From contig CBDCNQ010000002.1 in NCBI GenBank assembly GCA_965219445.1, positions 192,001 to 256,000 on the forward strand: a stretch of DNA of 64,000 nucleotides. The letters are read 5' to 3'. Positions 1 to 64,000 of this stretch are shown piece after piece. This stretch comes from Longimicrobiales bacterium (GTDB taxonomy: Bacteria; Gemmatimonadota; Gemmatimonadetes; Longimicrobiales; Gaopeijiaceae). The position numbers were made by a program, and so were the translations under genes. How positions within the stretch are numbered: position 1 is the stretch's first letter; every line of letters starts with the position of its first letter. The notes beneath the pieces are model-generated. The model searched no databases, had not been told where the DNA came from, and saw nothing but the letters and a program-made list of their open reading frames with translations.

Positions 1-432
1 GCGGGAAGTAGCGCCGGGCGTTCCCGGCCGCTCCCCGATAGACTCGCCGGGGCAGGAGCGGGCGCTCGATGCCGAGCGCCTCGAAGGCGGCCACCTTCTC
101 CAGCTCGGTCCGGAGCCAAGGCAGGCGGGAATGATCAAGCACATAGTCGAGCGAGAGCAGGCGCCGCATCAGCACTTCCGTGGAGGTGATCCGGCGGCGG
201 CGGCGGTTCCCGGCGCCGAGCGCCCGGTAGATCCGGCGCGCGTGGATTCGGCACACTCGACCGATGCCGTCGATGCCGGGCGGATCCTCTTCGACGGCCA
301 CGCCCTGCGCGACGAGGGCGCGGACGGCGCGGCGCACCTTTTCGTGGTGGCAACCCAGAAAGCTCGTCCACTGAGCCCGAGTGAACACGCCGCCATGGAG
401 ACAGGCCAGGGCGATCCATTCGGCACGGCGCC
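1..432 (-). pseudogene. 5'-truncated fragment of a conserved mobile-element hypothetical protein (possible winged-helix), running off the window start
   Basis: Minus-strand frame reads RRAEWIALACLHGGVFTRAQW...VLMRRLLSLDYVLDH...ARRYFP, with no start codon after the upstream TGA; the C-terminal part of what appears to be the same family lies at 28587-29045. Confidence 0.6.
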
Positions 433-520
433 AGCGCTCTTCGCGCGTGAAGTCACTAAAGGGCCACGACGCTCGCCCGACAAGTCACAACTCACTCACA
501 AAATAGCGCGTAGCTTTCCG

Positions 521-554
521 GATAGCTCTCGATAATTGTAGTTATCGAGAGTAA
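521..554. other. lox-like recombination site 1 (34 bp)
   Basis: GATAGCTCTCGATAATTGTAGTTATCGAGAGTAA: 10-bp perfect inverted arms CTCTCGATAA/TTATCGAGAG around asymmetric spacer TTGTAG, 47 bp from the recombinase stop codon. Confidence 0.85.
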
Positions 555-601
555 CCCGCGGCAAGGATTGTGACCAGAGAGGCCCCCGAGTTCTTCGGGG
601 C

Positions 602-1588
602 TCATCTGCGTTTCTGAAGCCGTGCCAGCTGTGCGGCGCCGTTGCGCTTGGCCAGCAGCCGCTCGCCGTAGCGCTGCACCATCTGGGCGTTCTTCCAGCG
701 CCCGGCCTGCATGATCGCCGGGATCCCGATCCCTTTGGCGATCATGTCCTGAGCCGCGCCCACGCGGGGGCTGTGCCCGGAGAGCCGCCGCACGATCTGC
801 TCCGGCAGCCCGGCCCGTTCGGCCATCGCCTTGTAGATGCGCGGCACCTGGCTCTCATGCAGTTGGCCGCCCAGCGTGCCGTCCTTGCGCATCGAACGGA
901 AGAGCGGCCCGCCACTGATCCCGCTCGCGCCCAGCCACTCCGAGAGCAGCCTCACGCTGTCTCGGTGCAGGTAGAGCATCGCGCCGCCGCCCTCCGGATC
1001 GGTCTTCGCGCGGCGCACGAGGAGCGAGGCCGAGCCGCCCCTTTCTATCGTCACATCAACGACTTGCAGCGCGACCAGCTCGGAGCGCCGGAGCATGGCG
1101 TCGTAGGCCACGGCCAGGATCGCGCGGTTCCTGACGTCGATCACCCGGTCGCCCGCGGCCTCCATCAGGCGCCGGCGGAGCGCCCAGGTCAGACCCTGCA
1201 CCTGCCTCTGCCGGCACCCCCTCTGCCGGTGCATCCGCTTCAGCGCCCGCCGCACGGTCACGTGCTCGAGCGGGCTCCGCTCCCCGGCCGCCTTGTGCAC
1301 GGTGGCGACGCTCGAGACGTAGCGCCGCACGGTGGCCGGCGCTCGCTCGCTCGCCATCGCCTCGACGTAGGCCACCACCGTGGCCGCGCGCGCGGGCAGC
1401 GGAGAGAGCCCCCGCTCGGCGCACCACCCCGCGAACCGTTCCAGGTCCGCTCGCACCGCTCGCACGGTATGGCCGCTCAGGGCGCCGCGGGCGTCCTCCA
1501 GGTAGGCGGTCAGGCACTCGCCGGTTTGTGACTTCTGAGTGGCCGGGTCGGGACGGTCGGACACACCTTCTGGGGCCGAAATACGCAT
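602..1588 (-). CDS. Cre-like tyrosine recombinase (328 aa)
   Basis: Motifs RNRAILAVAYDAMLRRSEL, RAKTD, SGHSPRVGAAQDM and IMQAGRWKNAQMVQRY match the Cre pattern (R, K, HxxR, W, Y); SAM-like N-terminus; AGAGGG RBS before ATG. Confidence 0.93.
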   Translation of the reverse strand: MRISAPEGVSDRPDPATQKSQTGECLTAYLEDARGALSGHTVRAVRADLERFAGWCAERGLSPLPARAATVVAYVEAMASERAPATVRRYVSSVATVHKAAGERSPLEHVTVRRALKRMHRQRGCRQRQVQGLTWALRRRLMEAAGDRVIDVRNRAILAVAYDAMLRRSELVALQVVDVTIERGGSASLLVRRAKTDPEGGGAMLYLHRDSVRLLSEWLGASGISGGPLFRSMRKDGTLGGQLHESQVPRIYKAMAERAGLPEQIVRRLSGHSPRVGAAQDMIAKGIGIPAIMQAGRWKNAQMVQRYGERLLAKRNGAAQLARLQKRR

Positions 1589-1624
1589 AAGTGCCCTCTA
1601 CACAATGACATACAGCAAAAAAGT

Positions 1625-1658
1625 TTACTCTCGATAACTACAATTATCGAGAGCTATC
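1625..1658. other. lox-like recombination site 2, exact reverse complement of site 1
   Basis: TTACTCTCGATAACTACAATTATCGAGAGCTATC is the reverse complement of 521-554 over 34/34 bp; 36 bp upstream of the recombinase ATG. Confidence 0.85.
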
Positions 1659-1764
1659 GAGCACGAGGAGTGGGGAAGGTCCACGTGGAAGTGAGGCAGG
1701 CAGCCGAATCAGGGGGTGGTCCGACATCCCTGCCCGACTGTCATTCATCAAAGTGAGAGACAGA

Positions 1765-2715
1765 ATGAACGGTCGAACAGAGATTATCGGGTGCGGCGTG
1801 CGACGAGGTGCGGTCGCGGCCGGCATACTCGCGGCAACAATTGGGTTGCTGGTGGCCTGCTGGGATGGAGGCGGGGACGCCGTCACCGGGCCGGACCCCG
1901 AAGAGTTGGGATCCATTCCGGCTATTCTGCCCATTGCCGCGCGCGCCGAGCACACCAAGGCCTTCGTCAACAACGCCATCAGCCGGTACGAGACCCAGGG
2001 GCTCGATGCTACCCTTGCCCATTACAACCGTGAGGAAAGCGTTGAAGGTGAGTGGTACCTGTTCATCATCAACGGGGACGACCTGGTGATCGGACACCCA
2101 CACCCCCATCGCCGGGGGCAGGACCTGAAGGGCTGGGTCGGGACCGATGCCAACGGGTATGACTTCGGCCCGGAGATGCTATCAGCCGGCGAGGACGGCA
2201 CGTGGGTTTCCTACGTCTATACGAACCCCAAGAACGGCCGCATCGACTCCCCAGATCCCACGGACGTGGAGCTCAAGAGCGCATGGGCGGTGCGGCACGA
2301 CGGGCTACTCTTCGTCTCCGGCTGGTATGTCGACGCCGACGAGTTCACCCAGTACCTGGTGGCCACCGCGGTCCGCATCTTCCGTTTGGCGGGACTGCAA
2401 GCGACCGTGGAAGCCTTCAATGGCCGAGAGAGCGCCACGGCGGGACTGGCAACGACCATCGAATACTACAACAACGCCCCGCACATCGAGGGGGAATGGG
2501 TCGCGTTCATAGCGGACGAAAGCGGCAATATCGTAGATAGCTACCACCCCGCAATGCTGGGAAGGGACCTGCATGACATCTTGGGCACGGATGTGCTCAC
2601 TTTCACCGAAAGCGGCAACTGGATCACCTCAGAGTCCGTGCGCGTCTGGGTGGTCAGCTGGGATGGGTTCGTGTTCGGCGCGGGCTGGCTCCAAGACCCT
2701 AAAACCGGCAGCTGA
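1765..2715 (+). CDS. Stand-alone Cache-domain lipoprotein (two Cache-like repeats)
   Basis: Lipobox-like LLVAC; YLFIIN..VIGHP..GQDL...DANGYDFGPEML and GTWVSYVYTNP..ELKSAWAVRHDGLLFVSGWY are typical of Cache domains; no signalling domain. Confidence 0.7.
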   Translation: MNGRTEIIGCGVRRGAVAAGILAATIGLLVACWDGGGDAVTGPDPEELGSIPAILPIAARAEHTKAFVNNAISRYETQGLDATLAHYNREESVEGEWYLFIINGDDLVIGHPHPHRRGQDLKGWVGTDANGYDFGPEMLSAGEDGTWVSYVYTNPKNGRIDSPDPTDVELKSAWAVRHDGLLFVSGWYVDADEFTQYLVATAVRIFRLAGLQATVEAFNGRESATAGLATTIEYYNNAPHIEGEWVAFIADESGNIVDSYHPAMLGRDLHDILGTDVLTFTESGNWITSESVRVWVVSWDGFVFGAGWLQDPKTGS

Positions 2716-2797
2716 GGGAGGCGACCACTATCCCGGCTGCGCCCAATTACTCACGCCCGGACGTCGCGGACCCTCGCACAAGACACAAGGAGCCCTG

Positions 2798-3628
2798 GTG
2801 ACACGCACTGATAGACAACGACCAACCAGCCTGTTCGACACCATCGTCGCTCTGGCCATGGCGGGCGCCGCGCTCGCCCTGCTCTTCTCCCCGCTCCAGG
2901 CGCAAGATGACACTGTTGCCCCGGAGTTCGTGAGCGCGAGGACCGACGGGGGTTATGTGATCGTTACCTTCAGCGAAGATATCACCGTCAGTCCGCCGGT
3001 GGCATACGCCGTAGAATCGTTGAACGTTCCCATATACCGGTTTTTCAAAGCGGTTATGGACGTGTCCGTGGACGGCCATGACGACGTTCTATCGGACAAT
3101 GACTACATCTCCGGCAACGAGCTCTGGCTGCAACTGACATTCGCTGTATCCGGTCACCAAGAAGTGCGCGTGGCATACGACAACATGTTCGCCGTGGCCG
3201 GGGACGGCATTCTGGTTGACGCCGCCGGGAATGCCGTTCCGCTCTTTTCCTACCAGACGGTCCAGAACGACGCTCGAACTTATCCTCGTCCCGACAGAGC
3301 GCCCGTGTTCGATTTGTCCACGGAAGATATCAGAGTAGCGGAAGGGGACACCGCCACATACACCGTCTCCCTCGTCTCGCAGCCGTCAGAGGACGTTACG
3401 GTCAACGTAAGTCCTTACCAGACCGTGCAGTCAACGCCCTCCAGTTTGACATTCACTCCAGAGAACTGGAACACGCCCCAAACAGTGACGGTGTCCACCT
3501 ACGACGATGATGACTCATTCGATGCCTGGGGAATAGTACGGCACTATGACCGCGACGATTACTCCACCTATTGGCGGGACCTTCGCATCCTCGTAGAAGA
3601 CCAGGACGCTCAAGTCGGCGGCCTCTAA
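2798..3628 (+). CDS. Secreted protein with SwmB-like and Calx-beta-like domains
   Basis: GTG start after AAGGAG; signal peptide ending LQA; APEFVSARTDG..VTFSE, and VAEGDTATYTVSL..QPSEDVTV..SLTFTPENWNTPQTVTV. Confidence 0.6.
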   Translation: MTRTDRQRPTSLFDTIVALAMAGAALALLFSPLQAQDDTVAPEFVSARTDGGYVIVTFSEDITVSPPVAYAVESLNVPIYRFFKAVMDVSVDGHDDVLSDNDYISGNELWLQLTFAVSGHQEVRVAYDNMFAVAGDGILVDAAGNAVPLFSYQTVQNDARTYPRPDRAPVFDLSTEDIRVAEGDTATYTVSLVSQPSEDVTVNVSPYQTVQSTPSSLTFTPENWNTPQTVTVSTYDDDDSFDAWGIVRHYDRDDYSTYWRDLRILVEDQDAQVGGL

Positions 3629-3639
3629 CGGCTATTGCG

Positions 3640-4840
3640 CTGACGTTCGCGCCGGGGGGAGGACGAGAAGACGGTGTCGGTGCCGATCACGGACGACGAC
3701 GTGGAGGACGACGGGGAGACGTTCACGCTGATGCTGAGCAACGCCTCGGGCGCGGGCTTCGCGAACAACGACAACGAGGCGACGGGCACGATCCGGAACA
3801 CCGAGACGACGGCGCGGCCGGACCTGACGGCGTCGTTCGAGGGCATGCCGGCTGAACATCGTGGCGAGGGCGGGTTCCACTTCCGGGTGGCGTTCAGCGA
3901 GGACATCGGGATCAGTTTCCGGGCGTTGCGCGAGGATGCGTTCACGGTGACCGGCGGGCGGGTCACGGGCGGCTCGCGCGTGGACGGCCGGCGCGACCTG
4001 TTCAAGATGACGGTGAGGCCGGACTCGGACGGGGACGTGACGATCACGCTGGCGGCGGGGCGCGAGTGCGCGACGTCCGGTGCGATCTGCACCAAGGGCG
4101 AGAACCGGCGGCAGTTGACCAACAGCCCGTCGGCGACGGTGGCCGGCCCGGTGGGCATCTCCGTGGCGGATGCGCGGGTGGAGGAAGGCGCGGGCGCCAT
4201 GCTCGAGTTCGCGGTCACCTTGAGCCGCGCGGCTGCCGGGCAGGTGACGGTGGACTACCAGACGGTGAACGGTGCGGCGGCGGTGGGGACGGACTACACG
4301 GCGGCGAACGGGACACTGACGTTCCGGGCGGGCGAGTCGTCGAAGACGGTCGAGGTCGCGGTGCTCGACGATTCGCACGACGAGGGCGAGGAGACGATGA
4401 CGCTCCGGCTCTTGCATCCGTCGGAGGGCTGGCTGGCCGACACGGAAGCGACCGGGACGATCGAGAACACCGACCCGCTGCCGCGGGCGCTGTTGGCGCG
4501 GGTCGCGCCCTCGTGGGGCGGTCAGGCGATGAGCGGTGCCGACGCGCTCTGGGGCCGCGATACGATGGAGGGGCTCGGGGCGGCAGGCCCGGGATCGGGC
4601 GACCGCATCGACGCCGAGCTCGGCTACGCGCTGCCGGTCGGGAGTCGGCTGGTGGGGACCCCGAGGTTCGGTGTCACGACTTCCGAGTACGGGCGCGGCT
4701 ACCGGCTGGGCTACAGCCTGGCTGTCGTGCAGGGTGGCGCCATGAGCTTCCAGTTCGGCCTCGACGCCCAGCGCCGCGAGAGTCTGCTTCAGGACAAGCC
4801 GGACCACAGCTTGGTGGGCCGACTCACCGCGCGCTGGTAG
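3640..4840 (+). pseudogene. Internally deleted Calx-beta adhesin with autotransporter-like C-terminal barrel fragment
   Basis: Calx-beta motifs (VPITDDDVEDDGETFTLMLSN; GTDYTAANGTLTFRAGESSKTVEVAVLDD); abrupt fusion near 4495 to a C-terminus ending LTARW; N-terminus missing. Confidence 0.65.
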
Positions 4841-5212
4841 ACGCGGACAGTTCGAGTAGTGTCCCCGGCGCGCCGCGTGTCCTTGCGAGCGTCGTACTCC
4901 GGGCGATGGCCGTCCCGCACACGGTAGGCCAGCGCGGCTTTGTCGCGCGGCCGGCCGCAGGCCCGGTTCGATCCTGCGGTCGAAACATCTCATGGCTCCC
5001 CTGTGGTGTCAGCTTCTAGTCGCGGCCGCCCGCACTGGCCGCCCTGCCGGCATCGATGTCAATGCACCGCACGGTGCAGCCCTTCGCCGCGATCCGTCGG
5101 CCGGCCCTCGACTCACTTAGCACCACCCTCCGAGGCGGCATCCGGTCGCGCTCGGCCACGCGCCGCAGTGCATGAACGGGTCCTCACATGCCGGATCTCG
5201 ACCCCAACTGCC

Positions 5213-5479
5213 ATGGAGACGCTGACGAAGCACTTCGAATCGCGAGTGGATGCATCCCTCGAGCGCACGGGCCTGAAGCCGTCGACGTTCGACCTGCAGG
5301 CGGTGGGCTATCTCAACCCGGTGCGTCAGCTCCGTCCTGGCCGATCACCGAGGCTGGCGATGGCCTGCCAGGTCCCCGTGTTCATCGAAGCCTGCCGCCG
5401 GGCCCAAGTGGCCCCTGTTCCCTCCCGGGGCAACGCGCCCCGGAATTCTTCACCGAACAGAACGGAGGCAGACCGATGA
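5213..5479 (+). CDS. Small Cro/XRE-like HTH protein, probably degenerate
   Basis: METLTKHFESRVDASLERTGLKPSTF...NPVRQLRPGRSPRL; stop overlaps the alpA start (ATGA). Confidence 0.45.
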   Translation: METLTKHFESRVDASLERTGLKPSTFDLQAVGYLNPVRQLRPGRSPRLAMACQVPVFIEACRRAQVAPVPSRGNAPRNSSPNRTEADR

Positions 5480-5703
5480 CCAGAGCAATGGAACAGGGCA
5501 TGGACGCGCCCGCGCGCGTCCTGCGGTTACCTCGAGTGCAGGCCCGCACCGGGCTGGCGCGGAGCACGATCTACGTGCGGGTGGCCGACGGGAGCTTTCC
5601 CCAACCGATCCGGCTAGGCGCGCGCGCCGTCGGCTGGATCGAGTCCGAAGTGGATGCGTGGATCCGAGAACAGATCGCCGCGAGCCGCAGCAGTGCCGAG
5701 TGA
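5476..5703 (+). CDS. alpA: AlpA-family regulator/excisionase
   Basis: VLRLPRVQARTGLARSTIYVRVADGSFPQPIRLGARAVGWIESEVDAWI is a canonical AlpA signature; GGAGG RBS. Confidence 0.92.
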   Translation: MTRAMEQGMDAPARVLRLPRVQARTGLARSTIYVRVADGSFPQPIRLGARAVGWIESEVDAWIREQIAASRSSAE

Positions 5704-6069
5704 TCTGAGACGATAACCATCTGACAGTTCGCGATGCGAGAGGACAGGGGCCATCGACAACCCGCCCTCCCGCAAGGTTCGCTCCTTCGCCGCCTCCGCA
5801 GCAGTTCCCCAATTCGCGTCGACATCGGCGGAATGCGGAGTCGCCCGACTGCCGACGCCAATGGGGGTGACATGGCGCTCAGTGAGGTTGGGTAGGTGTA
5901 AACGTTCGGTCGTGCCGTGGTATTGACGTCCCGCGCTGGCCCTACGGCGTCCGCGCACAACGGCGTCCGATCGCCCGACGACCTGTCGCACGGGTTGCCA
6001 TGGTCGATGGGCGAGGAGCGCAGACGCGACCTCATGGCGTCGGCATTTCCGGTCAGATCGAGTGCCGCA

Positions 6070-6221
6070 ATTGACTTCGCCGCTGGGGAAATGACGCTGC
6101 TACGCGCACTGATCGCCGGCCCGCCGACGCTCAACCGCCATCCCCTGTCCAGGGAGTTCTGCCGGGGCATCGGCTGGTTCAAGCCCGACAGCGGCCTGAA
6201 GGACATGATGGCCCGGGTGGC
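6070..6221 (+). pseudogene. N-terminal fragment of a DUF4338/DruA-like protein
   Basis: FAAGEMTLLRALIAGPPTLNRHPLSREFCRGIGWFKPDSGLKDMMARV; the last 54 bp recur at 35444-35497. Confidence 0.5.
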
Positions 6222-7119
6222 TGCGGCACGGCCGCCGGAGCTGCGACGCCGCTCCGGAGCTTTCGGCCGTAGAAGGGAGCGACCCCCCCTTTGGGGATGC
6301 CTCGATCGGGGAAGCGGCTGGCGCTGGGCGTCTACGTCTTTTTCGCTGGCTCGACGATGATTCGCCCGCGCCCGCGTTTGACCACATAGCCGCCAGAACG
6401 AATCGCAAGCTTGCCTTGCTCAACAAGGGACCAAAGACTTTCGGCGATCAACTCGGCGTTCCGGTCGCTCGCCCTTGCGGTTGCTGGCCGGGAGAGCCAC
6501 TCGGCGAACGCCCGCTCGCCGATATCTTCGCCGACGGACTTGCGAAGTGCGTTCAGCTTGCGGAGGTGGCCCTTCGTTAGAGCACTCTCATCAATGTCCC
6601 TCGAGGATGTCTGCGGCATAGCTCTCCCTTCCGCGATACTTATGTGCTGAGACCGTGGTGTGATTATAGCAGACTAGGGCCTTCGTCAACCTCCTCCCGC
6701 CGATGAGGTCTCCACGGCGGCTCTCCTTGAGGGGAGCTATTGATCTTCGATCCCTGTAAGCAGGTCCGCTTGGATGCGGCGAATCTTCCTGACCACCTGG
6801 CAGACCTGACGAGCGGCCTCGGGGGTCTCGGCATAGTAGTTTGCGTGGGCGAGGTGATCGCGCAGATCACGGATATCATTGAAGCCGCGCTTTACTGTGG
6901 TGGACGACACCGAGCGCAAGTGCTTGATCTTCGGCTCCAGCGGGTGGGTACGTAGTCGTCAAAGATGGCAATCGGGTGGCCGACGTGTCCGCCAGGGTCC
7001 GCTAGGGTCGTTTGGAATCCAGTTCCTAAAAATGGGTATGAAAAGGGGACAACCAAAGAGATAGCATATGTATATCGTGGTACCACAGTAACTTATCAGA
7101 TCCATCATGATTCTTGCCG
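6222..7119. repeat. 898-bp near-identical direct repeat, copy A (copy B at 35796-36693)
   Basis: Constant offset of 29574 bp; only three substitutions noticed. Confidence 0.95.
6332..6619 (-). CDS. Hypothetical 95-aa protein
   Basis: ATG after GGGAGAG RBS; identical copy at 35906-36193. Confidence 0.65.
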   Translation of the reverse strand: MPQTSSRDIDESALTKGHLRKLNALRKSVGEDIGERAFAEWLSRPATARASDRNAELIAESLWSLVEQGKLAIRSGGYVVKRGRGRIIVEPAKKT

Positions 7120-7141
7120 GGATTCGGCCAATCCTGTGGAC

Positions 7142-7168
7142 GAATGGGGTTCAGGGGGTCGCCGGTTC
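7142..7168 (+). tRNA. tRNA-Pro(GGG) fragment (anticodon loop to T-loop), att-site remnant
   Basis: GAATGGGGTTCAGGGGGTCGCCGGTTC matches the tRNA-Pro GGG anticodon loop, variable loop and T-stem; no 5' half or acceptor end. Confidence 0.65.
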
Positions 7169-7187
7169 CCCGTTCTTTAGACTTTCA

Positions 7188-7256
7188 GGTGCCTCTGAGG
7201 CAACCGCGCCACCGCCTAGTTGCAGCAGTGGTAGCCGCACTGTGCCAAAGACTGTC
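7188..7256. repeat. 69-bp ungapped imperfect direct repeat with 10602-10670, containing putative integrase arm site ACTGTGCCAAAGAC
   Basis: Offset 3414 bp; shared blocks GGTGC.TCTGAGGCA, CCACCGCCTAGTT and ACTGTGCCAAAGAC; inverted copy TTTGGCACAGT at 12053-12063. Confidence 0.75.
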
Positions 7257-7264
7257 AGCACCCA

Positions 7265-8104
7265 TCACCTGGGGGTGTCCATATTGATAGCGATGTAGCC
7301 GAACGAGTCCGGCGGACCAGATTCATTGTTCCTGGTCTCCACCCACTGATGTGGTGTTGTGGCCGGCACGATCATGATGCCACCCTTCCTGATTTGATAA
7401 TAGGCCGCAGGCCCGACCGGTCTTCCGTCAACAATGTCCGCGCCGGGCGTACCGGTCATGTAGGTCGCCTCACCGTCCATCAACAGGAAGATGTGGCTGT
7501 GATTCGGATGCGCTTCGGCACCGTCGCGCGCGCCCACCCGCTGCGCATAAAACACGACACCCGGGTCCCAGAGCAACGGATCTCGGGATCCTCCCGGCTC
7601 CGACATTCTCGTCCGGATCCTCTCGGAGCCGATGAGCTGCACGACGTCTGGAATTCCCCAAGTATTGCCGGATCTCGGCGTCTCTTTGTGCACTGCAAGA
7701 TACGCGATCGTTCCCGTGGGTACTTCCTTCCACCAGTAGGGTGTATTTGCCGGAATGACGATCAAATCGCCCTCGTTCAAATCGCGATCCCGTCCTCCCT
7801 CGATCACACCGTTCGAAAGCGTTCCTTCGGTAATGAGAGTTGCGGAGCCCTCTTTGACGACAATGATGTGATTCGTTGTCACATCCAGTACGGCCGTGGG
7901 AGACGCGGAGATACGTTCGACCGCAATCGTTAGTCCCGGATCTTGAAGCAGAATGTCGCCCTCTGCCAGGGCCGCTTCCACTTCTGTGTCAGGGATGTAT
8001 CCGGGCGACACCGGAGCAGCGAACTGAGCCGCGGCCACCGTGGGTAAACTCACGATGACCGTTACGGCCGCCATTCCTACAACTGCCGAGAGCAACTTCG
8101 TCAT
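7265..8104 (-). CDS. Secreted bicupin-like protein
   Basis: Signal peptide; two cupin-like repeats (GDLIVIPANTPYW; EAHPNHSHIF...GGIMIVPATTPHQW). Confidence 0.7.
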   Translation of the reverse strand: MTKLLSAVVGMAAVTVIVSLPTVAAAQFAAPVSPGYIPDTEVEAALAEGDILLQDPGLTIAVERISASPTAVLDVTTNHIIVVKEGSATLITEGTLSNGVIEGGRDRDLNEGDLIVIPANTPYWWKEVPTGTIAYLAVHKETPRSGNTWGIPDVVQLIGSERIRTRMSEPGGSRDPLLWDPGVVFYAQRVGARDGAEAHPNHSHIFLLMDGEATYMTGTPGADIVDGRPVGPAAYYQIRKGGIMIVPATTPHQWVETRNNESGPPDSFGYIAINMDTPR

Positions 8105-8444
8105 CAATTCATCCTCCCTAGTCGTCCGAAGAAACTCGAAGGCATGGCGCCAACGGCGACGGTAGCTGATCGCTGTATCCTCCGCACTCGCAACACTGAT
8201 AATCGAGAATCCGCTCCGCCGTCAACATGTGGGTGCCCGGCGGCAACATCTTGCAGCGGATGCCTTCGGTCTCAGGGCCAACGCCGAGGGCGGATCTGAT
8301 CCTCCCACTAAACTTCCGGTTTCCTTGCCCCCCATGTAACCCACCGGCATCTTCCTCAGCAGTATTAGCCTGGGCGCAGCTCCGTTGACTCCACTTTGCA
8401 ACGGGACGTATAGCCAGCTCCTCTGACAAACCGCTTCTTGAACA

Positions 8445-9068
8445 CCTGAAAGAGCGGAAGGTCGTTCAGTGGGCGCTCGCCTACTTGGCCGGCTCTTGGG
8501 CGTTCTGGCCGGGCTGTTCAGTTCCAGGTTCTTTTCCTCCGATGGCGTTAGCACCGAGTCGACAAGTGCCCCAGACGCCCCCGATGGAGCCCAGCGTAGC
8601 AGTCCTTCCGTTCGTAAACATGAGCGGCAATCCGGACAACAATACTTCTCGGATGGAATCACCGAGGAGCTGTTGAACGCCCTGGCTCAGCTGCCTGGCG
8701 TCCGCGTGCCCGCGCGCACATCCTCGTTCGCCTTTAAGGGGCAGAACGTCCCGGTTCGGCAAATCGCTGACACACTGGGCGTCGTTCACCTCCTCGAGGG
8801 GAGCGTCCGTCGTGACGGGGAACGGGTCCTGATCACCGCTCAGCTTGTAGACGCCGTGGCCGACGCATACGAGGTCGCCGTCACTCACCTTGCCCTTGGC
8901 GACTACGAGGGCGCTTTCGATTGGTTCGACAACGCTGTAGACGACCGGGCGGATTGCATTCCCGGGCTGGGGGTTGATCCCAGGCTCGATCCAGTGCGGG
9001 ACGATCCCCGCTACCAGGCGTTACTCGAAGAGGCGGGGAATTACGTGGTGAGAGCTAAGCGTGGTTGA
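8445..9068 (+). pseudogene. Fragmented TolB-N-like/TPR protein
   Basis: LKERKVVQWALAYLAGSW, SVAVLPFVNMS and YFSDGITEELLNALAQLPGVRVPARTSSFAFKG span a frameshift; internal deletion before the C-terminal DPRLDPVRDDPRY. Confidence 0.75.
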
Positions 9069-9256
9069 GCCGGGCATCACCATGCGAAAGCATCCGGCTG
9101 TTCTTCGCTACCGCTCTCTGATTCGTAATGGGAAGGCCTCCACCTCTTGCCACGGACACCGTTCCGGTCCTATCCCTACTCGCACGAGGTAGCAGGAGCT
9201 GGGTATGGCCCGGCCCGAAGCGCTGGACCCGCGCCCTTTCAGCCTGGGAGATCCGC

Positions 9257-10453
9257 ATGAAGGTCAAATGCCACGCCCGCATTGCCGCGCTTCTGCTACC
9301 TGGCTTGCTCGCGGTTGGCCACGCCCAGGGGCAAGAGACTATCGGGGTACCAGTGCCGCCGTTAGGGGCGGGGCCTTGGGTGTTCGATACAGCCGAGCAG
9401 CACGAGATCCGTGTCAGCGTCGTGACCAGAGGCCTCTCGCATCCATGGGCCATCGCGTTCCTGCCCGACGGAGCCATGCTCATCACCGAGCGACCCGGCC
9501 GCCTTCGCGTCGTCCGAGACGGCGTACTCGACCCGCACGCCATCTCGGGCGTGCCGGAGGTCAGAACGGACGGTAACGGTGGGCTGATGGACGTCGCTCT
9601 CCATCCTGGCTTCGCCGAGAACGGCCTGGTCTACCTGACCTATACCAAGCCGGTAGGAAACGGACGGGGTGCACCAGCGCTCGCTCGGGGTCGGCTCGAG
9701 GGCGGAATGCTCACCGACGTCCGAGATCTCGTCGTCACCGATGCGTTTGAGGGCAACTCGGGTCTCAACGGTCGTGTCGCCTTCGGGCGCGATGGCAAAG
9801 TCTATATGTCGACAGGCGGCCGAGTCGGGACGGCTGCACAAGATCCGATGAGCCTGCGCGGGAAGGTCCTCCGGATCAACGACGATGGTACGGTGCCACA
9901 TGATAACCCGTTCGTGGACCGCGAAGGCTATCGGCCGGAAATCTACACCTTGGGACACCGCAATACCCTGGGTCTCATCCAGCGCCCTGAGACCGGCGAG
10001 CTCTGGCAGCACGAGAACGGACCCAACGGTGGCGACGAGATTAACGTCCTCTCGCGGGGCCGTAACTACGGATGGCCGCTCGTCAGCTTTGGACGCGACT
10101 ATTCTGGCGAAAGGATCACCGACCATCCGACGCGCGAGGGGATGGAATCGCCTCTGGTGGTCTGGTTGCCCGCCATAGCCGCGGCAGGGATGGCCGTCTA
10201 CACGGGCGACCAGTTCCCGGCGTGGAGGGGAAATGTATTCGTCGGATCGCTCCGCCAGGGCGGCATACCGGGCACGGGCCATCTGCAGCGCATTGTCTTC
10301 AATGAGAGGACCGAGGAACTACGCCGTGAGTCGATCTTGACCAAGTTGAGGCGACGCATTCGGGAAGTGCGCGAAGGCCCGGACGGATTCTTGTACCTAC
10401 TGACGGACGAAGACGACGACGGGGCACTCCTGCGCATCGAGCCCGCACCTTGA
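9257..10453 (+). CDS. PQQ-dependent soluble aldose/glucose dehydrogenase (YliI/Asd-like)
   Basis: GLSHPWAIAFLPDG..LITERPGRLR, GGLMDVALHP, EIYTLGHRN, HENGPNGGDEIN, GRNYGWP; signal peptide. Confidence 0.88.
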   Translation: MKVKCHARIAALLLPGLLAVGHAQGQETIGVPVPPLGAGPWVFDTAEQHEIRVSVVTRGLSHPWAIAFLPDGAMLITERPGRLRVVRDGVLDPHAISGVPEVRTDGNGGLMDVALHPGFAENGLVYLTYTKPVGNGRGAPALARGRLEGGMLTDVRDLVVTDAFEGNSGLNGRVAFGRDGKVYMSTGGRVGTAAQDPMSLRGKVLRINDDGTVPHDNPFVDREGYRPEIYTLGHRNTLGLIQRPETGELWQHENGPNGGDEINVLSRGRNYGWPLVSFGRDYSGERITDHPTREGMESPLVVWLPAIAAAGMAVYTGDQFPAWRGNVFVGSLRQGGIPGTGHLQRIVFNERTEELRRESILTKLRRRIREVREGPDGFLYLLTDEDDDGALLRIEPAP

Positions 10454-10499
10454 ATTCCCCCTCCTGAGCTGTGATCGCTGGGCGCTTCGTAATGACCCT

Positions 10500-10544
10500 T
10501 CCGATCCGATCACCCGCTTGAACGCTGCCCTCGAAAGTCGCTAC
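10500..10544 (+). pseudogene. Tiny remnant of a Ser/Thr kinase N-terminus
   Basis: SDPITRLNAALESRY resembles the conserved start of Gemmatimonadota-type kinases. Confidence 0.4.
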
Positions 10545-10684
10545 GGGCTGGCGAAGCTCGTTCGGATCCTGGGCGTGGGTGTAGGGCTGACGGCCCTGTA
10601 CGGTGCTTCTGAGGCAGGCGTCCCACCGCCTAGTTCCAGCATTCTTGGCAGAACTGTGCCAAAGACCGTCGGTTAACGCGCCCC

Positions 10685-11957
10685 CTACCCGCTCTGCATG
10701 GCGACGAGGGACCGGAGTCGATCTCCGAGCACTTCCCTATGCTTCTCCACCCGGTATTCCAACACGTCAGACCGATACGGGCTTCCCTGCGCATGGCCGT
10801 AGATCCGGTCGACGAGCTGGCCGCCTCCGTGGCCCATCTCCTTCTGAACCTGGAACCTCGCCACCTCGACGTACTCCCACGCGTCGGGGTCGTCCGGCTC
10901 CCTCCCGGGCTTCAGAATCCTCTGCACCGTCTGGAGTCGTGCCGAGCAGTACGTATGCCGGAAGCGTCGCGTTCGGACCTCGCCGGCCTCCATGCCACTC
11001 AGCCTGGCCGCGGCATCCAGGCTCTTACGAATGTCACGCACCACACCACCACTTGGGGCAGGGAAGAGGAGCCCCGACGTGCGTGGGGTCTCCCCACCGT
11101 ACAGCCAATCCTGGAGGATATCTCGTAACTGGGGCCAGAGCGGAACCGCTCGCACGCTTGTCTGCGCCTTGAGTCCACGGTGCGCGTTTGGTCGGAACCG
11201 AACCAGGCTGCGGTCAAAACTCACGTCGTCAACGTCAAGCCCCATGACCTCAGAGTACCGACCGCCGATCAAGAGGAACGTCGCGACGATGGAATAGAAT
11301 CCGGGCGTGGCGTGCACCCGGTCCTGTGCCTCAAGGACCTTGGATGCCTCAAGGAGCAGAGCAGCTTCTGCCACCTCGAAGAATGCGGCCTCGCTCTTCC
11401 AGCGGCCTGTCGGCTTCTCCTGGAGGGCCGCGACGGGGTTGTAGCCGGGGGCGACGTAGAGCCCCTCTTGCGCTCGTCCATAGAGTCCCGACAGGGCGTT
11501 CAGATAGTGACGCACCGTGCCTGGCTTCCTCTTCCCACCTTCGGAGACGGTCTCACTCCAGGGAGCGCACATCATCGGGGACGATAGAACGTGGGTCGCG
11601 GTCGCGACCAAAGTGCTCCAGCGTCGCACGCAGACGAGACTCCAGGTCGAACATGTGAGAGTCGGACGTTCGAGCGGCCCTGGCCTTCATGAGGAGGTGA
11701 TGGCGAGTGAGTTCAGCGAGCGTCGTGCTCTTCTGTTCCGGGACGCCGACGCGCCCGCGGCGTTTAGCCTTCAACTCCGCGAGCTTCGACTCGAAGAGGA
11801 TCAAAGCGACGTCCTCGTCCGTGGTGCCCCAGCTTGACCCCGCTTGGTTCAGCGCCTCCCGCCCTCCGCCGACGTCGGAGTAAGCTCGAAGGTCGGCGTA
11901 GGCCCGTCCGTTGCGCCAATAGATATGAGGGCCGTTCTTCTTCTTGGGTCGTGCCAT
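10685..11957 (-). pseudogene. Tyrosine integrase, frameshifted or deleted near 11560
   Basis: N-part MARPKKKNGPHIYWRNGRAYADLR in one frame; catalytic part IGGRYSEV..GLK..RRFRHTY..MGH...RIYGH in another. Confidence 0.85.
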
Positions 11958-12118
11958 ATTGCGCCCCACCTCGATGTTGACCTTCAGGTGGCTAGTAGGG
12001 TAGCCTTCGGTCATGGAAATCATGATGGCTGACCAGGGGTTTCGCAACAATTTTTGGCACAGTTTGCAAAATGACCACTTTAAGTAAGTATACGTATATT
12101 GTTGTAAAATAATAACTT

Positions 12119-12161
12119 CGGGGCGTGGCGCAGCTCGGTAGCGCGCCTGCTTTGGGAGCAG
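12119..12161 (+). tRNA. 5' half of tRNA-Pro(TGG), truncated after the anticodon stem (att remnant)
   Basis: CGGGGCGTGGCGCAGCTCGGTAGCGCGCCTGCTTTGGGAGCAG, then non-tRNA sequence with no T-arm or CCA; AT-rich promoter-like DNA upstream. Confidence 0.85.
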
Positions 12162-12287
12162 TAATTCGGTCGTCCCTGCCGATCCGGTACCATCCCTCCT
12201 AGTTCCCTAAAAGCATTGATAAAGCTATACTTAAGGGGAGTTTTTGTCCGTGAGTGTCCACTGACGTAGCGTGCTGTACACCGTATT

Positions 12288-12309
12288 GTGGACCCCAAAG
12301 TGGACCCCA
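12288..12309. promoter_or_regulatory. Tandem putative integrase arm-binding sites (GTGGACCCCA x2)
   Basis: 10-bp direct repeat at 12288 and 12300 just upstream of an arm-domain integrase. Confidence 0.55.
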
Positions 12310-12334
12310 CAGGGACCGAAAAGGGGGGCTGACA

Positions 12335-13543
12335 GTGCCGAGGCTGAAGCTAAGCGCGCGCGGGGTCATGGCATTAGAGACGGATCGGGCACGCGAAGAA
12401 TTCTGGGACACGGTCACGCCCGGGCTGGTCCTCAGGGTAAGTGGCGAGAGCGGCGGAAAGACGTGGAGCGTCAGGTACCGGCTGAACGGTGCACGTCGCC
12501 GTCAGACGCTGGGAAGCTACCCGACGCTCAGTCTGGCGGAGGCGCGAGCGGCTGCGCGCGAGGTGCAACGGCAAGCCGACGCGGGAGAGGATCCTGCAAA
12601 GGAGCGCGCGGACCGCAAAGCGGGCCGTTACACGTTCAAGGAGCTTTCCGACGAAGTCTTGGAGGCACGGGCGATGCGGACCCGGGAAGCAACCCAGCGG
12701 GAGAGAAAGCGGATCCTCGGCAAGGAGCTCGCGCCCACTTGGGGCCATCGGCCGGCTGCGGACATCACTCGCCGGGAGGTTGTCCACCTGGTCGAGGAGA
12801 TTGCCAAGAGAGGGGCCCCGATCGTCGCGAATCGGACGCTGAGCCTCATCCGGCTGATCTTCAACGATGGGCTACGCCGAGGCTTTCCGACTCTGGAGGC
12901 CAATCCCGCACACCTTGTCGAGCTCCCGGCCGAGGAAGTGGGGAGGGATCGGTACCTGACTCGAGAAGAGGTCAAGCTCATCTGGCAGACGACGGGGGAC
13001 GAGACTCGGGCAACACGTGGTGCCTTCCGCCTCGCGCTACTGACGGGTCAGCGGATCGGCTCTGTGTTAGCGATGCGATGGGATGGAATCACAGGCGACC
13101 TATGGACGATTCCGCCGGAACACTTCAAGGGAAGGCGGACCCATGTGGTTCCGCTCTCGAGCGAGGCGTATGAAGGCATCGAGGAGCTGAAGGAGACCGC
13201 CTACTCCGATACATGGGTCTTTCCGTCGCGGGCAAGAGCGAAGAGACCCCATTTGACGAGCATGGGCCGCTCGCTCTCCAGGGTCCGCAATAAGACATCG
13301 ATCCCGAGCTGGACCGTCCATGACTTCCGCACGACCTTCCGGACCCACGCCGTCCGGGCGAGAGAGGACGGCGGTTTCGCGATCCCAGGCCATGTAGCGG
13401 ACGCTGTACTCGGCCACAAGGAAGCGACTCTTGGATTCGAGAGGTACACAGGGGACCGGGACCGCTACCTCTTACATGAGAAGCGAGACGCTCTGCGAAA
13501 GTGGGGTGCGTTCATCATGGACGCGGTGGAGGCGGAGAGGTGA
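12335..13543 (+). CDS. P4-type tyrosine integrase with arm DNA-binding domain
   Basis: EEFWDTVTPGLVLRVS..GKTW..TLGSYPTLSLAEAR; LLTGQR; HFKG; HDFRTT; VLGH..RY; GTG start after AAGGGGGG. Confidence 0.92.
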   Translation: MPRLKLSARGVMALETDRAREEFWDTVTPGLVLRVSGESGGKTWSVRYRLNGARRRQTLGSYPTLSLAEARAAAREVQRQADAGEDPAKERADRKAGRYTFKELSDEVLEARAMRTREATQRERKRILGKELAPTWGHRPAADITRREVVHLVEEIAKRGAPIVANRTLSLIRLIFNDGLRRGFPTLEANPAHLVELPAEEVGRDRYLTREEVKLIWQTTGDETRATRGAFRLALLTGQRIGSVLAMRWDGITGDLWTIPPEHFKGRRTHVVPLSSEAYEGIEELKETAYSDTWVFPSRARAKRPHLTSMGRSLSRVRNKTSIPSWTVHDFRTTFRTHAVRAREDGGFAIPGHVADAVLGHKEATLGFERYTGDRDRYLLHEKRDALRKWGAFIMDAVEAER

Positions 13544-13702
13544 AGAGAGCCTACTCGCCACTGTCGGGTACCGCATGCTGCACTAAACTGGACCATCGTG
13601 GCCATGAACGGGGAAGGCACGCGGCGCAAAAGGAGCGTACCGGCGATGCCACACAGCGGAGCACCGGACCAGATCGCCAGAAGGTGGGGATCGACTCAGA
13701 TT

Positions 13703-14143
13703 ATGAACATCCGACCGGCGGTTGCCGCCGACTACGGCGCGCTGCTGGACATCTGGCTGCGATCGGTGCGGGCAACCCACACCTTTCTCTCGGAGGAAGA
13801 CATTCAGGCTTTCCTTCCGCTCGTGCGGGACCACGCGCTGACGGAGCTTGAGGTCTGGGTGCTCTTCGCCGACGAGGGGACCCTCATGGGTTTCATGGGC
13901 CTGTCTGGCAACAGGCTGGAGGCTCTCTTCCTGGCGCCGGAGTTCTTTAGGCGCGGTGGCGGACGCCGGCTCGTCGAGCACGCTCGAAGCTTGAAGGGAC
14001 CACTGTCGCTGGACGTCAACGAGCAGAACCCGCAGGCGCGGGTCTTCTACGAGTCGCAGGGCTTCGTCGTCGAGGGGCGATCGCCCGGTCGACAGCACGG
14101 GGCAGCCCTTCCCCCTCCTCCACAAAAGGAGAGGGGGTTGTGA
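13703..14143 (+). CDS. GNAT acetyltransferase (YjaB-like), C-terminus frameshifted near 14085
   Basis: IWLRSVRATHTFL..LEALFLAPEFFRRGGG..LDVNEQNPQARVFYESQGF; the expected tail VDSTGQPFPLLH lies in a shifted frame. Confidence 0.85.
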   Translation: MNIRPAVAADYGALLDIWLRSVRATHTFLSEEDIQAFLPLVRDHALTELEVWVLFADEGTLMGFMGLSGNRLEALFLAPEFFRRGGGRRLVEHARSLKGPLSLDVNEQNPQARVFYESQGFVVEGRSPGRQHGAALPPPPQKERGL

Positions 14144-14214
14144 GTTGCCTTCAAGAGCTGGGGAGTCCAAAGCGACTGGGAGTCGCACAGGAAAGGGGAG
14201 CTACCGGAGCGATG

Positions 14215-14325
14215 GAGTGCGCGGCGGAAGGGCGGAGCCAGCCGTCCGTCTGGCGTTCGAGTTCCTGGTGCTGACGGCTGCGAGGTGGAGCGAGGTGCGG
14301 TGGGCCGAGTGGGCAGAAGCCGACA
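14215..14325 (+). pseudogene. Internal fragment of a P4-type integrase
   Basis: AVRLAFEFLVLTAARWSEVRWAEW is homologous to KLALEFMVLTATRSSEVRGATW of 15228-16412. Confidence 0.7.
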
Positions 14326-14390
14326 GGTTCACATCTGCTTGGGGTAATTGAACTTACGGGCATACCGGACCGGATTCCCGCCGATTGGTC

Positions 14391-15053
14391 TCAGGCGCGA
14401 ACTCTGCGGCGGCTTTCCAGAGCCTTCCTGAGCTGTGCCTCATCGGCCCGCTGGTAGCAGTGCAGCACCGTCTTGGCCTCCTTCCAACCGCCGAGTTCGC
14501 AGAGCACTTTGAGCGGCTGGTCCATGAGGTCGGAGGCGAACTTCCGCCTTAGGGAGTGCCAGCCGCGGCCACGCTTGGATTCCAGCCCTGCGAGCGCTAC
14601 GGCCTTCTCCCACCAGCGCTGCGTCCAGGAACAGCTCACGCACCTCGAGCGATCCCAAGGCGAGGGCAGCACGGGCGCGTCCCCGATACCGGGATTCCTC
14701 TTTCGCGCCTCCTCCAAGACGGCGAGCGCCTCGGCGGTGACCGGCGTCCGGTGCTCGTAGCCCGACTTGTCGTGCTCTGCGCGCCAGCGGATGGTCTTGC
14801 CCTCCATGTCGATGTCCGACCACCGGAGCTTGCGGATTGCGCCGATCCGGTGTCCGGTCTCGTGCGCGAGCACGAGCGCGGCGCGGAACCGCCAGTCGAC
14901 CTGCCGGGACACCTGTAGAAGCGCTTGGTACTCCTCCTCGGCCAGGACGATTCGGGCCGGGTTCTTCTGCTTGGGCGTCTTCAGGCCCTTGAGCGGGTTC
15001 GAGCCGAGGAGCAGTTCGCCCCGCTCGTCCCTCGACTTCACGGCCAAGTTCAG
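14391..15053 (-). pseudogene. C-terminal (catalytic) half of a tyrosine integrase split by the 15036-32434 island
   Basis: SRDERG...ETGHRIGAIR..GWHSLRRKFA..LGGWK..CYQ, collinear with residues 174-387 of 29972-31135. Confidence 0.9.
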
Positions 15054-15227
15054 TATTGTGTTCGCCAAGATCATCCCATGCCGTCCCATGACGTTCTGTA
15101 ACCACATGTATTTCAATATATTAAGGCGATCCTAGGCCGCTTCATGGCCTTGCCTCTTGTCCTGATCCGTCTGGTATTGTATCATTATTTCTCCGTCATT
15201 TCGTGATACACAAGTAGGACACCCCGC

Positions 15228-16412
15228 ATGCGTAAACGACCCCTTACCGCTGCCTTCGTGGCGCGGGTGAAGACGCCGGGCCGCTACGGCGACGGTGGAC
15301 GAGGCGGGCTCGGGCTGTACCTCCGCGTCCACCGTATGAAGTCGGGGCGGGTCTCCAAGTCGTGGGGCCAACGCGTTCGAGTGGGGGGCAAGCCCACCAA
15401 TCTCGGACTCGGCTCGTACCCGGTCGTGACGCTCAAGGAGGTGAGGGAGAAGGCGCTTGAGAACAGGCGGGCCGTCCATTGGGGCCATGACCCGAGAGAC
15501 GCGGGGGTTCCCACCTTCGAGGCGGCCGTCAAGAAGGTGATCGAGATTCACTCGCCGACTTGGAAGAACCCTTCCCGCATCTCGGGGCAGTGGCGGCAGA
15601 CGTTGCGGGACTACGCCCATCCGCGCATTGGCCGGAAGAGGGTGAGCGAGGTCGCGACGGCCGACGTGCTAGCCATCCTCAAGCCCATCTGGTCGCGCAA
15701 GCCCGCGACCGCGAGGGCCGTGCGTCAAAGGATCGGCGCGGTGATGAAGTGGGCCGTCGCGAAGGGCTACCGGCCGGACAACCCGGCGGGAGACGCCATC
15801 GCCGCGGCGCTCCCGCGCAACGGGAACACGACCCGGCATTTCAAGGCGCTCCCGCACGGCGAGGTGTCCGTGGCCCTGGTCAAGGTCCGCAACTCGGGGG
15901 CCTACGCCGGTGGCAAGCTGGCGCTCGAGTTCATGGTTCTGACCGCGACACGCTCGAGCGAGGTCCGGGGCGCGACGTGGGACGAGTTCGAGCACGATGT
16001 CTGGACCATTCCCGCCAGCCGCATGAAGGCGAAGCGCGAGCACCGGGTTCCCCTGTCGAGGCGGGCGTTGGAGATCCTTGAGGAAGCCCGGGAGCGCCAC
16101 GACGACGGCGGGCTCGTGTTCCGGGGTGCCAGGGGAGGAAGGATCGATGCCTCGATGTTTGGCGCCTTGCTCCGGCGTCTCGGCTTCGACTGTACGCCGC
16201 ACGGGATGCGGTCCTCGTTCCGCGACTGGTGCTCGGAAACGGGCGTGGCGCGCGAGGTGGCCGAAGCGGCGCTGGCCCACGCTGTCAAGAGCAAGGTTGA
16301 GGCCGCCTACGCCCGCTCAGACCTGTTGGAGCGGAGGCGCAAGGTCATGGAGGCTTGGGCCGACTACGTCGCCGGCGAGCATCCCGAATCGGAGGCCGAA
16401 CCGGGCCGCTGA
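15228..16412 (+). CDS. P4-type tyrosine integrase (394 aa) of the island
   Basis: Arm domain (PGRYGDG..GLYLRV..LGLGSYPVVTLKEVR); LTATRSSEV, RMK, TPHGMRSSFRDW, ALAH, AAYARSDLL. Confidence 0.93.
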   Translation: MRKRPLTAAFVARVKTPGRYGDGGRGGLGLYLRVHRMKSGRVSKSWGQRVRVGGKPTNLGLGSYPVVTLKEVREKALENRRAVHWGHDPRDAGVPTFEAAVKKVIEIHSPTWKNPSRISGQWRQTLRDYAHPRIGRKRVSEVATADVLAILKPIWSRKPATARAVRQRIGAVMKWAVAKGYRPDNPAGDAIAAALPRNGNTTRHFKALPHGEVSVALVKVRNSGAYAGGKLALEFMVLTATRSSEVRGATWDEFEHDVWTIPASRMKAKREHRVPLSRRALEILEEARERHDDGGLVFRGARGGRIDASMFGALLRRLGFDCTPHGMRSSFRDWCSETGVAREVAEAALAHAVKSKVEAAYARSDLLERRRKVMEAWADYVAGEHPESEAEPGR

Positions 16413-16440
16413 GGCGCTGGCTTATGACCGTTACTGGTCC

Positions 16441-16521
16441 TAAGCCAGCCTACCCTTTGTACCCACAAAGGGGCTGGCGAGGGGCTCCGCCCCTTCGATC
16501 CCGAAGGACGCCCGCGCTCCG
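16441..16521 (-). promoter_or_regulatory. Putative ColE1-type (MOBP5/HEN) oriT, copy 1
   Basis: Minus strand GGGTAGGCTGGCTTA resembles the ColE1 nic site CTGG/CTTA; adjacent hairpin CCCTTTGT-ACCC-ACAAAGGG; 81-bp repeat with 25459-25539 (1 mismatch). Confidence 0.65.
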
Positions 16522-16736
16522 CTGCGGTGTGCGTGCTCGCCCAGCGGAGTACCGAAGGCCCGAATCACGGCAGGAGATCACGTAAGTCTAATCAGGACTG
16601 CACGATCTGCCACTCTTGCCGTTGGGCTATATCCGTTTCCGTCAGATCATGATGGCGGGAAAAACAGGGTTGATCAGCGGGAATCCGGACTAGCTTAGAG
16701 TGCTCTTGTCGGCGGTCGAAGGATCATCGCGGCGGC

Positions 16737-17440
16737 CTACAAGGGAGAGGGTTCCCATGAGGACTGGTCCTCTTTCATCCGGTAGTGTGACACACGCGAG
16801 CCGACCAGACGCCCTGGGTCCAGCGGATGCTTGGCGAACGGGTTGTGGTACACAGCCAAAGCATACTCGGGGTCTCCTGCCGTGTCCGGTAATTCCGGCC
16901 CGGACAGACCGAAAGGAATCGCGACGCCATCGAAAAACTCGCGCAGCACGGCGATGCAGGACACCGATGTGTTCATCTCGGGAGTCAGCTTCTTGCCGGG
17001 ACCTGTTCGCGGATAGGAACGATAGGCGAGCCCTGATCTGTCGGAACGTAGTACTCGATGACATCCAGACCGCGCATGGCGGTGAGCACGGCGTAGGGGT
17101 CGTCGTGTAGTGTGCATGGGGTACGGTTGTACACGACCACCATTCCCGGGTCAGACTGTCCAAGCGCCTTTAGCTGATTGTTGGCCTTCGGGATCACCTG
17201 ACGCAGCCGATGTCCCGGTTTGCCGCCTAGCACGCCTGACCCCCTTCCTTGTGCTGCTTCCTGTTCCTCCGGATTCGGATCGAATTGCTTGACCTCCACT
17301 ACGATACCAGCACTATCCCCCAACTGGAGGCGGAAATCGGGCACCTTGCTGCCCTCCGCCACGGAGTGCTCGTCAATCCTCTCGACCCGCCAGCCTTGAG
17401 ACTTGCAGAAGCGGTGAAAAAGTTCTTCGGACTCGGTCAT
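16737..17440 (-). pseudogene. PD-(D/E)XK-like hypothetical protein, frameshifted near 17005
   Basis: KVPDFRLQL...VVEVKQF motif; continuation GPGKKLTPEMNTSVSCIAVL in another frame. Confidence 0.55.
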
Positions 17441-17618
17441 CCGGCGTTCTATCTTTCAAATGAAGTTTCGAGGAGCTCAAGAGATCAAAGATAAACAGGC
17501 CGGCCGCGTCCGCGAGTCGGGCGATCAGTCGCGCCCGGGACTGTGACCGCGATCCGCAGTCCGCCCGCCCTGAAGCCTGCGGGCTCGACGGCCTCGGTCG
17601 TTTGACCCTTCGCGCGCC

Positions 17619-18940
17619 CTATTGGGGAAGCGCTTGTTCCAGCAACTCGTAATCCGTCACGAGATCCAACACATCTCGCGCCTTTCCGGAAAACTGCATC
17701 GGAGCGAGTTGCTCTGTCACCAGCGCCGACCGCAACTGCAATCGGTCTACGGGAACACCTACGAAGTCCGCAAGCCGTTGGCGATTGGCTTCAAGAAACG
17801 AAACACGGTCGAGGTGCCTCTGCAATGGCGTGCGTTTCCCGTCAACAGTTCCGGCAGAGTACTCTTTCAAGCGCTCCCCGATCTCGCCGCAGGTGCGGTC
17901 GCAACGGAGGCTCTTGCACTCGACAGCGTACACCAGCCCGGTAGCCGGTTGCCATGCCAAGACATCCACATCTCCGAGCGACTGGCCGCCTCCGAATCGC
18001 GGGAGCCTCACTTCCCCCTTCGTCTTCCACCGCAACTCGCCGAGCCGTTCGGCTACCCTGCGCGCGAACTCATGCCCATTCCTATCTGCCGCTCTTCCTA
18101 TACAGGCGCCCATCTCTGGACTGTCAAAGAGGGTCCCTGGAAGTTCGCCGAATGCCGCTTGGTGTAGGTAGCGCAACGTCCCAGCAAGTATCGAAGGCAC
18201 CACGGTCACGAAGGGATCGGCCTCCATCGACAATTGGACGAGCGGACGGCGCATGATGGACAGACGGCGGTTGTATCGCCACGGCCACCAGTCTCTTGCC
18301 CTGGCGTTGTCAGGATCATCCTCATTCCACCGAGATCTGGGAACAAGCGCAAATGCTTCGAATACACGCTCCGGATTCATCACGCCGACATGTCGTAGCC
18401 GCTGGACGACTTCGCTTCTCCTGAGCCGCAAATGGGCGCCGTTCGCCTCCAAGGCTTCCACCGTGAGTCGATGGACAAACGTCCCGTACTGTTCTGGGCT
18501 CAGGCCAAACTCGGCGAGAAAGGCGGATGGGAACTTCGGGTCCGCCGCTCCTTCCTCGCCTGCGCTCATACCGTCGACTTCGTCATCCGTCGCCGCATCC
18601 CGAAATGTTCGCTGCCAATGTTCGGTTATCAGCAGACCTGTCGCCGCTGCGGTTGACTCGTCGAATCCGAAGGAACCATTCGGGTGCATGACCGGCGGGT
18701 GCGTCGCTAAACCGTAGTGCAACGCGTCGCTTTGCCCGGCACATTCCAGAAGCGTCGCAACCTCCGCAACCAGAAGGTCGAGGTCCGTCCCCGAGCAGGG
18801 TGATCCGGTACCGTACGGCGATGTGCACAGCGCCATCTCCGCAATGATCCGGCAAGCCAGACCGGCGGTATCCCGGCGAAGGACGTGCTCGTTCGCGGCA
18901 CCCCTGACCTGCGCATGGTCGTAGAGGGCGAGTTGCGCCG
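17619..18940 (-). pseudogene. C-terminal part of a large protein ending in a PD-(D/E)XK/NERD-like nuclease domain; 5' end lost
   Basis: LGDVDVLAW...VYAVECKSL; abuts the mob fragment at about 18943. Confidence 0.55.
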
Positions 18941-18942
18941 CC

Positions 18943-19404
18943 GTCGACGCGCATCCAGGCCCGGATCCAGACGGCCGCCGCCCTCGACGTGGACATCGAG
19001 GAGGCCCGCCAGACGCTGGCGCGGCTCGAGGAGACCACCTGGGGGATCGTGCTCCGGGAGATCGAGGGGGAGCGGTTCGTGGTGCTGCCGGCCGGCGCGC
19101 TGGCCTATCCGCCCTGGACCGTGGACACTCGGCCGGCCGTGAAGCTGTCGAGCAACTGAAGGAACTCTATGACCGCGTTAGAACAGCAGTTGACGAAGGC
19201 TTTGCGGACGTTGTCCGCGCAGTACGAGCAGGCGCAGCAGCAGCACACCGCGCAGGTCGAGACCTTGCGGCGGCAGGTCGCGCAGCTCGACGGGCAAGTG
19301 AAGCACTTGGCCCGGGACTACAGGACGCTCGCCGAGACGTTGCGCGCGCGCTGGACCTGATGCGCCAGCGTGGACGAGAGCGCGATCACGGTCCGAGCCG
19401 CTGA
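18943..19404 (+). pseudogene. 3' remnant of a ColE1-type mob region: relaxase (MbeA-like) C-terminus overlapping an MbeB-like C-terminus (stop at 19159)
   Basis: One frame reads QTLARLEETTWGIVLREIEGERFVVLP (MbeB-like); an overlapping open frame ends ELYDRVRTAV...RERDHGPSR* (relaxase-type tail). Confidence 0.7.
19169..19360 (+). CDS. MbeD/MobD-like mobilisation protein
   Basis: MTALEQQLTKALRTLSAQYEQ.. coiled coil resembles the ColE1 MbeD start; nested in the relaxase frame; AAGGA RBS. Confidence 0.7.
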   Translation: MTALEQQLTKALRTLSAQYEQAQQQHTAQVETLRRQVAQLDGQVKHLARDYRTLAETLRARWT

Positions 19405-19506
19405 TCACCCACCAGGGAATACGTACCCTCTGCGGCACACGAGACAGCACAGTTCTCCGAATGCGCCCGCAGTGGACTTCTCCACCACATTTCTTCCGAT
19501 ACTCTG

Positions 19507-20664
19507 CTAATTCCTCGTGTTCGTGCCCGTAAGGAACATCGCTGTGCGAAGAGCCACAAGCTCAGAGCGTGCGGCGGCGATGTTGTCGAGCACTGTTGTG
19601 CCTGCTTGCACCACAGCTGAGGGTTCATCGATATCTTCTACGCGGGGCTCCAGGGGAGCGACGAGGACGTCACGTCGCTGGTTTAGGAACAGCTGAATCT
19701 GGCTCTGCAGAGACACTCGATCTTGGGGGAGAAGCCTGTCCAAAGGCGGGAGGTCGAGCATGGATTGGAAAACAACCAAAGCACTCAACGGCTCGGGATC
19801 TCGTTCGACGATGCGCTCCTGGAAGGCGTGAAGACGGAAGAATGGCGACTCCGAATCAGGGACCTCTGGCTCATTCGATAACTCATCGAATGTTACGCCA
19901 AGCCACCATTCTCTCCAGGCCGACGGTGGGGCAAATGACCATTCTCGCTGCGCGAATATGCGATCCACCGTTGCCCTGGACCGTTCAGAACGAACGGCCA
20001 AGATCGACAAAACGGAGTCAGCAAATATTCGTGCAGTGTCGGATGCTGCGGACATAGCTGGGGCATTCGCGGACCACGTCAAAACGTCGTCACTGGCCTC
20101 GCGCATGCTGTCCGACAGCGCCGCTAACTGGAAAAAACGGTCCCGGAAGAAACGTTCTTGTGCTCGGACACGAGCTAGTGTGGCTAGTTCTGTGATCGAG
20201 TCAACCTCGGGCACCCGGTGTTCCAATTCGAGTTGGCGTCCCACCTCCAGCCATTCGAGGAGTTCCTGATATTGAATAGCTCGATGTACCTCGTCTTCTA
20301 GCGTCTCTAGCTCGCGGATGGCGATGTCGTATACGTCCACCACAACCCGTTCATAAGTATCGGAGAAGTACTGACTTCGATCTTCACGGAGCGACATTAC
20401 TTCGGTGGACAACGACGATCGGGTCGCTCTTAGATCGCTTACGCTGTCGAGAACGGCCCTCAGCTCATTGCCGAGCGAGTCGAGCTCCGTACGGATGTCG
20501 TAAATCACACGCCGTGACTCTCTAAGCTCTTGTTGTGGAGCAAACAACCGAATTCCGATTAGCGTTACCAAGAGCACGAAAGTTCCGAGAATAGAAGTAA
20601 GAGCCCACATCGATATCTGTCTACGGGGTTTCGACGATCTATGGCTCGTATTTGTATCAAACAT
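19507..20664 (-). CDS. Hypothetical membrane-anchored coiled-coil protein (385 aa)
   Basis: Single N-terminal hydrophobic helix (MWALTSILGTFVLLVTLIGIRLF), long helical region; start overlaps the upstream stop (TGATG). Confidence 0.7.
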   Translation of the reverse strand: MFDTNTSHRSSKPRRQISMWALTSILGTFVLLVTLIGIRLFAPQQELRESRRVIYDIRTELDSLGNELRAVLDSVSDLRATRSSLSTEVMSLREDRSQYFSDTYERVVVDVYDIAIRELETLEDEVHRAIQYQELLEWLEVGRQLELEHRVPEVDSITELATLARVRAQERFFRDRFFQLAALSDSMREASDDVLTWSANAPAMSAASDTARIFADSVLSILAVRSERSRATVDRIFAQREWSFAPPSAWREWWLGVTFDELSNEPEVPDSESPFFRLHAFQERIVERDPEPLSALVVFQSMLDLPPLDRLLPQDRVSLQSQIQLFLNQRRDVLVAPLEPRVEDIDEPSAVVQAGTTVLDNIAAARSELVALRTAMFLTGTNTRN

Positions 20665-21818
20665 CAGGACAAGCCACGCTTCCGGACTTGCTCAGTCAAA
20701 CGAAACACCTGAACTGAAATTAGGAAAACAGCTACTGAAGACCCGGTATATGTCAAGAATTGCCACCATGGCTCCTCTGGACTGGACACCGCGCGACCGC
20801 ATAGAACCGCGACGGCGATAGTTGGGAAAATGACCAAAGATGTGATCGACAATAACCGTGCTATCACATGTGACTGGAACAAAACGATCGGAAGGTTAGC
20901 TATCGCATCCTTGGTGTCCTCGGGATTCCCAGCGGAGAGGCTGAGGAGATTTGACAACAGAAACAGCATTAGGAAAATCATCCCGGGGAAAGCCAAGATC
21001 AGTGCCACCCGCTCACTTATCGAGAGACCGATGAACTGCAGGCTGTTCTCTTCTGCGGAGAGGCGCTCGGTTGCGACAGCCAGTCCCTCTCGTGGAAAAA
21101 GGTGGCGCACTTCACTCCAAACCGGTTGGAGCCTCGGGAAGACGCCGCCTGCTCCGGCGGCGAGGTCTACCAGAATAGGGTCGAAAGCGTGCGACCCGCC
21201 CCAGCCCGATCCACCTCCACTGACGGAGTCCATGACACTTGCAAGCCAGAGGCGACCCAGGTGGTTCGGAAACGGCGCCGGGATCGTATCCGAGGCGAAA
21301 ACCTCGAAACCCTGCTTACCCAGATCTTCTAATGTCTCGAATTCTACGATCCATGTGCTAAGCTGATCTCTGTGGATGCGGGCGAGCGATAGGCCGCAGG
21401 TTCCACAGGTCAGTCGCAGGGAAGCCACCGCAGCCGCAAACTCTGCTGAATCGGGGAGGATGATTGCCCAATTGGGTGCGTTGAAGAACTCCTGAAGTTG
21501 AGAAATCGTTGATTGTGGATCAAGTGGCTGAATCTCAACGAGTGGAGCGAAGTCCGGGGGTTCCTCCGTCTCAGTCGGTCGCACATCGCGATAGCGGACC
21601 AGCAAGTCGTGGACGGGTATCGCATCGCCCGCCTCAGCGAAGCTCGCCATGCGCTGCGTAACACCCTGAGAGAGGATTTCTACGAGTCCGTTCAACTCAG
21701 GGAGAGCGCTGGAGTACCGGTCTGTGTTCTTCGGCGCAAGGGCGAGTATCATCACCGCACCCGACGCCAGCGCTACTGAGCGATGAAGGACGCGGATCGT
21801 CTTGACTAGTTCTTCCAC
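20664..21818 (-). CDS. Hypothetical membrane protein (384 aa; one N-terminal and about three C-terminal TM segments)
   Basis: Hydrophobic segments at the N-terminus and from about residue 270; translationally coupled to 19507-20664. Confidence 0.7.
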   Translation of the reverse strand: MEELVKTIRVLHRSVALASGAVMILALAPKNTDRYSSALPELNGLVEILSQGVTQRMASFAEAGDAIPVHDLLVRYRDVRPTETEEPPDFAPLVEIQPLDPQSTISQLQEFFNAPNWAIILPDSAEFAAAVASLRLTCGTCGLSLARIHRDQLSTWIVEFETLEDLGKQGFEVFASDTIPAPFPNHLGRLWLASVMDSVSGGGSGWGGSHAFDPILVDLAAGAGGVFPRLQPVWSEVRHLFPREGLAVATERLSAEENSLQFIGLSISERVALILAFPGMIFLMLFLLSNLLSLSAGNPEDTKDAIANLPIVLFQSHVIARLLSITSLVIFPTIAVAVLCGRAVSSPEEPWWQFLTYTGSSVAVFLISVQVFRLTEQVRKRGLS

Positions 21819-22058
21819 GGGTGGACAGGTTCAGAACGAACGGACGAACGGAGTTCATCGCGCCGCCGTGTCGGAGTGTTGAGCATGCCACGCGTTCTCG
21901 GCCGAAGCGGTGCGACTTGGCATGTGCACAATCGGAATAGCCATCTTGGAACAGGAGCGCGAGTGCACAGCGCATGTGCCACCCTAGGTGTCATGACCGT
22001 GATTCCCCGAACGGCAGTGTATCCGCCCGATCGCTGGCCCGTAGGCGCGCCTGCTTTT

Positions 22059-22520
22059 TCAACACGAGGATCGATTGCCCAGCGGAGTCCGCGCCACGCC
22101 GTCCGTACGATCCAGGAATTCCCGTATGCGATCTGCAATCCCATCTCCCGCCGCAACGTCACACTCCCAAACCACTAGAACGCTCCAGCCCAACTCCGCA
22201 AGCCGCGCTTGGTGCTTAACATCGCGGGTGACGTTGTGTTCCAACTTCGGCAGCCAGTAGTGCTGGTTTGACTTCGGGCGGCGAGCGATATTGCAGGTAG
22301 GATCGGGGTGCTGGTGCCAGAAACAACCGTGTACGAAGATCACTTTCCGCCGACCTAGAAATACCAAGTCGGGTTTTCCTGGAAGATCGTTGCGATGCAG
22401 CCGATAGCGGTAACCCATTGCATGGACAAGCCGACGCACGGCCATCTCGGGTTTCATACCCTTGGCTCGGATGTTGGACATGATCTCGCTGCGGCGCTGC
22501 GGAGTGACGGTGTCGGCCAT
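22059..22520 (-). CDS. vsr: Very short patch repair endonuclease
   Basis: MADTVTPQRRSEIMSNIRAKGMKPEM..LPGKPDLVF..VIFVHGCFWH..LVVWEC. Confidence 0.95.
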   Translation of the reverse strand: MADTVTPQRRSEIMSNIRAKGMKPEMAVRRLVHAMGYRYRLHRNDLPGKPDLVFLGRRKVIFVHGCFWHQHPDPTCNIARRPKSNQHYWLPKLEHNVTRDVKHQARLAELGWSVLVVWECDVAAGDGIADRIREFLDRTDGVARTPLGNRSSC

Positions 22521-22671
22521 CAGGATTCCTGACCACGAGCGGGTTGCACCGATAGGCCGGTCGACGCCCTCGTCCGGTCGCACCGCTCCGGCTGCGCTGC
22601 ATTCATAACGCATTGCACATGGCGATGACTCGGGTGGCGCCGTCCGAACGCGGCATTGGCTGCTCCTAAAC

Positions 22672-23532
22672 CTAGATCACGAGATCAAGGGGAAGGTCGG
22701 AGATGTCTCGGAGCCGTTTGCCCTGAGTCATGGTCTCCAGCATTTCTTCGGCGTCGGCGAAACCGAGATCTCTGACGGTATCCTCTAGTTCGGGTAGAGC
22801 AAAGTGATAGACGCAATCAATGTCGCCCGTTCCAAGCGCGATTGAGGCTATGCGGTTTGGTGTCGGTTCGCCGGTTACAACGGCAACGTGAGGAAGACGG
22901 CCCTTGCGGTTCCGCACCAAGTTCAACGCTTCGGAGCGCGCGTTCTGCGCGCGATCGCTACGGATCGTCCATTTGCACGACACGCTGGCATGAAGAATTG
23001 GCATCCTGCTGTTCACCTGCCGCAAGGGAGTGCGGCGTGCTTGCATGTTGTCCACCAGCAGTCCGCCGGTGTTGATGGTCCTATCGGTCTCGGGAAATCG
23101 GATGACTACCACATCGGGCTTGATGAGATAGTCGCCTCCAAGGGCAGCGGCCAGTTCGCGGTTGGCCTTGGCGGCGGCCTCCAGTGCAGCCAAGTGCTCG
23201 TATTGGTCGTATTGTGCGATGGCTGCGCGTCCGCCGATACCCTTGCTGACCTCCCAATGGCCAGGACGGAGATGAGCGAGGCGGGGAAAAGTGTGCTCCA
23301 GATACTGCTTGCAGATTTCCTCGAACTGACTGCCGGCCATCTGTCCGGCCAAGCGCCCACCGGCGGCTCTAGGCCCAAGGCGTTCAAGGATACCACGAGC
23401 AATGCTGACGCTTTGTCTGCTGTGTTTATCCGCGTTGCTCGGGATGCCCCTTGAGTCAGTGCGAAGCACGGTGGCCAAAAGGGCGTTGTGGAAACTCCGG
23501 CGGGCCTCGGAGAAAAAAACCTCGGCGGTCAT
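22672..23532 (-). CDS. Type II restriction endonuclease, NgoMIV family
   Basis: IPSNADK, DYLIKPDVVV, LHASVSCKWTIRSDRAQNARSEALNLVRNRKGRLPH, ALGTGDIDCVYHFAL. Confidence 0.9.
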   Translation of the reverse strand: MTAEVFFSEARRSFHNALLATVLRTDSRGIPSNADKHSRQSVSIARGILERLGPRAAGGRLAGQMAGSQFEEICKQYLEHTFPRLAHLRPGHWEVSKGIGGRAAIAQYDQYEHLAALEAAAKANRELAAALGGDYLIKPDVVVIRFPETDRTINTGGLLVDNMQARRTPLRQVNSRMPILHASVSCKWTIRSDRAQNARSEALNLVRNRKGRLPHVAVVTGEPTPNRIASIALGTGDIDCVYHFALPELEDTVRDLGFADAEEMLETMTQGKRLRDISDLPLDLVI

Positions 23533-24512
23533 CCGGCGATCTTCATGACCTGTACAGAACGGGGCACAGCAAGGCAGTGGTGAATCTTCCCTGCGACGGC
23601 GCGCGCTACAGGAGGAGGGAAGGCGTTGCCAACTTGGCGGTACGAAGCGGTCTTGCGGCCCGAGAATTTCCAGTCGTCAGGGAAGCCTTGAAGACGGGCC
23701 ACCATGCGAACGGTGAGGCGGGGCATCCCGACGAAGTCACGGGCGGGTGGTTCGTCAGCGATGCCAAGGCCATCAACTCCTAGTGTCGCCCATGCCTTCC
23801 TGGCACGGGTCGGCCCCAGGTCTGGACCACCGTGTTTCAGCGAACCGCCGACGATCGTGGGGGCGATATCGTCAGCGCGCTTCTTCCATGCAGGCGCGCC
23901 CTTCCATCGGCGTTCAGTGATAAGATCATAGAGGGTATCACCGACTGTTGGCGCGTTACGGCCCGTGCCAGTCGGCCAAGAGAAATGATGGGCAATGTTC
24001 TTGCGCAATGCGACTATCACCACGCGCGGCCGGAGTTGCGGCACGCCAAAGTCGGAAGCGTTGAAGAGGTGCCATTCGGCGTGGTAGCCCATCTTCTCGA
24101 ATCGGGCCTTGAGCCGCTGCCGAAAGTCTTCGAATACTGCGCCGAGGATGCCCCGGACGTTTTCGAGCATGACCGCGCGGGGTTGCGTAATATCGACAAG
24201 ATCAAGGGCGACTGGGAACAGGTTGCGCTCGTCCCGATCGCCGAGCTGCTTGCCAGCTATTGAGAACGGTGGACACGGAAGGCCACCCGCCAGTAACTCA
24301 ATGCCTCTGAAGGATTCCCCGTCGAGGTGAACGAAGTCGCGCAGATCCTTCTCGAACACCTGCCATGCAGGCCGGTTGAGCCTCAGTGTATTGCAATAGT
24401 GGCGCTCGATCTCGACGAGCCCTTCGTGTCCGAACCCGGCTTGCTCCAGGCCGAGTGCCTGGCCGCCGCCTCCAGCGCAAATCTCCAATGAGCTGATCGA
24501 GGTCCCAATCAT
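23529..24512 (-). CDS. dcm: DNA (cytosine-5) methyltransferase
   Basis: ICAGGGG motif I, GGLPCPPFS, MLENVRG, GVPQLRPRV, RLQGFPD, YRQVGNA. Confidence 0.95.
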   Translation of the reverse strand: MIGTSISSLEICAGGGGQALGLEQAGFGHEGLVEIERHYCNTLRLNRPAWQVFEKDLRDFVHLDGESFRGIELLAGGLPCPPFSIAGKQLGDRDERNLFPVALDLVDITQPRAVMLENVRGILGAVFEDFRQRLKARFEKMGYHAEWHLFNASDFGVPQLRPRVVIVALRKNIAHHFSWPTGTGRNAPTVGDTLYDLITERRWKGAPAWKKRADDIAPTIVGGSLKHGGPDLGPTRARKAWATLGVDGLGIADEPPARDFVGMPRLTVRMVARLQGFPDDWKFSGRKTASYRQVGNAFPPPVARAVAGKIHHCLAVPRSVQVMKIAG

Positions 24513-24709
24513 GTTCGGTTCCCCGTGCGGGAGATCCTGCCAAGATCGAGCGGGAGCTGCAAATCCCGGTCGCGGTAGCGGTCGAGAAACTCAATGAGCG
24601 CTTGGCGGCCGATCCAAGCCTTCGAAACGCGGCTGGTTTCCGCCAAGGCGGCAACCTCCCGGTGTTCTTCCGGGGTTAGGTTGAGCGACAGGCGATGTTT
24701 CGACGGCAT
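24509..24709 (-). CDS. Ribbon-helix-helix (CopG-like) regulator heading the R-M operon
   Basis: MPSKHRLSLNLTPEEHREVAALAETSRVSKAWIGRQALIEFL; ATGA overlap with dcm. Confidence 0.75.
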   Translation of the reverse strand: MPSKHRLSLNLTPEEHREVAALAETSRVSKAWIGRQALIEFLDRYRDRDLQLPLDLGRISRTGNRT

Positions 24710-25458
24710 GGCAGTGTGAGGCAGAGTGGGCCGTTCGTACGCATGGTGCAGCACCGCTACGCACATTAGCGGGGAAGGTGCGATCTGTCAATTCTCTTGC
24801 GATTCTGGTGATCCGCACGGATCGAAGCTGTCACCTGCCGCGAGACCAGTAGCTGGCTCCCCCTGCTAGTCCAGGGTCAATCGGACCGACCACCTGCTCC
24901 ACACACGTCTTCCACGGTCTAGTGGATTCTCGATCAGATTTGTATACCCGAAATGGTACGTGAATCACACGGCTCTAAGCTAACTCATTTCATAACAACC
25001 AGATAGAGTCATGCGTTCCTAGTCCTCGGCGAACAGGCTCCCCTCGAAGGGCCGGACGATCGTCATCCGTAACCTCCCAAGCCCAATAGCCCCGAGTCAG
25101 CTTGGCCCAGCAGTGCAGTCCTAACTATCGTCGAATCCCCCTCTGCAGTTGATCCGGCCCGTGCATCCAAACTTAGCTCCCGCCGCGCTGGAGCGCGCCT
25201 CGTCGAAAGCCCACCAGAGCCCACAAGCGAAGCGTGCTTCCGCTCGTCGGGAAGCTGACGGAGGTGCCGTCGCCGGAGGCTGATCCGACTCCGGGACGGC
25301 GCTGGAACCCTTGGGAAACCGTCTTGATTCAGGCGGTTGACACCGCCCGAACGGAGCCTCTCCGTGTACGGTATGGAGATTTCGTCGTCCCGAGATTCCT
25401 GCCCCCGGAGCCCGTCAGGCGCGCTTGCAGGGGAGCTGTCTAGCACCCTTAGGGTGCG

Positions 25459-25539
25459 TAAGCCAGCATACCCTTTGTACCCACAAAGGGGCTGGCGAGG
25501 GGCTCCGCCCCTTCGATCCCGAAGGACGCCCGCGCTCCG
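25459..25539 (-). promoter_or_regulatory. Putative ColE1-type oriT, copy 2
   Basis: GGGTATGCTGGCTTA on the minus strand plus the same hairpin as copy 1; extra hairpin GCACCCT-T-AGGGTGC at 25443-25457. Confidence 0.65.
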
Positions 25540-26114
25540 GCGGAGTGCGCGGGCGGGGGGCTCGCCCCCCGAACCCCCGTGGCGGTGCGCTGATGGCTGA
25601 TCGCCGCCTTGATTCTAGTTCTTTACCGACCGAGGGGGGCGTCTAGGCCCTGCCGCTGTGTGGATGGGTGGGTGCACGGCCCCAACGCGCCCAGAAGCGA
25701 AGCTAGGCCCCTCTAGCGTGCGTCGATGGCGAGGGGATCCGGGAGCAGTAGCAACGTCCCCAACCACCACCGCACGACCAACGCATCCCGTGAATCTTTT
25801 TGGTGTGTTGGTTGTGTTGGAGGCCGACGGGCCTGACGACCCAGTCTATCTTGGCGTCTCTCGAACGGCTGCGTATCAGGCACCTAGCTCTGCGTAGTAG
25901 TCCAGACCGAGATGAATCTTTTGTGTCATGTGAGCCACCGCATGCAGATCATGGAGCACGTGGTAGCCACCGTCCTCAGGATAAGGCGAGCCAGCGCGCT
26001 TCCACGTCTCTCTCACGTTGATCCTAGCTCGCCTTGCGGAGCGCAGGGGTAAATGCGGGATCGTCCATCTCGCCGGTATCGACCCCGGCAGCGTGGCTGA
26101 TGGCGGACATGGCT

Positions 26115-26260
26115 TGGGCGCTGACGACGAAGAAACAGATCTACCGGGCTCACGCCACTGCCTGACGCGGCGGCAGGAGGTAGGAAGCTGTAGGGGATCT
26201 GGGCGGGACGAAGAACGAGTGAGGACAAACGATCAACGATAGGGGATCGGGGAACCCGGC
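26115..26260 (+). mobile_element. Remnant of a second IS110-family element (last codons plus start of the 3' non-coding region)
   Basis: WALTTKKQIYRAHATA* versus WALTTKKEIYRAHAAAA* of 34182-35207; similarity continues about 90 nt past the stop. Confidence 0.7.
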
Positions 26261-26940
26261 ATCTTCCGTATTAGTTCTTCGAACCGGTCAAGGAAGTGTG
26301 TGTCGTACTGTCGTGCCACATGTTTCACATTCCAAAGTCCGCTCATTCGGATTTCGTTCTTGGAACTGTGGACACCCAGCCATTCGCTATTGGGCCGGTC
26401 CATCGGACTGAGCTCGTTGGAGAGTAACGCTATAGCATTCTGCTCAACGTAAGCACGTGCACTGCGTGGACCCGGGTCGTCGGGTACGGCCAGCCACAGT
26501 ATCGACAACCCCACGATGTACTCGGACACCAGGCGTTCGTGAGGAACTTCCGCGTTCCTCACGTCGCGCGCGGCCGATCGGCCGATACCCCATTTTGGCA
26601 CGGCAGCGGCGCCTCCATCCCTTTGGAGCAGCGCTAACCCCACATGGAGCCGGAAAACGGATCCGCGGTGGTTCCCTCGTCCGTCCTTCCCGCCACGGTG
26701 CGCCCGCAACCGGGGCCACAGCTTGGACGTGGCGTTCGCGCTCACGGCGTGGGTCCCTACCCTGATAACACGCGACATCTCTGGGTGCCCGGTTCGCTGT
26801 TGACCCGGATCACGGAAGAAGTACACGCCGCGATCCGGCCAAGCCGATCTACCCGTGTATTCACCGAGCCGCCGACCTTGACCCGGCAGCGTTGCCAGGA
26901 TGCCAACGAGTTCGTAGAACCGGTCTACGTCTGAGGTCAT
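26233..26940 (-). CDS. GIY-YIG-like nuclease-fold hypothetical protein
   Basis: GVYFFR..VIRVGTHA..LWPRLRAH..GNHRGSVFR..AYVEQNAIALL..LWN. Confidence 0.55.
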   Translation of the reverse strand: MTSDVDRFYELVGILATLPGQGRRLGEYTGRSAWPDRGVYFFRDPGQQRTGHPEMSRVIRVGTHAVSANATSKLWPRLRAHRGGKDGRGNHRGSVFRLHVGLALLQRDGGAAAVPKWGIGRSAARDVRNAEVPHERLVSEYIVGLSILWLAVPDDPGPRSARAYVEQNAIALLSNELSPMDRPNSEWLGVHSSKNEIRMSGLWNVKHVARQYDTHFLDRFEELIRKMPGSPIPYR

Positions 26941-27404
26941 TCCCCGAGCAGGCCTTGGATCTTCAAATGCTGAAGTTGTTTCCCGAAGGAGAGGCCCTCG
27001 AGCGGAATGGTAACAGAGAAACCACGGTCGCGGAGAAAAGGAACGAGGTTTTCCCGGTAGCGTACACCGGCCAGGATGACCACCTCGGCCCCGAGTGGCA
27101 GAACCTCAAGTAGTTGTCGTTGGACCAGCGTTGCCCATTGTAGCCTCTCGGCCTTACCGAGCCGATTGAGCGTCCTCTCATACGGCTCAAGTACCTGGGC
27201 TGGGGGAATCAACCCATGTTGTGCGGAAAGGACGAACCAGGTGTCTGCGTTCTTCTCGGCGTACCGGCGCAGCCCGCGGAACAATGGCGACGTGTACAGG
27301 TCGCGGGCCGCTGCGGGGGCCGCACTCTTGGACTTGACGCATGAGACGAGTGCTACTCGCATGGATCGATCACTTCTTGCTGACGATGATATCCGCTCAT
27401 TCAT
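26937..27404 (-). CDS. DUF6884-like protein
   Basis: ALVSCVKSK..ARDLYTSPLF..WFVLSAQHGLI..PYERTL..ILAG.RY; ATGA overlap with the downstream gene. Confidence 0.75.
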   Translation of the reverse strand: MNERISSSARSDRSMRVALVSCVKSKSAAPAAARDLYTSPLFRGLRRYAEKNADTWFVLSAQHGLIPPAQVLEPYERTLNRLGKAERLQWATLVQRQLLEVLPLGAEVVILAGVRYRENLVPFLRDRGFSVTIPLEGLSFGKQLQHLKIQGLLGE

Positions 27405-27420
27405 TGGTGCTTTCTTCCTT

Positions 27421-28360
27421 TCACATTGTACGCCACCGCTTCTCGGCCACCAAGAGCAACTTCCAGATCAGCGCCGTAGCGCTCTCGACCCGCTTGAATC
27501 GCTTCGCCGCCGTCGTCCTGAGCCGTAGCGCAGCGAACGGGCTCTCGACCACGTTCGTCGTGCGTAGATGCTTCCAGTGATCCTCGGGGAAGTCGTAGAA
27601 CGCCACCATCCGCTCCCAGTCGTCCTCGAGTACGTCCACCGCCTTCGGATACCACGGCCTGTAGCGCCTGGCGAACACTTCGCGGGCCTTCACAGCCTCG
27701 GCCCGGCTCGGTGCGTAGACCACGGCCCTGAGAAGATCCTTCGCCTCGCTCTGCTCCCGCTGCGGCAGCCGGTCCAGCACGTTCCTCATCTTGTGGTTCC
27801 AGCACCGTTGCTCGCCCGCCTCAGGCCATACCTGCCGTACTGCGCCCCAGATCGCCGCGTTACCGTCCGCCATCAGAAGCCGGGGCGCCTCGATGCCGCG
27901 TGCCTTCAGATCCCGCAACACCTCGGACCAGGACTCGACCGACTCTCGGTAGCCCGATCTCAGGGCCAACACCTCCTTCGTCCCGTCTCGCATCGCGCCC
28001 AGCACCACCAGCAGCGCCGCCTTGTCCCGCTCGAGCCCTGCCTTCACGTAGATCCCGTCCGCCCATACGTAGACGACCTTCACGGCCCTCCAGGCGACGC
28101 TGGCTCCATTCCTCGAACTCCCTTGTCCATCCCGCCCGCAGTCTCCGAATCGAAGACTTCGACAGCGGTGCCCCCTCGCCTAGCAGTCCCCGCATCGCCA
28201 GCTCGAAGTCTCCCTCTGCCAGTCCGTGCAGATACAGCTCCGGAAGCAGAGCGCCCAGCTCCTTCGTCCGCCTCGCGAACAACGGCAGCACCCGACTCTC
28301 GAACCGCTCCTCGACGCCCCGAACCCGAGGGCGTCGGAGTGTGATCGTGCCCGAGCTCAT
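27421..28360 (-). mobile_element. IS256-family transposase (second type), frameshifted near 28083 and truncated at both ends
   Basis: ITLRRPRVR..FESRVLP, VYVWADGIY, LLMADG, EQRCWNHKMRN, LRTTNVVES. Confidence 0.85.
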
Positions 28361-28463
28361 CGCCGCGTGCTGGGCATTTTCAGCAGCACGGTGGGTCCTG
28401 ATCCTCCCGGATCTACGGCCCGTGGTCCGTGGCAGCCGCCCGTCCGTGGGTCCGTGGTCCGCG

Positions 28464-28590
28464 GGTTTCTGTCCTAAACCCAACGGGTAGCACGATTTGC
28501 GATCTTCGCACACACCCAGTGATACACGTCTCCCGCAAGGTACTGCAAGCCGTTGTCCCATCGGGATTTGCGAATACTGATCCCGGCTTC
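28464..28590. repeat. Island right-end (attR-arm) sequence, copy 1; homologous to 32293-32420
   Basis: About 127 bp sharing TGTCCTAAA, CACGATTT.CGATCTTCG, GTGATACACGTCTC, CAAGCCGTTGTCCCAT and ACTGATCCCGGCTTC. Confidence 0.85.
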
Positions 28591-29045
28591 CCGCCAAGCT
28601 GCCGGTCGCGCTGGACGCTGGCCGCGCCGTCTTCGTGTACGTCGATCCGGGGCACCAGACCTCCACGGCGCTCCGCTCTTGGGGCGCGGCCCACCACGGC
28701 CTCTGGAAGGCTCTGAGAAAGCGGTGCAGATCCGTCGAGGTCGTGGCCGTCGTCCGCAGCGTGAGGGAGCTGCAGCGCGCCGGGACGATCCTCGAGAACT
28801 GGATCGGTGCCCGCACGTCCGACTCCTCCGGCCCGTCCGATCAAACAGCCCGCCGCGAGATCGCCCGGATCGAGCGGGCCATCCTCGAGGGGGACGACCG
28901 CGCGCTGAAGGAGTACGGGGATCTCCAGGCCGGCCTCGAGCGGATCGTCGAGCTGAAAGAGCTCCAGCGGATCTCGAGGTCCCTAGCGCCGATCGATTGC
29001 TTCGCTACGTGGCGCTCGAGCCGGCTCCCCGGAGGGTGGTCATGA
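28587..29045 (+). pseudogene. C-terminal half of the mobile-element hypothetical protein family seen at 1-432
   Basis: (FP).KLPVALDAGRAVFVYVDPGHQTSTALRSWG begins exactly at the att-arm junction; the fragment at the window start ends in RYFP. Confidence 0.6.
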
Positions 29046-29220
29046 ACGCCGATCGGCGAGGGTCCGTGCCGATCGGGAAGCGCACATCAGACAATCGTGC
29101 GTGTGTGCGCCGGGACGCTGTTCCCCGGCAAACACACGCTCCTTCTCATGTGGTTGACTGTCTTGCGGTTACGGGCTGGCCGCACGCGCGGCCGCCCAGC
29201 CCCGAGGGGCTCGGGGCAAA

Positions 29221-29664
29221 GAGGGAGCGACCCCCCGATTTGGGATGCCTCGATCGGCATCGCGGAGGATTGGCATGTGCACGCCCATGCCACCCTCCGC
29301 CGGGGGGTCGCTCCCTACCATTGATCCCTGCGGGAAGGCGGTTGGCCGCCGCTTCGACGGCGGCGATTCATCCGCGCGACGACCGCTCGTCCGTCGAGCC
29401 GAGGAGCATCGGGCGGCGCCCGCGGCACCGTTCCCGGGCACGGCACGGGAAAACGGGCCGACAACAACGGACGCCGGGACGAGCGGGCTGGACGGTCCTT
29501 GGCATTCCCTCGCGCAGTAGTCCGTCTTCTCGAAGCGGCGGTCGATGGCCTTCCTGCAAGGACTGCTGGCTGGGAGCGACCCCGCAGCGGAGGGGACGAT
29601 GGGGATGCACATCGCCATCCTCCCCGATGCCGATCGAGGCATGCCGAGATGGGGGGTCGCTCCC
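29221..29664. repeat. Pair of inverted ~93-bp units (29223-29315, 29572-29664), each bounded by GGGAGCGACCCC...GGGGTCGCTCCC
   Basis: Read directly; partial copies at about 6275-6310 and 35849-35884; GATCGGCATCG also at 29685 and 29815. Confidence 0.8.
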
Positions 29665-29971
29665 ATCCACGGCCAAGGAACGCGGATCGGCATCGGCGTT
29701 CCGCTGGCCGTGGTGCAACCGCAAGCGCGCAAGCGACATGGGGCGGCGGCGGCGTGTCCCATCGCAGGCGCGATTTCGTGTCCGGCCACCCCCAAAGTGC
29801 CATGGGCACTCGTGGATCGGCATCGGGCGCACCGATTCGGGTCCGGGCCAACGCCTTCCGAGCGGCTGAACAGGGCGCAGGGCCGGCCGAGCAGCGCCTG
29901 GCGGAGAAGCCCCGCCGACGCGACGTTTCAAACGCGCAGATCGTGCAGTCCATCATCGAAAAAGGAATCGA

Positions 29972-31135
29972 ATGATGGCACGCACGAAACGAGTTCGGCG
30001 CAGCTATGGCGCCGGCGAATGGGGCCGGAACCGGGTGAGGGTCTTTCCCGATCCCAAGACCGGCTTGTTCCAGATCGAGTGGCGCGAGAACGGGCGCAGG
30101 CTCACGAGGTCGCTGAAGCACCGCGACTGGAGGTCGGCGAAGCGGCAGGCCGACGAGTTCGCCGCGGGCTTCGCCGGGCCGGAGCTGAACGGCAAGAAGA
30201 ACGCCGAGCCCGAGCCGCTCACGCTGAAGACGCTTTTTGACATCTACGGTGAAGAGGTGACGCCCACCAAGGCCGAGGGGACACAGCAGAGCGACAGGAC
30301 CGCGACCGGGATGTTCCTCCAGTTCTTCGGCAGGGACCGCGACCCGTCCACACTCTCCCAGCGCGACTGGGACCGGTTCATCCGGGAGCGGCGCGCGGGA
30401 AGGATCGGCATCTCGGGCAAGCCCGTGTCCAATCGGACGATCGAATGGGACCTGACGTTCCTGATGGCCGTGCTCAACTGGGCGGCGAGGTCGAGGGACG
30501 AGCGGGGCCGCCTGCTCCTTGACCGGAACCCGCTGAAGGGCCTCAGGAAGCCTATGGAGAAGAACCCCACCCGGGTCGTCCTCACCGAACAGGAGTACCA
30601 GGCGTTGTTGAGGGTGTCCCGGGAGGTGGACTGGCGGTTCCATGTCGCGCTCGTGCTCGCGCACGAGACCGGGCACCGCATCGGTGCCATCCGCAAGCTC
30701 CGGTGGTCCGATATCGACTCCGAGGGCGAAGCGGTGCGGTGGCGGGCGAAGCACGAGAAGACGGGCTACGAGCACACCACGCCCGTGACCGACGAGGCGT
30801 TGGCCGCTTTGGAGGAAGCGCGAGCGATGAGCGCCGGGACCGGGGACGGGCCGGTGCTGCCCGCCCCGACGGATGCCTCGCGGTGCGTGGGCCGGTCGCT
30901 GCCGAGCTTCTGGTGGCAGAGAGCCCAGAAGCTCGCGGCGCTGGAACCGAAGCGGGGCCGAGGCTGGCACTCGCTGAGGCGGAAATTCGCGTCCGACCTC
31001 ATGGACCAGCCGCTCAAGGTGCTGTGCGAACTCGGCGGCTGGAAGACGGCCAAGACCGTCCTCCAGTGCTATCAGAGAGCCGACGAGGGACAGCTGAGGC
31101 AGGCGCTCGCGGACCGCCGGAGAGTTCGGGCCTGA
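29972..31135 (+). CDS. Intact tyrosine recombinase/integrase (387 aa)
   Basis: ETGHRIGAIR, HEKTG, GWHSLRRKFA, LGGWK..QCYQ; preceded by the tail of an HTH/xis-like gene (AQIVQSIIEKGIE*, ATGA overlap). Confidence 0.92.
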   Translation: MMARTKRVRRSYGAGEWGRNRVRVFPDPKTGLFQIEWRENGRRLTRSLKHRDWRSAKRQADEFAAGFAGPELNGKKNAEPEPLTLKTLFDIYGEEVTPTKAEGTQQSDRTATGMFLQFFGRDRDPSTLSQRDWDRFIRERRAGRIGISGKPVSNRTIEWDLTFLMAVLNWAARSRDERGRLLLDRNPLKGLRKPMEKNPTRVVLTEQEYQALLRVSREVDWRFHVALVLAHETGHRIGAIRKLRWSDIDSEGEAVRWRAKHEKTGYEHTTPVTDEALAALEEARAMSAGTGDGPVLPAPTDASRCVGRSLPSFWWQRAQKLAALEPKRGRGWHSLRRKFASDLMDQPLKVLCELGGWKTAKTVLQCYQRADEGQLRQALADRRRVRA

Positions 31136-31736
31136 TTCCCAATCGGCGGGAATCAATCGGCGGGAATGGCGTCGGCCGAATCCGTAAGTTCAATGATAAC
31201 AACAGATCCGCACGGGAATGCGCATGCTCGCCCAGCGTGCGAGCCGTGTCCGGTCGCGCCCGATGGATCCTGGCCAGGCGGCTCCGCAGCGACCGCGTCA
31301 CCACCTGCGGCCTCGTGGCGATAGGCGGCGTGCTCCGCCGGGCGTGGGCACGAGCTGCGCCGGTGACGCTGAGGCGGTCCGCGGGGATCGCACCGGCGAC
31401 GCGGTTCGCGACGGCGGCACCCACCGCTCGCTGCCCCGGCAGCGGCGCGGGAAGTTGGGGGACAGGGGCCGGATCCCGGCGCTCGGGGCCGTAGAATCGT
31501 TTCTAGGCGCATTGGGGCCGCCACCCACAACCCCCCCGGGGGTTAGGGGTTCGCCACGCGCAGGCGGTCCCTCACCGCGAAGGCGACGGCTATCACCGCG
31601 CTCCGCCGCCGCCGCCGTTCACTCAACTCGGCAGCATCGTCAAGCGTCCACGTGAGCGTAGGGACGCCCGCGAACGTAGGCAGCAGTCGAAGGTTGAAGA
31701 ACTGGCAGCGAAAAAAAGCCGCCGCGCTTCGAGAGA

Positions 31737-32156
31737 TCATGCCATATCGGCCAAAGTCTCCCGAACTAATGCTACATCTTCCTCGAATCGATGGTCTTTA
31801 CCATCACCGGATAACCCAATCACTCGATATGTCCGGAGATCGGGTGCCAGGCGATTGAATACAAACCGACACTGATTAACGCATTGCCTAGTTTTTTTGT
31901 TCTTCAAATTCGGCTTCATCAGTACCAGTAACTTCTTGGGGCAGGGGTGCATCAATAGATCAACAATGGCTGCCCGAACCTGTTTCTCGTTTCTCGCTTC
32001 GACTTCAATTGCTATATCGTTTATCACGCCATCTATATTTGCATTTCCATCGCCCAAATTAGCCACAACCTTGGGGCCATCGGTGTATAATTCAGGACCG
32101 CCTGCTTCTCTTAATACTTTTTTTCCGTATCCATCATGGTCTGCACGTTCATTCAT
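31737..32156 (-). CDS. Low-GC hypothetical protein, possible PD-(D/E)XK fold
   Basis: ANIDGVINDIAIEVEAR motif; visibly AT-rich relative to the flanks. Confidence 0.55.
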   Translation of the reverse strand: MNERADHDGYGKKVLREAGGPELYTDGPKVVANLGDGNANIDGVINDIAIEVEARNEKQVRAAIVDLLMHPCPKKLLVLMKPNLKNKKTRQCVNQCRFVFNRLAPDLRTYRVIGLSGDGKDHRFEEDVALVRETLADMA

Positions 32157-32292
32157 TTTACTATCCTAGCGTAGGTCGACTTTGTGTATAACGTCGTTGC
32201 TAAGGTCGATGCCCATCTGTGCGCTCGACGATAGCATATACCGGACGCGTTACCAGAGCCCCCCCCCCCGCCACACCACGACCGAACGGTTA

Positions 32293-32420
32293 GGTTTTTG
32301 TCCTAAAGCCAACGGGTAACACGATTTACGATCTTCGGACACACCACGTGATACACGTCTCTCGCAGGGTGTTGCCAAGCCGTTGTCCCATAGGGACTTG
32401 CGAAGACTGATCCCGGCTTC
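32293..32420. repeat. Island right-end (attR-arm) sequence, copy 2
   Basis: Homologous to 28464-28590; ends at the split integrase junction. Confidence 0.85.
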
Positions 32421-32935
32421 ACGGCCCAGTTGAGGACCGCGAGCAGGAACTTCAAGTCCCGTTCGATCGTCCGGTCGGACACGGGTTTGCCGCTCGGGCC
32501 GACCCTGCCCGCCCGGCGCGCCCGGATGAAACGGTCCCAGTCGCGCTGGGAGAGCGTTGCGGGCTTCCGGTCCCTGCCGAAGCACCCGAGGAACATCCCC
32601 GTCGCGGCCCTGTCGTGCCGCCGCGACTGTTCACACTTGGTGGGCGTCACCTCTTCACCGTAGATGTCAAAAAGCGTCTCCAGGGTGAGCGGCTCGGACT
32701 CGGCTTCGGCCTTGCGGTGGAGCTCCGGCCCGAGGTAGCCAGCGGCGAACTCGTCCGCCTGCCGCTTCGCCCGTCTCCAGTCGCGGTGCTTCAGCGACCT
32801 TGTGAGCCTGCGCCCGTTGTCGCGCCACTCGATCTGGAACAGGCCGGTCTTGGGATCGGGAAAGACCCGTACCCGGTTCCGGCCCCATTCGCCGGCGCCG
32901 TAGGAGCGCCGGATAGGTTTCGTGCGTGCCATCAT
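32417..32935 (-). pseudogene. N-terminal half (173 codons) of the integrase whose C-half is at 14391-15035
   Basis: MMARTKPIRRSYGAGEWGRNRVR...LLAVLNWAVK, collinear with residues 1-173 of 29972-31135. Confidence 0.9.
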
Positions 32936-33378
32936 TCGATTCCTCCCTCGATGATGGACTGCACGATCTGCGCGTTGGGAACTTCGCCTCGGCGATGCTT
33001 TTCCACCAGTAGCGGTGTGGCTGGCGCCTGGGTCTTCCGTGGCAGGATCGAGCGGGCGATCCTGGGTGCACCGGGCCTTCCGGCGTTGGGGATCCTGCCG
33101 TCGCGCACGAGGCGGCCGAGATGGTCAGCGGAGTAGCCGCTCTCCCTGGCTGCCTCCGTCAGCGAGAGGGTGGTCTCGTCCCTCTCCCGGAGCGTGGTCT
33201 CGAGCTCGGCCGCGCAGCTTTCGAGCGCCACGGCCGGAGTGTCGCCCCCGTACCGGCGGAGCGCCTTGGCCTGCGTCCGCCAGGTGGCTGGCAGGGTCTC
33301 GACGGACGCGCCGCGAGGTGTGCGCGCACGTTTGGGTCGATCTCGTCGGCCCGCCGCCCGCCCGGTCTCCGCTTTCAT
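32932..33378 (-). CDS. Excisionase-like HTH protein coupled to the split integrase
   Basis: LSLTEAARESGYSADHLGRLVRDGRIPN; ATGA overlap. Confidence 0.7.
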   Translation of the reverse strand: MKAETGRAAGRRDRPKRARTPRGASVETLPATWRTQAKALRRYGGDTPAVALESCAAELETTLRERDETTLSLTEAARESGYSADHLGRLVRDGRIPNAGRPGAPRIARSILPRKTQAPATPLLVEKHRRGEVPNAQIVQSIIEGGIE

Positions 33379-33638
33379 TCCCAGTCGCCCTCGGCGTCCC
33401 TGCGGAGCGCGTCGGTGAGGGCCGGATCCCCGTCGCCGCGCCGAACGGAGCGCTCGACGAGATCGACGCATCTATTGACGTTCAGTAGCGCTCCATAAAA
33501 GCCCAATAACACCTGATATACAAAGAGTTAGGAGATTTCCATACTCCAGAGAGACCCCGTTACACCCCTTGACAGCCGGTAGTTTTATGGGGCACTATTT
33601 CGGGGCAGACTACCGTATCCCTCACACGGTGCCCCAAC

Positions 33639-33920
33639 ATGCCACTGACCGACACGGCCATCCGGAAGGCCAAGCCCCGCGAGAAGCCGCGCAAGATCTA
33701 CGACAGCCGCGGCCTGTACCTCGAGATCGCCCCGCGCGGCACCAAGGCCTGGCGCTTCAAGTACCGCTTCGCCGAGAAGGAGAAGCGGATCTCCATGGGC
33801 ATCTATCCCGAGGTCTCGCTGAAGCTCGCGCGGGAGCGGAGGGACGAGGCCCGCAAGCTTCTGGCCCGGGAGATCGACCCGAGCGCCTACCGGAAGGCAC
33901 GCAAGCAGTCGAAGCGGCAG
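33639..33920 (+). pseudogene. Arm-binding domain of a P4-type integrase, 3'-truncated
   Basis: MPLTDTAIRKAKPREKPRKIYDSRGLYLEIAPRGTKAWRFKYRF..SMGIYPEVSLKLAR..IDPS. Confidence 0.88.
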
Positions 33921-34079
33921 TGGGCCATCAACAAACTGCCCTCCCGCAAGGTTCGCTCCTTCGCCATCTCCCCGGCAGCTCCCTGATTTGCGTCGACATC
34001 GGCGGAATGCGGACTCGCCCGACTGCCTATACGTAGACCGGGGCGAGATGGCGCTCAGTGAGGTTGGGTAGGTGTAACC

Positions 34080-35440
34080 GATGGAGTGGACGCCCCCTCC
34101 CGACGGCATCGCAATGTGCCAAGATGGTGTTGAGTGATTGCGACCTTGAGAGGTCTGACCATCTGAGGGAGGAGGCATCCAATGGAGGAGGTTATCATCA
34201 TCGCGATCGATTTGGCAAAGAACAGCTTCCAGGTACATGGGGCGAGGGGCGACGGGTTGGTGGCATATCGCAAGAAGCTGAGCCGGGGGAAGTTGCTGAG
34301 TTTTCTTGCCTCGCAGCCGCGCTGTGTGGTGGCGATGGAAGCGTGCGCCGGCGCCCACTACTGGGCCCGGGAGATCATGATGCTCGGTCACGAGACGAGG
34401 CTGGTGCCACCGATCTACGTGAAGCCGTTCGTCAAGAGGCACAAAAACGACGCGGCGGACGCAGAGGCGATCTCGGAAGCGGTGCAGCGTCCGACCATGC
34501 ACTTCGTGGCGGTGAAGACAGAAGCGCAGCAGGCGCAGGGGATGCTCTTTCGCACGCGTGACCTTCTGGTGCGCCAGCGCACCCAAACGATAAACGCGCT
34601 TCGGGGCCACCTGGCGGAGTTCGGTGTCGTGGCTCCACAGGGCACTGCCGCGGTGAGGCGGCTGGCCGGTGTGCTCGAGGACGGGGACTCTGCGCTGCCG
34701 GGGGCGGTCCTTGAGCTGGGCAGGCTACTGCTCGAGCGGATCGATGAGCTCGATGAGAAGATCTACGGACTGGACAAGAAGCTCCGGGCGAGCGCACGGG
34801 AGGATGAAGAGACGGCGCGGCTGATGACGATCCCGGGAATCGGACCGATCACCGCGCTGGCCATCCAGGCCTTCGCGCCACCGATGGAGAGCTTCCGGCG
34901 TGGGCGCGACTTCTCGGCTTGGCTTGGCCTCGTGCCGCGGCAGCACACGACCGGGGGCAAGCCGAGGCTTGGCAGAATATCGAAGATGGGTCAGCGCGAT
35001 CTCAGGCGGCTCCTGATCACGGGCGCCATGACGATTGTCCACCACGCGATCCGACGCGGCGAGACGACGGATCCGTGGCTAGCCAGGATGTTGGCACGCA
35101 AGCCCAGGATGCTGGTCGCGGTAGCGCTGGCGAACAGGATGGCGCGCATTGTCTGGGCGCTTACGACGAAGAAGGAGATCTATCGGGCTCACGCTGCCGC
35201 CGCCTGACCGGGCGAAAGGAGGGAAGCCGAGAGGAGGACAGCTGTTGGGGATGTGAGCAGGTCGGAGGACAGGTAAGGGCAAACGGTCAATGAGACGGGG
35301 TCGAGAAAACCAGCAACCGAACGGAGAGCACCGAAGCTCGCGTAACCGATATGGACTCGGCCCGCGTATCTCCATACAGGCCAGCGGCCAACTGAGTTGC
35401 CGCACCAACAGGCCGGATAGACGACAGCACCTGACCACAT
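34080..35440 (+). mobile_element. IS110-family (IS1111-like) element; right end apparently truncated
   Basis: Sub-terminal GTGGACGCCCC at 34086; transposase; about 230-nt 3' non-coding region; no matching GGGGCGTCCAC seen before the junction at about 35443. Confidence 0.8.
34182..35207 (+). CDS. IS110-family DEDD recombinase/transposase
   Basis: IAIDLAK, AMEAC, KNDAADAEAI, TIPGIGPITA, AWLGLVPRQHTTGGK, VAVALANRMAR. Confidence 0.95.
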   Translation: MEEVIIIAIDLAKNSFQVHGARGDGLVAYRKKLSRGKLLSFLASQPRCVVAMEACAGAHYWAREIMMLGHETRLVPPIYVKPFVKRHKNDAADAEAISEAVQRPTMHFVAVKTEAQQAQGMLFRTRDLLVRQRTQTINALRGHLAEFGVVAPQGTAAVRRLAGVLEDGDSALPGAVLELGRLLLERIDELDEKIYGLDKKLRASAREDEETARLMTIPGIGPITALAIQAFAPPMESFRRGRDFSAWLGLVPRQHTTGGKPRLGRISKMGQRDLRRLLITGAMTIVHHAIRRGETTDPWLARMLARKPRMLVAVALANRMARIVWALTTKKEIYRAHAAAA

Positions 35441-35795
35441 GCACATCGGCTGGTTCAAGCCCGACAGCGGCCTGAAGGACATGATGGCCCGGGTGGCCCA
35501 TGCTCACCGACTGTCCCGCCACGGCATGACCGAACGATTACCCTCCCGCCCTCCCGCAAGGTTCGCTCCTTCGCCGCCTCCGGGAACCTCCGTTACGGCC
35601 CACTGGATTCCCGTTCGGAAAAGGAGATACAAAGAGGGGATGATAGGCATATGATAGGCTCTAACAATAGTAATGCCAATCACTTATAAAACTATCGTCG
35701 TATCCGAGTACATGAGACATCGGGGTGCATGTGCACCGACACGCCATTTTCATGTGCGCGCCAGCGCTCCCTTATGTGGCTGCCTGTCTTGCAGT

Positions 35796-36693
35796 TGCGG
35801 CACGGCCGCCGGAGCTGCGACGCCGCTCCGGAGCTTTCGGCCGTAGAAGGGAGCGACCCCCCCTTTGGGGATGCCTCGATCGGGGAAGCGGCTGGCGCTG
35901 GGCGTCTACGTCTTTTTCGCTGGCTCGACGATGATTCGCCCGCGCCCGCGTTTGACCACATAGCCGCCAGAACGAATCGCAAGCTTGCCTTGCTCAACAA
36001 GGGACCAAAGACTTTCGGCGATCAACTCGGCGTTCCGGTCGCTCGCCCTTGCGGTTGCTGGCCGGGAGAGCCACTCGGCGAACGCCCGCTCGCCGATATC
36101 TTCGCCGACGGACTTGCGAAGTGCGTTCAGCTTGCGGAGGTGGCCCTTCGTTAGAGCACTCTCATCAATGTCCCTCGAGGATGTCTGCGGCATAGCTCTC
36201 CCTTCCGCGATACTTATGTGCTGAGACCGTGGTGTGATTATAGCAGACTAGGGCCTTCGTCAACCTCCTCCCGCCGATGAGGTCTCCACGGCGGCTCTCC
36301 TTGAGGGGAGCTATTGATCTTCGATCCCTGTAAGCAGGTCCGCTTGGATGCGGCGAATCTTCCTGACCACCTGGCAGACCTGACGAGCGGCCTCGGGGGT
36401 CTCGGCATAGTAGTTCGCGTGGGCGAGGTGATCGCGCAGATCACGGATATCATTGAAGCCGCGCTTTACTGTGGTGGACGACACCGAGCGCAAGTGCTTG
36501 ATCTTCGGCTCCAGCGGGTGGGTACGTAGTCGTCAAAGATGGCAATCGGGTGGCCGACGTGTCCGTCAGGGTCCGCTAGGGTCGTTTGGAATCCAGTTCC
36601 TAAAAATGGGTATGAAAAGGGGACAACCAAAGAGATAGCATATGTATATCGTGGTATCACAGTAACTTATCAGATCCATCATGATTCTTGCCG
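35796..36693. repeat. 898-bp direct repeat, copy B
   Basis: Near-identical to 6222-7119. Confidence 0.95.
35906..36193 (-). CDS. Hypothetical 95-aa protein, duplicate of 6332-6619
   Basis: Identical translation. Confidence 0.65.
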   Translation of the reverse strand: MPQTSSRDIDESALTKGHLRKLNALRKSVGEDIGERAFAEWLSRPATARASDRNAELIAESLWSLVEQGKLAIRSGGYVVKRGRGRIIVEPAKKT

Positions 36694-36706
36694 CGAATCA
36701 CGCCAC

Positions 36707-37711
36707 CGGTACTCTGCCGGGAAGGCGGCTCGCCCGCCGACGTGATGGGCCGCTACCGGCGCAGGAGTGAAGAAGTGGACGAGATGATGGTGGAGGCCTA
36801 CGTGAGCGGTGTGTCGCAGCGCAAGATGGGCGACGTGACTGAAGCACTGCTGGGTGAGCGCGTGGGACGCTCGACGGTAAGGCTGGTCGCGAAGCGGCTC
36901 GATGGGGCTGTAGAAGCGCTGCGGAGCGCACCCATCGAGGGGCCTCACCCCTATCTGTATCTGGACGCGACGTTCCTCGATGCGCGCTGAGCCAGGAAGG
37001 TCGAGAACGTGAGCGCGCTCGTGGCCTACGCGGTGGATCCGGACGGTCACCGCCGGCTCCTGGCCATCACGCTAGGCCCTGAGGAGTCAGAGGACAGTTG
37101 GTCGGAGCTCCTCGAGCAGCTCCTGGAGCGAGGTCTCAGCGGCGTCGAACTGGTGATCGCCGACGAGCACGCGGGCCTGGCAGCTGCGCTGCGCCGCTTC
37201 CTGCCTGAGGTGCGCCGTCAGCGCTGCACCGTGCACCTGCAACGCAACGTGCTGGCCAAGGTCCCGCATCGCCTGCGCAAGCGTGTGGCGCGCGAGGTTG
37301 CCGCCGTCTTCCGGGCCCCCGGGCTCGCTAAGGCGAAGAAGCGCCTGGCCGAGATCACGGCGCGCTGGCACAACGAACTCCCCGAGGCAATGAGGGTGCT
37401 CGAGCGGGGCTTCACGGCCGCCACCCAGTTCTACGCGTTTCCCGAGCCCCACTGGGCCAGGCTACGCACCACGAACAGCCTCGAGCGCCTGCACACCGAG
37501 ATCAAGCGTCGAATCCGGAGCGCCGGCGCCTTCCCCGACCGAGCCAGTGCACTCCGCCTCATCACCGCGGTTGCTCTGAGGACTACTGCGGTCTGGAGCG
37601 AGCGCCGTTACCTGGACCTCTCACTCCTCGAGCCCAAGGAGGTCGCCAAGGCAGCCTAACCGAGCATCGAGGAGCTTCCCCTCACTTTTACACACAACTC
37701 GGGACTTGACC
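36707..37711 (+). mobile_element. IS256-family element, 5'-truncated copy with a nonsense codon (TGG to TGA at 36988-36990)
   Basis: Nearly identical to the inverted copy at 53136-54529; right end TTTTACACACAACTCGGGACTTGACC. Confidence 0.92.
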
Positions 37712-38181
37712 CCTGAAACTTCTTGGGTGTCCAGCATACGGACCTCCCCGACGAACGCCAGATAGGGATTCACCAACCAACGACCGAGCGGTTGTCCCTC
37801 ACCCCTGACCGAAGACGTTGTCATCGTGATACCGTCTATGGTGTATTCTGGGAACGGCGCCGGTGGTCGCACGGTGACAGAGAAGGTGATCGAACCGGCT
37901 CCCTGGGCTTTGGTCCGGTAGTCATACAGCCCATCCCCGTCCGTCGTCACTCGTACCTCGGGCTCAACGGGCAGGATACCCGCTGTACGACGGAAGACCA
38001 GCTCTACCCCAGCGACACCCTCCCCGGAGCGAAATTCGATGACTTGACCAGTGGCGCTGACGTCGAGCGACCCGTCACAGGCAACCGTTCCAAAGCAGGG
38101 GTCACACGCGGCCGCCAGCATGCCATAGAGCAGAACCAGGATGTATCTGGCCGTGCGCTCCGCCTCTCCCCCTCCGATCAC
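37712..38181 (-). pseudogene. N-terminal part of a putative lipoprotein with carboxypeptidase-regulatory-like repeats, split by IS256; C-part at 54530-54788
   Basis: LAAAC lipobox; ORF runs into the IS end after MLDTQEVSG. Confidence 0.7.
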
Positions 38182-39089
38182 CGCTCCACCATGCCCTGGA
38201 TAACCGCAGCGGCACGAGGCCAGTCCCGGCGGGCGCCGTAGCGCATCAGCAAGACGAACCGTGTCACGTAAAAACGTGCCAAGAAAGGGATCCGGACCAG
38301 GGGGCCAAAATGGCGCCTCATGACACGCCTGCGGTTTCTGTCTCTCAGGCGAATCTTGTAGGGAGCGGGATCGTCCTCGAGGCGAGGTGTGTGATGAAGA
38401 GCTTTCGCCCGTGGTTCGAAGAGAATCCGATAGCCGGCACGTCTGAGCCTCACAGAGAGTTCGGCATCTTCCGCATAGGCAAAAAAATCTTCAGCAAAGG
38501 TCCCCACGTCTCGAATCGCCCGAGCCGAGATAAGAAAAACGCATCCGGTGGCGAACGATATCTCCTCAGGCATCGTCACACCTTCGGCGGGGGGTGTGAC
38601 TGTGTGAACACCGAGTCCCCGGAGCGGCCTGAATTCGCCACCCGCGTACCATCCAGTTTCCGGATCATCGTGATACCCGATGAACGGCACCACGATCGCA
38701 ACGTCTTCTCCCGAGTTTGCCGTCTCCACGAGGCGCTCTATGGCACCGGGCAGCACGACAGCATCGTTGTTTACGACGAGAACGTAATCTGCACCGTGAG
38801 CCAGAGCCCACTCCATGCCTCGGTTGTTCGCGACGCCATATCCGAGATTCTGACCCATCTGGAGGTAGGGGATGGCGGGGAAGCGAGCATGCAGCCGGTC
38901 ACCAGAACCGTCCGGAGAGCCGTTGTCCAGGAGTAGAATGCGCAACCTCGAATATTGTGACCGCTCCAGCGACTCGAGGCACTCGGCCGTGAGATCTTCC
39001 GCGGACCAGTTCAAGACGACCGCCACGACACTCGCAGTGCCAGACGGAACAATGGGTTGGGCGGGCAATTGCGTCCCGTTCATAGGCAA
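38178..39089 (-). CDS. Glycosyltransferase family 2 (rhamnosyltransferase-like)
   Basis: VVLNW, LLDNGSPDGS, NLGYG..NNRG, VNNDA, ATGCVFLI, FFAYAEDAELS. Confidence 0.9.
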   Translation of the reverse strand: MPMNGTQLPAQPIVPSGTASVVAVVLNWSAEDLTAECLESLERSQYSRLRILLLDNGSPDGSGDRLHARFPAIPYLQMGQNLGYGVANNRGMEWALAHGADYVLVVNNDAVVLPGAIERLVETANSGEDVAIVVPFIGYHDDPETGWYAGGEFRPLRGLGVHTVTPPAEGVTMPEEISFATGCVFLISARAIRDVGTFAEDFFAYAEDAELSVRLRRAGYRILFEPRAKALHHTPRLEDDPAPYKIRLRDRNRRRVMRRHFGPLVRIPFLARFYVTRFVLLMRYGARRDWPRAAAVIQGMVER

Positions 39090-39243
39090 CTACTTTTGAC
39101 GACCCTTGTGATCTCAGCGAGTAATCTCCTCCGGCTCAAAAAGACCCTTGCCCAGAGCGCTTTCGTGAAAAATATACGGCGGGCGCTAGGGATCCGAAAC
39201 ACTCCGCTGTTCGGCTGTAGACTCGACCAATCCGAGACTCTCC

Positions 39244-40764
39244 GTGAGTTCTGACCTCGATCGACTTCACGCAGGGCCGGTCTTGGCGCGCAGTTCGGTG
39301 CTCAACCTTGTCGTCACTGCTGCACCTATGGTGGTGGCTCTTGTCGCGATCCCCGTTTTGTTATCGCAGCTTGGTCCAGCCCGCTTCGGGATCCTCAGCC
39401 TGGCCTGGACCGTCGTGGGATATTTCGGCCTCTTTGACATCGGCTTGGGCAGATCCCTCACTCACATGGTCTCGGAGCGACTCGGTGCCGACCGCTCCCA
39501 TGAGGTGCCGGGCCTGGTCTGGACCGGCCTGCTACTTCTACTCGCCTTTGGGCTGATAGGCACTTTGGTCGCGTGGATGCTGGCGCCGATCCTCGTGCAG
39601 GACATCCTTAGAATCCCCCCTGGCCTGCAAGCAGAAAGCGTCGCCGCGTTTCAGATACTCAGCGTCTCCGTTCCCTTGCTGATTGTATCGTCCGGTCTGA
39701 AGGGAATCCTCGAAGCCGAACAACGTTTTAGCTCGATCGCCTTTATCCAGCTCCCGGCGGCGGTGCTGCTTCTCGTGGCGCCGATCCTCGTCCTCCCCCT
39801 CTCTCATCGCGTGGACGCGCTCGTGGCGGCCATGGTGGCGGTGCGGCTTGGCGGCCTCGTCGCCCTGGTATTCACGGTGTTTCGGGCAATCCCGCAGCTC
39901 CGGACACGTCCGCGATTCGTCTCCGCGGAAACCAGAAAGCTCATGTCTTTCGGGGGTTGGCTCACTGTGAGCAACCTTGTCAGCCCGCTCATGGTGTACA
40001 TTGATCGCTTCGCGATTGGAGCGGTCATCTCGCTTTCAGCGGTCGCGTCCTATGTGATTCCGTACGAGCTCGTCACCCGCGTGGTGCGGCTGCCCATTGC
40101 CATCACCACGGTCTTTTTTCCGGCGTTCGCCGCCACCCACCAGTCCGATCCGGATCGCACCGGGGTTCTGTTCGTCTCCGCTTGCCAAACCATCCTACTT
40201 CTGACCGTCGCCCCACTCCTTCTGTTTTTCCTCTTTGCCGCCGAGGGACTAACTGTTTGGGTGGGAGCCAACCTTGCGACCCAGGGCACGGTGGTGGCGC
40301 GTTGGCTGATCGTCGGGGCATTCTTCAACGGCATCGCGCAGGCCCCGTTCACTCTCGTGCAGGGGCTGGGTCGGCCTAATCTGACCGCCCGCTTCCACGT
40401 GTGGGAGCTGCCCTTCTACATGGTTGCCCTGTGGATCCTGCTCCCACGGTTCGGCATTTCAGGCGCCGCCCTGGCTTGGACACTCCGGGCCGCAGCGGAT
40501 GCGGTGCTCCTGTTTGCCGCTTCCTACAAGCTGCTGCCCAGCTGTCGGAGCGGTGTGATGCGCACTACGCTTTGGGCAGTCGGGGCTTCCCTGCTCTTTG
40601 GTGCTGCCACCCAGCCGGCGTCGGTCTCCGCAAAGGGCGTCTTCGCGTTGATAGCCTTGCCCGCGATTGTGGGTTTGGGATTGCGTCAAGTGGGAGGTCT
40701 TGGAGCGCTCCGCCGACTCGTGAAGAGCCCACCGAGTAAGGAGGTTCGTTCGTGGACCGCATGA
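39244..40764 (+). CDS. wzx: Wzx-type polysaccharide flippase
   Basis: Multi-TM protein; LGPARFGIL..FGLFDIGLG; LMSFGGWLTVSNLVSPLMVYIDRFAIG. Confidence 0.88.
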   Translation: MSSDLDRLHAGPVLARSSVLNLVVTAAPMVVALVAIPVLLSQLGPARFGILSLAWTVVGYFGLFDIGLGRSLTHMVSERLGADRSHEVPGLVWTGLLLLLAFGLIGTLVAWMLAPILVQDILRIPPGLQAESVAAFQILSVSVPLLIVSSGLKGILEAEQRFSSIAFIQLPAAVLLLVAPILVLPLSHRVDALVAAMVAVRLGGLVALVFTVFRAIPQLRTRPRFVSAETRKLMSFGGWLTVSNLVSPLMVYIDRFAIGAVISLSAVASYVIPYELVTRVVRLPIAITTVFFPAFAATHQSDPDRTGVLFVSACQTILLLTVAPLLLFFLFAAEGLTVWVGANLATQGTVVARWLIVGAFFNGIAQAPFTLVQGLGRPNLTARFHVWELPFYMVALWILLPRFGISGAALAWTLRAAADAVLLFAASYKLLPSCRSGVMRTTLWAVGASLLFGAATQPASVSAKGVFALIALPAIVGLGLRQVGGLGALRRLVKSPPSKEVRSWTA

Positions 40765-40777
40765 CGGTGCCGGGATC

Positions 40778-41962
40778 GTGTTCTGGCAGTCCGCGATGAA
40801 ATCATTGATGGCGGGACTTCGGGTCGCACTCGTTCACGACTGGCTCATGACGTATGCAGGTGGAGAACGCGTCCTGGAGCAGATCCTAAAGCTGTTTCCC
40901 CAGGCCGACGTCTATACCCTCGTCGACTTTCTCGACTCGGAGGACCGAGGGATTCTCCAGGGGCGGCCCACGCACCACTCCTTCCTACAGCAGATGCCCT
41001 TCGCCCGAAGGCACTACAGACGCTACCTGCCGCTCATGCCATTTGCCATCGAGCGGTTCGATCTCCGTGAGTATGACCTCGTGATTTCGAATTCGCATGC
41101 AGTTGCGAAGGGAGTGCCCACGGGTCCGGATCAGCTACACGTCTGTATGTGCCTTTCCCCAATCAGGTATGCATGGGATCTCCGGGATCAGTATTTGAAG
41201 GAGTCGGGCCTCGAACGTGGGCTACGCGGGATGCTCGCGAGGGGCGTTCTCCACAGAATCAGGATCTGGGACGCCAAGACGGCGAACGGTGTGGACCACT
41301 TCATGGCGATCTCCGAGTTCATCTCGAGGAGGATCGCCAAGGCGTACGGACGCGACTCGACGGTGATCTATCCACCGGTCGACATATCATCATTCGTACC
41401 GGGCGAGGAGGCCGCTCGAGGTGACTTCTACGTTACTGCAGGACGCCTGGTGCCTTACAAGCGGGTCGGGCTCGTGGTGGATGCGTTTCGAGAGATGCCT
41501 GAACGGCAACTCGTGGTGATCGGTGATGGCCCCATGCGTAAGCAGATCCTGAAGGATCTCCCTTCGAATGTCCGCTATGTTGGGCAACAGCCATTCTCAC
41601 TGTTGTTGAGTTACTTACAGACTGCCCGCGGTTTCATATTCGCGGCTGAAGAGGATTTTGGGATCGCGCCGGTCGAAGCTCAGGCATGCGGCACACCGGT
41701 CGTGGCATATGGACGAGGCGGCGCTCTGGAGACGATACGGGGCCTCGATCATCCGGAACCGTCTGGTGTCTTCTTCAAGGAGCAGACGGTAGGGTCGTTG
41801 CGGGAAGCGATCCAGACGTTGGAAGAGGATTCGGGGCGCATCAGTGCCGAGAACTGCAGGCGCAATGCTGAGCGCTTTGGTCCCGAACGCTTCCAGGAAG
41901 AGCTGGGCGGATTCATGGAGGCAGCCTGGGAGGAGTTTTCAGCGTCACTCTCCCGTCGTTGA
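40778..41962 (+). CDS. Glycosyltransferase family 4 (WbaZ-like mannosyltransferase)
   Basis: VALVHDWL..AGGERVL, VIYPPVD, GRLVPYKR, EEDFGIAPVEAQACGTPV. Confidence 0.9.
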   Translation: MFWQSAMKSLMAGLRVALVHDWLMTYAGGERVLEQILKLFPQADVYTLVDFLDSEDRGILQGRPTHHSFLQQMPFARRHYRRYLPLMPFAIERFDLREYDLVISNSHAVAKGVPTGPDQLHVCMCLSPIRYAWDLRDQYLKESGLERGLRGMLARGVLHRIRIWDAKTANGVDHFMAISEFISRRIAKAYGRDSTVIYPPVDISSFVPGEEAARGDFYVTAGRLVPYKRVGLVVDAFREMPERQLVVIGDGPMRKQILKDLPSNVRYVGQQPFSLLLSYLQTARGFIFAAEEDFGIAPVEAQACGTPVVAYGRGGALETIRGLDHPEPSGVFFKEQTVGSLREAIQTLEEDSGRISAENCRRNAERFGPERFQEELGGFMEAAWEEFSASLSRR

Positions 41963-42907
41963 CTCGGCCTCGATTGTCGCCTGTTCAATCATCGTTCGGA
42001 GGGTCTCCTCGAGTCCCACTTTCGGACCCCATCCAGTTTCGCCCACCAACCGACCGTTATCTCCCACCAAATGCGGGACGTCTGCTGATCGTTCGAGAGC
42101 CGGGTCCGGCCGAACCTGCACATCGGCACCCGCCAGCTCCGCGATGAGGCTAACGACTTCGGCTAGGGGACGTTCGACCCCGGAACTCACGTTGAAGATG
42201 CCACCTAGATCGTCGCGCTCCAGGAGTGTGACGTAGGCCTGCACGACGTCATCGACATCGAGAAAGTCCCGAACGACTTCGAGGTTGCCTGAGCGAACCA
42301 CGCCCTCGCCTGCCGCCTTTGCCCTGGTGATTCGATTGACGAGAGCCGGGACAAAATATTGTTCCGTCTGACCCGCGCCGGTGTGGTTCGTGGCTCGCGC
42401 GATCACAACGGGCAAACCCGTACGAGACGATGTCTCGAGACACGCGAGTTCGGCGCCGCGCTTGGACGCAGCGTAGGGTGAAGAAGGGTTGAGGGGATCG
42501 GTCTCTCGTCGAGGCCTCGGCTCACCGGCTCCGTACACCTCGATCGAGGAGGCCAGAAGAAAGCGAGTCGTGGACTGGCGGGCGCTGTCGACTTTGGTGA
42601 CTTCATCGAGGATTCGTGCGGTTCCCGCAGCGTTGATCTCCCAAGCCAGAGCTGGATCATTCCTCGCGACGCCGCCGGATGCCACTGCGGCGAGATGCAC
42701 GACGACATCTGCGTTGGTGCCAAGGGCTTCGCGGATTGACGACGAGCTCCGCAGGTCCATTGGCACGGTCGTGACGTCCGGACCAGCCAAGCGAGCCGGG
42801 TCGTCGCCAGGTAGATGCGCCGCGGTCACCGTGTGCCCTCTCCGCAGGAGAGAAGGGACGAGCTTGTGGCCAACGAAGCCGGTGGAGCCGGTGACCAAGA
42901 CCCTCAT
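41945..42907 (-). CDS. NAD-dependent epimerase/reductase, Rmd-like (GDP-4-keto-6-deoxymannose reductase)
   Basis: VLVTGSTGFVG, SPYAASK, NHTGAGQ, GNLEVVRDFLDVDDVV; directly downstream of gmd. Confidence 0.75.
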   Translation of the reverse strand: MRVLVTGSTGFVGHKLVPSLLRRGHTVTAAHLPGDDPARLAGPDVTTVPMDLRSSSSIREALGTNADVVVHLAAVASGGVARNDPALAWEINAAGTARILDEVTKVDSARQSTTRFLLASSIEVYGAGEPRPRRETDPLNPSSPYAASKRGAELACLETSSRTGLPVVIARATNHTGAGQTEQYFVPALVNRITRAKAAGEGVVRSGNLEVVRDFLDVDDVVQAYVTLLERDDLGGIFNVSSGVERPLAEVVSLIAELAGADVQVRPDPALERSADVPHLVGDNGRLVGETGWGPKVGLEETLRTMIEQATIEAESTTGE

Positions 42908-42915
42908 GTCCCTAC

Positions 42916-43872
42916 TCAGCCGACCCGTTCAATGTCCGCCTCCACCATGCCCCGAATCATGTCCTCGAAAGTGCATTGGGCTTCCCAACCGAGGTCCCGG
43001 TGCGCTTTGGTCGCATCTGCGATCAGGACATCCACTTCGGCAGGGCGGAAAAGGGAGGGATCAGTGACGACGTGGTCCTCCCAGGCCAGGCCCACGTGTT
43101 CGAATGCGACGTGTACGACGTCCAACACCGAGTGGGCCACGCCCGATCCGATGACGTAATCAGCAGGCTCGTCAGCCTGTAGCATCGACCACATGGCTCG
43201 TATGTAGTCCGGGGCGAACCCCCAATCACGACGTGCTTCGAGGTTCCCGAGGCGGAGTTCCTCAGCGAGGCCCAGTTTGATTCGTGCCACGCCATCCGTG
43301 ATCTTTCGAGTGACGAATTCTAACCCCCTACGAGGCGATTCGTGGTTGAAGAGAATGCCACTCACCGCGAACAGGTCGTATGACTCCCGGTAGTTTACCG
43401 TGATGTGATGGCCGTAGACCTTCGCAACACCGTAGGGTGACCGTGGGTAGAAAGGCGTTGTCTCCGATTGCGGCGCCTCCACGACTTTACCGAACATCTC
43501 GGATGAGCTGGCTTGGTAGAACCGAGCGCCCGGCGCGGTCATCCGCACCGCCTCCAAAATACGTGTGACTCCGAGGGCGGTGAACTCGCCGGTGAGCACC
43601 GGCTGCTGCCAGCTTGTCGGCACAAAGCTTTGAGCCGCGAGGTTATACACCTCATCCGGCTTCGACTCCCTCACAACCTGAGTGAGAGAGTGCTGGTCGA
43701 GAAGGTCCGCCGACACAATCTCGACCTGCCCGTTCAGGTGGGCGATTCTCTCGTACGAATGGTGGGACGTTCTTCGAACGACCCCAACCACTCGGTATCC
43801 ATTCTCGAGAAGGAACTCAGCTAGATAGGACCCATCTTGACCCGTGATTCCAGTAATGAGGGCTGTTGGCAC
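42916..43872 (-). CDS. gmd: GDP-mannose 4,6-dehydratase
   Basis: [56 protein letters not shown]. Confidence 0.95.
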
Positions 43873-43937
43873 GAAACTCCTCGTTGACTTGGATTCTCAC
43901 CCTCCTGAAGGACCGAGATTCGGGAGGTAGAACAGCT

Positions 43938-45452
43938 TCAGTGCGCCCCGCCGCCCTTAAATACCACGCGTCCAGTCCTGAGCAGGATCGCAAGATCACC
44001 TAGAACAGACCAATTCCGTACATATTCTAACTCTAGCATGGCCCGACGAGGATATCCGACATCCGCGCGACCGCTCACCGCCCAACTGCCGGTCAAACCG
44101 GGCCGTACGCATAAGAACAAGAGCGCGTGCTCCTGCGAGTAAAATTGTTGAAGTTCCGGAGGGGTAATGGGTCGCGGTCCCACCAATGACATATCGCCAG
44201 CGAGAACGTTGAAGAGCTGCGGAAGCTCATCAATGCTCCACCGCCGCAGGAATCTGCCCACCCTCGTAAGCCGTGGATCGACTTCCAACGGAAGCTTGTG
44301 CGAGTTTTCTTCGTAGATGGCCAACAACTGAGAATCGGCTCGGAGCACGTCTTCGGCATCGACCCTCATCGTCCGAAGCTTGAGAAACCCAAACAAACTG
44401 CCTGCGCGTCCATACCTGGGCTGCCTAAAGAGCACGGGGCCAGGCGAATCCACCTTGACGGCAATAGCAGCGACTACCAAAACGGGTGAGACCAGGGCCA
44501 AAAAGATGAGGGAGCCTACGATGTCCATCAAGCGTTTCGCCACCCACTGAGGGGCCTTGAGGCTTGGAGCGGTCAACTCGACCCAATGCGTGTCATCGAT
44601 AAAGATGGACCTCGGCACAACCCCAGACGTTCTAGGTGTAGTGAGGAGCCTGCAACCGTGAGCAAGGGATACATCGACGATCTCGGAGTAGGACCTCTCT
44701 GGAAATTCCCCGATCATGGCAACCGTATCGACGCCCTGCGTATCAATCGCCTCGCCCAGACGAGTACCGAAGACACTCCCGAGCTGCATTGGAAATTTTT
44801 CTACGACTTCAAATCCGCGCCCGGAGTGAAAGATCGCCTCAACCTCAGACATGGCACCCATGCTTTCCCCGCTCCCCAAGATCACGATCGTCCGTGCTGG
44901 AGGGGGTCCGGTCCACATGAGCGCCACGATCCGATCAATGATCGAGTGGAAGGCTGTCAGAGTCACGCCGAACACTGATGCCAGCGCGACCACTTGAAGT
45001 AGAACCAGCCAGAACAGCTCCGTCCGAAACGAGCCATACAGAGTCAACAACGCCGCAAAGCCTGCACCGGCGAACAGTCGGGACGAGTGTCGGCGGGCAT
45101 CCCCAGGGCCATACGCTCCCGAGAGCGTCAGGCCGATAATCAGAGCAACGATGAATTGCCCGACGTGGAGGAATCCCCTGGGGAATAGCAAGTTGACGAA
45201 CGCAGCCGACACGCCGTAGCCGGACAGCGCTCCGGACCGCAGCATCCTGACCGTAGACCGGAGAAGTACGAAGGCCGTTATATCCGCCGCGAGCAGAGCT
45301 GCGACCCGAAGTGCTCCACGGCTCCAGTGCAGGAAGATGTTCCTGGCTGGCGATCGGAATTCTCGCGAAACCCTTGGCGTCTCCACGGCTCCCTCGGGAA
45401 AGCCGGGTGCCGACCTTCCCGATCTGTGAGTGGCACCCTCCGACACCTGCAC
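43938..45452 (-). CDS. Priming sugar transferase (WcaJ/WbaP-like polyprenyl glycosylphosphotransferase)
   Basis: N-terminal TMs; [49 protein letters not shown]. Confidence 0.92.
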
Positions 45453-45585
45453 TAGTTCTTCCAGGGGGTCGTCATGTCGGTCGAAGAGCCGGTGAGGGAG
45501 AGGTGTCCAGCAATTCTCATCGAAGCAAAGCTAACCCCGCGTGCGACGGGCGCCAGATGTTTCATGCTATCGGTGGAAAGAAATG

Positions 45586-46319
45586 TCACTCGCTCATTGT
45601 CAGGCCTGCAGCGACCCCATCCTCGAGCACCACGCCGGCCACACTCACCAGCCAGCTACGGAGCTCCTCCTCGTTCATGCCCCACACCTCGGACCGGAGA
45701 CTGTGGATCATCTCCTCCACCTCACCCAGGGCCGTCCCCATGTCTCCGTTGCGTAGAACCATCACCTTTTCGATGCCGGTGGGCTCGGCACTCTCGTCCG
45801 GCGCCGCCAACCGCTCGTGTAGCTTCTCGCCCGGGCGCATCCCCGTGATCTCGATTGAGGCGTCGTACCCCTCGGTGCGGCCAGCCAGCCGGATCATACT
45901 CCGGGCCAGGTCCAAGATCTTTACCGGGTCGCCCATCTCCAGCATCGCGACCTTGCCGCGGGTCTCCGGGAGCAGCGAGGACTGCAGGACGAGCTGCACC
46001 GCCTCGGGGATGGTCATGAAGTAGCGGGTCACCTCTTCGTGCGTCACGGTGAGAGGCTGGCGGTCCTCGATTTGCCGCTGGAATACCGGGACCACGCTGC
46101 CCGCGCTCCCGAGCACATTCCCGAACCGGACGACGTGCCAGTCGGTGTCTAGATAACGCCTGGCGAACGCCAGGGTGAGCAGTTCCGCCAGTCGCTTGGT
46201 GGCACCCATGACGGAGAGGGGCGGACGGCCTTGTCCGTGGAAATGAGAACGAACTTCTCGACGCTCAACTCCCCGGCCACTTCAGCCACCTGCCAGGTAC
46301 CCAGGACGTTGTTACGAAC
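45586..46319 (-). pseudogene. C-terminal fragment of a CapD/WbpM-like nucleotide-sugar dehydratase, cut by an IS3 end and frameshifted near 46225
   Basis: FVLISTDKAV / MGATKR..VRFGNVLGSAGSVVP..RYFMTIPEAVQLV..RPGEKLHE. Confidence 0.88.
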
Positions 46320-46870
46320 TGACCTGCCCCCAAGAGTGGTACCACATCCTATGTTAGTCCCAGCACCTGTGGAGGGCCGTGAAGGACGGGCATCCTCAGG
46401 AACCAGGGCGACGGCTTAATCGCCTCAGGGGCCGGGGGAAAGCCGCCGCAGGCGCTGTGGGGTCGGACGGTATTGTACTCGCGCCTCCATTGCTCGACCA
46501 GCACGGCCGCCTGCGCCAACGAGTAGAAGATCTCCCCGTTCAACAGCTCGTCCCTGAGCTTGCCGTTGAAGCTCTCGTTGTAGCCGTTCTCCCACGGGCT
46601 GCCCGGCTCGATAAAGAGCGCCTCGACGCCCACGCGCCCCAACCACCGCCGCACGAGCTTCGCGGTGAACTCCGGTCCGTTGTCCGACCTCAGATACTCG
46701 GGAGGCCCGTGTCGGACGAACAGATCGGCCAGCACCTCGAGCACGTCGTGCGAGCGGATCTTGCGAGCCACCACGATCGCCAGGCACTCCCTCGTGTGCT
46801 CGTCCAGCACTGTCAGCAGCTTCAGCGCACGCCCGTCGTGCGTCCTCGAGGCCACGAAGTCATACGCCTT
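46320..46870 (-). mobile_element. IS3-family right-end fragment (orfB 3' part), cut by IS30
   Basis: Terminal TGACCTGCCCC; LRSDNGPEF, PGSPWENGYNESFNGKLRDE. Confidence 0.9.
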
Positions 46871-47966
46871 GGATTCATATAGTAAGTGCAACAAACCACC
46901 CGACCGAACTGCACAAAGAAGTTGAGGCGAGCTGGGACGCCCTAGACCTTCCTTCTCGACGAAAAGGAGGAAGTTCATGAACAGGTATCGCCAGCTCACC
47001 TCTGGTGAGCGATATGCGCTCTCTGCGCTCAGAAAACAAGGATGCAACCAAGCTGCGATCGCTCGAGCACTGGGCCGACATCGAAGTACGATCAGCCGTG
47101 AGGTGCGCCGCAACTCGAAGGATCGTCAGGGCCGGGCCTATCGACCGGACCTGGCCGATGACTACGCCCGGTGGAGACGAGGCAGATCGCGCCGTCAATG
47201 AGCGCTTCGGTGCATCGGACTGGCGAATGGTGGAGGCGTGCCTCAGGCAACAGTGGAGCCCTGAGCAAGCCGCAGGCTGGTTACGGCGCAAGGCTCGGCT
47301 CTCGATCAGCCACGAGACCATCTACCGCCACATCTGGCGCGACCGAAAGCGCGGTGGCCGCCTGTATCTGCATCTGCGCTGTTCGCCCAAGCAACGCCGA
47401 AAACGGTACGGATCCTATGATTCCCGAGGTCGGTTGGCCGGCAAACGGCCGATATCTGAGCGCCCAGCTGGCGCACAGAACCGAAGCCGAGTCGGCCACC
47501 TCGAAGCCGATACCGTGATCGGTACCAGCTCCGACAAGCACTGCGTCCTCACCTTCGTCGATCGTAAGACGGGCTACGTGATGATCGGCAAGCTCGAGGC
47601 TCGTACCGTCGAGGCTACGAACCGTCGAGCCGTTCGTCTGATCAAGACTGCCGCTCGCCCCACTCACACCATCACGGCCGACAACGGAACTGAGTTCCAC
47701 GGCTATGGGGCGATCGAAGCAGAAACCGGATCGAAATTCTACTTCGCCGCGCCCTACCACTCTTGGGAAAGGGGGACCAGCGAGAACACGAACGGTCTGA
47801 TTCGTCAGTACCTACCGAAGCGTACCAGCATGGCTCACATCACCCAGCATGCTTGCAACCGCATCGCTCACAAACTCAACAACCGACCCAGGAAGCGTTT
47901 AGGCTATCGCACCCCCGAGGAATGCTATGTACAGATCTAGCTCGTGTTGCACTTCAAAGTTGATCC
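46871..47966 (+). mobile_element. IS30-family element; transposase 46977-47940 frameshifted near 47195
   Basis: Terminal IRs GGATTCATATAGTAAGTGCAAC / GTTGCACTTCAAAGTTGATCC; HRSTISREVRRN, GHLEADTV, TADNGTEF, WERGTSENTNGLIRQY. Confidence 0.92.
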
Positions 47967-50900
47967 GAAGACCGCTAACGTCCACCATCTCCCTGAACCG
48001 ACAGAACGCATTCGCCATCCGCATCTGCTTCGGCGACTTGCACTCGGGTGCAAATAGCTCCGCGGGCGCAACCACGACCGCCAAGCACATCGCTCGCGAC
48101 GTCGCCACATTGAGCCGGTTCGCACTGTAAAGAAAGTCCATCCCGCGAGGCGCATCCTCCGCACTGGAACTCGTCATCAAATAGATCACCACCGGCGCCT
48201 CCTGCCCCTGGAACTTGTCCACAGTGCCCACCAGAGCCTGTTCCGGTAACGCCTCGGCCAGCGTACTCACCTGCGCGTTGTAAGGCGCCACCACGATGAT
48301 ATCGGATAGACCCAGTGTGCGCACCGTCCCGTCTCGATAGGTCCAGGTCGGTGCCGCCGCGAGTAGATCCTCTACTAGGCTCGCGACCAATGCCACCTCC
48401 TCATCAGACTGGTTCTGGTTCCCCGCGTGCTCCGCAGAAATCCAGCGTAGTCCCGCACCACTGACGCTTCCCCCCTCCCCCACCATCTGCTTGTCGAGGC
48501 CATCCCTGGAGCGGAGCCTGCCTCGATAGAACATCTCCGATGTGAAGTCCGTCATATCCGGATGCAGCCGCCAGGTCTCGGGGAGGAACAACCCGAGATC
48601 ACCCCCGGCCGTCGCCTCCCCCACCAGCAGATGATCGAGCGCAGAAGCGTCCGCTCCCGGCGGATGCACTCCCCGCTGCGGCTGCTCGAGCTGCCTCGGA
48701 TCCCCCAGCAACACCAGGCTCCTTGCCGCCGGTGAGACCGCAAGTGCATTCGCTAGCGAAAACTGCCCCGCCTCGTCGATGAACAGGAAATCGACCGATC
48801 CCACCATGTCCTCCCGGCTCCAGAGCCAAGCCGTCCCCGCCGCGAGCCGTACCTCGCCCTCGGTAAGAGCCTCTAGAACCTGGGCGTTACCCCCGATCTC
48901 GATCTCATCAGAGTCGCATCGGTCATCTTCGCTCGCCTTCTGGATTCCCCGGATTGCGTAACCCGCCTCGCGGGCCGCCTCGCAGGTCGCGTCCAGCAGA
49001 TTGCCGATCACCTTGTGGCTCGTCGCACAGATTCCCACTCGCTTGCCCGCCTGGATCAGATCGAGGATGATTCGGGCCCCCATGAAGGTCTTCCCTGCCC
49101 CGGGCGGTCCCTGGACCGGCAACACCGAGTGATCGAGCGCACGCACCACGCGGATCGCCCCGTCCAGAGTGGGTTCGCCTGAGGTCAGCAGCGGAGCACC
49201 GTCTTCCTGACCCGCGCGAGGTCGCTCGCTTAGGAGCAGCCCCACCGCAGCGCGGTACGGATTGTCCATGCCGAGCCCGTGCGAGACCGTCGCGTCACCG
49301 ATGCGCAACAAGCTTTCTCTGAGAACTCCATCGTGCACGTCGTCGAGCGGCACCATCACGGTCGGGTGGACCAGTCCCTTACGCTTGCCTCGCTTCAGAT
49401 CGACCGTGCGCCCGATCTCGTCGATCGCCACGACCTCGCCGCACCCTTTCTCTGTGGCCGGGTCTCTAGGCGTCTTCCCCACACGAATCGAATGCTCCTG
49501 CCGCAGGAATCGGAATCGATGGATCTCGGAGCGGGCGACGGTACCCACGACACCCTCGTACTCCATCCCACCCACCGCGGAACGGTCCTCGATCAGCTCC
49601 TCCTCGGTGAGTTCAAGCCAACTGAAATACTGCCACCACGTCGACTTCTTCTCTCGGGGATGCCAGTTGAGGAGTTGTGCCAAGAGCCAACGGCCCTGTT
49701 CTTCAGGGGACCGTTCACCCTCAGCAGCAGGGACGTCACTCGTCAGAGCAGTAACGAGTGCTTCCACCCGCTGGAGGTGCTCCGGCGTTTCTTCCGGCGC
49801 ATCGGATTCGGGCGGCTCGGGCCGTGGAACCCCCGCGCCGGTCTCGGCCTCGAGTTCGCCGCGTAGCCCCTCCAGCCAGTCCCGGAGACGCAGAGTCGAG
49901 ACGCAATCATCACGGTTGTAGCCCTCGATCTCATCGAGGAGCACCGAGTCCTCGTCACCGTCCCCCTCCAACGCCAGCCATGCCCCGAAGTCCGGGAGTG
50001 CGCGCGAGGCCCTACGAAGATCCACGTCCCGCTCGAACCCGTAGAACGGCTCCATCTTCTTGATCGAATAGCTCTCGACCGACGCCCGCAGTCCCTGTCG
50101 AACGACCCGATACAGATCCACGAAGGCGCCGGTTCTCAGGAGGTCGTCCACCTGCTCTTCGCGAACTCCGTGCCGACCCATCAGTCGTTTCAGCGCCGTC
50201 GGCTCGTACGGAGCGTAGTGATAGATGTGAAAGTCGGGGTCTTCTGCAAGGCGCGCCGTGACGAAGTCCATGAACGCCTCGAATTGTGCCTTCTCCTCCT
50301 GTCTGGAGAGGGCCCAAAGCCCCTTGTATTCGCCCTTCGTATCGACCCAGCCGAACAGATACTCGAGCCCCTGGTCCTGGTAGTGGGGATCACCCTCGAA
50401 GTCGAAGAAGATGTCCCTCTCGGAGGGAGCTGGAAGCGCTGCCAGCCCCTGCCCGTCGACCACGGGCGTGAGCAACTCGTAGCGCGGCGCCTCGGCTTTC
50501 CGCCCCTCCAACTGGATGCGCGCCTGTTCGCGAATTCTCTCGGCCGCGACCGTGCTGACGCCGTCCAGCCTGGGTGTAATCGGCAGGGGCAAGTTTGCGA
50601 GGGCAGCCAGGGTCTCAACAGAACGCTCTATCAGTAGCGCTCGCTGCTTGCGGGTGATGCCAGCCACGAGGGAGAGGTGGTCGACGTCGTGGCGCTCGCC
50701 ATCGCAGCGGCCCTTCCACGCGCAGATGGTGCAGTGTTCGCACGGATCGGTAGAACGCCGCGAAATCCGTGTACTGAAACCGCCCCGGGTGCGCGTCCGG
50801 CCCACCGAGCGCCAGGACCATCTCCTCCGGCTCGACGCCCTGGACGCGGGCCAGTAGGTCGGTGTAGAACGTGATCTGCAGGACGGCGCCTGCCTTCGCT

Positions 50901-51337
50901 TCCCGTGCCAGCTTGGTATCGACGACCTCGTAGGACCAGTCGCCGAAGTCACTCGGGACTTCGACCCGGCGTAGGAAGTCGGGCTTTCCGAGCCAGGGCT
51001 CGCTGAAGAGCACGCCCTAGTAGATCACATCGGGGCCGGACTTCATGGCTTCGGTGGTTTCGGCGGCGAGTTGGCGCCAGTCGTCGGGGGATCTTCGAGC
51101 GGGTTCGTCTTGGAATTCGACTACGCTGAGGCTTTCGGCCTTTAGAGCGTCGAGGTAGGCTGCCTCATGCTCGAGGCCACGGGCGAAGAGCGCCTCGAGG
51201 GCTGGGTCGTCGTACTTGGGGGGCTTGGGCTGGAGACCGAGAGCGGTGAGGCGGTCGAGTAGGGTGAGGTGGTGGCAGGATAGGAACTTGCTGAGGCCTG
51301 TGGCGGAGAGGATGAGGGTCGTGTCGGAGAGGTGCAT
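47967..51337 (-). pseudogene. TM0106-family RecB-like nuclease / RNase H-like / SF1 (DNA2-NAM7-like) helicase fusion, disrupted
   Basis: GKPDFL..YEVVDTK, FFDFEGDP, YHYAPYE, QGPPGAGKT, IDEAGQ, GDPRQL, GTVDKFQGQE, NRLNVATSRA; TAG at 51017-51019 and deletion/frameshift near 50745. Confidence 0.88.
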
Positions 51338-51638
51338 TGGGTGGTGCTGTTCCTTCGGCACGTACGACCATACGAGCGCATGTCCCCAGGGGGACACCAG
51401 CGTAGGGCGCGAAGCTTTAGGCTGCAAGAGACCCGAAGAAAAAAGATAGAAGAAACGCGGTTGGGCGCCTGTTTCTCCGTCAATCAGTCTAAGCCGCGCT
51501 CAACCTACGCGAAGGAGCGACAACGTGAAGCCTGGTGTTGTTGACCCGTCTTGACCCACCCCTCACCTTATCGGGACCATGAAAGTGATCATTTTCAGAT
51601 AGAGGCCGGGGGCTACGGTTCTCAAGGGAGGGTGAGGT

Positions 51639-52110
51639 GTGAGCGCTGGAAAGTACGTCATCCGGTGTCAGGCGTGTGGTCGTGGACGCTCCGTCGATCA
51701 CCAGCTGTTGTCCCATCTCAGTCAGCACACCGGTATTCGACCGAACACCCAGGATGACCTCCTGCGTTTGATAAATCGACTTAGATGCTCATCCTGCGGG
51801 CAGCCTGGCCAGTTACTGTGGCAGCAAGACGGAAAGGAGTGGAAGGCCGTAAGAATTCAGGGTGCCGGCGAGTGCGCCATATGTGGAAAAGTCGTACGGC
51901 GTGGAATCAATGTTTATCGGAGTAGGGATGGCCTAACTCGACACCGCCGATGCGACCCTGAATCTTTTCGGTACTACGCCAGCGGCGTCGGCAGGTACAA
52001 GGAAGCGTTTCACAAGTCGTCTTGCGGCTGGGTGGCCCGACTAGACAAGTCGAATATGCTTGTCTTCGCGTCGAAGAAACAAGCTGAGTTCTCGGGATTG
52101 AGACCTTGGT
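51639..52110 (+). pseudogene. Zinc-ribbon protein with Ada-like metal-binding domain, truncated
   Basis: CxxC motifs; FHKSSCGW..VFASKKQAEFSGLRP, then junction with an opposite-strand fragment. Confidence 0.5.
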
Positions 52111-52852
52111 TTCTATATCGCCCTTCAGGCCGGAACCGTCATTTACTAGTTCCCGCCTGCAGTCCCCTGGGATGTCGTCACATCGCTTCACCGCTGGTGC
52201 CAGTTGACGCGCCTGGATGGAGGCGCGGATTCTGTCGGCCAACTGAATCGTCTTCCGCCTTGCCTCGAGGACCCGTTGGTGGATGGCGTGGTGGATCTTC
52301 TGCTCCTGCCCATCCGGCTGCGTCTGAGCTTGGTCCGGGACGTTAGCAGCTCCGTTCTCGGCGGCCATATTGTCAACGTCCAAATCTGCCCTGAGGGCTT
52401 CGAAATCAAGAGCCGGGAAGCTCAGTTCACCGGAGTAGCGGGGCTGAATGGTTGGTGGTCCAAACCAGCCCCTGACGAACCGAGTGAACCGCGCCCACGC
52501 CCCCCCTCTGCGCTCATTCATGCTGAGGCATTGTACTGGTCCACAGGCCCGGCCGGTCTCTATATATGGCAGCCCTTTGGGCGGCACTCAGACGAGCGAG
52601 TGGATTGGACATTGGCGAACTCCTACTTCAGACGGGGGTAAAACATCTTATGTGCGGGCCGGTAGGCGCAAGTCGTCGGCTGCTGCTTTGGACCGCGCCC
52701 ACTCCGCTGGTGCCGACTTGGGATCTCGAAATCAGGTCCAAATGAATGGCCACGGCCGGGCTTCCAAGACGCGTGGCAGGACGACGAGAGGACACGGGTC
52801 GGCAGCCCGTCCACCTTGCCCCCCCACCCCCCACCCCAGCACCTTTGAACCC

Positions 52853-53135
52853 ATGACTTGCTTGCTCCCGCACACCATGATCGCACTGACCACCCTCCTC
52901 CTCGCCCTCCCCACCCCCACCCCAGCACAGGACGCACAGCAAGACGACCCCTACATCCAGATCACCTTCCTCGACGTAGGCCAAGCCGACGCTGTCGTCA
53001 TCCGCGCACCAGAAGGTCAGACCGCACTCATCGACGCCGGACGAAGCAATCCGCTCCATTTGCTCAGCGACATGGACATCGACGAGATCGACCTCCTGGT
53101 CGCTACCCATCCACATGCCGACCACATCGGCGGGA
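52853..53135 (+). pseudogene. N-terminus of a ComEC/Rec2-like metallo-beta-lactamase-fold protein, cut by IS256
   Basis: ITFLDVGQADAVVI..LIDAG..VATHPHADHIGG. Confidence 0.85.
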
Positions 53136-54529
53136 GGTCAAGTTCCGAGTTGTGTGTAAAAGTGAGGGGAAGCTCCTCGATGCTTCGGTCAGGCTGCCTT
53201 GGCGACCTCCTTGGGCTCGAGGAGTGAGAGGTCCAGGTAACGGCGCTCGCTCCAGACCGCAGTAGTCCTCAGAGCAACGGCGGTGATGAGGCGGAGTGCA
53301 CTGGCTCGGTCGGGGAAGGCGCCGGCGCTCCGGATCCGACGCTTGATCTCGGTGTGCAGGCGCTCGAGGCTGTTCGTGGTGCGTAGCCTGGCCCAGTGGG
53401 GCTCGGGAAACGCGTAGAACTGGGTGGCGGCCGTGAAGCCCCGCTCGAGCACCCTCATTGCCTCGGGGAGTTCGTTGTGCCGGCGCGCCGTGATCTCGGC
53501 CAGGCGCTTCTTCGCCTTAGCGAGCCCGGGGGCCCGGAAGACGGCGGCAACCTCGCGCGCCACACGCTTGCGCAGGCGATGCGGGACCTTGGCCAGCACG
53601 TTGCGTTGCAGGTGCACGGTGCAGCGCTGACGGCGCACCTCAGGCAAGAAGCGGCGCAGCGCAGCTGCCAGGCCCGCGTGCTCGTCGGCGATCACCAGTT
53701 CGACGCCGCTGAGACCTCGCTCCAGGAGCTGCTCGAGGAGCTCGGACCAACTGTCCTCTGACTCCTCAGGGCCTAGCGTGATGGCCAGGAGCCGGCGGTG
53801 ACCGTCCGGATCCACCGCGTAGGCCACGAGCGCGCTCACGTTCTCGACCTTCCTGGCCCAGCGCGCATCGAGGAACGTCGCGTCCAGATACAGATAGGGG
53901 TGAGGCCCCTCGATGGGTGCGTTCCGCAGCGCTTCTACAGCCCCATCGAGCCGCTTCGCGACCAGCCTTACCGTCGAGCGTCCCACGCGCTCACCCAGCA
54001 GTGCTTCGGTCACGTCGCCCATCTTGCGCTGCGACACACCGCTCACGTAGGCCTCCACCATCATCTCGTCCACTTCTTCACTCCTGCGCCGGTAGCGGCC
54101 CATCACGTCGGCGGGCGAGCCGCCTTCCCGGCTGCGCGGCACCATCACGTCGATCTGACCCAAGCTCGTGAGCAGGCGCCTGAGGTACGTGCCGTTCCTG
54201 TGGTCCTTCCGGCTGCCGACCCGCTCGAAACGACGCGCTCCGACCATCGCTTTCAACTCCTCCTCCAGCACCATCTCGAGCGTCACACGGATCGCGCCCT
54301 GAAACAACGACTTTAAATCCTGCCGTAACTCATCTTGCGTGGCCCGCTCAACTTCAACCATCTTTTCCATGAGGAAGCTCCTTTCCGGTTCCGGACCTGC
54401 TGGCGCAGGCCCGGACTCCCCGGGTTCATGTGATGATGAACATTCACAAGGAGCTTCCTCTCTCTTTCCCGGGCTCTCCACCCTCCCCGGACCCCTCACC
54501 CCCTTTTACACAAATATCGCGACACTACC
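53136..54529 (-). mobile_element. Complete IS256-family element (1394 bp)
   Basis: Ends GGTCAAGTTCCGAGTTGTGTGTAAAA and TTTTACACAAATATCGCGACACTACC; intact transposase. Confidence 0.93.
53189..54370 (-). CDS. IS256-family transposase
   Basis: HRNGTYLR, YLYLDAT, VIADEHAGL, QRCTVHLQRN, RTTNSLERLH.EIKRR. Confidence 0.93.
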   Translation of the reverse strand: MEKMVEVERATQDELRQDLKSLFQGAIRVTLEMVLEEELKAMVGARRFERVGSRKDHRNGTYLRRLLTSLGQIDVMVPRSREGGSPADVMGRYRRRSEEVDEMMVEAYVSGVSQRKMGDVTEALLGERVGRSTVRLVAKRLDGAVEALRNAPIEGPHPYLYLDATFLDARWARKVENVSALVAYAVDPDGHRRLLAITLGPEESEDSWSELLEQLLERGLSGVELVIADEHAGLAAALRRFLPEVRRQRCTVHLQRNVLAKVPHRLRKRVAREVAAVFRAPGLAKAKKRLAEITARRHNELPEAMRVLERGFTAATQFYAFPEPHWARLRTTNSLERLHTEIKRRIRSAGAFPDRASALRLITAVALRTTAVWSERRYLDLSLLEPKEVAKAA

Positions 54530-54788
54530 AGTTGTGGGTCCTGGTGGCACAGTGACGTTCGTCCGCCGAAGTGGGATCGGTATGGTGCCGGACTCCATTG
54601 AGACCACGCTCGATGATGCCGGACAGTTTCTGGTGAACCCCGACCCCGTGGGCGTCGGGGACGTCATCGCCGACCTGACGATACGTCATCCGACCCTGGA
54701 CGGTCCGAAAACAACCACCGGAATCCGGGTCTCCACTCGCCATATGGACGTGCCCATCGATCTGAGTCAGGTTCTATATCTACCGTAG
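54530..54788 (+). pseudogene. C-terminal part of the lipoprotein split from 37712-38181
   Basis: VVGPGGTVTFVRRSG..TTLDDAGQF resembles the first repeat (GVELVFRRTAG..TTDGDGLY) and joins the N-part in frame. Confidence 0.7.
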
Positions 54789-54860
54789 GTAATGCCTTAG
54801 GAAGTGGTGGGTGTCCGGCTCGAATTGAAGTACATTGATGTGTTTCACATCGATGGGTGA

Positions 54861-55523
54861 ATGTTTTCAGGTGTTGTGGATGATATGGAATACCGTGCGA
54901 AGATGAGGAGAGCGTACCCGCTCGTCGCGAGTCTGGCCTTGATCGGAGCCGGTTTCCTCCCCGCCATGGCCCAAGATACGGCCTCCCCTGGTGGACTCGT
55001 ACTGCCGGGAGACCGGATCGGGATCCGGGCCTGGACGGCGAGAGAGATGGATGGGCCTTATGACGTCGACGAACTCGGTAACGTCATCCTGCCGCGACTG
55101 GGACGGGTGACCGTGGGTGGGCTGACCACTTCCCAGGTCCGAGACTCTCTGCAGAGGTCGTACGAGGAGTTCCTTCGTGGGGCTACTGTGGAGGTTCGGG
55201 TGCTTCGCCGCGTGGGCGTCGGTGGAGAGGTGCGCCTACCCTCTCTCTACTGGGTCGATTCCACGATCTCCCTCCGCGATGCCATAGCCATGGCGGGGGG
55301 AATGACTCCTATGGGAAATCCCGGCCGTGTACTCCTTCTCAGATCCGGTACGCGCACCACGATCGATCTGGAGGCCGCGAGCAGCGATCTGCCGACCGCG
55401 CTTCTCTCGGGTGACCAGGTCGTGGTCCCGCTCAGGAGCTGGCTCTCTCGTAACGCGCCTCTTGTAGTGACTACGAGTGTGAGCTTGATCACGGTATTCA
55501 CCGGGATACTTCTAGCCCGATGA
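54861..55523 (+). CDS. Polysaccharide export protein (Wza/SLBB family); true start may be slightly downstream
   Basis: LPGDRI, VDELGNVILPRLG.V.VGGLT, VGGEVRLP, DAIAMAGG, LLSGDQVVVP. Confidence 0.85.
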   Translation: MFSGVVDDMEYRAKMRRAYPLVASLALIGAGFLPAMAQDTASPGGLVLPGDRIGIRAWTAREMDGPYDVDELGNVILPRLGRVTVGGLTTSQVRDSLQRSYEEFLRGATVEVRVLRRVGVGGEVRLPSLYWVDSTISLRDAIAMAGGMTPMGNPGRVLLLRSGTRTTIDLEAASSDLPTALLSGDQVVVPLRSWLSRNAPLVVTTSVSLITVFTGILLAR

Positions 55524-57688
55524 AGGATTCCGCTCCCCAGACGATCAGCCTCCAGGAGATAACGGCGGCTTTGTGGAGAGGCCGATTGCTGCTCGTGCTG
55601 GGGCCGACGTTGGGTGTGGCCCTCGCGCTGTCGCTTTCATGGATTCTGCCGCCGCGTTATGAGGCTTGGACGACGGTCGTGCTCCGCGACCGACTTGAAT
55701 CGGGGGGCGCTTCAGCGTTGGGTGGCGGATCGGGGCGTGGGGGGGGGTCCAGTCGAGGGGGATCGGGGGGACGAGGGCCGGCGTCAGGGGGTGGCGCCCA
55801 AGGGCTGGGGAGCCTTCTTTCTCTGCCTGGTATGTTCGGTGGTGGTGTTTCGACCGAAATCGAGATTCTGGCCAGCAGAGATCTGGTTCGCCGCATGGCA
55901 CGCCAGATCGGCCTTCCCGTGACGCTTCTCAGACCACGGGGGCTTCCCGCCGATTCGCTTTTTGAATCGATCGAGATCGTGGGGGCGATCGGGAAGCGGG
56001 GTATTTATCGGTTCACTAGGGAGGGATCAGGTTTCCGTGTGAAGGGGAGCTATGGAGTGGACCAGACGGTGGAACCGGGGGCTCCTCTGGAGGTCCCGGG
56101 TGCCGTATTGAGACTCCGTCGGACGCCAATTCCGTCCTCCTTCAAGATCAGGGTGGAGGATCTGGAAGAGACCGTCGAACGCATCGCCCGCCAAAGTGTT
56201 CTCGATAGGATCCTTCAGGGGAGCGCAGCGGAAGTGTCCGACGTCGCCCGTGACATTGGCGAGGTCGTCTTCAGTGCCCGGGACCGGTGGACGGCTGCTG
56301 CTGCTGCCAACACACTCGTCGAACTCTACCTCTCGGACCGGGAGGGGCGACGCGGTCTCCTTCAAGCAGAACGGGAGGCACTTCTTGCACTTCTTGCCGA
56401 CAGCGTGGCGGGCGAGTCGGCACAAGCCGTGACTTCTTATCGTGAGTACCAGGAATCCCGGGCAAGATTCGACCCCGACCGATTGGGAGACGTGGAGCGG
56501 GTGGTCCTATTGCGGACGCAAGCCGACGCCCTGGGCATGGAGTTGGGCGTGGTCGACCGGTTGCTCGAAGGGAGTGGCAGAGATTCTCTCTCAACCAGCA
56601 TCATCCTTGGAACTCCATCGCTTGCCCAGAATGGGGCGCTACGGAGCCTGCTCGATCGCCTCTACTCGGTACGCGCCCAACGCTCCAGCCTACTGGAGCT
56701 GAGAACAGAGCGCGACTCAGAGGTTCAGGCACTCGACCGGAGCATCGAGTTCCTCATGGAAGAGTTGGAGCAAATGGTGGTGGTTCACCAGGCGTCGCTG
56801 CGAGAGCGCCTGGCGGAGCTGGGATCGGAACTGGAGGAGTATCGCGACGCTCTTTCGACCCGTCCGGCCGACGACGCCGCGAATTTTTCTCTCCAGGGAG
56901 AAATGGAGAGGCTCACAGGCACGTTTGTGAGTGTGCAGGCACAGTTGGTCCAGGCTCGCCTAACGGCGATAGGCCAGGGGCGCGACCTGCGTCAAATCGA
57001 TGTCGCCATGCCTCCGAGAAAACCTGAGTTCCCAAGGCTACCGGTGAACATCTTGCTCGGGATTCTCGTCGGAATGTTCGTGGGGGTGTCAGGAGCCCTC
57101 CTTCAAGGGGCGGTCACGAATCGGGTCTTCGACGCGAACCAGCTTCGCGCTGTAACGGACCTCCCCGTGGCTACGACAGACGCGTCCGGCTCGCTTCTCC
57201 TCATGGGACTGGAAGAAGTGAGAAGCGTCGTGATCGTGCCACTTGGTGAGGCCGCCAGCGCCACGAACGTGGCCCGGTGGCTTGCACAAGCCATCGCCGT
57301 TAGCTCGGGGCGGGCGTCGTTGCTCAATCTGGCCAATGGCGTCGGCGCACCGGCGGTTCCTTCGCCAGAGCACCTCAGGCTTATCGAGGCGGGGCCAGAA
57401 AACGCTTATCACGAACTCGTCCCGGAGGCAGTGGAATCCGGAGTTACGGGTGTCGTTCCGCATAGCTGGGCCCAGTCTATCGTGGACCTCGAGGAGCGGG
57501 AGGGCCCCCTCGTGATAGCAGTGTCCGGGTTGGGTGCGCCTCTGGCTCGCACCCTACTCGATCCGGAACGCCCGGTCATCTTGAGCCTGGAGCGCGGCGC
57601 GTCGGTCCTTTCCGACGTTGTGGAGGCTACCACGGATTTGGAGCGCTTTGGCTTTACGGTCGCCGGAATCGTTTTGACACGGACGTAA
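55520..57688 (+). CDS. Wzc/GumC-like polysaccharide co-polymerase with degenerate kinase domain
   Basis: N-terminal TM + PPRYEA, TEIEILASR, coiled coil, IDVAMPP..P + TM; no Walker A motif. Confidence 0.8.
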   Translation: MKDSAPQTISLQEITAALWRGRLLLVLGPTLGVALALSLSWILPPRYEAWTTVVLRDRLESGGASALGGGSGRGGGSSRGGSGGRGPASGGGAQGLGSLLSLPGMFGGGVSTEIEILASRDLVRRMARQIGLPVTLLRPRGLPADSLFESIEIVGAIGKRGIYRFTREGSGFRVKGSYGVDQTVEPGAPLEVPGAVLRLRRTPIPSSFKIRVEDLEETVERIARQSVLDRILQGSAAEVSDVARDIGEVVFSARDRWTAAAAANTLVELYLSDREGRRGLLQAEREALLALLADSVAGESAQAVTSYREYQESRARFDPDRLGDVERVVLLRTQADALGMELGVVDRLLEGSGRDSLSTSIILGTPSLAQNGALRSLLDRLYSVRAQRSSLLELRTERDSEVQALDRSIEFLMEELEQMVVVHQASLRERLAELGSELEEYRDALSTRPADDAANFSLQGEMERLTGTFVSVQAQLVQARLTAIGQGRDLRQIDVAMPPRKPEFPRLPVNILLGILVGMFVGVSGALLQGAVTNRVFDANQLRAVTDLPVATTDASGSLLLMGLEEVRSVVIVPLGEAASATNVARWLAQAIAVSSGRASLLNLANGVGAPAVPSPEHLRLIEAGPENAYHELVPEAVESGVTGVVPHSWAQSIVDLEEREGPLVIAVSGLGAPLARTLLDPERPVILSLERGASVLSDVVEATTDLERFGFTVAGIVLTRT

Positions 57689-57690
57689 TC

Positions 57691-59055
57691 GTGGCCCTGC
57701 AGGCTTTCGATCTTCGCCCGCGTACACGGTCCGCGGACGGAACGGTTCGTCATGAAGTGGGGGCGAATCGAGGAGTCCGAATCGTCGCCCTCCTTTCCTT
57801 CTCGATGTTCACGATGGTGGTGGGTCAACTCGGGCGCGTCCCACTCCTGAGTGCTGGTGCGAAGGAGGCTCCCCTCCTCGCCAACGATGTGGCGGTGGTC
57901 GTTGCCGTCGTGGCCGGCCTTTGGCTGTCGTTGAGAAATCGCGATCTCCGACTGGACGCGGTCACGCTCGTTGCCCTCGGCTTTGCGGGGGTGGGTGGCC
58001 TGTCGGCGTTGATGTCCCTTCCGCGCTTCGGCCTATCTGGGTTCGAGTTGGCGTTCTCGCTGGCTTACCTGCTTCGTTGGGCCGTCTATTTGGGACTCTA
58101 CGTCGTGGTGATCGACACGCTAAGCCCACGGGACGGCCGAGAGTTGCTCAAGGTCTTCGAAGGGGCCGTTCTGGTGTTTGCCGTTTTCGGCATCCTTCAG
58201 TCCATTTTTCTGCCCGGTTTTGCACAGATCGTGTTCCCCGACGCCGAACTGTATACGCAGTGGGACCCACAGGGCCGGCGCCTCGTGTCGACGTTTCTCG
58301 ATCCGAATCTGGCCGGTGGGCTGATTATGGTGGCTCTGTTGCTTGCGTGTGCCCGACTCGTATCTGGGGAGCCCGTTCCACTTTGGAGGCCTGGCTTACT
58401 CGTGGCAGCGCTCGTGATGACCATGTCTCGAAGCTCCATGCTGGCTTTCGCGGCTGGGTTGGCTGTCATGGCCCTCTTGGTTCGCAGAGTCACGTGGAGG
58501 GCGCTGGCAGGATCCCTGCTGGCGATTGGGGTTGGTCTCATTGCCGCGCCCTGGCTGTTGCGGATGGCAGACTCGTTCGACAGGCTTTCGCTGAACGACG
58601 CTTCGCTCCTGACTCGCTTCGTGAACTGGAGCCGGGCATTAACCGTCCTCGCAGACCACCCCATCGTGGGGGTGGGGTTCAACACGTATGGCTTCGTTCA
58701 GCTTCGCTACGGTTTTGCCGATCTGTCGCAAAGCGCCTTCGGCCTCGACGGGGGCCTACTGTTCATCGCAGTAATGACAGGTTTTGTCGGTGTGACCCTC
58801 TACAGCACCGTCTTGTTTTTGGTGTTACAGGCCTGCACAAAACTATGGAGTGGCGATCGTTCATCGAGCGATGGTTCATCGGTCATCGATGGCGCAGTCG
58901 GGCTTGGGGTCGCCGCTGCCACCGTGGGGCTGGTCATCCATAGCCTCTTCGTAAACAGCATCATCTACCCGCCAATCATGCAGAGCATGTGGATCCTGTG
59001 GGGAATCGTGTTCGTTCTGAATCACCACTCGGGGCCGGGTGAGGTTCCCGTTTGA
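57691..59055 (+). CDS. Wzy/O-antigen ligase-family membrane protein
   Basis: Multi-TM protein; RLVSTFLDPN, TMSRSS, HPIVGVGF. Confidence 0.8.
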   Translation: MALQAFDLRPRTRSADGTVRHEVGANRGVRIVALLSFSMFTMVVGQLGRVPLLSAGAKEAPLLANDVAVVVAVVAGLWLSLRNRDLRLDAVTLVALGFAGVGGLSALMSLPRFGLSGFELAFSLAYLLRWAVYLGLYVVVIDTLSPRDGRELLKVFEGAVLVFAVFGILQSIFLPGFAQIVFPDAELYTQWDPQGRRLVSTFLDPNLAGGLIMVALLLACARLVSGEPVPLWRPGLLVAALVMTMSRSSMLAFAAGLAVMALLVRRVTWRALAGSLLAIGVGLIAAPWLLRMADSFDRLSLNDASLLTRFVNWSRALTVLADHPIVGVGFNTYGFVQLRYGFADLSQSAFGLDGGLLFIAVMTGFVGVTLYSTVLFLVLQACTKLWSGDRSSSDGSSVIDGAVGLGVAAATVGLVIHSLFVNSIIYPPIMQSMWILWGIVFVLNHHSGPGEVPV

Positions 59056-60164
59056 GGATTCTGATCGACGCGCGAATGCTGAACGCGGGTGGTATCGGAC
59101 GCGTTGTTCGTGCGGTCAGTCAGCGGTGGCTCGCGGATTCACGTGTGCGTGAGATCCACTTTCTGGGATCCCGTTCCGAGATCGAGCGGTGGCTTCCCAC
59201 GGTGGACGCTCGTGGCATCGGGACCGTAGTTCGGTGGCCGGGTTCGACCTACTCCGTCATGCGCCAGGTTGCCTGGCCTTTCGTCTTTTCCAGGCTGAGC
59301 AAGAAGGTGGACGTTTGCCTCTTCCCCCACTATAACGCTCCGATCCTCGGCCATCCCGCCCGTTCGGTGGTGATCGTACATGATCTGATCCATTTCCGCT
59401 TCCCGTCCGGGTTCCCTCTGAGAGTGAGGGCCCCCGGGCGCTTTTTGATGAGATCGGCGCTTCACAAGGCCAGTCGCCTCGTTACGGTATCGCAGCACTG
59501 CCGTGATGATATCGTCCGGTGGAGCCCGAGCACGGCGGACAAGCTCTCGGTCATCACGCCGGGCTTGAGTGAGGTGTTCCGGCCTCTAGAGGAAGGAGAG
59601 CGTGCGGACGCTCAGCAGCGTTGGGGGGGGTTGGGACCGCTCCTGCTGACGGTTGGGCCGACTAAGCCGCACAAGAACTTGGAGTTGGCTGTCGAAGTGC
59701 TGGCGGAAGTCCGGCGGGTTCAGCCCAACCTGAAGCTCATCATGGTCGGGGCCGCGGGACCGGGACTCCGGGACCTTTACCGGAGGGCTGCCGCGTTGGG
59801 TGTGGAGGACGCCGTGGTCGGCCTCGGGTTCCTAAGGGATGAGTATCTCCGTGAGTTGTACTGTATGGCCGACGCGCTCCTGTTCCCCTCCAAGTACGAG
59901 GGGTTTGGTATTCCGCCGCTCGAAGCCATGGCGTGCGGCTGTCCGGTGGTCGCTTCGAGTTTGACGTCGATACCGGAAGCCGTTGGGGACGCCGGTTGGC
60001 TTGTGGATCCTGGGAATAAGGAAGAGTGGGTACGGGCGGTGACGGAGGCAGTTGTCGAGTCAAGGGGGCAGCGCTTGAAGGCTGGCCGCCTTTGGGCATC
60101 GGGATTCTCTTGGGATCAGACCGCTGAGAAACTGCTCGAGGTGGTTGCGGCGGTAGCGGCGTGA
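59052..60164 (+). CDS. Glycosyltransferase family 4
   Basis: [39 protein letters not shown]. Confidence 0.9.
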
Positions 60165-60289
60165 GCTCATAGGCTCACCCTCGCACTTAGAGTTGGACGG
60201 AGATTCCACCGATCCGACTCGAAATCCCGATTCAGGTTCCAGGTCACCGTAAGGCCTCCGGTCCACTCCCAGCGACCCTTGAACCAGAT

Positions 60290-61110
60290 TGACCTGCCCC
60301 CAAGAGTGGTACCACATCCTATGTTAGTCCCAGCACCTGTGGAGGGCCGTGAAGGACGGGCATCCTCAGGAACCAGGGCGAGGGCTTAATCGCCTCAGGG
60401 GCCGGGGGAAAGCCGCCGCAGGCGCTGTGGGGTCGGACGGTATTGTACTCGCGCCTCCATTGCTCGACCAGCACGGCCGCCTCCGCCAACGAGTAGAAGA
60501 TCTCCCCGTTCAACAGCTCGTCCCTGAGCTTGCCGTTGAAGCTCTCGTTGTAGCCGTTCTCCCACGGGCTGCCCGGCTCGATAAAGAGCGTCTCGACGCC
60601 CACGCGCCCCAACCACCGCCGCACGAGCTTCGCGGTGAACTCCGCAGTCCGTTGTCCGACCTCAGATACTCGGGAGGCCCGTGTCGGACGAACAGATCGG
60701 CCAGCACCTCGAGCACGTCGTGGGCTCGGATCTTGCGAGCCACCACGATCGCCAGGCACTCCCTCGTGTGCTCGTCCAGCACTGTCAGCAGCTTCAGCGC
60801 ACGCCCGTCGTGCGTCCTCGAGGCCACGAAGTCGTACGACCAGACGTGGCCCCGATACAGCGGCCTCAGCCGGATGCACGATCCGTCGTTGAGCCACAGC
60901 CGACCTCGCTTCGGCTGCCGCTGCGGCACCTTCAGCCCCTCCTGCCTCCAGATCCGCTCCACCCGCTTGTGCTTCACCCCCCAGCCCTCGATGCGGAGCA
61001 TGTCCGTGACGCGTCGGTAGCCGTAGCGGCCGAATCGACTCGCGAGTCGCACGATATCACCTCGGAGCGCCCCCTCGTCACTCGCCACTTTCCTCGCCCG
61101 GCGCTGGGTC
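60290..61110 (-). mobile_element. IS3-family element, 5'-truncated, orfB frameshifted near 60645
   Basis: Same right end as 46320; YGYRR, HVWSYDFV, SDNG. Confidence 0.9.
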
Positions 61111-61454
61111 GGCTGTGGCTTATATTTTATAAGTCATTGTTGTTATGATATATATGACGTGACATCAGACTACCATTCCCTCATTACACCCCTCTTTCGA
61201 AACGGGAATCCAGTGGACTGTAGCGGAGGTTCGCGGACGAGCGGTCTGCGAACGCAGACAACCTCGCTGCCTCGCGAAGCGCCAGTGCACCCCGATCGGC
61301 GTAGGCCGTCGGACGAGTCCGCATTCCGCCGATGTCGACGCAAATTGGCGAGCTGCCGGGGAGGAGGCGAAGGAGCGAAGCTCGCCGGAGGGCGGGTTGT
61401 CGATGGCCCCCGTCCCTCTGTCATTGCAAACTGTCAGATGATTTCCGTCTCAGA

Positions 61455-61682
61455 TCACTCGGCACTACTGCGGCTCGCGGCGATCTGTTCTCGGATCCAC
61501 GCATCCACTTCGGACTCGATCCAGCCGACGGCGCGCGCGCCTAGCCGGATCGGTTGGGGAAAGCTCCCGTCGGCCACCCGCACGTAGATCGTGCTCCGCG
61601 CCAGCCCGGTGCGGGCCTGCACTCGAGGTAACCTCAGGACGCGGGCGGGCGCGTCCATGCCCTGTTCCATTGCTCTCGTCAT
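61455..61682 (-). CDS. alpA: AlpA-family regulator/excisionase (second copy)
   Basis: Protein identical to 5476-5703. Confidence 0.92.
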   Translation of the reverse strand: MTRAMEQGMDAPARVLRLPRVQARTGLARSTIYVRVADGSFPQPIRLGARAVGWIESEVDAWIREQIAASRSSAE

Positions 61683-62129
61683 CGGTCTGCCTCCGTTCTG
61701 TTCGGTGAAGAATTCCGGGGCGCGTTGCCCCGGGAGGGAACAGGGGCCACATGGGCCCGGCGGCAGGCTCGATGGACACCGGGACTTAGGTAGGCGGCGC
61801 CGGCGAGCACCCAGGACGGAGCTGACGCACCGGGTTGAGATAGCCCACCGCCTGCAGGTCGAACGTCGACGGCTTCAGGCCCGTGCGCTCGAGGGATGCA
61901 CCCACTCGCGATTCGAAGTGCTTCGTCAGCGTCTCCATGGCAGTCAGGGTCGAGACCCGGCATATGAGGACCCGCTGATGCACTGCGGCGCGTGGCCGAG
62001 CGCGACCGGATGCCGCCTCGGAGGGTGCTTCCAGCGAGTCGAGGGCCGGCCGACGGATCGCGGCGAAGGGCTGCACCGCGGTGCATTGACATCGATGGCT
62101 GGCAGGGCGGCCAGTCCGGGCGGCCGCGA

Positions 62130-63269
62130 CTAGTGCTGTGTAGCCAAAGTCTCTTTCGCTTTGCTGACCTTGGCGATGATGGATTGTGCAGAGGCGGTCC
62201 AGACAAAGGGTGTGGGGTTATCGTTTCTGCGATCGATGTAGTGGTTGATCGCCTCGATTAGTTGGTCCACGCTGGTGACGGCGAGGCGCTTGAGCTGACG
62301 AGTCGTGAGTTCGCTGAAGAAGCGCTCGACGAGATTGAGCCAAGAGGATGAAGTGGGAATGAAGTGGAAGTGGACCCGAGGGTGTTTGTCGAGCCACGCC
62401 CTGACGGCCGGATGCTTGTGGGTGGCGTAGTTGTCGAGGATCACGTGGATGTCGAGTTCGGAAGCCACGCTGCGCTCGATCTTGCGGAGGAACCGCAGAA
62501 ACTCCTGATGCCGGTGGCGCGGCAAGCACTCGTGGACGACCTCCCCGGTGGCTACGTCGAGGGCAGCAAAGAGTGTCGTCGTGCCGTGACGTTTGTAGTC
62601 ATGGGTCATGGTTCCAGCGCGCCCCTTCTTGAGGGGAAGACTTGGCTGGGTGCGGTCGAGGGCTTGGATCTGGCTCTTCTCGTCGAAAGCGAAGACAACG
62701 GCCCGCTCCGGGGGATCGACGTAGAGACCCACCACGTCGCGCAACTTTTCAACGAAGTGAGGATCAGTGGACAGCTTGAAGTACTCGATGCGGTGGGGCT
62801 GTAGTCCATGAGCCCGCCAGATCCGCGAGATGGTGGTCGGATGGACGCCCACTTCCTTGGCCATGAGACGGCAACTCCAGTGCGTGGCGTCTGCGGGCTT
62901 CTCCTCGAGGGTCTTGCGGACAATCTCCGCTTCGTCGTCCGGAGTGATCTTGCGGGGTCGACCCGAGCGTGGTCGGTCCTCAAGCAGCTCTTCAACGCCA
63001 CCTGCCTCGTACCGGTCGAGCCACTGCGTGACCGTCGGCCTCGATACGCCCACCTCCCGGCAGATCGCCGACCCCGACCGTCCCTCGGCAGAGCAGAGAA
63101 CGATGTTGGCCCTTTCGACCACGCGTTGCGGTGTGGTCCGTTTGTTCACCAATCGCTCCAAGCGCCTGCGTTCTCCTCGGCGCAACCGAATCCTACGCAC
63201 TGGAAGTCCCATGCGAGGAATCTATCGCATGTATCTATTATGCAAAAAATTTCTGCTATACTACACTAG
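62130..63269 (-). mobile_element. IS630-family element inserted at CTAG; intact transposase 62130-63212
   Basis: [46 protein letters not shown] at both ends; empty site at 5016-5019. Confidence 0.95.
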
Positions 63270-63443
63270 AAGCTGACACCACAGGGGAGCCATGAGATGT
63301 TTCGACCGCAGGATCGAACCGGGCCTGCGGCCGGCCGCGCGACAAAGCCGCGCTGGCCCACCGCATGCGGGACGGCCATCGCCCGGAGTACGACGCTCGC
63401 AAGGACACCCGGCGCGCCGGGGACACTACTCGTCCGCCGGCGC

Positions 63444-63893
63444 CTACCAGCCCACTGTGAGTCGGCCCACCAGGCTGTGGTCGGCGTCTCCCCGGCCCAA
63501 GCTTTCGCGGCGCTGGGCGTCGAGGCCGAACTGGAAGCTCATGGCGCCACCCTGCACGACAGCCAGGCTGTAGCCCAGCCGGTAGTCGCGCCCGTACTCG
63601 GAAGTCGTGACGCCGAACCTCGGGGTCCCCACCAGCCGACTCCCGACCGGCAGCGCATAGCCGAGCTCGGCGTCGAGGCGGTCGCCCGATCCCGGGCCTC
63701 CTGCCCCGAGCCCCTCCATCGTATCGCGGCCCCAGAGTGCGTCGGCACCGCTCATCGCCTGACCGCCCCACGAGGGCGCGACCCGCGCCGTGAATCCCAG
63801 CGGTGTCTGTGGCGTCGGATCGTAGCTGAACGACACCGACACGCCCCGTTCCCTGAACCCTTCGTCCTGATGCACGAGCAGCGTCCGCACCCG
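63444..63893 (-). pseudogene. Autotransporter-like barrel C-terminal fragment fused to an IS3 fragment
   Basis: VRVRTLLVHQDEGFRERGVS...LVGRLTVGW, homologous to 4495-4840. Confidence 0.7.
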
Positions 63894-64000
63894 CACGGCC
63901 GCCTCTGCCAACGAGTAGAAGGTCTCCCCGTTCAACAGCTCGTCCCTGAGCTTGCCGTTGAAGCTCTCGTTGTAGCCGTTCTCCCACGGGCTACCCGGCT
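63894..64000 (-). mobile_element. IS3-family orfB internal fragment, runs off the window
   Basis: PGSPWENGYNESFNGKLRDELLNGETFYSLAEAA. Confidence 0.85.

Follow-up and report, generated by a model that had tools for sequence, protein, structure and literature searches.

What does a recombinase gene do when it is enclosed by its own recombination sites? The question is raised by a 1.1-kb segment of the window (the whole 64,000-nucleotide stretch of Longimicrobiales DNA that was analysed), in which a Cre-like gene lies between two inverted lox-type sites (Table 1). The original prediction for this segment was that the enzyme flips its own gene, as an autoregulatory or phase switch, or else that a minimal mobile unit ends at the two sites. 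We consider it likely that the cassette is a natural on/off invertible promoter switch for the adjoining surface-protein gene, equipped with its own Cre-type invertase.

The two repeats are exact reverse complements (100% over 34 nt) and form the longest of the 27 inverted pairs in window positions 1-6000, the runner-up reaching 24 nt at 79%. Both sites consist of perfect 10-bp arms separated by an asymmetric 6-bp spacer and are in inverted orientation. The 34-bp repeat, which measures 32 bp in the second copy described below, sits one base off the 13-8-13 lox register. In that register the spacer is asymmetric, and symmetry holds at 10 of the 13 arm positions. A half-site matrix built from the cassette family, when applied to the 4.56-Mb genome, matched the two window sites and, besides them, only the sites of one further cassette; no lone sites were found in this genome. 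Since only the sites of two cassettes were matched genome-wide, the pair in the window is not a chance occurrence. A terminator-like match at site 2 turned out to be the palindrome of the site itself.

The protein encoded between the sites has the size (300-400 aa) and the R-K-H-R-W-Y residues that define Cre-type enzymes. Of its 18 PDB matches, 17 are to Cre itself or to proteins derived from it (best E 1.6e-28), and the remaining one is XerD (E 4.3e-5). An exact inverted repeat around an intact Cre-like gene is confirmed. Alignment with Cre identified the catalytic residues as R167, K195, H272, R275, W298 and Y307, matching those listed for Cre (PMC10250229). All six are invariant in 46/46 aligned recombinase ORFs from the family; four of the 50 ORFs failed the alignment filter, two being damaged and two being intact frames without an early ATG. 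The Pfam matches place the enzyme outside the Hin/Gin/Cin serine invertases. In the recombinases of loci L052, L064 and L066, the position immediately preceding the catalytic Tyr, an Arg in the other recombinases as a conserved feature, is a Leu. The recombinase leader contains a possible weak promoter of its own, overlapping the site, with a modest consensus score.

Table 1. Features of the cassette and its surroundings in the window.
Feature	Position	Strand	Remarks
Multi-copy hypothetical gene, 5'-truncated copy	1-424	-	Junction at ~425-433; occupies the place of the regulator
Promoter flank P	433-520	+	Same in second copy; four GTCAC-like boxes
-35-like hexamer of divergent regulator promoter	451-456	-	Matching -10 cut off by junction at 433
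-10-like element TAGCTT of promoter P	511-516	+	TAnnnT in most flanks
Site 1, lox-type	522-555	+	Core 526-551, spacer TTGTAG; inverted repeat 521-554
Outward promoter-like site TTGCCG-18-TACAAT	535-564	-	Inside cassette, pointing out through site 1
Cre-family tyrosine recombinase, 328 aa, intact ORF	602-1588	-	Pfam Phage_integrase and Phage_int_SAM_1; PDB matches
Recombinase leader, conserved TAT(G/A)TC motif	1589-1627	-	Motif from ungapped listing
Site 2, lox-type	1624-1657	-	Core 1628-1653, in reverse orientation to site 1; inverted repeat 1625-1658
First cargo gene, Cache-domain protein, signal/lipoprotein-like N-terminus	1753-2715	+	Start GTG 1753 or ATG 1765
Further ORFs with adhesin-type pieces	2573-4840	+	2573-3628 weak LapA; 3674-4840 Calx-beta

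The same genome (G000) carries a second cassette, 98.6% identical over window positions 433-1656 and belonging to an intact copy of the module (C5:1693500-1700200). Sequence identity had been said to stop on both sides of the repeat; it does so on the right, 3 bp past the site core, but on the left it extends 93 bp past the core, to position 433. Beyond this left flank, the second copy has a divergent gene for a 781-aa hybrid regulator (GAF, PAS, HisKA, HATPase, receiver and Trans_reg_C domains), while a protein with LRR and fn3 domains begins ~40 bp past its right site. The two copies share one spacer and could recombine with each other. The concern that one site might be a fold-back artefact of assembly can be dismissed, as both sites are present in the second copy and in 50 of the 54 cassettes described below. 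The start of contig C3 and the end of C5 were considered as two extra copies and rejected: C3:1-6845 and C5:1695575-1702419 overlap over 6845 bp at 99.97% identity and represent a single locus.

In the window, the regulator's place is occupied by the truncated multi-copy gene of Table 1. More than 20 genomic blastn matches to this gene end at window positions 424-430 or earlier, and its paralogues run in frame past the junction. The window copy has lost its regulator gene and kept the boxes of the left flank. The 282-aa remnant gave no match in Pfam or NCBIfam; in Atlas it fell among unnamed clusters (0.91-0.92), with a weak lead (0.85) to replication-relaxation proteins, and small mobile elements of one family may be what the gene represents. 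Elsewhere in the genome, a 3-kb element (G000:C2:184896-187876) is repeated at more than a dozen places with 94-99.7% identity. The window also contains a second, unrelated integrase-family gene, apparently split into two ORFs (10685-12050, minus strand), and an AlpA-family gene near 5500-5700.

Searches for homologues yielded cassettes in 3 of 41 relatives, in 17/401 and 21/401 sampled genomes (overlapping sets), at 14 named loci and at two metagenome loci, one of them too weak for use. The named records belong to Gemmatimonadota, Acidobacteriota, Latescibacterota and Gammaproteobacteria, with 62-93% identity. The protein clusters listed (at least 120) were all at least 70% identical, and the relatives on plasmids and phages were all under 60%. 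Genomes carry up to five copies and the spread is patchy; a marine-sponge habitat is presumed here from the genus name Palauibacter. Once duplicates (L007, L025, L028, L038, repeats within one genome sample) and the weak partials L011 and L027 had been dropped, 54 cassettes were tabulated; three truncated genes were excluded from the recombinase tree.

Homologues could be expected to have the same flanking inverted sites, and 50 of the 54 cassettes do; of the others, three lack their 5' part and one runs into the end of its contig. Within a cassette the two spacers are identical and inverted in 50/50 cases, the expectation from random pairing being 9%. Across cassettes there are 17 spacer types, all asymmetric and some 7 bp long, and paralogues that are 97-98% identical (G779a/b, G368b/c, L013/L014) change both spacers together. 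Such concerted change over 17 types, in cassettes that as kin are not independent, indicates that each pair of sites is kept as partners for recombination. The 7-bp spacer is found at both sites of eight of the 50 cassettes (L071-L074, L076, L079, L119, L120), which fall together in a single clade along with one 6-bp cassette; no residue specific to this clade was found in the aligned recombinases. At L054:10443-10468, an extra lox-type site with a different spacer is found on the cargo side, at a distance of 1.8 kb; it has no adjoining recombinase gene.

If the sites recombine, both orientations of the segment should be encountered. We refer to the arrangement in which the recombinase points towards the left flank P, as in the window, as state A and to the reverse as state B. 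Among the 54 cassettes, 40 are in state A, four in state B by the flank profile (L026 with a weak score) and two more in state B, and eight are without a P flank; L054 and L055 were assigned to state B from the cargo flank alone. The clearest flipped pair is L052 (genome G362) against L066 (G426), where the cassette is reversed exactly between the sites: the flanks are 98.8% identical over 6968 bp on the cargo side and 98.6% over 1538 bp on the regulator side, outside each site the adjoining 40 bases are the same in both loci, and the inner ends have changed places. The same swap is seen, at lower identity, between L026 and L024 and between L068 and L062. A further state-B copy, L064 of G426, is 99.4% identical to a state-A copy of that genome and is cut by the chromosome start. 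State B occurs at three separate places of the recombinase tree.

Both recombinase genes of the best flipped pair are damaged, L066 by a frameshift and L052 by an IS256-type insertion. The latter, an IS256/Mutator-family element with a 9-bp target duplication (L052:8922-10354), lies in the first codons of the gene and probably locks this copy in state B. The damage in several state-B copies and the truncation of L064 could be taken to mean that the flipped copies arose as chimeras during assembly or by homologous recombination as rare accidents, the sites serving as autoregulatory operators only. This seems hardly credible to us, given that state B is found in five assemblies with clean breakpoints and that an operator role needs no matching inverted spacers, yet all 50 pairs have them. 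Orientation was also checked in reads, where four of the 24 listed runs, assembled into short contigs, gave no strand-changing joint; because the 34-bp repeat breaks short contigs in either state, this result says nothing on inversion. Flipping is shown between related assemblies, with breakpoints at the sites, and switching within a population is a separate matter. The prediction that the enzyme flips its own gene is supported by near-identical flanks around both orientations, by the breakpoints and by the spacer pairing, and the segment is very probably inverted by the enzyme that it encodes.

What, then, would inversion switch? A sigma-70 consensus scan of positions 380-1850 gave a sole match, the outward promoter-like site of Table 1, shuffled sequences giving 0.1 +/- 0.3 matches. 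In the window this site faces the regulator side; inversion would turn it to the cargo gene. Over 32 cassettes, the 3' end of the recombinase gene scores above the shuffle mean in the outward direction in 32/32, reaching p<=0.05 individually in 9/32; its score is higher than that at the 5' end in 28 of the 32 and lower in two. The best match starts with TTG in 29/32, and its position varies between subgroups. Two alternatives were discarded: an outward promoter at the 5' end, where just 12/32 cassettes score above the shuffle mean, and a universal -10 box in the spacer, which fits some spacer types only.

The cargo of the cassettes was defined as the longest ORF starting within 700 bp of site 2; 41 ORFs were picked and 30 scanned, giving 31 rows. 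Domains of the fn3, Calx-beta, cadherin-like or SWM type were found in 26 of these rows (one below the curated cut-off), the rest being two hexapeptide-repeat proteins (L020, L037) and three ORFs with no match. Unlike this adhesin-type cargo, the first cargo gene of the window encodes a Cache protein, with a weak Pfam dCache_2 match below the cut-off and an Atlas feature score of 0.94 to Cache clusters. Many cargo ORFs begin less than 50 bp from site 2, which leaves little room for a promoter.

Of the two roles first proposed, we prefer a phase switch to autoregulation alone, given the surface-protein gene next to the cassette and the outward promoter-like site within it. The Cre-type enzyme, whose catalysis is deduced from its family, would recombine the two inverted lox-type sites and flip the 1.1-kb segment, and a promoter at the recombinase 3' end would face the surface-protein gene in state B and point away from it in state A. 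It is fairly likely that the adjoining gene is controlled in this way, with state B as ON. Since the outward promoter-like site faces the cargo only after inversion, the orientation seen in the window is probably OFF.

The flank on the other side suggests how the switch might be set. About 100 bp are conserved here (window 433-520), with tandem 11-bp boxes and a -10-like element, and beside 44 of the 54 cassettes the flank profile gives a score of more than 8 bits. The four GTCAC-like boxes of the window lie at 452, 463, 484 and 495 (spacing 11, 21 and 11), at about -74, -63, -42 and -30 relative to the site core, and can be read as candidate OmpR/PhoB-type tandem sites. A TAnnnT element lies 8-10 bp ahead of the core in 32/34 flanks, and in the window the TAGCTT at this place would fire P into site 1. 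In the opposite direction, a promoter-like pair for the divergent regulator, GTGACN-17-(T/C)AnnnT, is present in 24/34 flanks and absent in the window copy. The geometry recurs at a cassette-free regulator paralogue in G241, where two boxes 11 bp apart are followed, after 10 bp, by the -10.

A complete divergent hybrid regulator, combining a kinase with an OmpR-type DNA-binding domain, stands beside 26 of the 54 cassettes. The domains are arranged in one soluble-looking chain in the order GAF-PAS-HisKA-HATPase-REC-wHTH, and regulator divergence tracks that of the recombinase (Mantel rho 0.79, 25 loci). All 26 cassettes with a complete regulator are in state A, compared with 13 in A and six in B among the 19 without; the Fisher p of 0.003, computed with L020 omitted on account of a regulator cut by a contig end, overstates the link, as the six state-B copies amount to about three lineages. 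Two further hybrid regulators of G000 (C5:21773-24085 and 427993-430299, 60-63% identical) are each divergent from surface-type ORFs, and no cassette or P-profile match was found at either of them. The architecture can do without the regulator, since in eight distant cassettes (58-62% identity) both the P flank and the regulator are missing. The 'minimal' cassette of the original prediction is better described as the middle of a regulator-promoter-cassette-cargo module.

In the intact module, the single-chain sensor-regulator would probably bind the tandem boxes of the outer flank and drive P into the cassette, where P would read the recombinase gene in state B only. Recombinase made in this way would bias the switch back to A, the weakest step of the scheme. 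That an active regulator pushes the switch back to A, making the reset signal-gated, is a tentative proposal to which we give somewhat less than an even chance. The window copy, with its boxes but without a regulator, could be supplied in trans from the second genome copy.

Inversion might also follow another logic, with the cargo ON in state A through read-through from P across the antisense recombinase gene, or with the recombinase mainly switching itself on and off. We regard this alternative as improbable, even with P being the best-conserved promoter-like element and pointing at the cargo in both states: it does not account for the outward promoter-like site at the 3' end of the recombinase gene and would need a 1.1-kb untranslated antisense leader. 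It does gain from the scan of positions 380-1850, in which no U-tract terminator was found on the cargo-ward strand, from the predominance of state A (40 cassettes out of the 46 whose state could be called) and from the cassette-free regulator paralogues, which are likewise divergent from surface-type ORFs.

The cargo leaders (n=44) fall into 20 clusters. In the window, the cassette interior is 95-99% identical to one lineage and the cargo leader comes from another (recombinases 84-89% identical), the change lying 3 bp outside site 2; similar stops of identity near the site were seen at G368b/c, L023/G160a and G779c. Recombination at site 2 would explain the change of leader, as would a gene conversion tract that stopped where homology runs out. 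Together with the copy number, the patchy spread and the occurrence in four phyla at 62-93% identity, these leaders could suggest that the sites are mobile-unit ends or attachment points, used for movement of the module or for cargo swapping, with inversion a by-product. An excisable element, however, should have direct sites and leave lone or empty ones: inverted spacers, the arrangement in all 50 pairs, give inversion and not excision (PMC10250229), conserved sequence continues past site 1 through the regulator, and the own genome has no lone sites. We thus find the mobile-unit reading distinctly improbable and prefer the invertible promoter switch. A wider version of the latter, in which the whole is a portable signal-gated memory module that moves between phyla, is reset to OFF by the signal, acquires new surface-protein genes through recombination at site 2 and has copies insulated by their spacers, is possible but doubtful; different spacers, including the one-base-longer variant, would partly insulate copies within one genome.

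Published Cre-type systems, as presented in the accessible text of PMC4957104 and PMC10250229, have been matched to a site beside the gene and studied as tools. The cassette family points to a native regulatory use of such enzymes, in phase variation of large surface proteins of uncultured bacteria. It opens the question of surface variation in these bacteria and of a two-component-type signal setting the direction of a DNA switch. Orthogonal recombinases might also be developed from it, as the family comprises dozens of natural pairs of enzyme and site that differ in their arms and among which 17 spacers occur.

The cassette resembles Cre/loxP of phage P1 in having a tyrosine recombinase of ~330 aa (~29% identity, same six catalytic residues) beside a 34-bp site that has an asymmetric spacer and fits the 13-8-13 register, though with 10 of 13 arm positions symmetric; 18 of the 34 bases of the window site agree with loxP of record X03453.1. 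Whereas the P1 cre record has one annotated loxP, two inverted sites enclose the gene here, on chromosomes. Relatives of Cre include Dre/rox, VCre, SCre, Vika/vox, Nigri/nox, Panto/pox and the YR series (PMC4957104, PMC10250229). The corresponding pipelines look for a 34-bp site near the gene with up to two arm asymmetries (PMC4957104, PMC10250229); one yields a list of about 500 candidates (PMC10250229), and each Nigri/Panto candidate is assigned one site in the accessible part of PMC4957104. Four plasmid relatives (40-46% identity) had one site or none in a strict scan, which makes them a weak control. Compared with the Cre-type systems, both states occur in the present family and the spacer of one subclade is one base longer. 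No Cre-type self-inverting switch, nor a link of one to a regulator, was found in print, few subscription journals being covered.

In promoter architecture, the P flank recalls PhoB/OmpR promoters, where tandem 11-bp repeats, the binding pattern of PhoB, lie upstream of a -10-like element (PMC4447250); here the repeats lie beside a Trans_reg_C gene. In contrast to PhoB/OmpR, sensor and DNA-binding domains are united in a single chain, and binding is predicted.

In layout, the cassette is akin to the Hin/hix system of Salmonella, where the recombinase gene lies inside an invertible segment of ~1 kb (PMC9368917, PMC5903667), and this enclosure by inverted sites is found in the 50 cassettes with both sites. 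The Hin segment carries a promoter for an adjoining surface-structure gene (PMC9368917, PMC5903667), whereas here there are consensus matches only. Hin is a serine invertase that needs Fis, HU and an enhancer; the present enzyme is a Cre-family tyrosine recombinase acting, presumably, on lox-type sites, and the module differs further from Hin in being multi-copy, spread across phyla and provided with varied cargo and its own hybrid regulator. Tyrosine recombinases also flip promoter segments beside surface genes in fimS, in the C. difficile RecV system and in the invertons of Bacteroidota (PMC5903667, PMC11892184). According to the accessible text of these sources, invertons generally cannot regulate the invertases in their vicinity; the enzyme of such tyrosine-invertase switches usually lies outside the segment, and the repeats are typically 10-20 nt (PMC5903667, PMC11892184). 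The nearest layout is that of a putative 844-bp recombinase-enclosing segment of Providencia stuartii, bounded by 14-bp repeats (PMC5903667).

Follow-up and report, generated by a model that had tools for sequence, protein, structure and literature searches.

IntH, the integrase gene of a decayed ICE, is split at about codon 172 by a 17,381-bp island (measured from core to core), and no bases were lost. The split gene lies in a 64-kb window, that is, the whole stretch of DNA analysed here. We consider it probable that the island is a satellite of the integrative-mobilizable type embedded in an ICE, and that at this locus it is a parked passenger rather than a working switch. Only a remnant is left of the host, and the island, a composite, no longer has its relaxase; these two features make the passenger the likelier of the two.

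The N-terminal part of IntH (codons 1-173; 32417..32935, minus strand; 519 bp, ending NWAVK) and its C-terminal part (codons 174-387; 14391..15035, minus strand; 645 bp, starting SRDERG) share one frame and add up to 1164 bp, and the intact paralogue at 29972-31135 has this same length, as the initial annotation had claimed. Each half was gap-free against the paralogue up to the junction. The C-terminal part matched PF00589 (E 4.7e-19) and has all its catalytic motifs at the same positions as in the paralogue. The two halves could have grouped with different gene variants, but their junction-proximal parts were both closest to the same allele (93% and 96%). The uninterrupted allele that the initial annotation proposed to look for is present in the genome (the C3 allele). 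The empty-site joint 15035-32417 was also found in two of the four public sequencing runs searched, where it may represent an allele that was never interrupted. Small shares labelled sponge or coral in other runs are no evidence of habitat. No circle or attP joint was among the 15 joints listed of 125 in the public runs, and, among the pieces listed, none of the read records reached across either junction with 31 bases.

A shared sequence had been described at the two junctions, and 16 of its 18 bases do agree; the exact block is the 10-bp CTTCACGGCC, at 15036 and 32417. From the half-to-half comparison, the motif positions and the junction comparison, the left attachment core was placed at 15036..15045 (plus strand), with CTT followed by the 7-bp overlap CACGGCC. 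The right core, with the identical 10 bp, is at 32417..32426 (plus strand). This 10-mer has eight copies in the window and is unremarkable on its own. It becomes meaningful because both breakpoints, and the element ends conserved in paralogous islands, fall on it. The 11-bp inverted arms reported for the rebuilt core exist as sequence, with 8 of 11 positions paired, but their register is lost in relatives (about 4/11 in one gene-X island, by hand count). Since this register is not conserved and the 30 junctions, when compared with one another, show CTT-N7-AA(G/A) as the core, it was rejected.

The integrase of the island, IntP (394 aa; 15228..16412, plus strand), has the predicted P4-type domain set (Arm-DNA-bind_3, Phage_int_M and Phage_integrase, all above cut-off), but its start is 182 bp from the core and not about 175 bp inside the left end. 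Its match to NCBIfam PRK09692 was under the cut-off (117 of 434 bits). The left arm (15046..15227, plus strand) is homologous and similarly long (180-191 bp) in 30 relatives. It contains an IHF-like motif at 15111 and candidate arm sites at 15203 and 15215, all with putative binding roles. The right arm (32293..32416, plus strand; motifs at 32299 and 32348) is 85-92% identical to five more right ends of this genome, not counting an internal copy, and relatives of it occurred in all five other genomes queried. The end motifs GTGATACAC (15203, 32348), TAGGACA/TGTCCTA (15215, 32299) and the IHF-like motif (15111) had been reported correctly, but third copies of the first two, GTGATACAC at 28519 and TGTCCTA at 28470, had been overlooked. 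Both are within a second, internal right end of the IntP-clade type (about 28464..28595, plus strand), which is 87-92% identical to 32293-32423 and has an overlap of 6 bases, not 7. It adjoins the C-terminal half of ICE gene X, from about codon 157 (28587..29045, plus strand). The island is therefore a composite.

The island interior is a mosaic, and the genome is rich in near-identical repeats. An intact IntH paralogue (29972..31135, plus strand) has the tail end of its excisionase-like gene in front of it and reads CCT-CGCCGCC instead of CTT-CACGGCC at the corresponding site; the segment 29304-31461 is 96% identical to G000:C5:623795. The minus strand carries a fragment that matches a Upx defence model over its C-terminal third (17619..18836; PADLOC E 1.5e-53, profile 850-1250 of 1271) and two ORFs, each about 385 aa long, for which profile searches gave no family (19507..21818). 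It also carries Vsr, an NgoMIV-type restriction enzyme and a C5 methyltransferase (22059..24512; profile and defence-system searches), a candidate defence pair, PDC-M57B / PDC-M57A (26233..27404; defence-system search), and a piece of a Mutator-family (IS256-type) transposase with many genomic copies (27435..28364). The island has no AlpA-like gene, such genes sitting outside it (one of them at 5479-5703), and we found no phage genes in it. There was no match to virB6, virB10, virB11 or virD4 within the window, and none among the island ORFs scanned.

Two copies of a candidate oriT hairpin are present on the plus strand of the island, one at 16441..16478 (z -3.8 for 16430-16520) and one at 25459..25496. 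The genome has 17 copies with co-varying stems, five of which are 263-460 bp upstream of MbeA-like relaxase genes. It seems that the hairpin could work as an oriT, and it may resemble the ColE1 nic site. Of an MbeA-like relaxase gene, the island itself retains the 3′ end, which covers only residues 339-499 (18940..19404, plus strand). A full-length relative matches PF03432, and NF047848 under the latter's cut-off. Full-length copies occur elsewhere in the genome and none inside the island. The island has the integrase of its own, the two att ends and the absence of a complete mating pore that define IMEs, and it lacks the relaxase of its own that the iMOB subtype has.

The host family is an ICE family with multiple copies in this bacterium. 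Its intact copy at G000:C5:231796-246000 comprises IntH, ardC, virB11, virD4, X, virB6, virB10, virB9 and a VirB4-like ATPase, and so has integrase, type IV secretion and coupling-protein genes, while the transfer genes are absent from the remnant in the window. A search of the window, and of 120 kb of C2 on the host's side, gave no match to virD4, virB11, ardC, virB6 or virB10. The remnant includes an excisionase-like gene of 150 aa (32932..33384, minus strand), named by position and conservation and without a family match. Its integrase-side end, of which the outer limit is approximate (14306..14390, minus strand), resembles the IntH-element end at G000:C5:929537; the two agree for about 85 bp past the stop codon and then diverge. 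Family and profile searches recognised no relaxase in the intact ICE. Gene X is a candidate for this relaxase by its position. It had no Pfam or NCBIfam family and only weak HTH matches under cut-off; its nearest named Atlas cluster, DUF5697 at 0.87, is a mere lead. The best PDB profile match of gene X (E 0.005) was judged not credible.

Thirty left junctions of IntP relatives were compared. Copies without the integrase start (L019, L027, L029, L127, L136, L151 and L260) and mutually duplicate loci were left out. Gene X was the target in 13 of the 30, virD4 in 11 and IntH in two, so 26 junctions were within ICE genes and 24 within two conjugation-region genes. The proposal that the island parasitises the integrase gene of another element holds in that insertion there is site-specific and the right junction recurs in a second genus, but that the IntP clade specialises in integrase genes is not supported, with 24 of 30 junctions in gene X or virD4. 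P4-type integrases usually target tRNA or tmRNA genes, which is a tendency and not a definition, and IntP does not follow it. Homologues restricted to tRNA sites would have spoken against the initial annotation; none of the 30 junctions was at a tRNA gene. No tRNA gene was found in the window or in 23 upstream flanks, and a tRNA target was rejected on its absence from the window and 53 flanks.

The core derived from these junctions is CTT-N7-AA(G/A), and the 7-mer follows the target. Among nine islands with both ends read, the 7-mer was identical at the two ends in eight and differed by one base in one. Six integrases that are 95-98% identical sit in four unrelated targets, with different overlaps that mostly match at both ends. 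More distant P4-type integrases of the same genome are found in virD4, virB11, ardC and codons 32-36 of IntH, and paired insertions in virD4, virB11 and ardC are flanked by short direct repeats. A metagenome scan gave no relative above 61% identity among the best 80 matches listed.

The sister clade IntQ (61%) really is an IntH specialist. It occupied IntH in 8 of 10 loci from four genera, at codons 32-36, and in six of these eight both island ends were there. Counted by genome, it hit IntH in 7/9, at another site than IntP. In two of six IntQ overlap pairs the ends differed by one base. These differences, together with the one among the nine IntP-clade islands, imply that overlap mismatch is tolerated.

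IntP is 85-87% identical to its nearest full-length relatives and forms a long branch of its own in the integrase tree, where 9 of 21 inner branches have strong support. No full-length integrase above 87% to IntP was found in 314 genomes; G191 carries a truncated and uninformative copy at 90%. The junction pattern of codon 172 had two exact matches in the 314 family genomes. Two further matches with two mismatches (G191 and G134) were taken as chance. The identical right junction occurs in G087/G042, of another genus and independently assembled. This second genome keeps the right junction only, and its N-terminal half and island end are 96% and 92% identical to those of the window, so both may go back to a single old event. 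An IntP left end at IntH codon ~74-77 in G128/G043 was rejected as a second IntH insertion and assigned to a rearrangement, since the nearest right end is 19 kb off, in virD4; it is still counted among the two IntH left junctions of the 30. N-terminal IntH fragments ending near codons 59-76 (G156, G007 and G042) had no island ends on them. In the lineage of the window, IntH codon 172 has probably become an established minor site; the separate branch of IntP, the resemblance between island arm and target arm described below and the right junction shared with another genus point this way.

A rather unlikely alternative is that an island of the gene-X/virD4 type entered a look-alike IntH core once, by chance, and was then inherited, codon 172 being no dedicated site. 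A looser core, ACTT-N7-(A/C)AG, occurs 635 times in the genome, the clade includes off-target members (two in IS3 and one in a methyltransferase), and the junction is known from only two genomes, possibly from one event. Off-target events are documented for HE-PICI integrases in the accessible part of PMC10111431, and a lone CTn copy within an integrase gene in that of PMC4755523. However, both ends of the island carry the overlap of the target, which differs at three bases from the nearest common gene-X overlap CCCGCTC, and IntP differs by at least 13% from every full-length relative. In addition, the island arm matches the IntH arm at 7 of 10 bases, compared with 3-5 in three other islands.

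We regard as more doubtful still that the island is a dedicated parasite of integrase genes, whose excision is a switch that reactivates the host element. The gene would be restored perfectly, catalytic motifs included, integrase-gene specialists do exist, as the IntQ clade demonstrates, and in G042 xis, ardC, virB11 and the greater part of virD4 are still present in the host. Nevertheless, most relatives use other genes, the transfer genes are gone at the locus in the window, and the genome has 13 intact 387-aa IntH ORFs, one of them within the island, which could act in trans. The initial annotation's inference that excision would turn the host element back on is thus unlikely here.

It is very improbable that no IntP insertion took place and that the arrangement arose from a self-splitting integrase with attP in its own gene, a repeat rearrangement or a misassembly. 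Near-identical repeats do pervade the genome, the island interior is mosaic, G128/G043 has a rearranged pair of ends (IntP left end in IntH, right end in virD4), and the gene-X ends of this genome include three left and three right ones without a partner. Against this, IntP is complete, each breakpoint coincides with an element end that is conserved, the right junction recurs in an independent assembly, six cargo contigs of run X17 show 0-2 differences with one extending into the right core, and the order N-terminal half, insert, C-terminal half is not the permuted gene order that self-split integrases show.

For an ICE-embedded satellite, we infer the following course. IntP would bind the core CTT-N7-AA(G/A) and exchange strands across the 7-bp overlap. 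When a new site is used, the overlap of the target would replace the old one, through mismatch-tolerant integration followed by repair or by excision and re-entry, and this replacement might let near-identical integrases shift among ICE genes. Residence in an ICE would place the island near mating machinery. Upon induction, the island would excise and restore the host gene, and it could then leave through the ICE pore, with its own candidate oriT and an MbeA-like relaxase acting in trans. We also put forward, as a speculation of low probability, that P4-type satellites partition the essential genes of an ICE among themselves. IntQ or IntP in IntH would then be a lock: the helper could leave the chromosome only after satellite excision rebuilds the gene, which would time the satellite circle to helper transfer. 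Retargeting could be fast if only CTT-N7-AA(G/A) is read and the 7-bp overlap of the target is adopted, possibly by writing it at the two ends at once, in the manner of a target-site duplication.

With these results, satellites embedded in helper genes come to include islands with tyrosine integrases that reside in Gemmatimonadota ICEs. The added target is the integrase gene of the helper itself, recurrent for one clade over four genera; we did not find such targeting described in the literature searched. The six enzymes of 95-98% identity at four sites offer a test bed for how a site-specific integrase switches target, and such integrases are potentially useful as short-site genome-writing tools. 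As the islands bear restriction and other defence genes, defence cargo may pass by this route from one of these bacteria to another.

In elements of the SSV1 and Mx8 types, the element's own attP splits its own integrase gene, and excision restores it. Here, in contrast, the split gene belongs to another element and the integrase of the island is whole. CTnPi2-a of Prevotella intermedia OMA14 likewise sits in an integrase gene of another element; according to the accessible part of PMC4755523, it is a single copy with a twin in a tRNA gene, and its site is not shown there to be recurrent. The accessible parts of PMC8138268, PMC13626063, PMC12884075 and PMC5495485 contained nothing on integrase-gene targets. 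Like the iOriT elements, in what was available of bioRxiv 10.64898/2026.01.13.699239, the island has an integrase, att sites and a presumed oriT and no relaxase, and in its own case defence cargo as well; insertion within ICE genes is not described in that part, and the oriT of the island is a candidate. HE-PICIs, as presented in the consulted sections of PMC10111431, have one tyrosine-integrase clade that repeatedly changed site among helper genes, disrupts them without replacement sequence and has off-target members. The change of site among the genes of a helper is common to both systems, but the helper of HE-PICIs is a prophage with late-gene targets, whereas here the host is conjugative, its integrase is a target and no AlpA-like gene is inside. 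The island is also like streptococcal IMEs, for which we rely on the portions at hand of PMC5357655 and PMC5704250. These disrupt genes that are conserved in ICEs of the Tn5252 superfamily, namely maff2, snf2 and, at two sites, traG/virD4, with several IMEs per ICE, and a model of excision, gene restoration and hitchhiking has been proposed for them. The 12 ICE-embedded IMEs use serine integrases, while the tyrosine-integrase IMEs of that study have their sites in tRNA genes, ribosomal-protein genes, a few others or oriT; those portions mention no target in an integrase gene. Both groups are small elements inside conserved ICE genes including virD4 (26 of 30 junctions in the island clade). Those described here differ in their P4-type tyrosine integrases, their phylum, their MbeA-like relaxases and their sites, which are IntH, gene X, virD4, virB11 and ardC.

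The island, a 17,381-bp insertion carrying the P4-type integrase IntP (15228..16412, plus strand), is a real feature of IntH, the integrase gene of its host element. The two halves of IntH lie on the minus strand as the initial annotation stated (32417..32935 and 14391..15035; 519 + 645 = 1164 bp). They keep the reading frame and follow the intact paralogue (29972-31135) colinearly. The catalytic motifs are kept. The left and right junctions were identical over 10 bp and agreed at 16 of 18 positions in a longer stretch. The sequence motifs named earlier were found at their positions. A second right end at 28464-28593 had been overlooked. The right third of the island is a nested ICE remnant, comprising an internal right end, half of gene X (a conserved ICE gene) and an intact IntH; its pieces share 96-99% identity with the region around C5:611,000-626,000 of the same genome. 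A rearrangement within this remnant is marked by an inverted repeat of 135 bp (29223-29664) that derives from the intergenic sequence between X and virD4. Over 15116-14391 (minus strand), the left arm of the island adds 27 codons in frame, start codons among them, to the orphan C-half of IntH, from which a catalytic-domain-only protein could be made.

The cargo comprises a Upx fragment, an NgoMIV-type restriction-modification system with Vsr, and PDC-M57A/B. No AlpA-like gene was found in the island, and only the 3' end of its relaxase gene remains. The hairpin present at 16441 and 25459 occurs 17 times in the genome, and its stems co-vary. Five of the 17 lie just 5' of relaxase genes, four of them at 459-460 bp, and the relaxases encoded there are MbeA-like.

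The genome has 18 close copies of IntH: 13 intact 387-aa ORFs, two with an altered end and three split by islands. At a complete locus, the genes after IntH are an excisionase-like gene (xis), ardC, virB11, virD4, gene X, a presumed virB8-like gene (named from its position), virB6, virB10, virB9 and a VirB4-like ATPase gene; this gene complement is that of an ICE family. Records with the closest relatives carry the titles Longimicrobiales or Gemmatimonadetes, and in one case Bryobacterales. Gene X (L001:9163-10098, minus strand), between the virB cluster and virD4, encodes a conserved 311-aa protein with more than 3000 relatives and no family match; from its position alone, the product is a candidate relaxase. 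At C5:461572-463932 and C4:223775-226135, the end of an IntH element meets a second IntH gene head-on at codon ~370 and takes the place of the C-terminus of the receiving gene. The same arrangement was present in G225 and less clear in G221. IntH elements may insert into IntH genes themselves.

The window corresponds to C2:192001-256000 of this genome. All that is left of the host element there is one end, the two halves of IntH and the excisionase-like gene. A piece of another P4-type integrase gene (14188-14330) abuts the host end, and contigs from public runs join it to integrase-like sequence. Two more tyrosine recombinases lie beside this end (10685-13543), one broken into two ORFs (10685-11629 and 11553-12050), the other (12254-13543) intact and almost without copies elsewhere in the genome. 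A truncated P4-type integrase 5' of the host xis (33589-35581) is interrupted by an IS110 element, which is flanked by repeats (33938 and 35548). Inspection of first translations indicated flippase-type and glycosyltransferase-type ORFs in a polysaccharide-synthesis-like region at 39244-60164.

Relatives of IntP, gathered at 78% identity or more from this and other genomes, were matched in 18 of the 314 family genomes. Thirty non-redundant copies had a start that could be read. Of their left junctions, 13 were in gene X (codon ~157) and 11 in virD4 (codon ~180). Two were in an IS3 transposase, one in a methyltransferase, one was cut off by a contig end, and two were in IntH: the window and a rearranged case in G128 (codon ~74-77). 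None of the 30 was at a tRNA. Six integrases of 95-98% identity were spread over gene X, virD4, IS3 and the methyltransferase. The aligned left junctions read CTT-N7-AA(G/A), 180-191 bp 5' of the integrase start codon, with 13 distinct 7-mers. In the nine islands with both ends readable, the 7-mer was identical in eight and differed by one base in the other. Overlaps of 6 bases at three junctions (window 28587, G007 L207 and G131 L212) are, by inference, scars of imprecise recombination. One ICE in G042/G087 (C1:739000-757500) holds two IntP-clade islands, in gene X and virD4.

Is codon 172 of IntH a true site? In G042/G087, of another genus, the same island right end is joined to the same core and to IntH codons 1-173, next to xis, ardC, virB11 and part of virD4. 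The window IntP sits on a separate branch of the integrase tree, and its island arm shares 7 of 10 bases with the target arm. The C3 allele is the sole one of the 17 other copies of IntH with a matching core, and it is also the closest to both halves beside the junction. These observations support a real site. Against it, the exact junction was matched in 2 of 314 genomes. In G042/G087, the left end was not found within 60 kb, nor the IntH C-half in a genome search. The identity between the window and G042/G087 sequences (92-96%) would fit one old insertion event. The joint 15035-32417, with 10 shared letters, was seen in runs X14 and X15; that is, the empty site is present as DNA. Run X17 had near-identical island cargo. 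Among the pieces listed from the runs, none bridged a junction by 31 bases.

The firm example of an integrase directed at the integrase gene of another element is IntQ, a second P4-type integrase of a sister clade (61% to IntP). Two identical IntQ islands each interrupt, at codons 32-36, a different IntH allele of this genome. A search of the 314 genomes at a threshold of 1e-150 gave 11 matches, ten of 85-100% identity (nine genomes) and one of 68%. Eight of the ten lie after IntH codon 36, in seven genomes of four genera; the other two are in unrelated genes. The remainder of IntH picks up 4.7-5.9 kb further on in six of the eight, of which one has a small deletion. The other two are G085, with no right end seen over 40 kb, and G204, where the contig breaks off. 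Two of six pairs of ends showed a one-base difference. The genome has other P4-type integrases (47-54%), which adjoin breaks in virD4 (codon ~505), virB11 and ardC, and at the xis-IntH junction; in the three named genes, the remainder comes later in the sequence, after a short direct repeat. At 2228-2451 of L270 (G156:C9:181500-188000), a third P4-type integrase (54% to IntP) abuts IntH codon ~23 in the opposite orientation, possibly a third integration site within IntH.

Beside the demonstrated island anatomy, target spectrum and overlap pattern, we propose that IntP would recognize the core with a 7-bp overlap. By using a secondary site, a route from phage lambda work, the island would take over the overlap of its target. 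Core recognition with a 7-bp overlap is established for tyrosine integrases (PMC10111431). ICE induction might lead to island excision and transfer through the ICE pore, as proposed for streptococcal IMEs (PMC5704250, PMC5357655). The initial annotation saw excision as a switch turning the host back on. This is unlikely at this locus, since the queries for ICE transfer genes had no match in the window or over C2:225,000-345,000, and the genome has 13 intact IntH ORFs, one of them inside the island. IntQ islands in complete ICEs could possibly act as a lock on the helper.

In searches of an open-access library, we found no description of recurrent targeting of an ICE integrase gene; one single-copy case of an element in an integrase gene is reported (PMC4755523). 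The TIGER tables may list such sites. In its working, the island resembles both the streptococcal ICE-embedded IMEs and the HE-PICIs, but by their defining features it is a member of neither.
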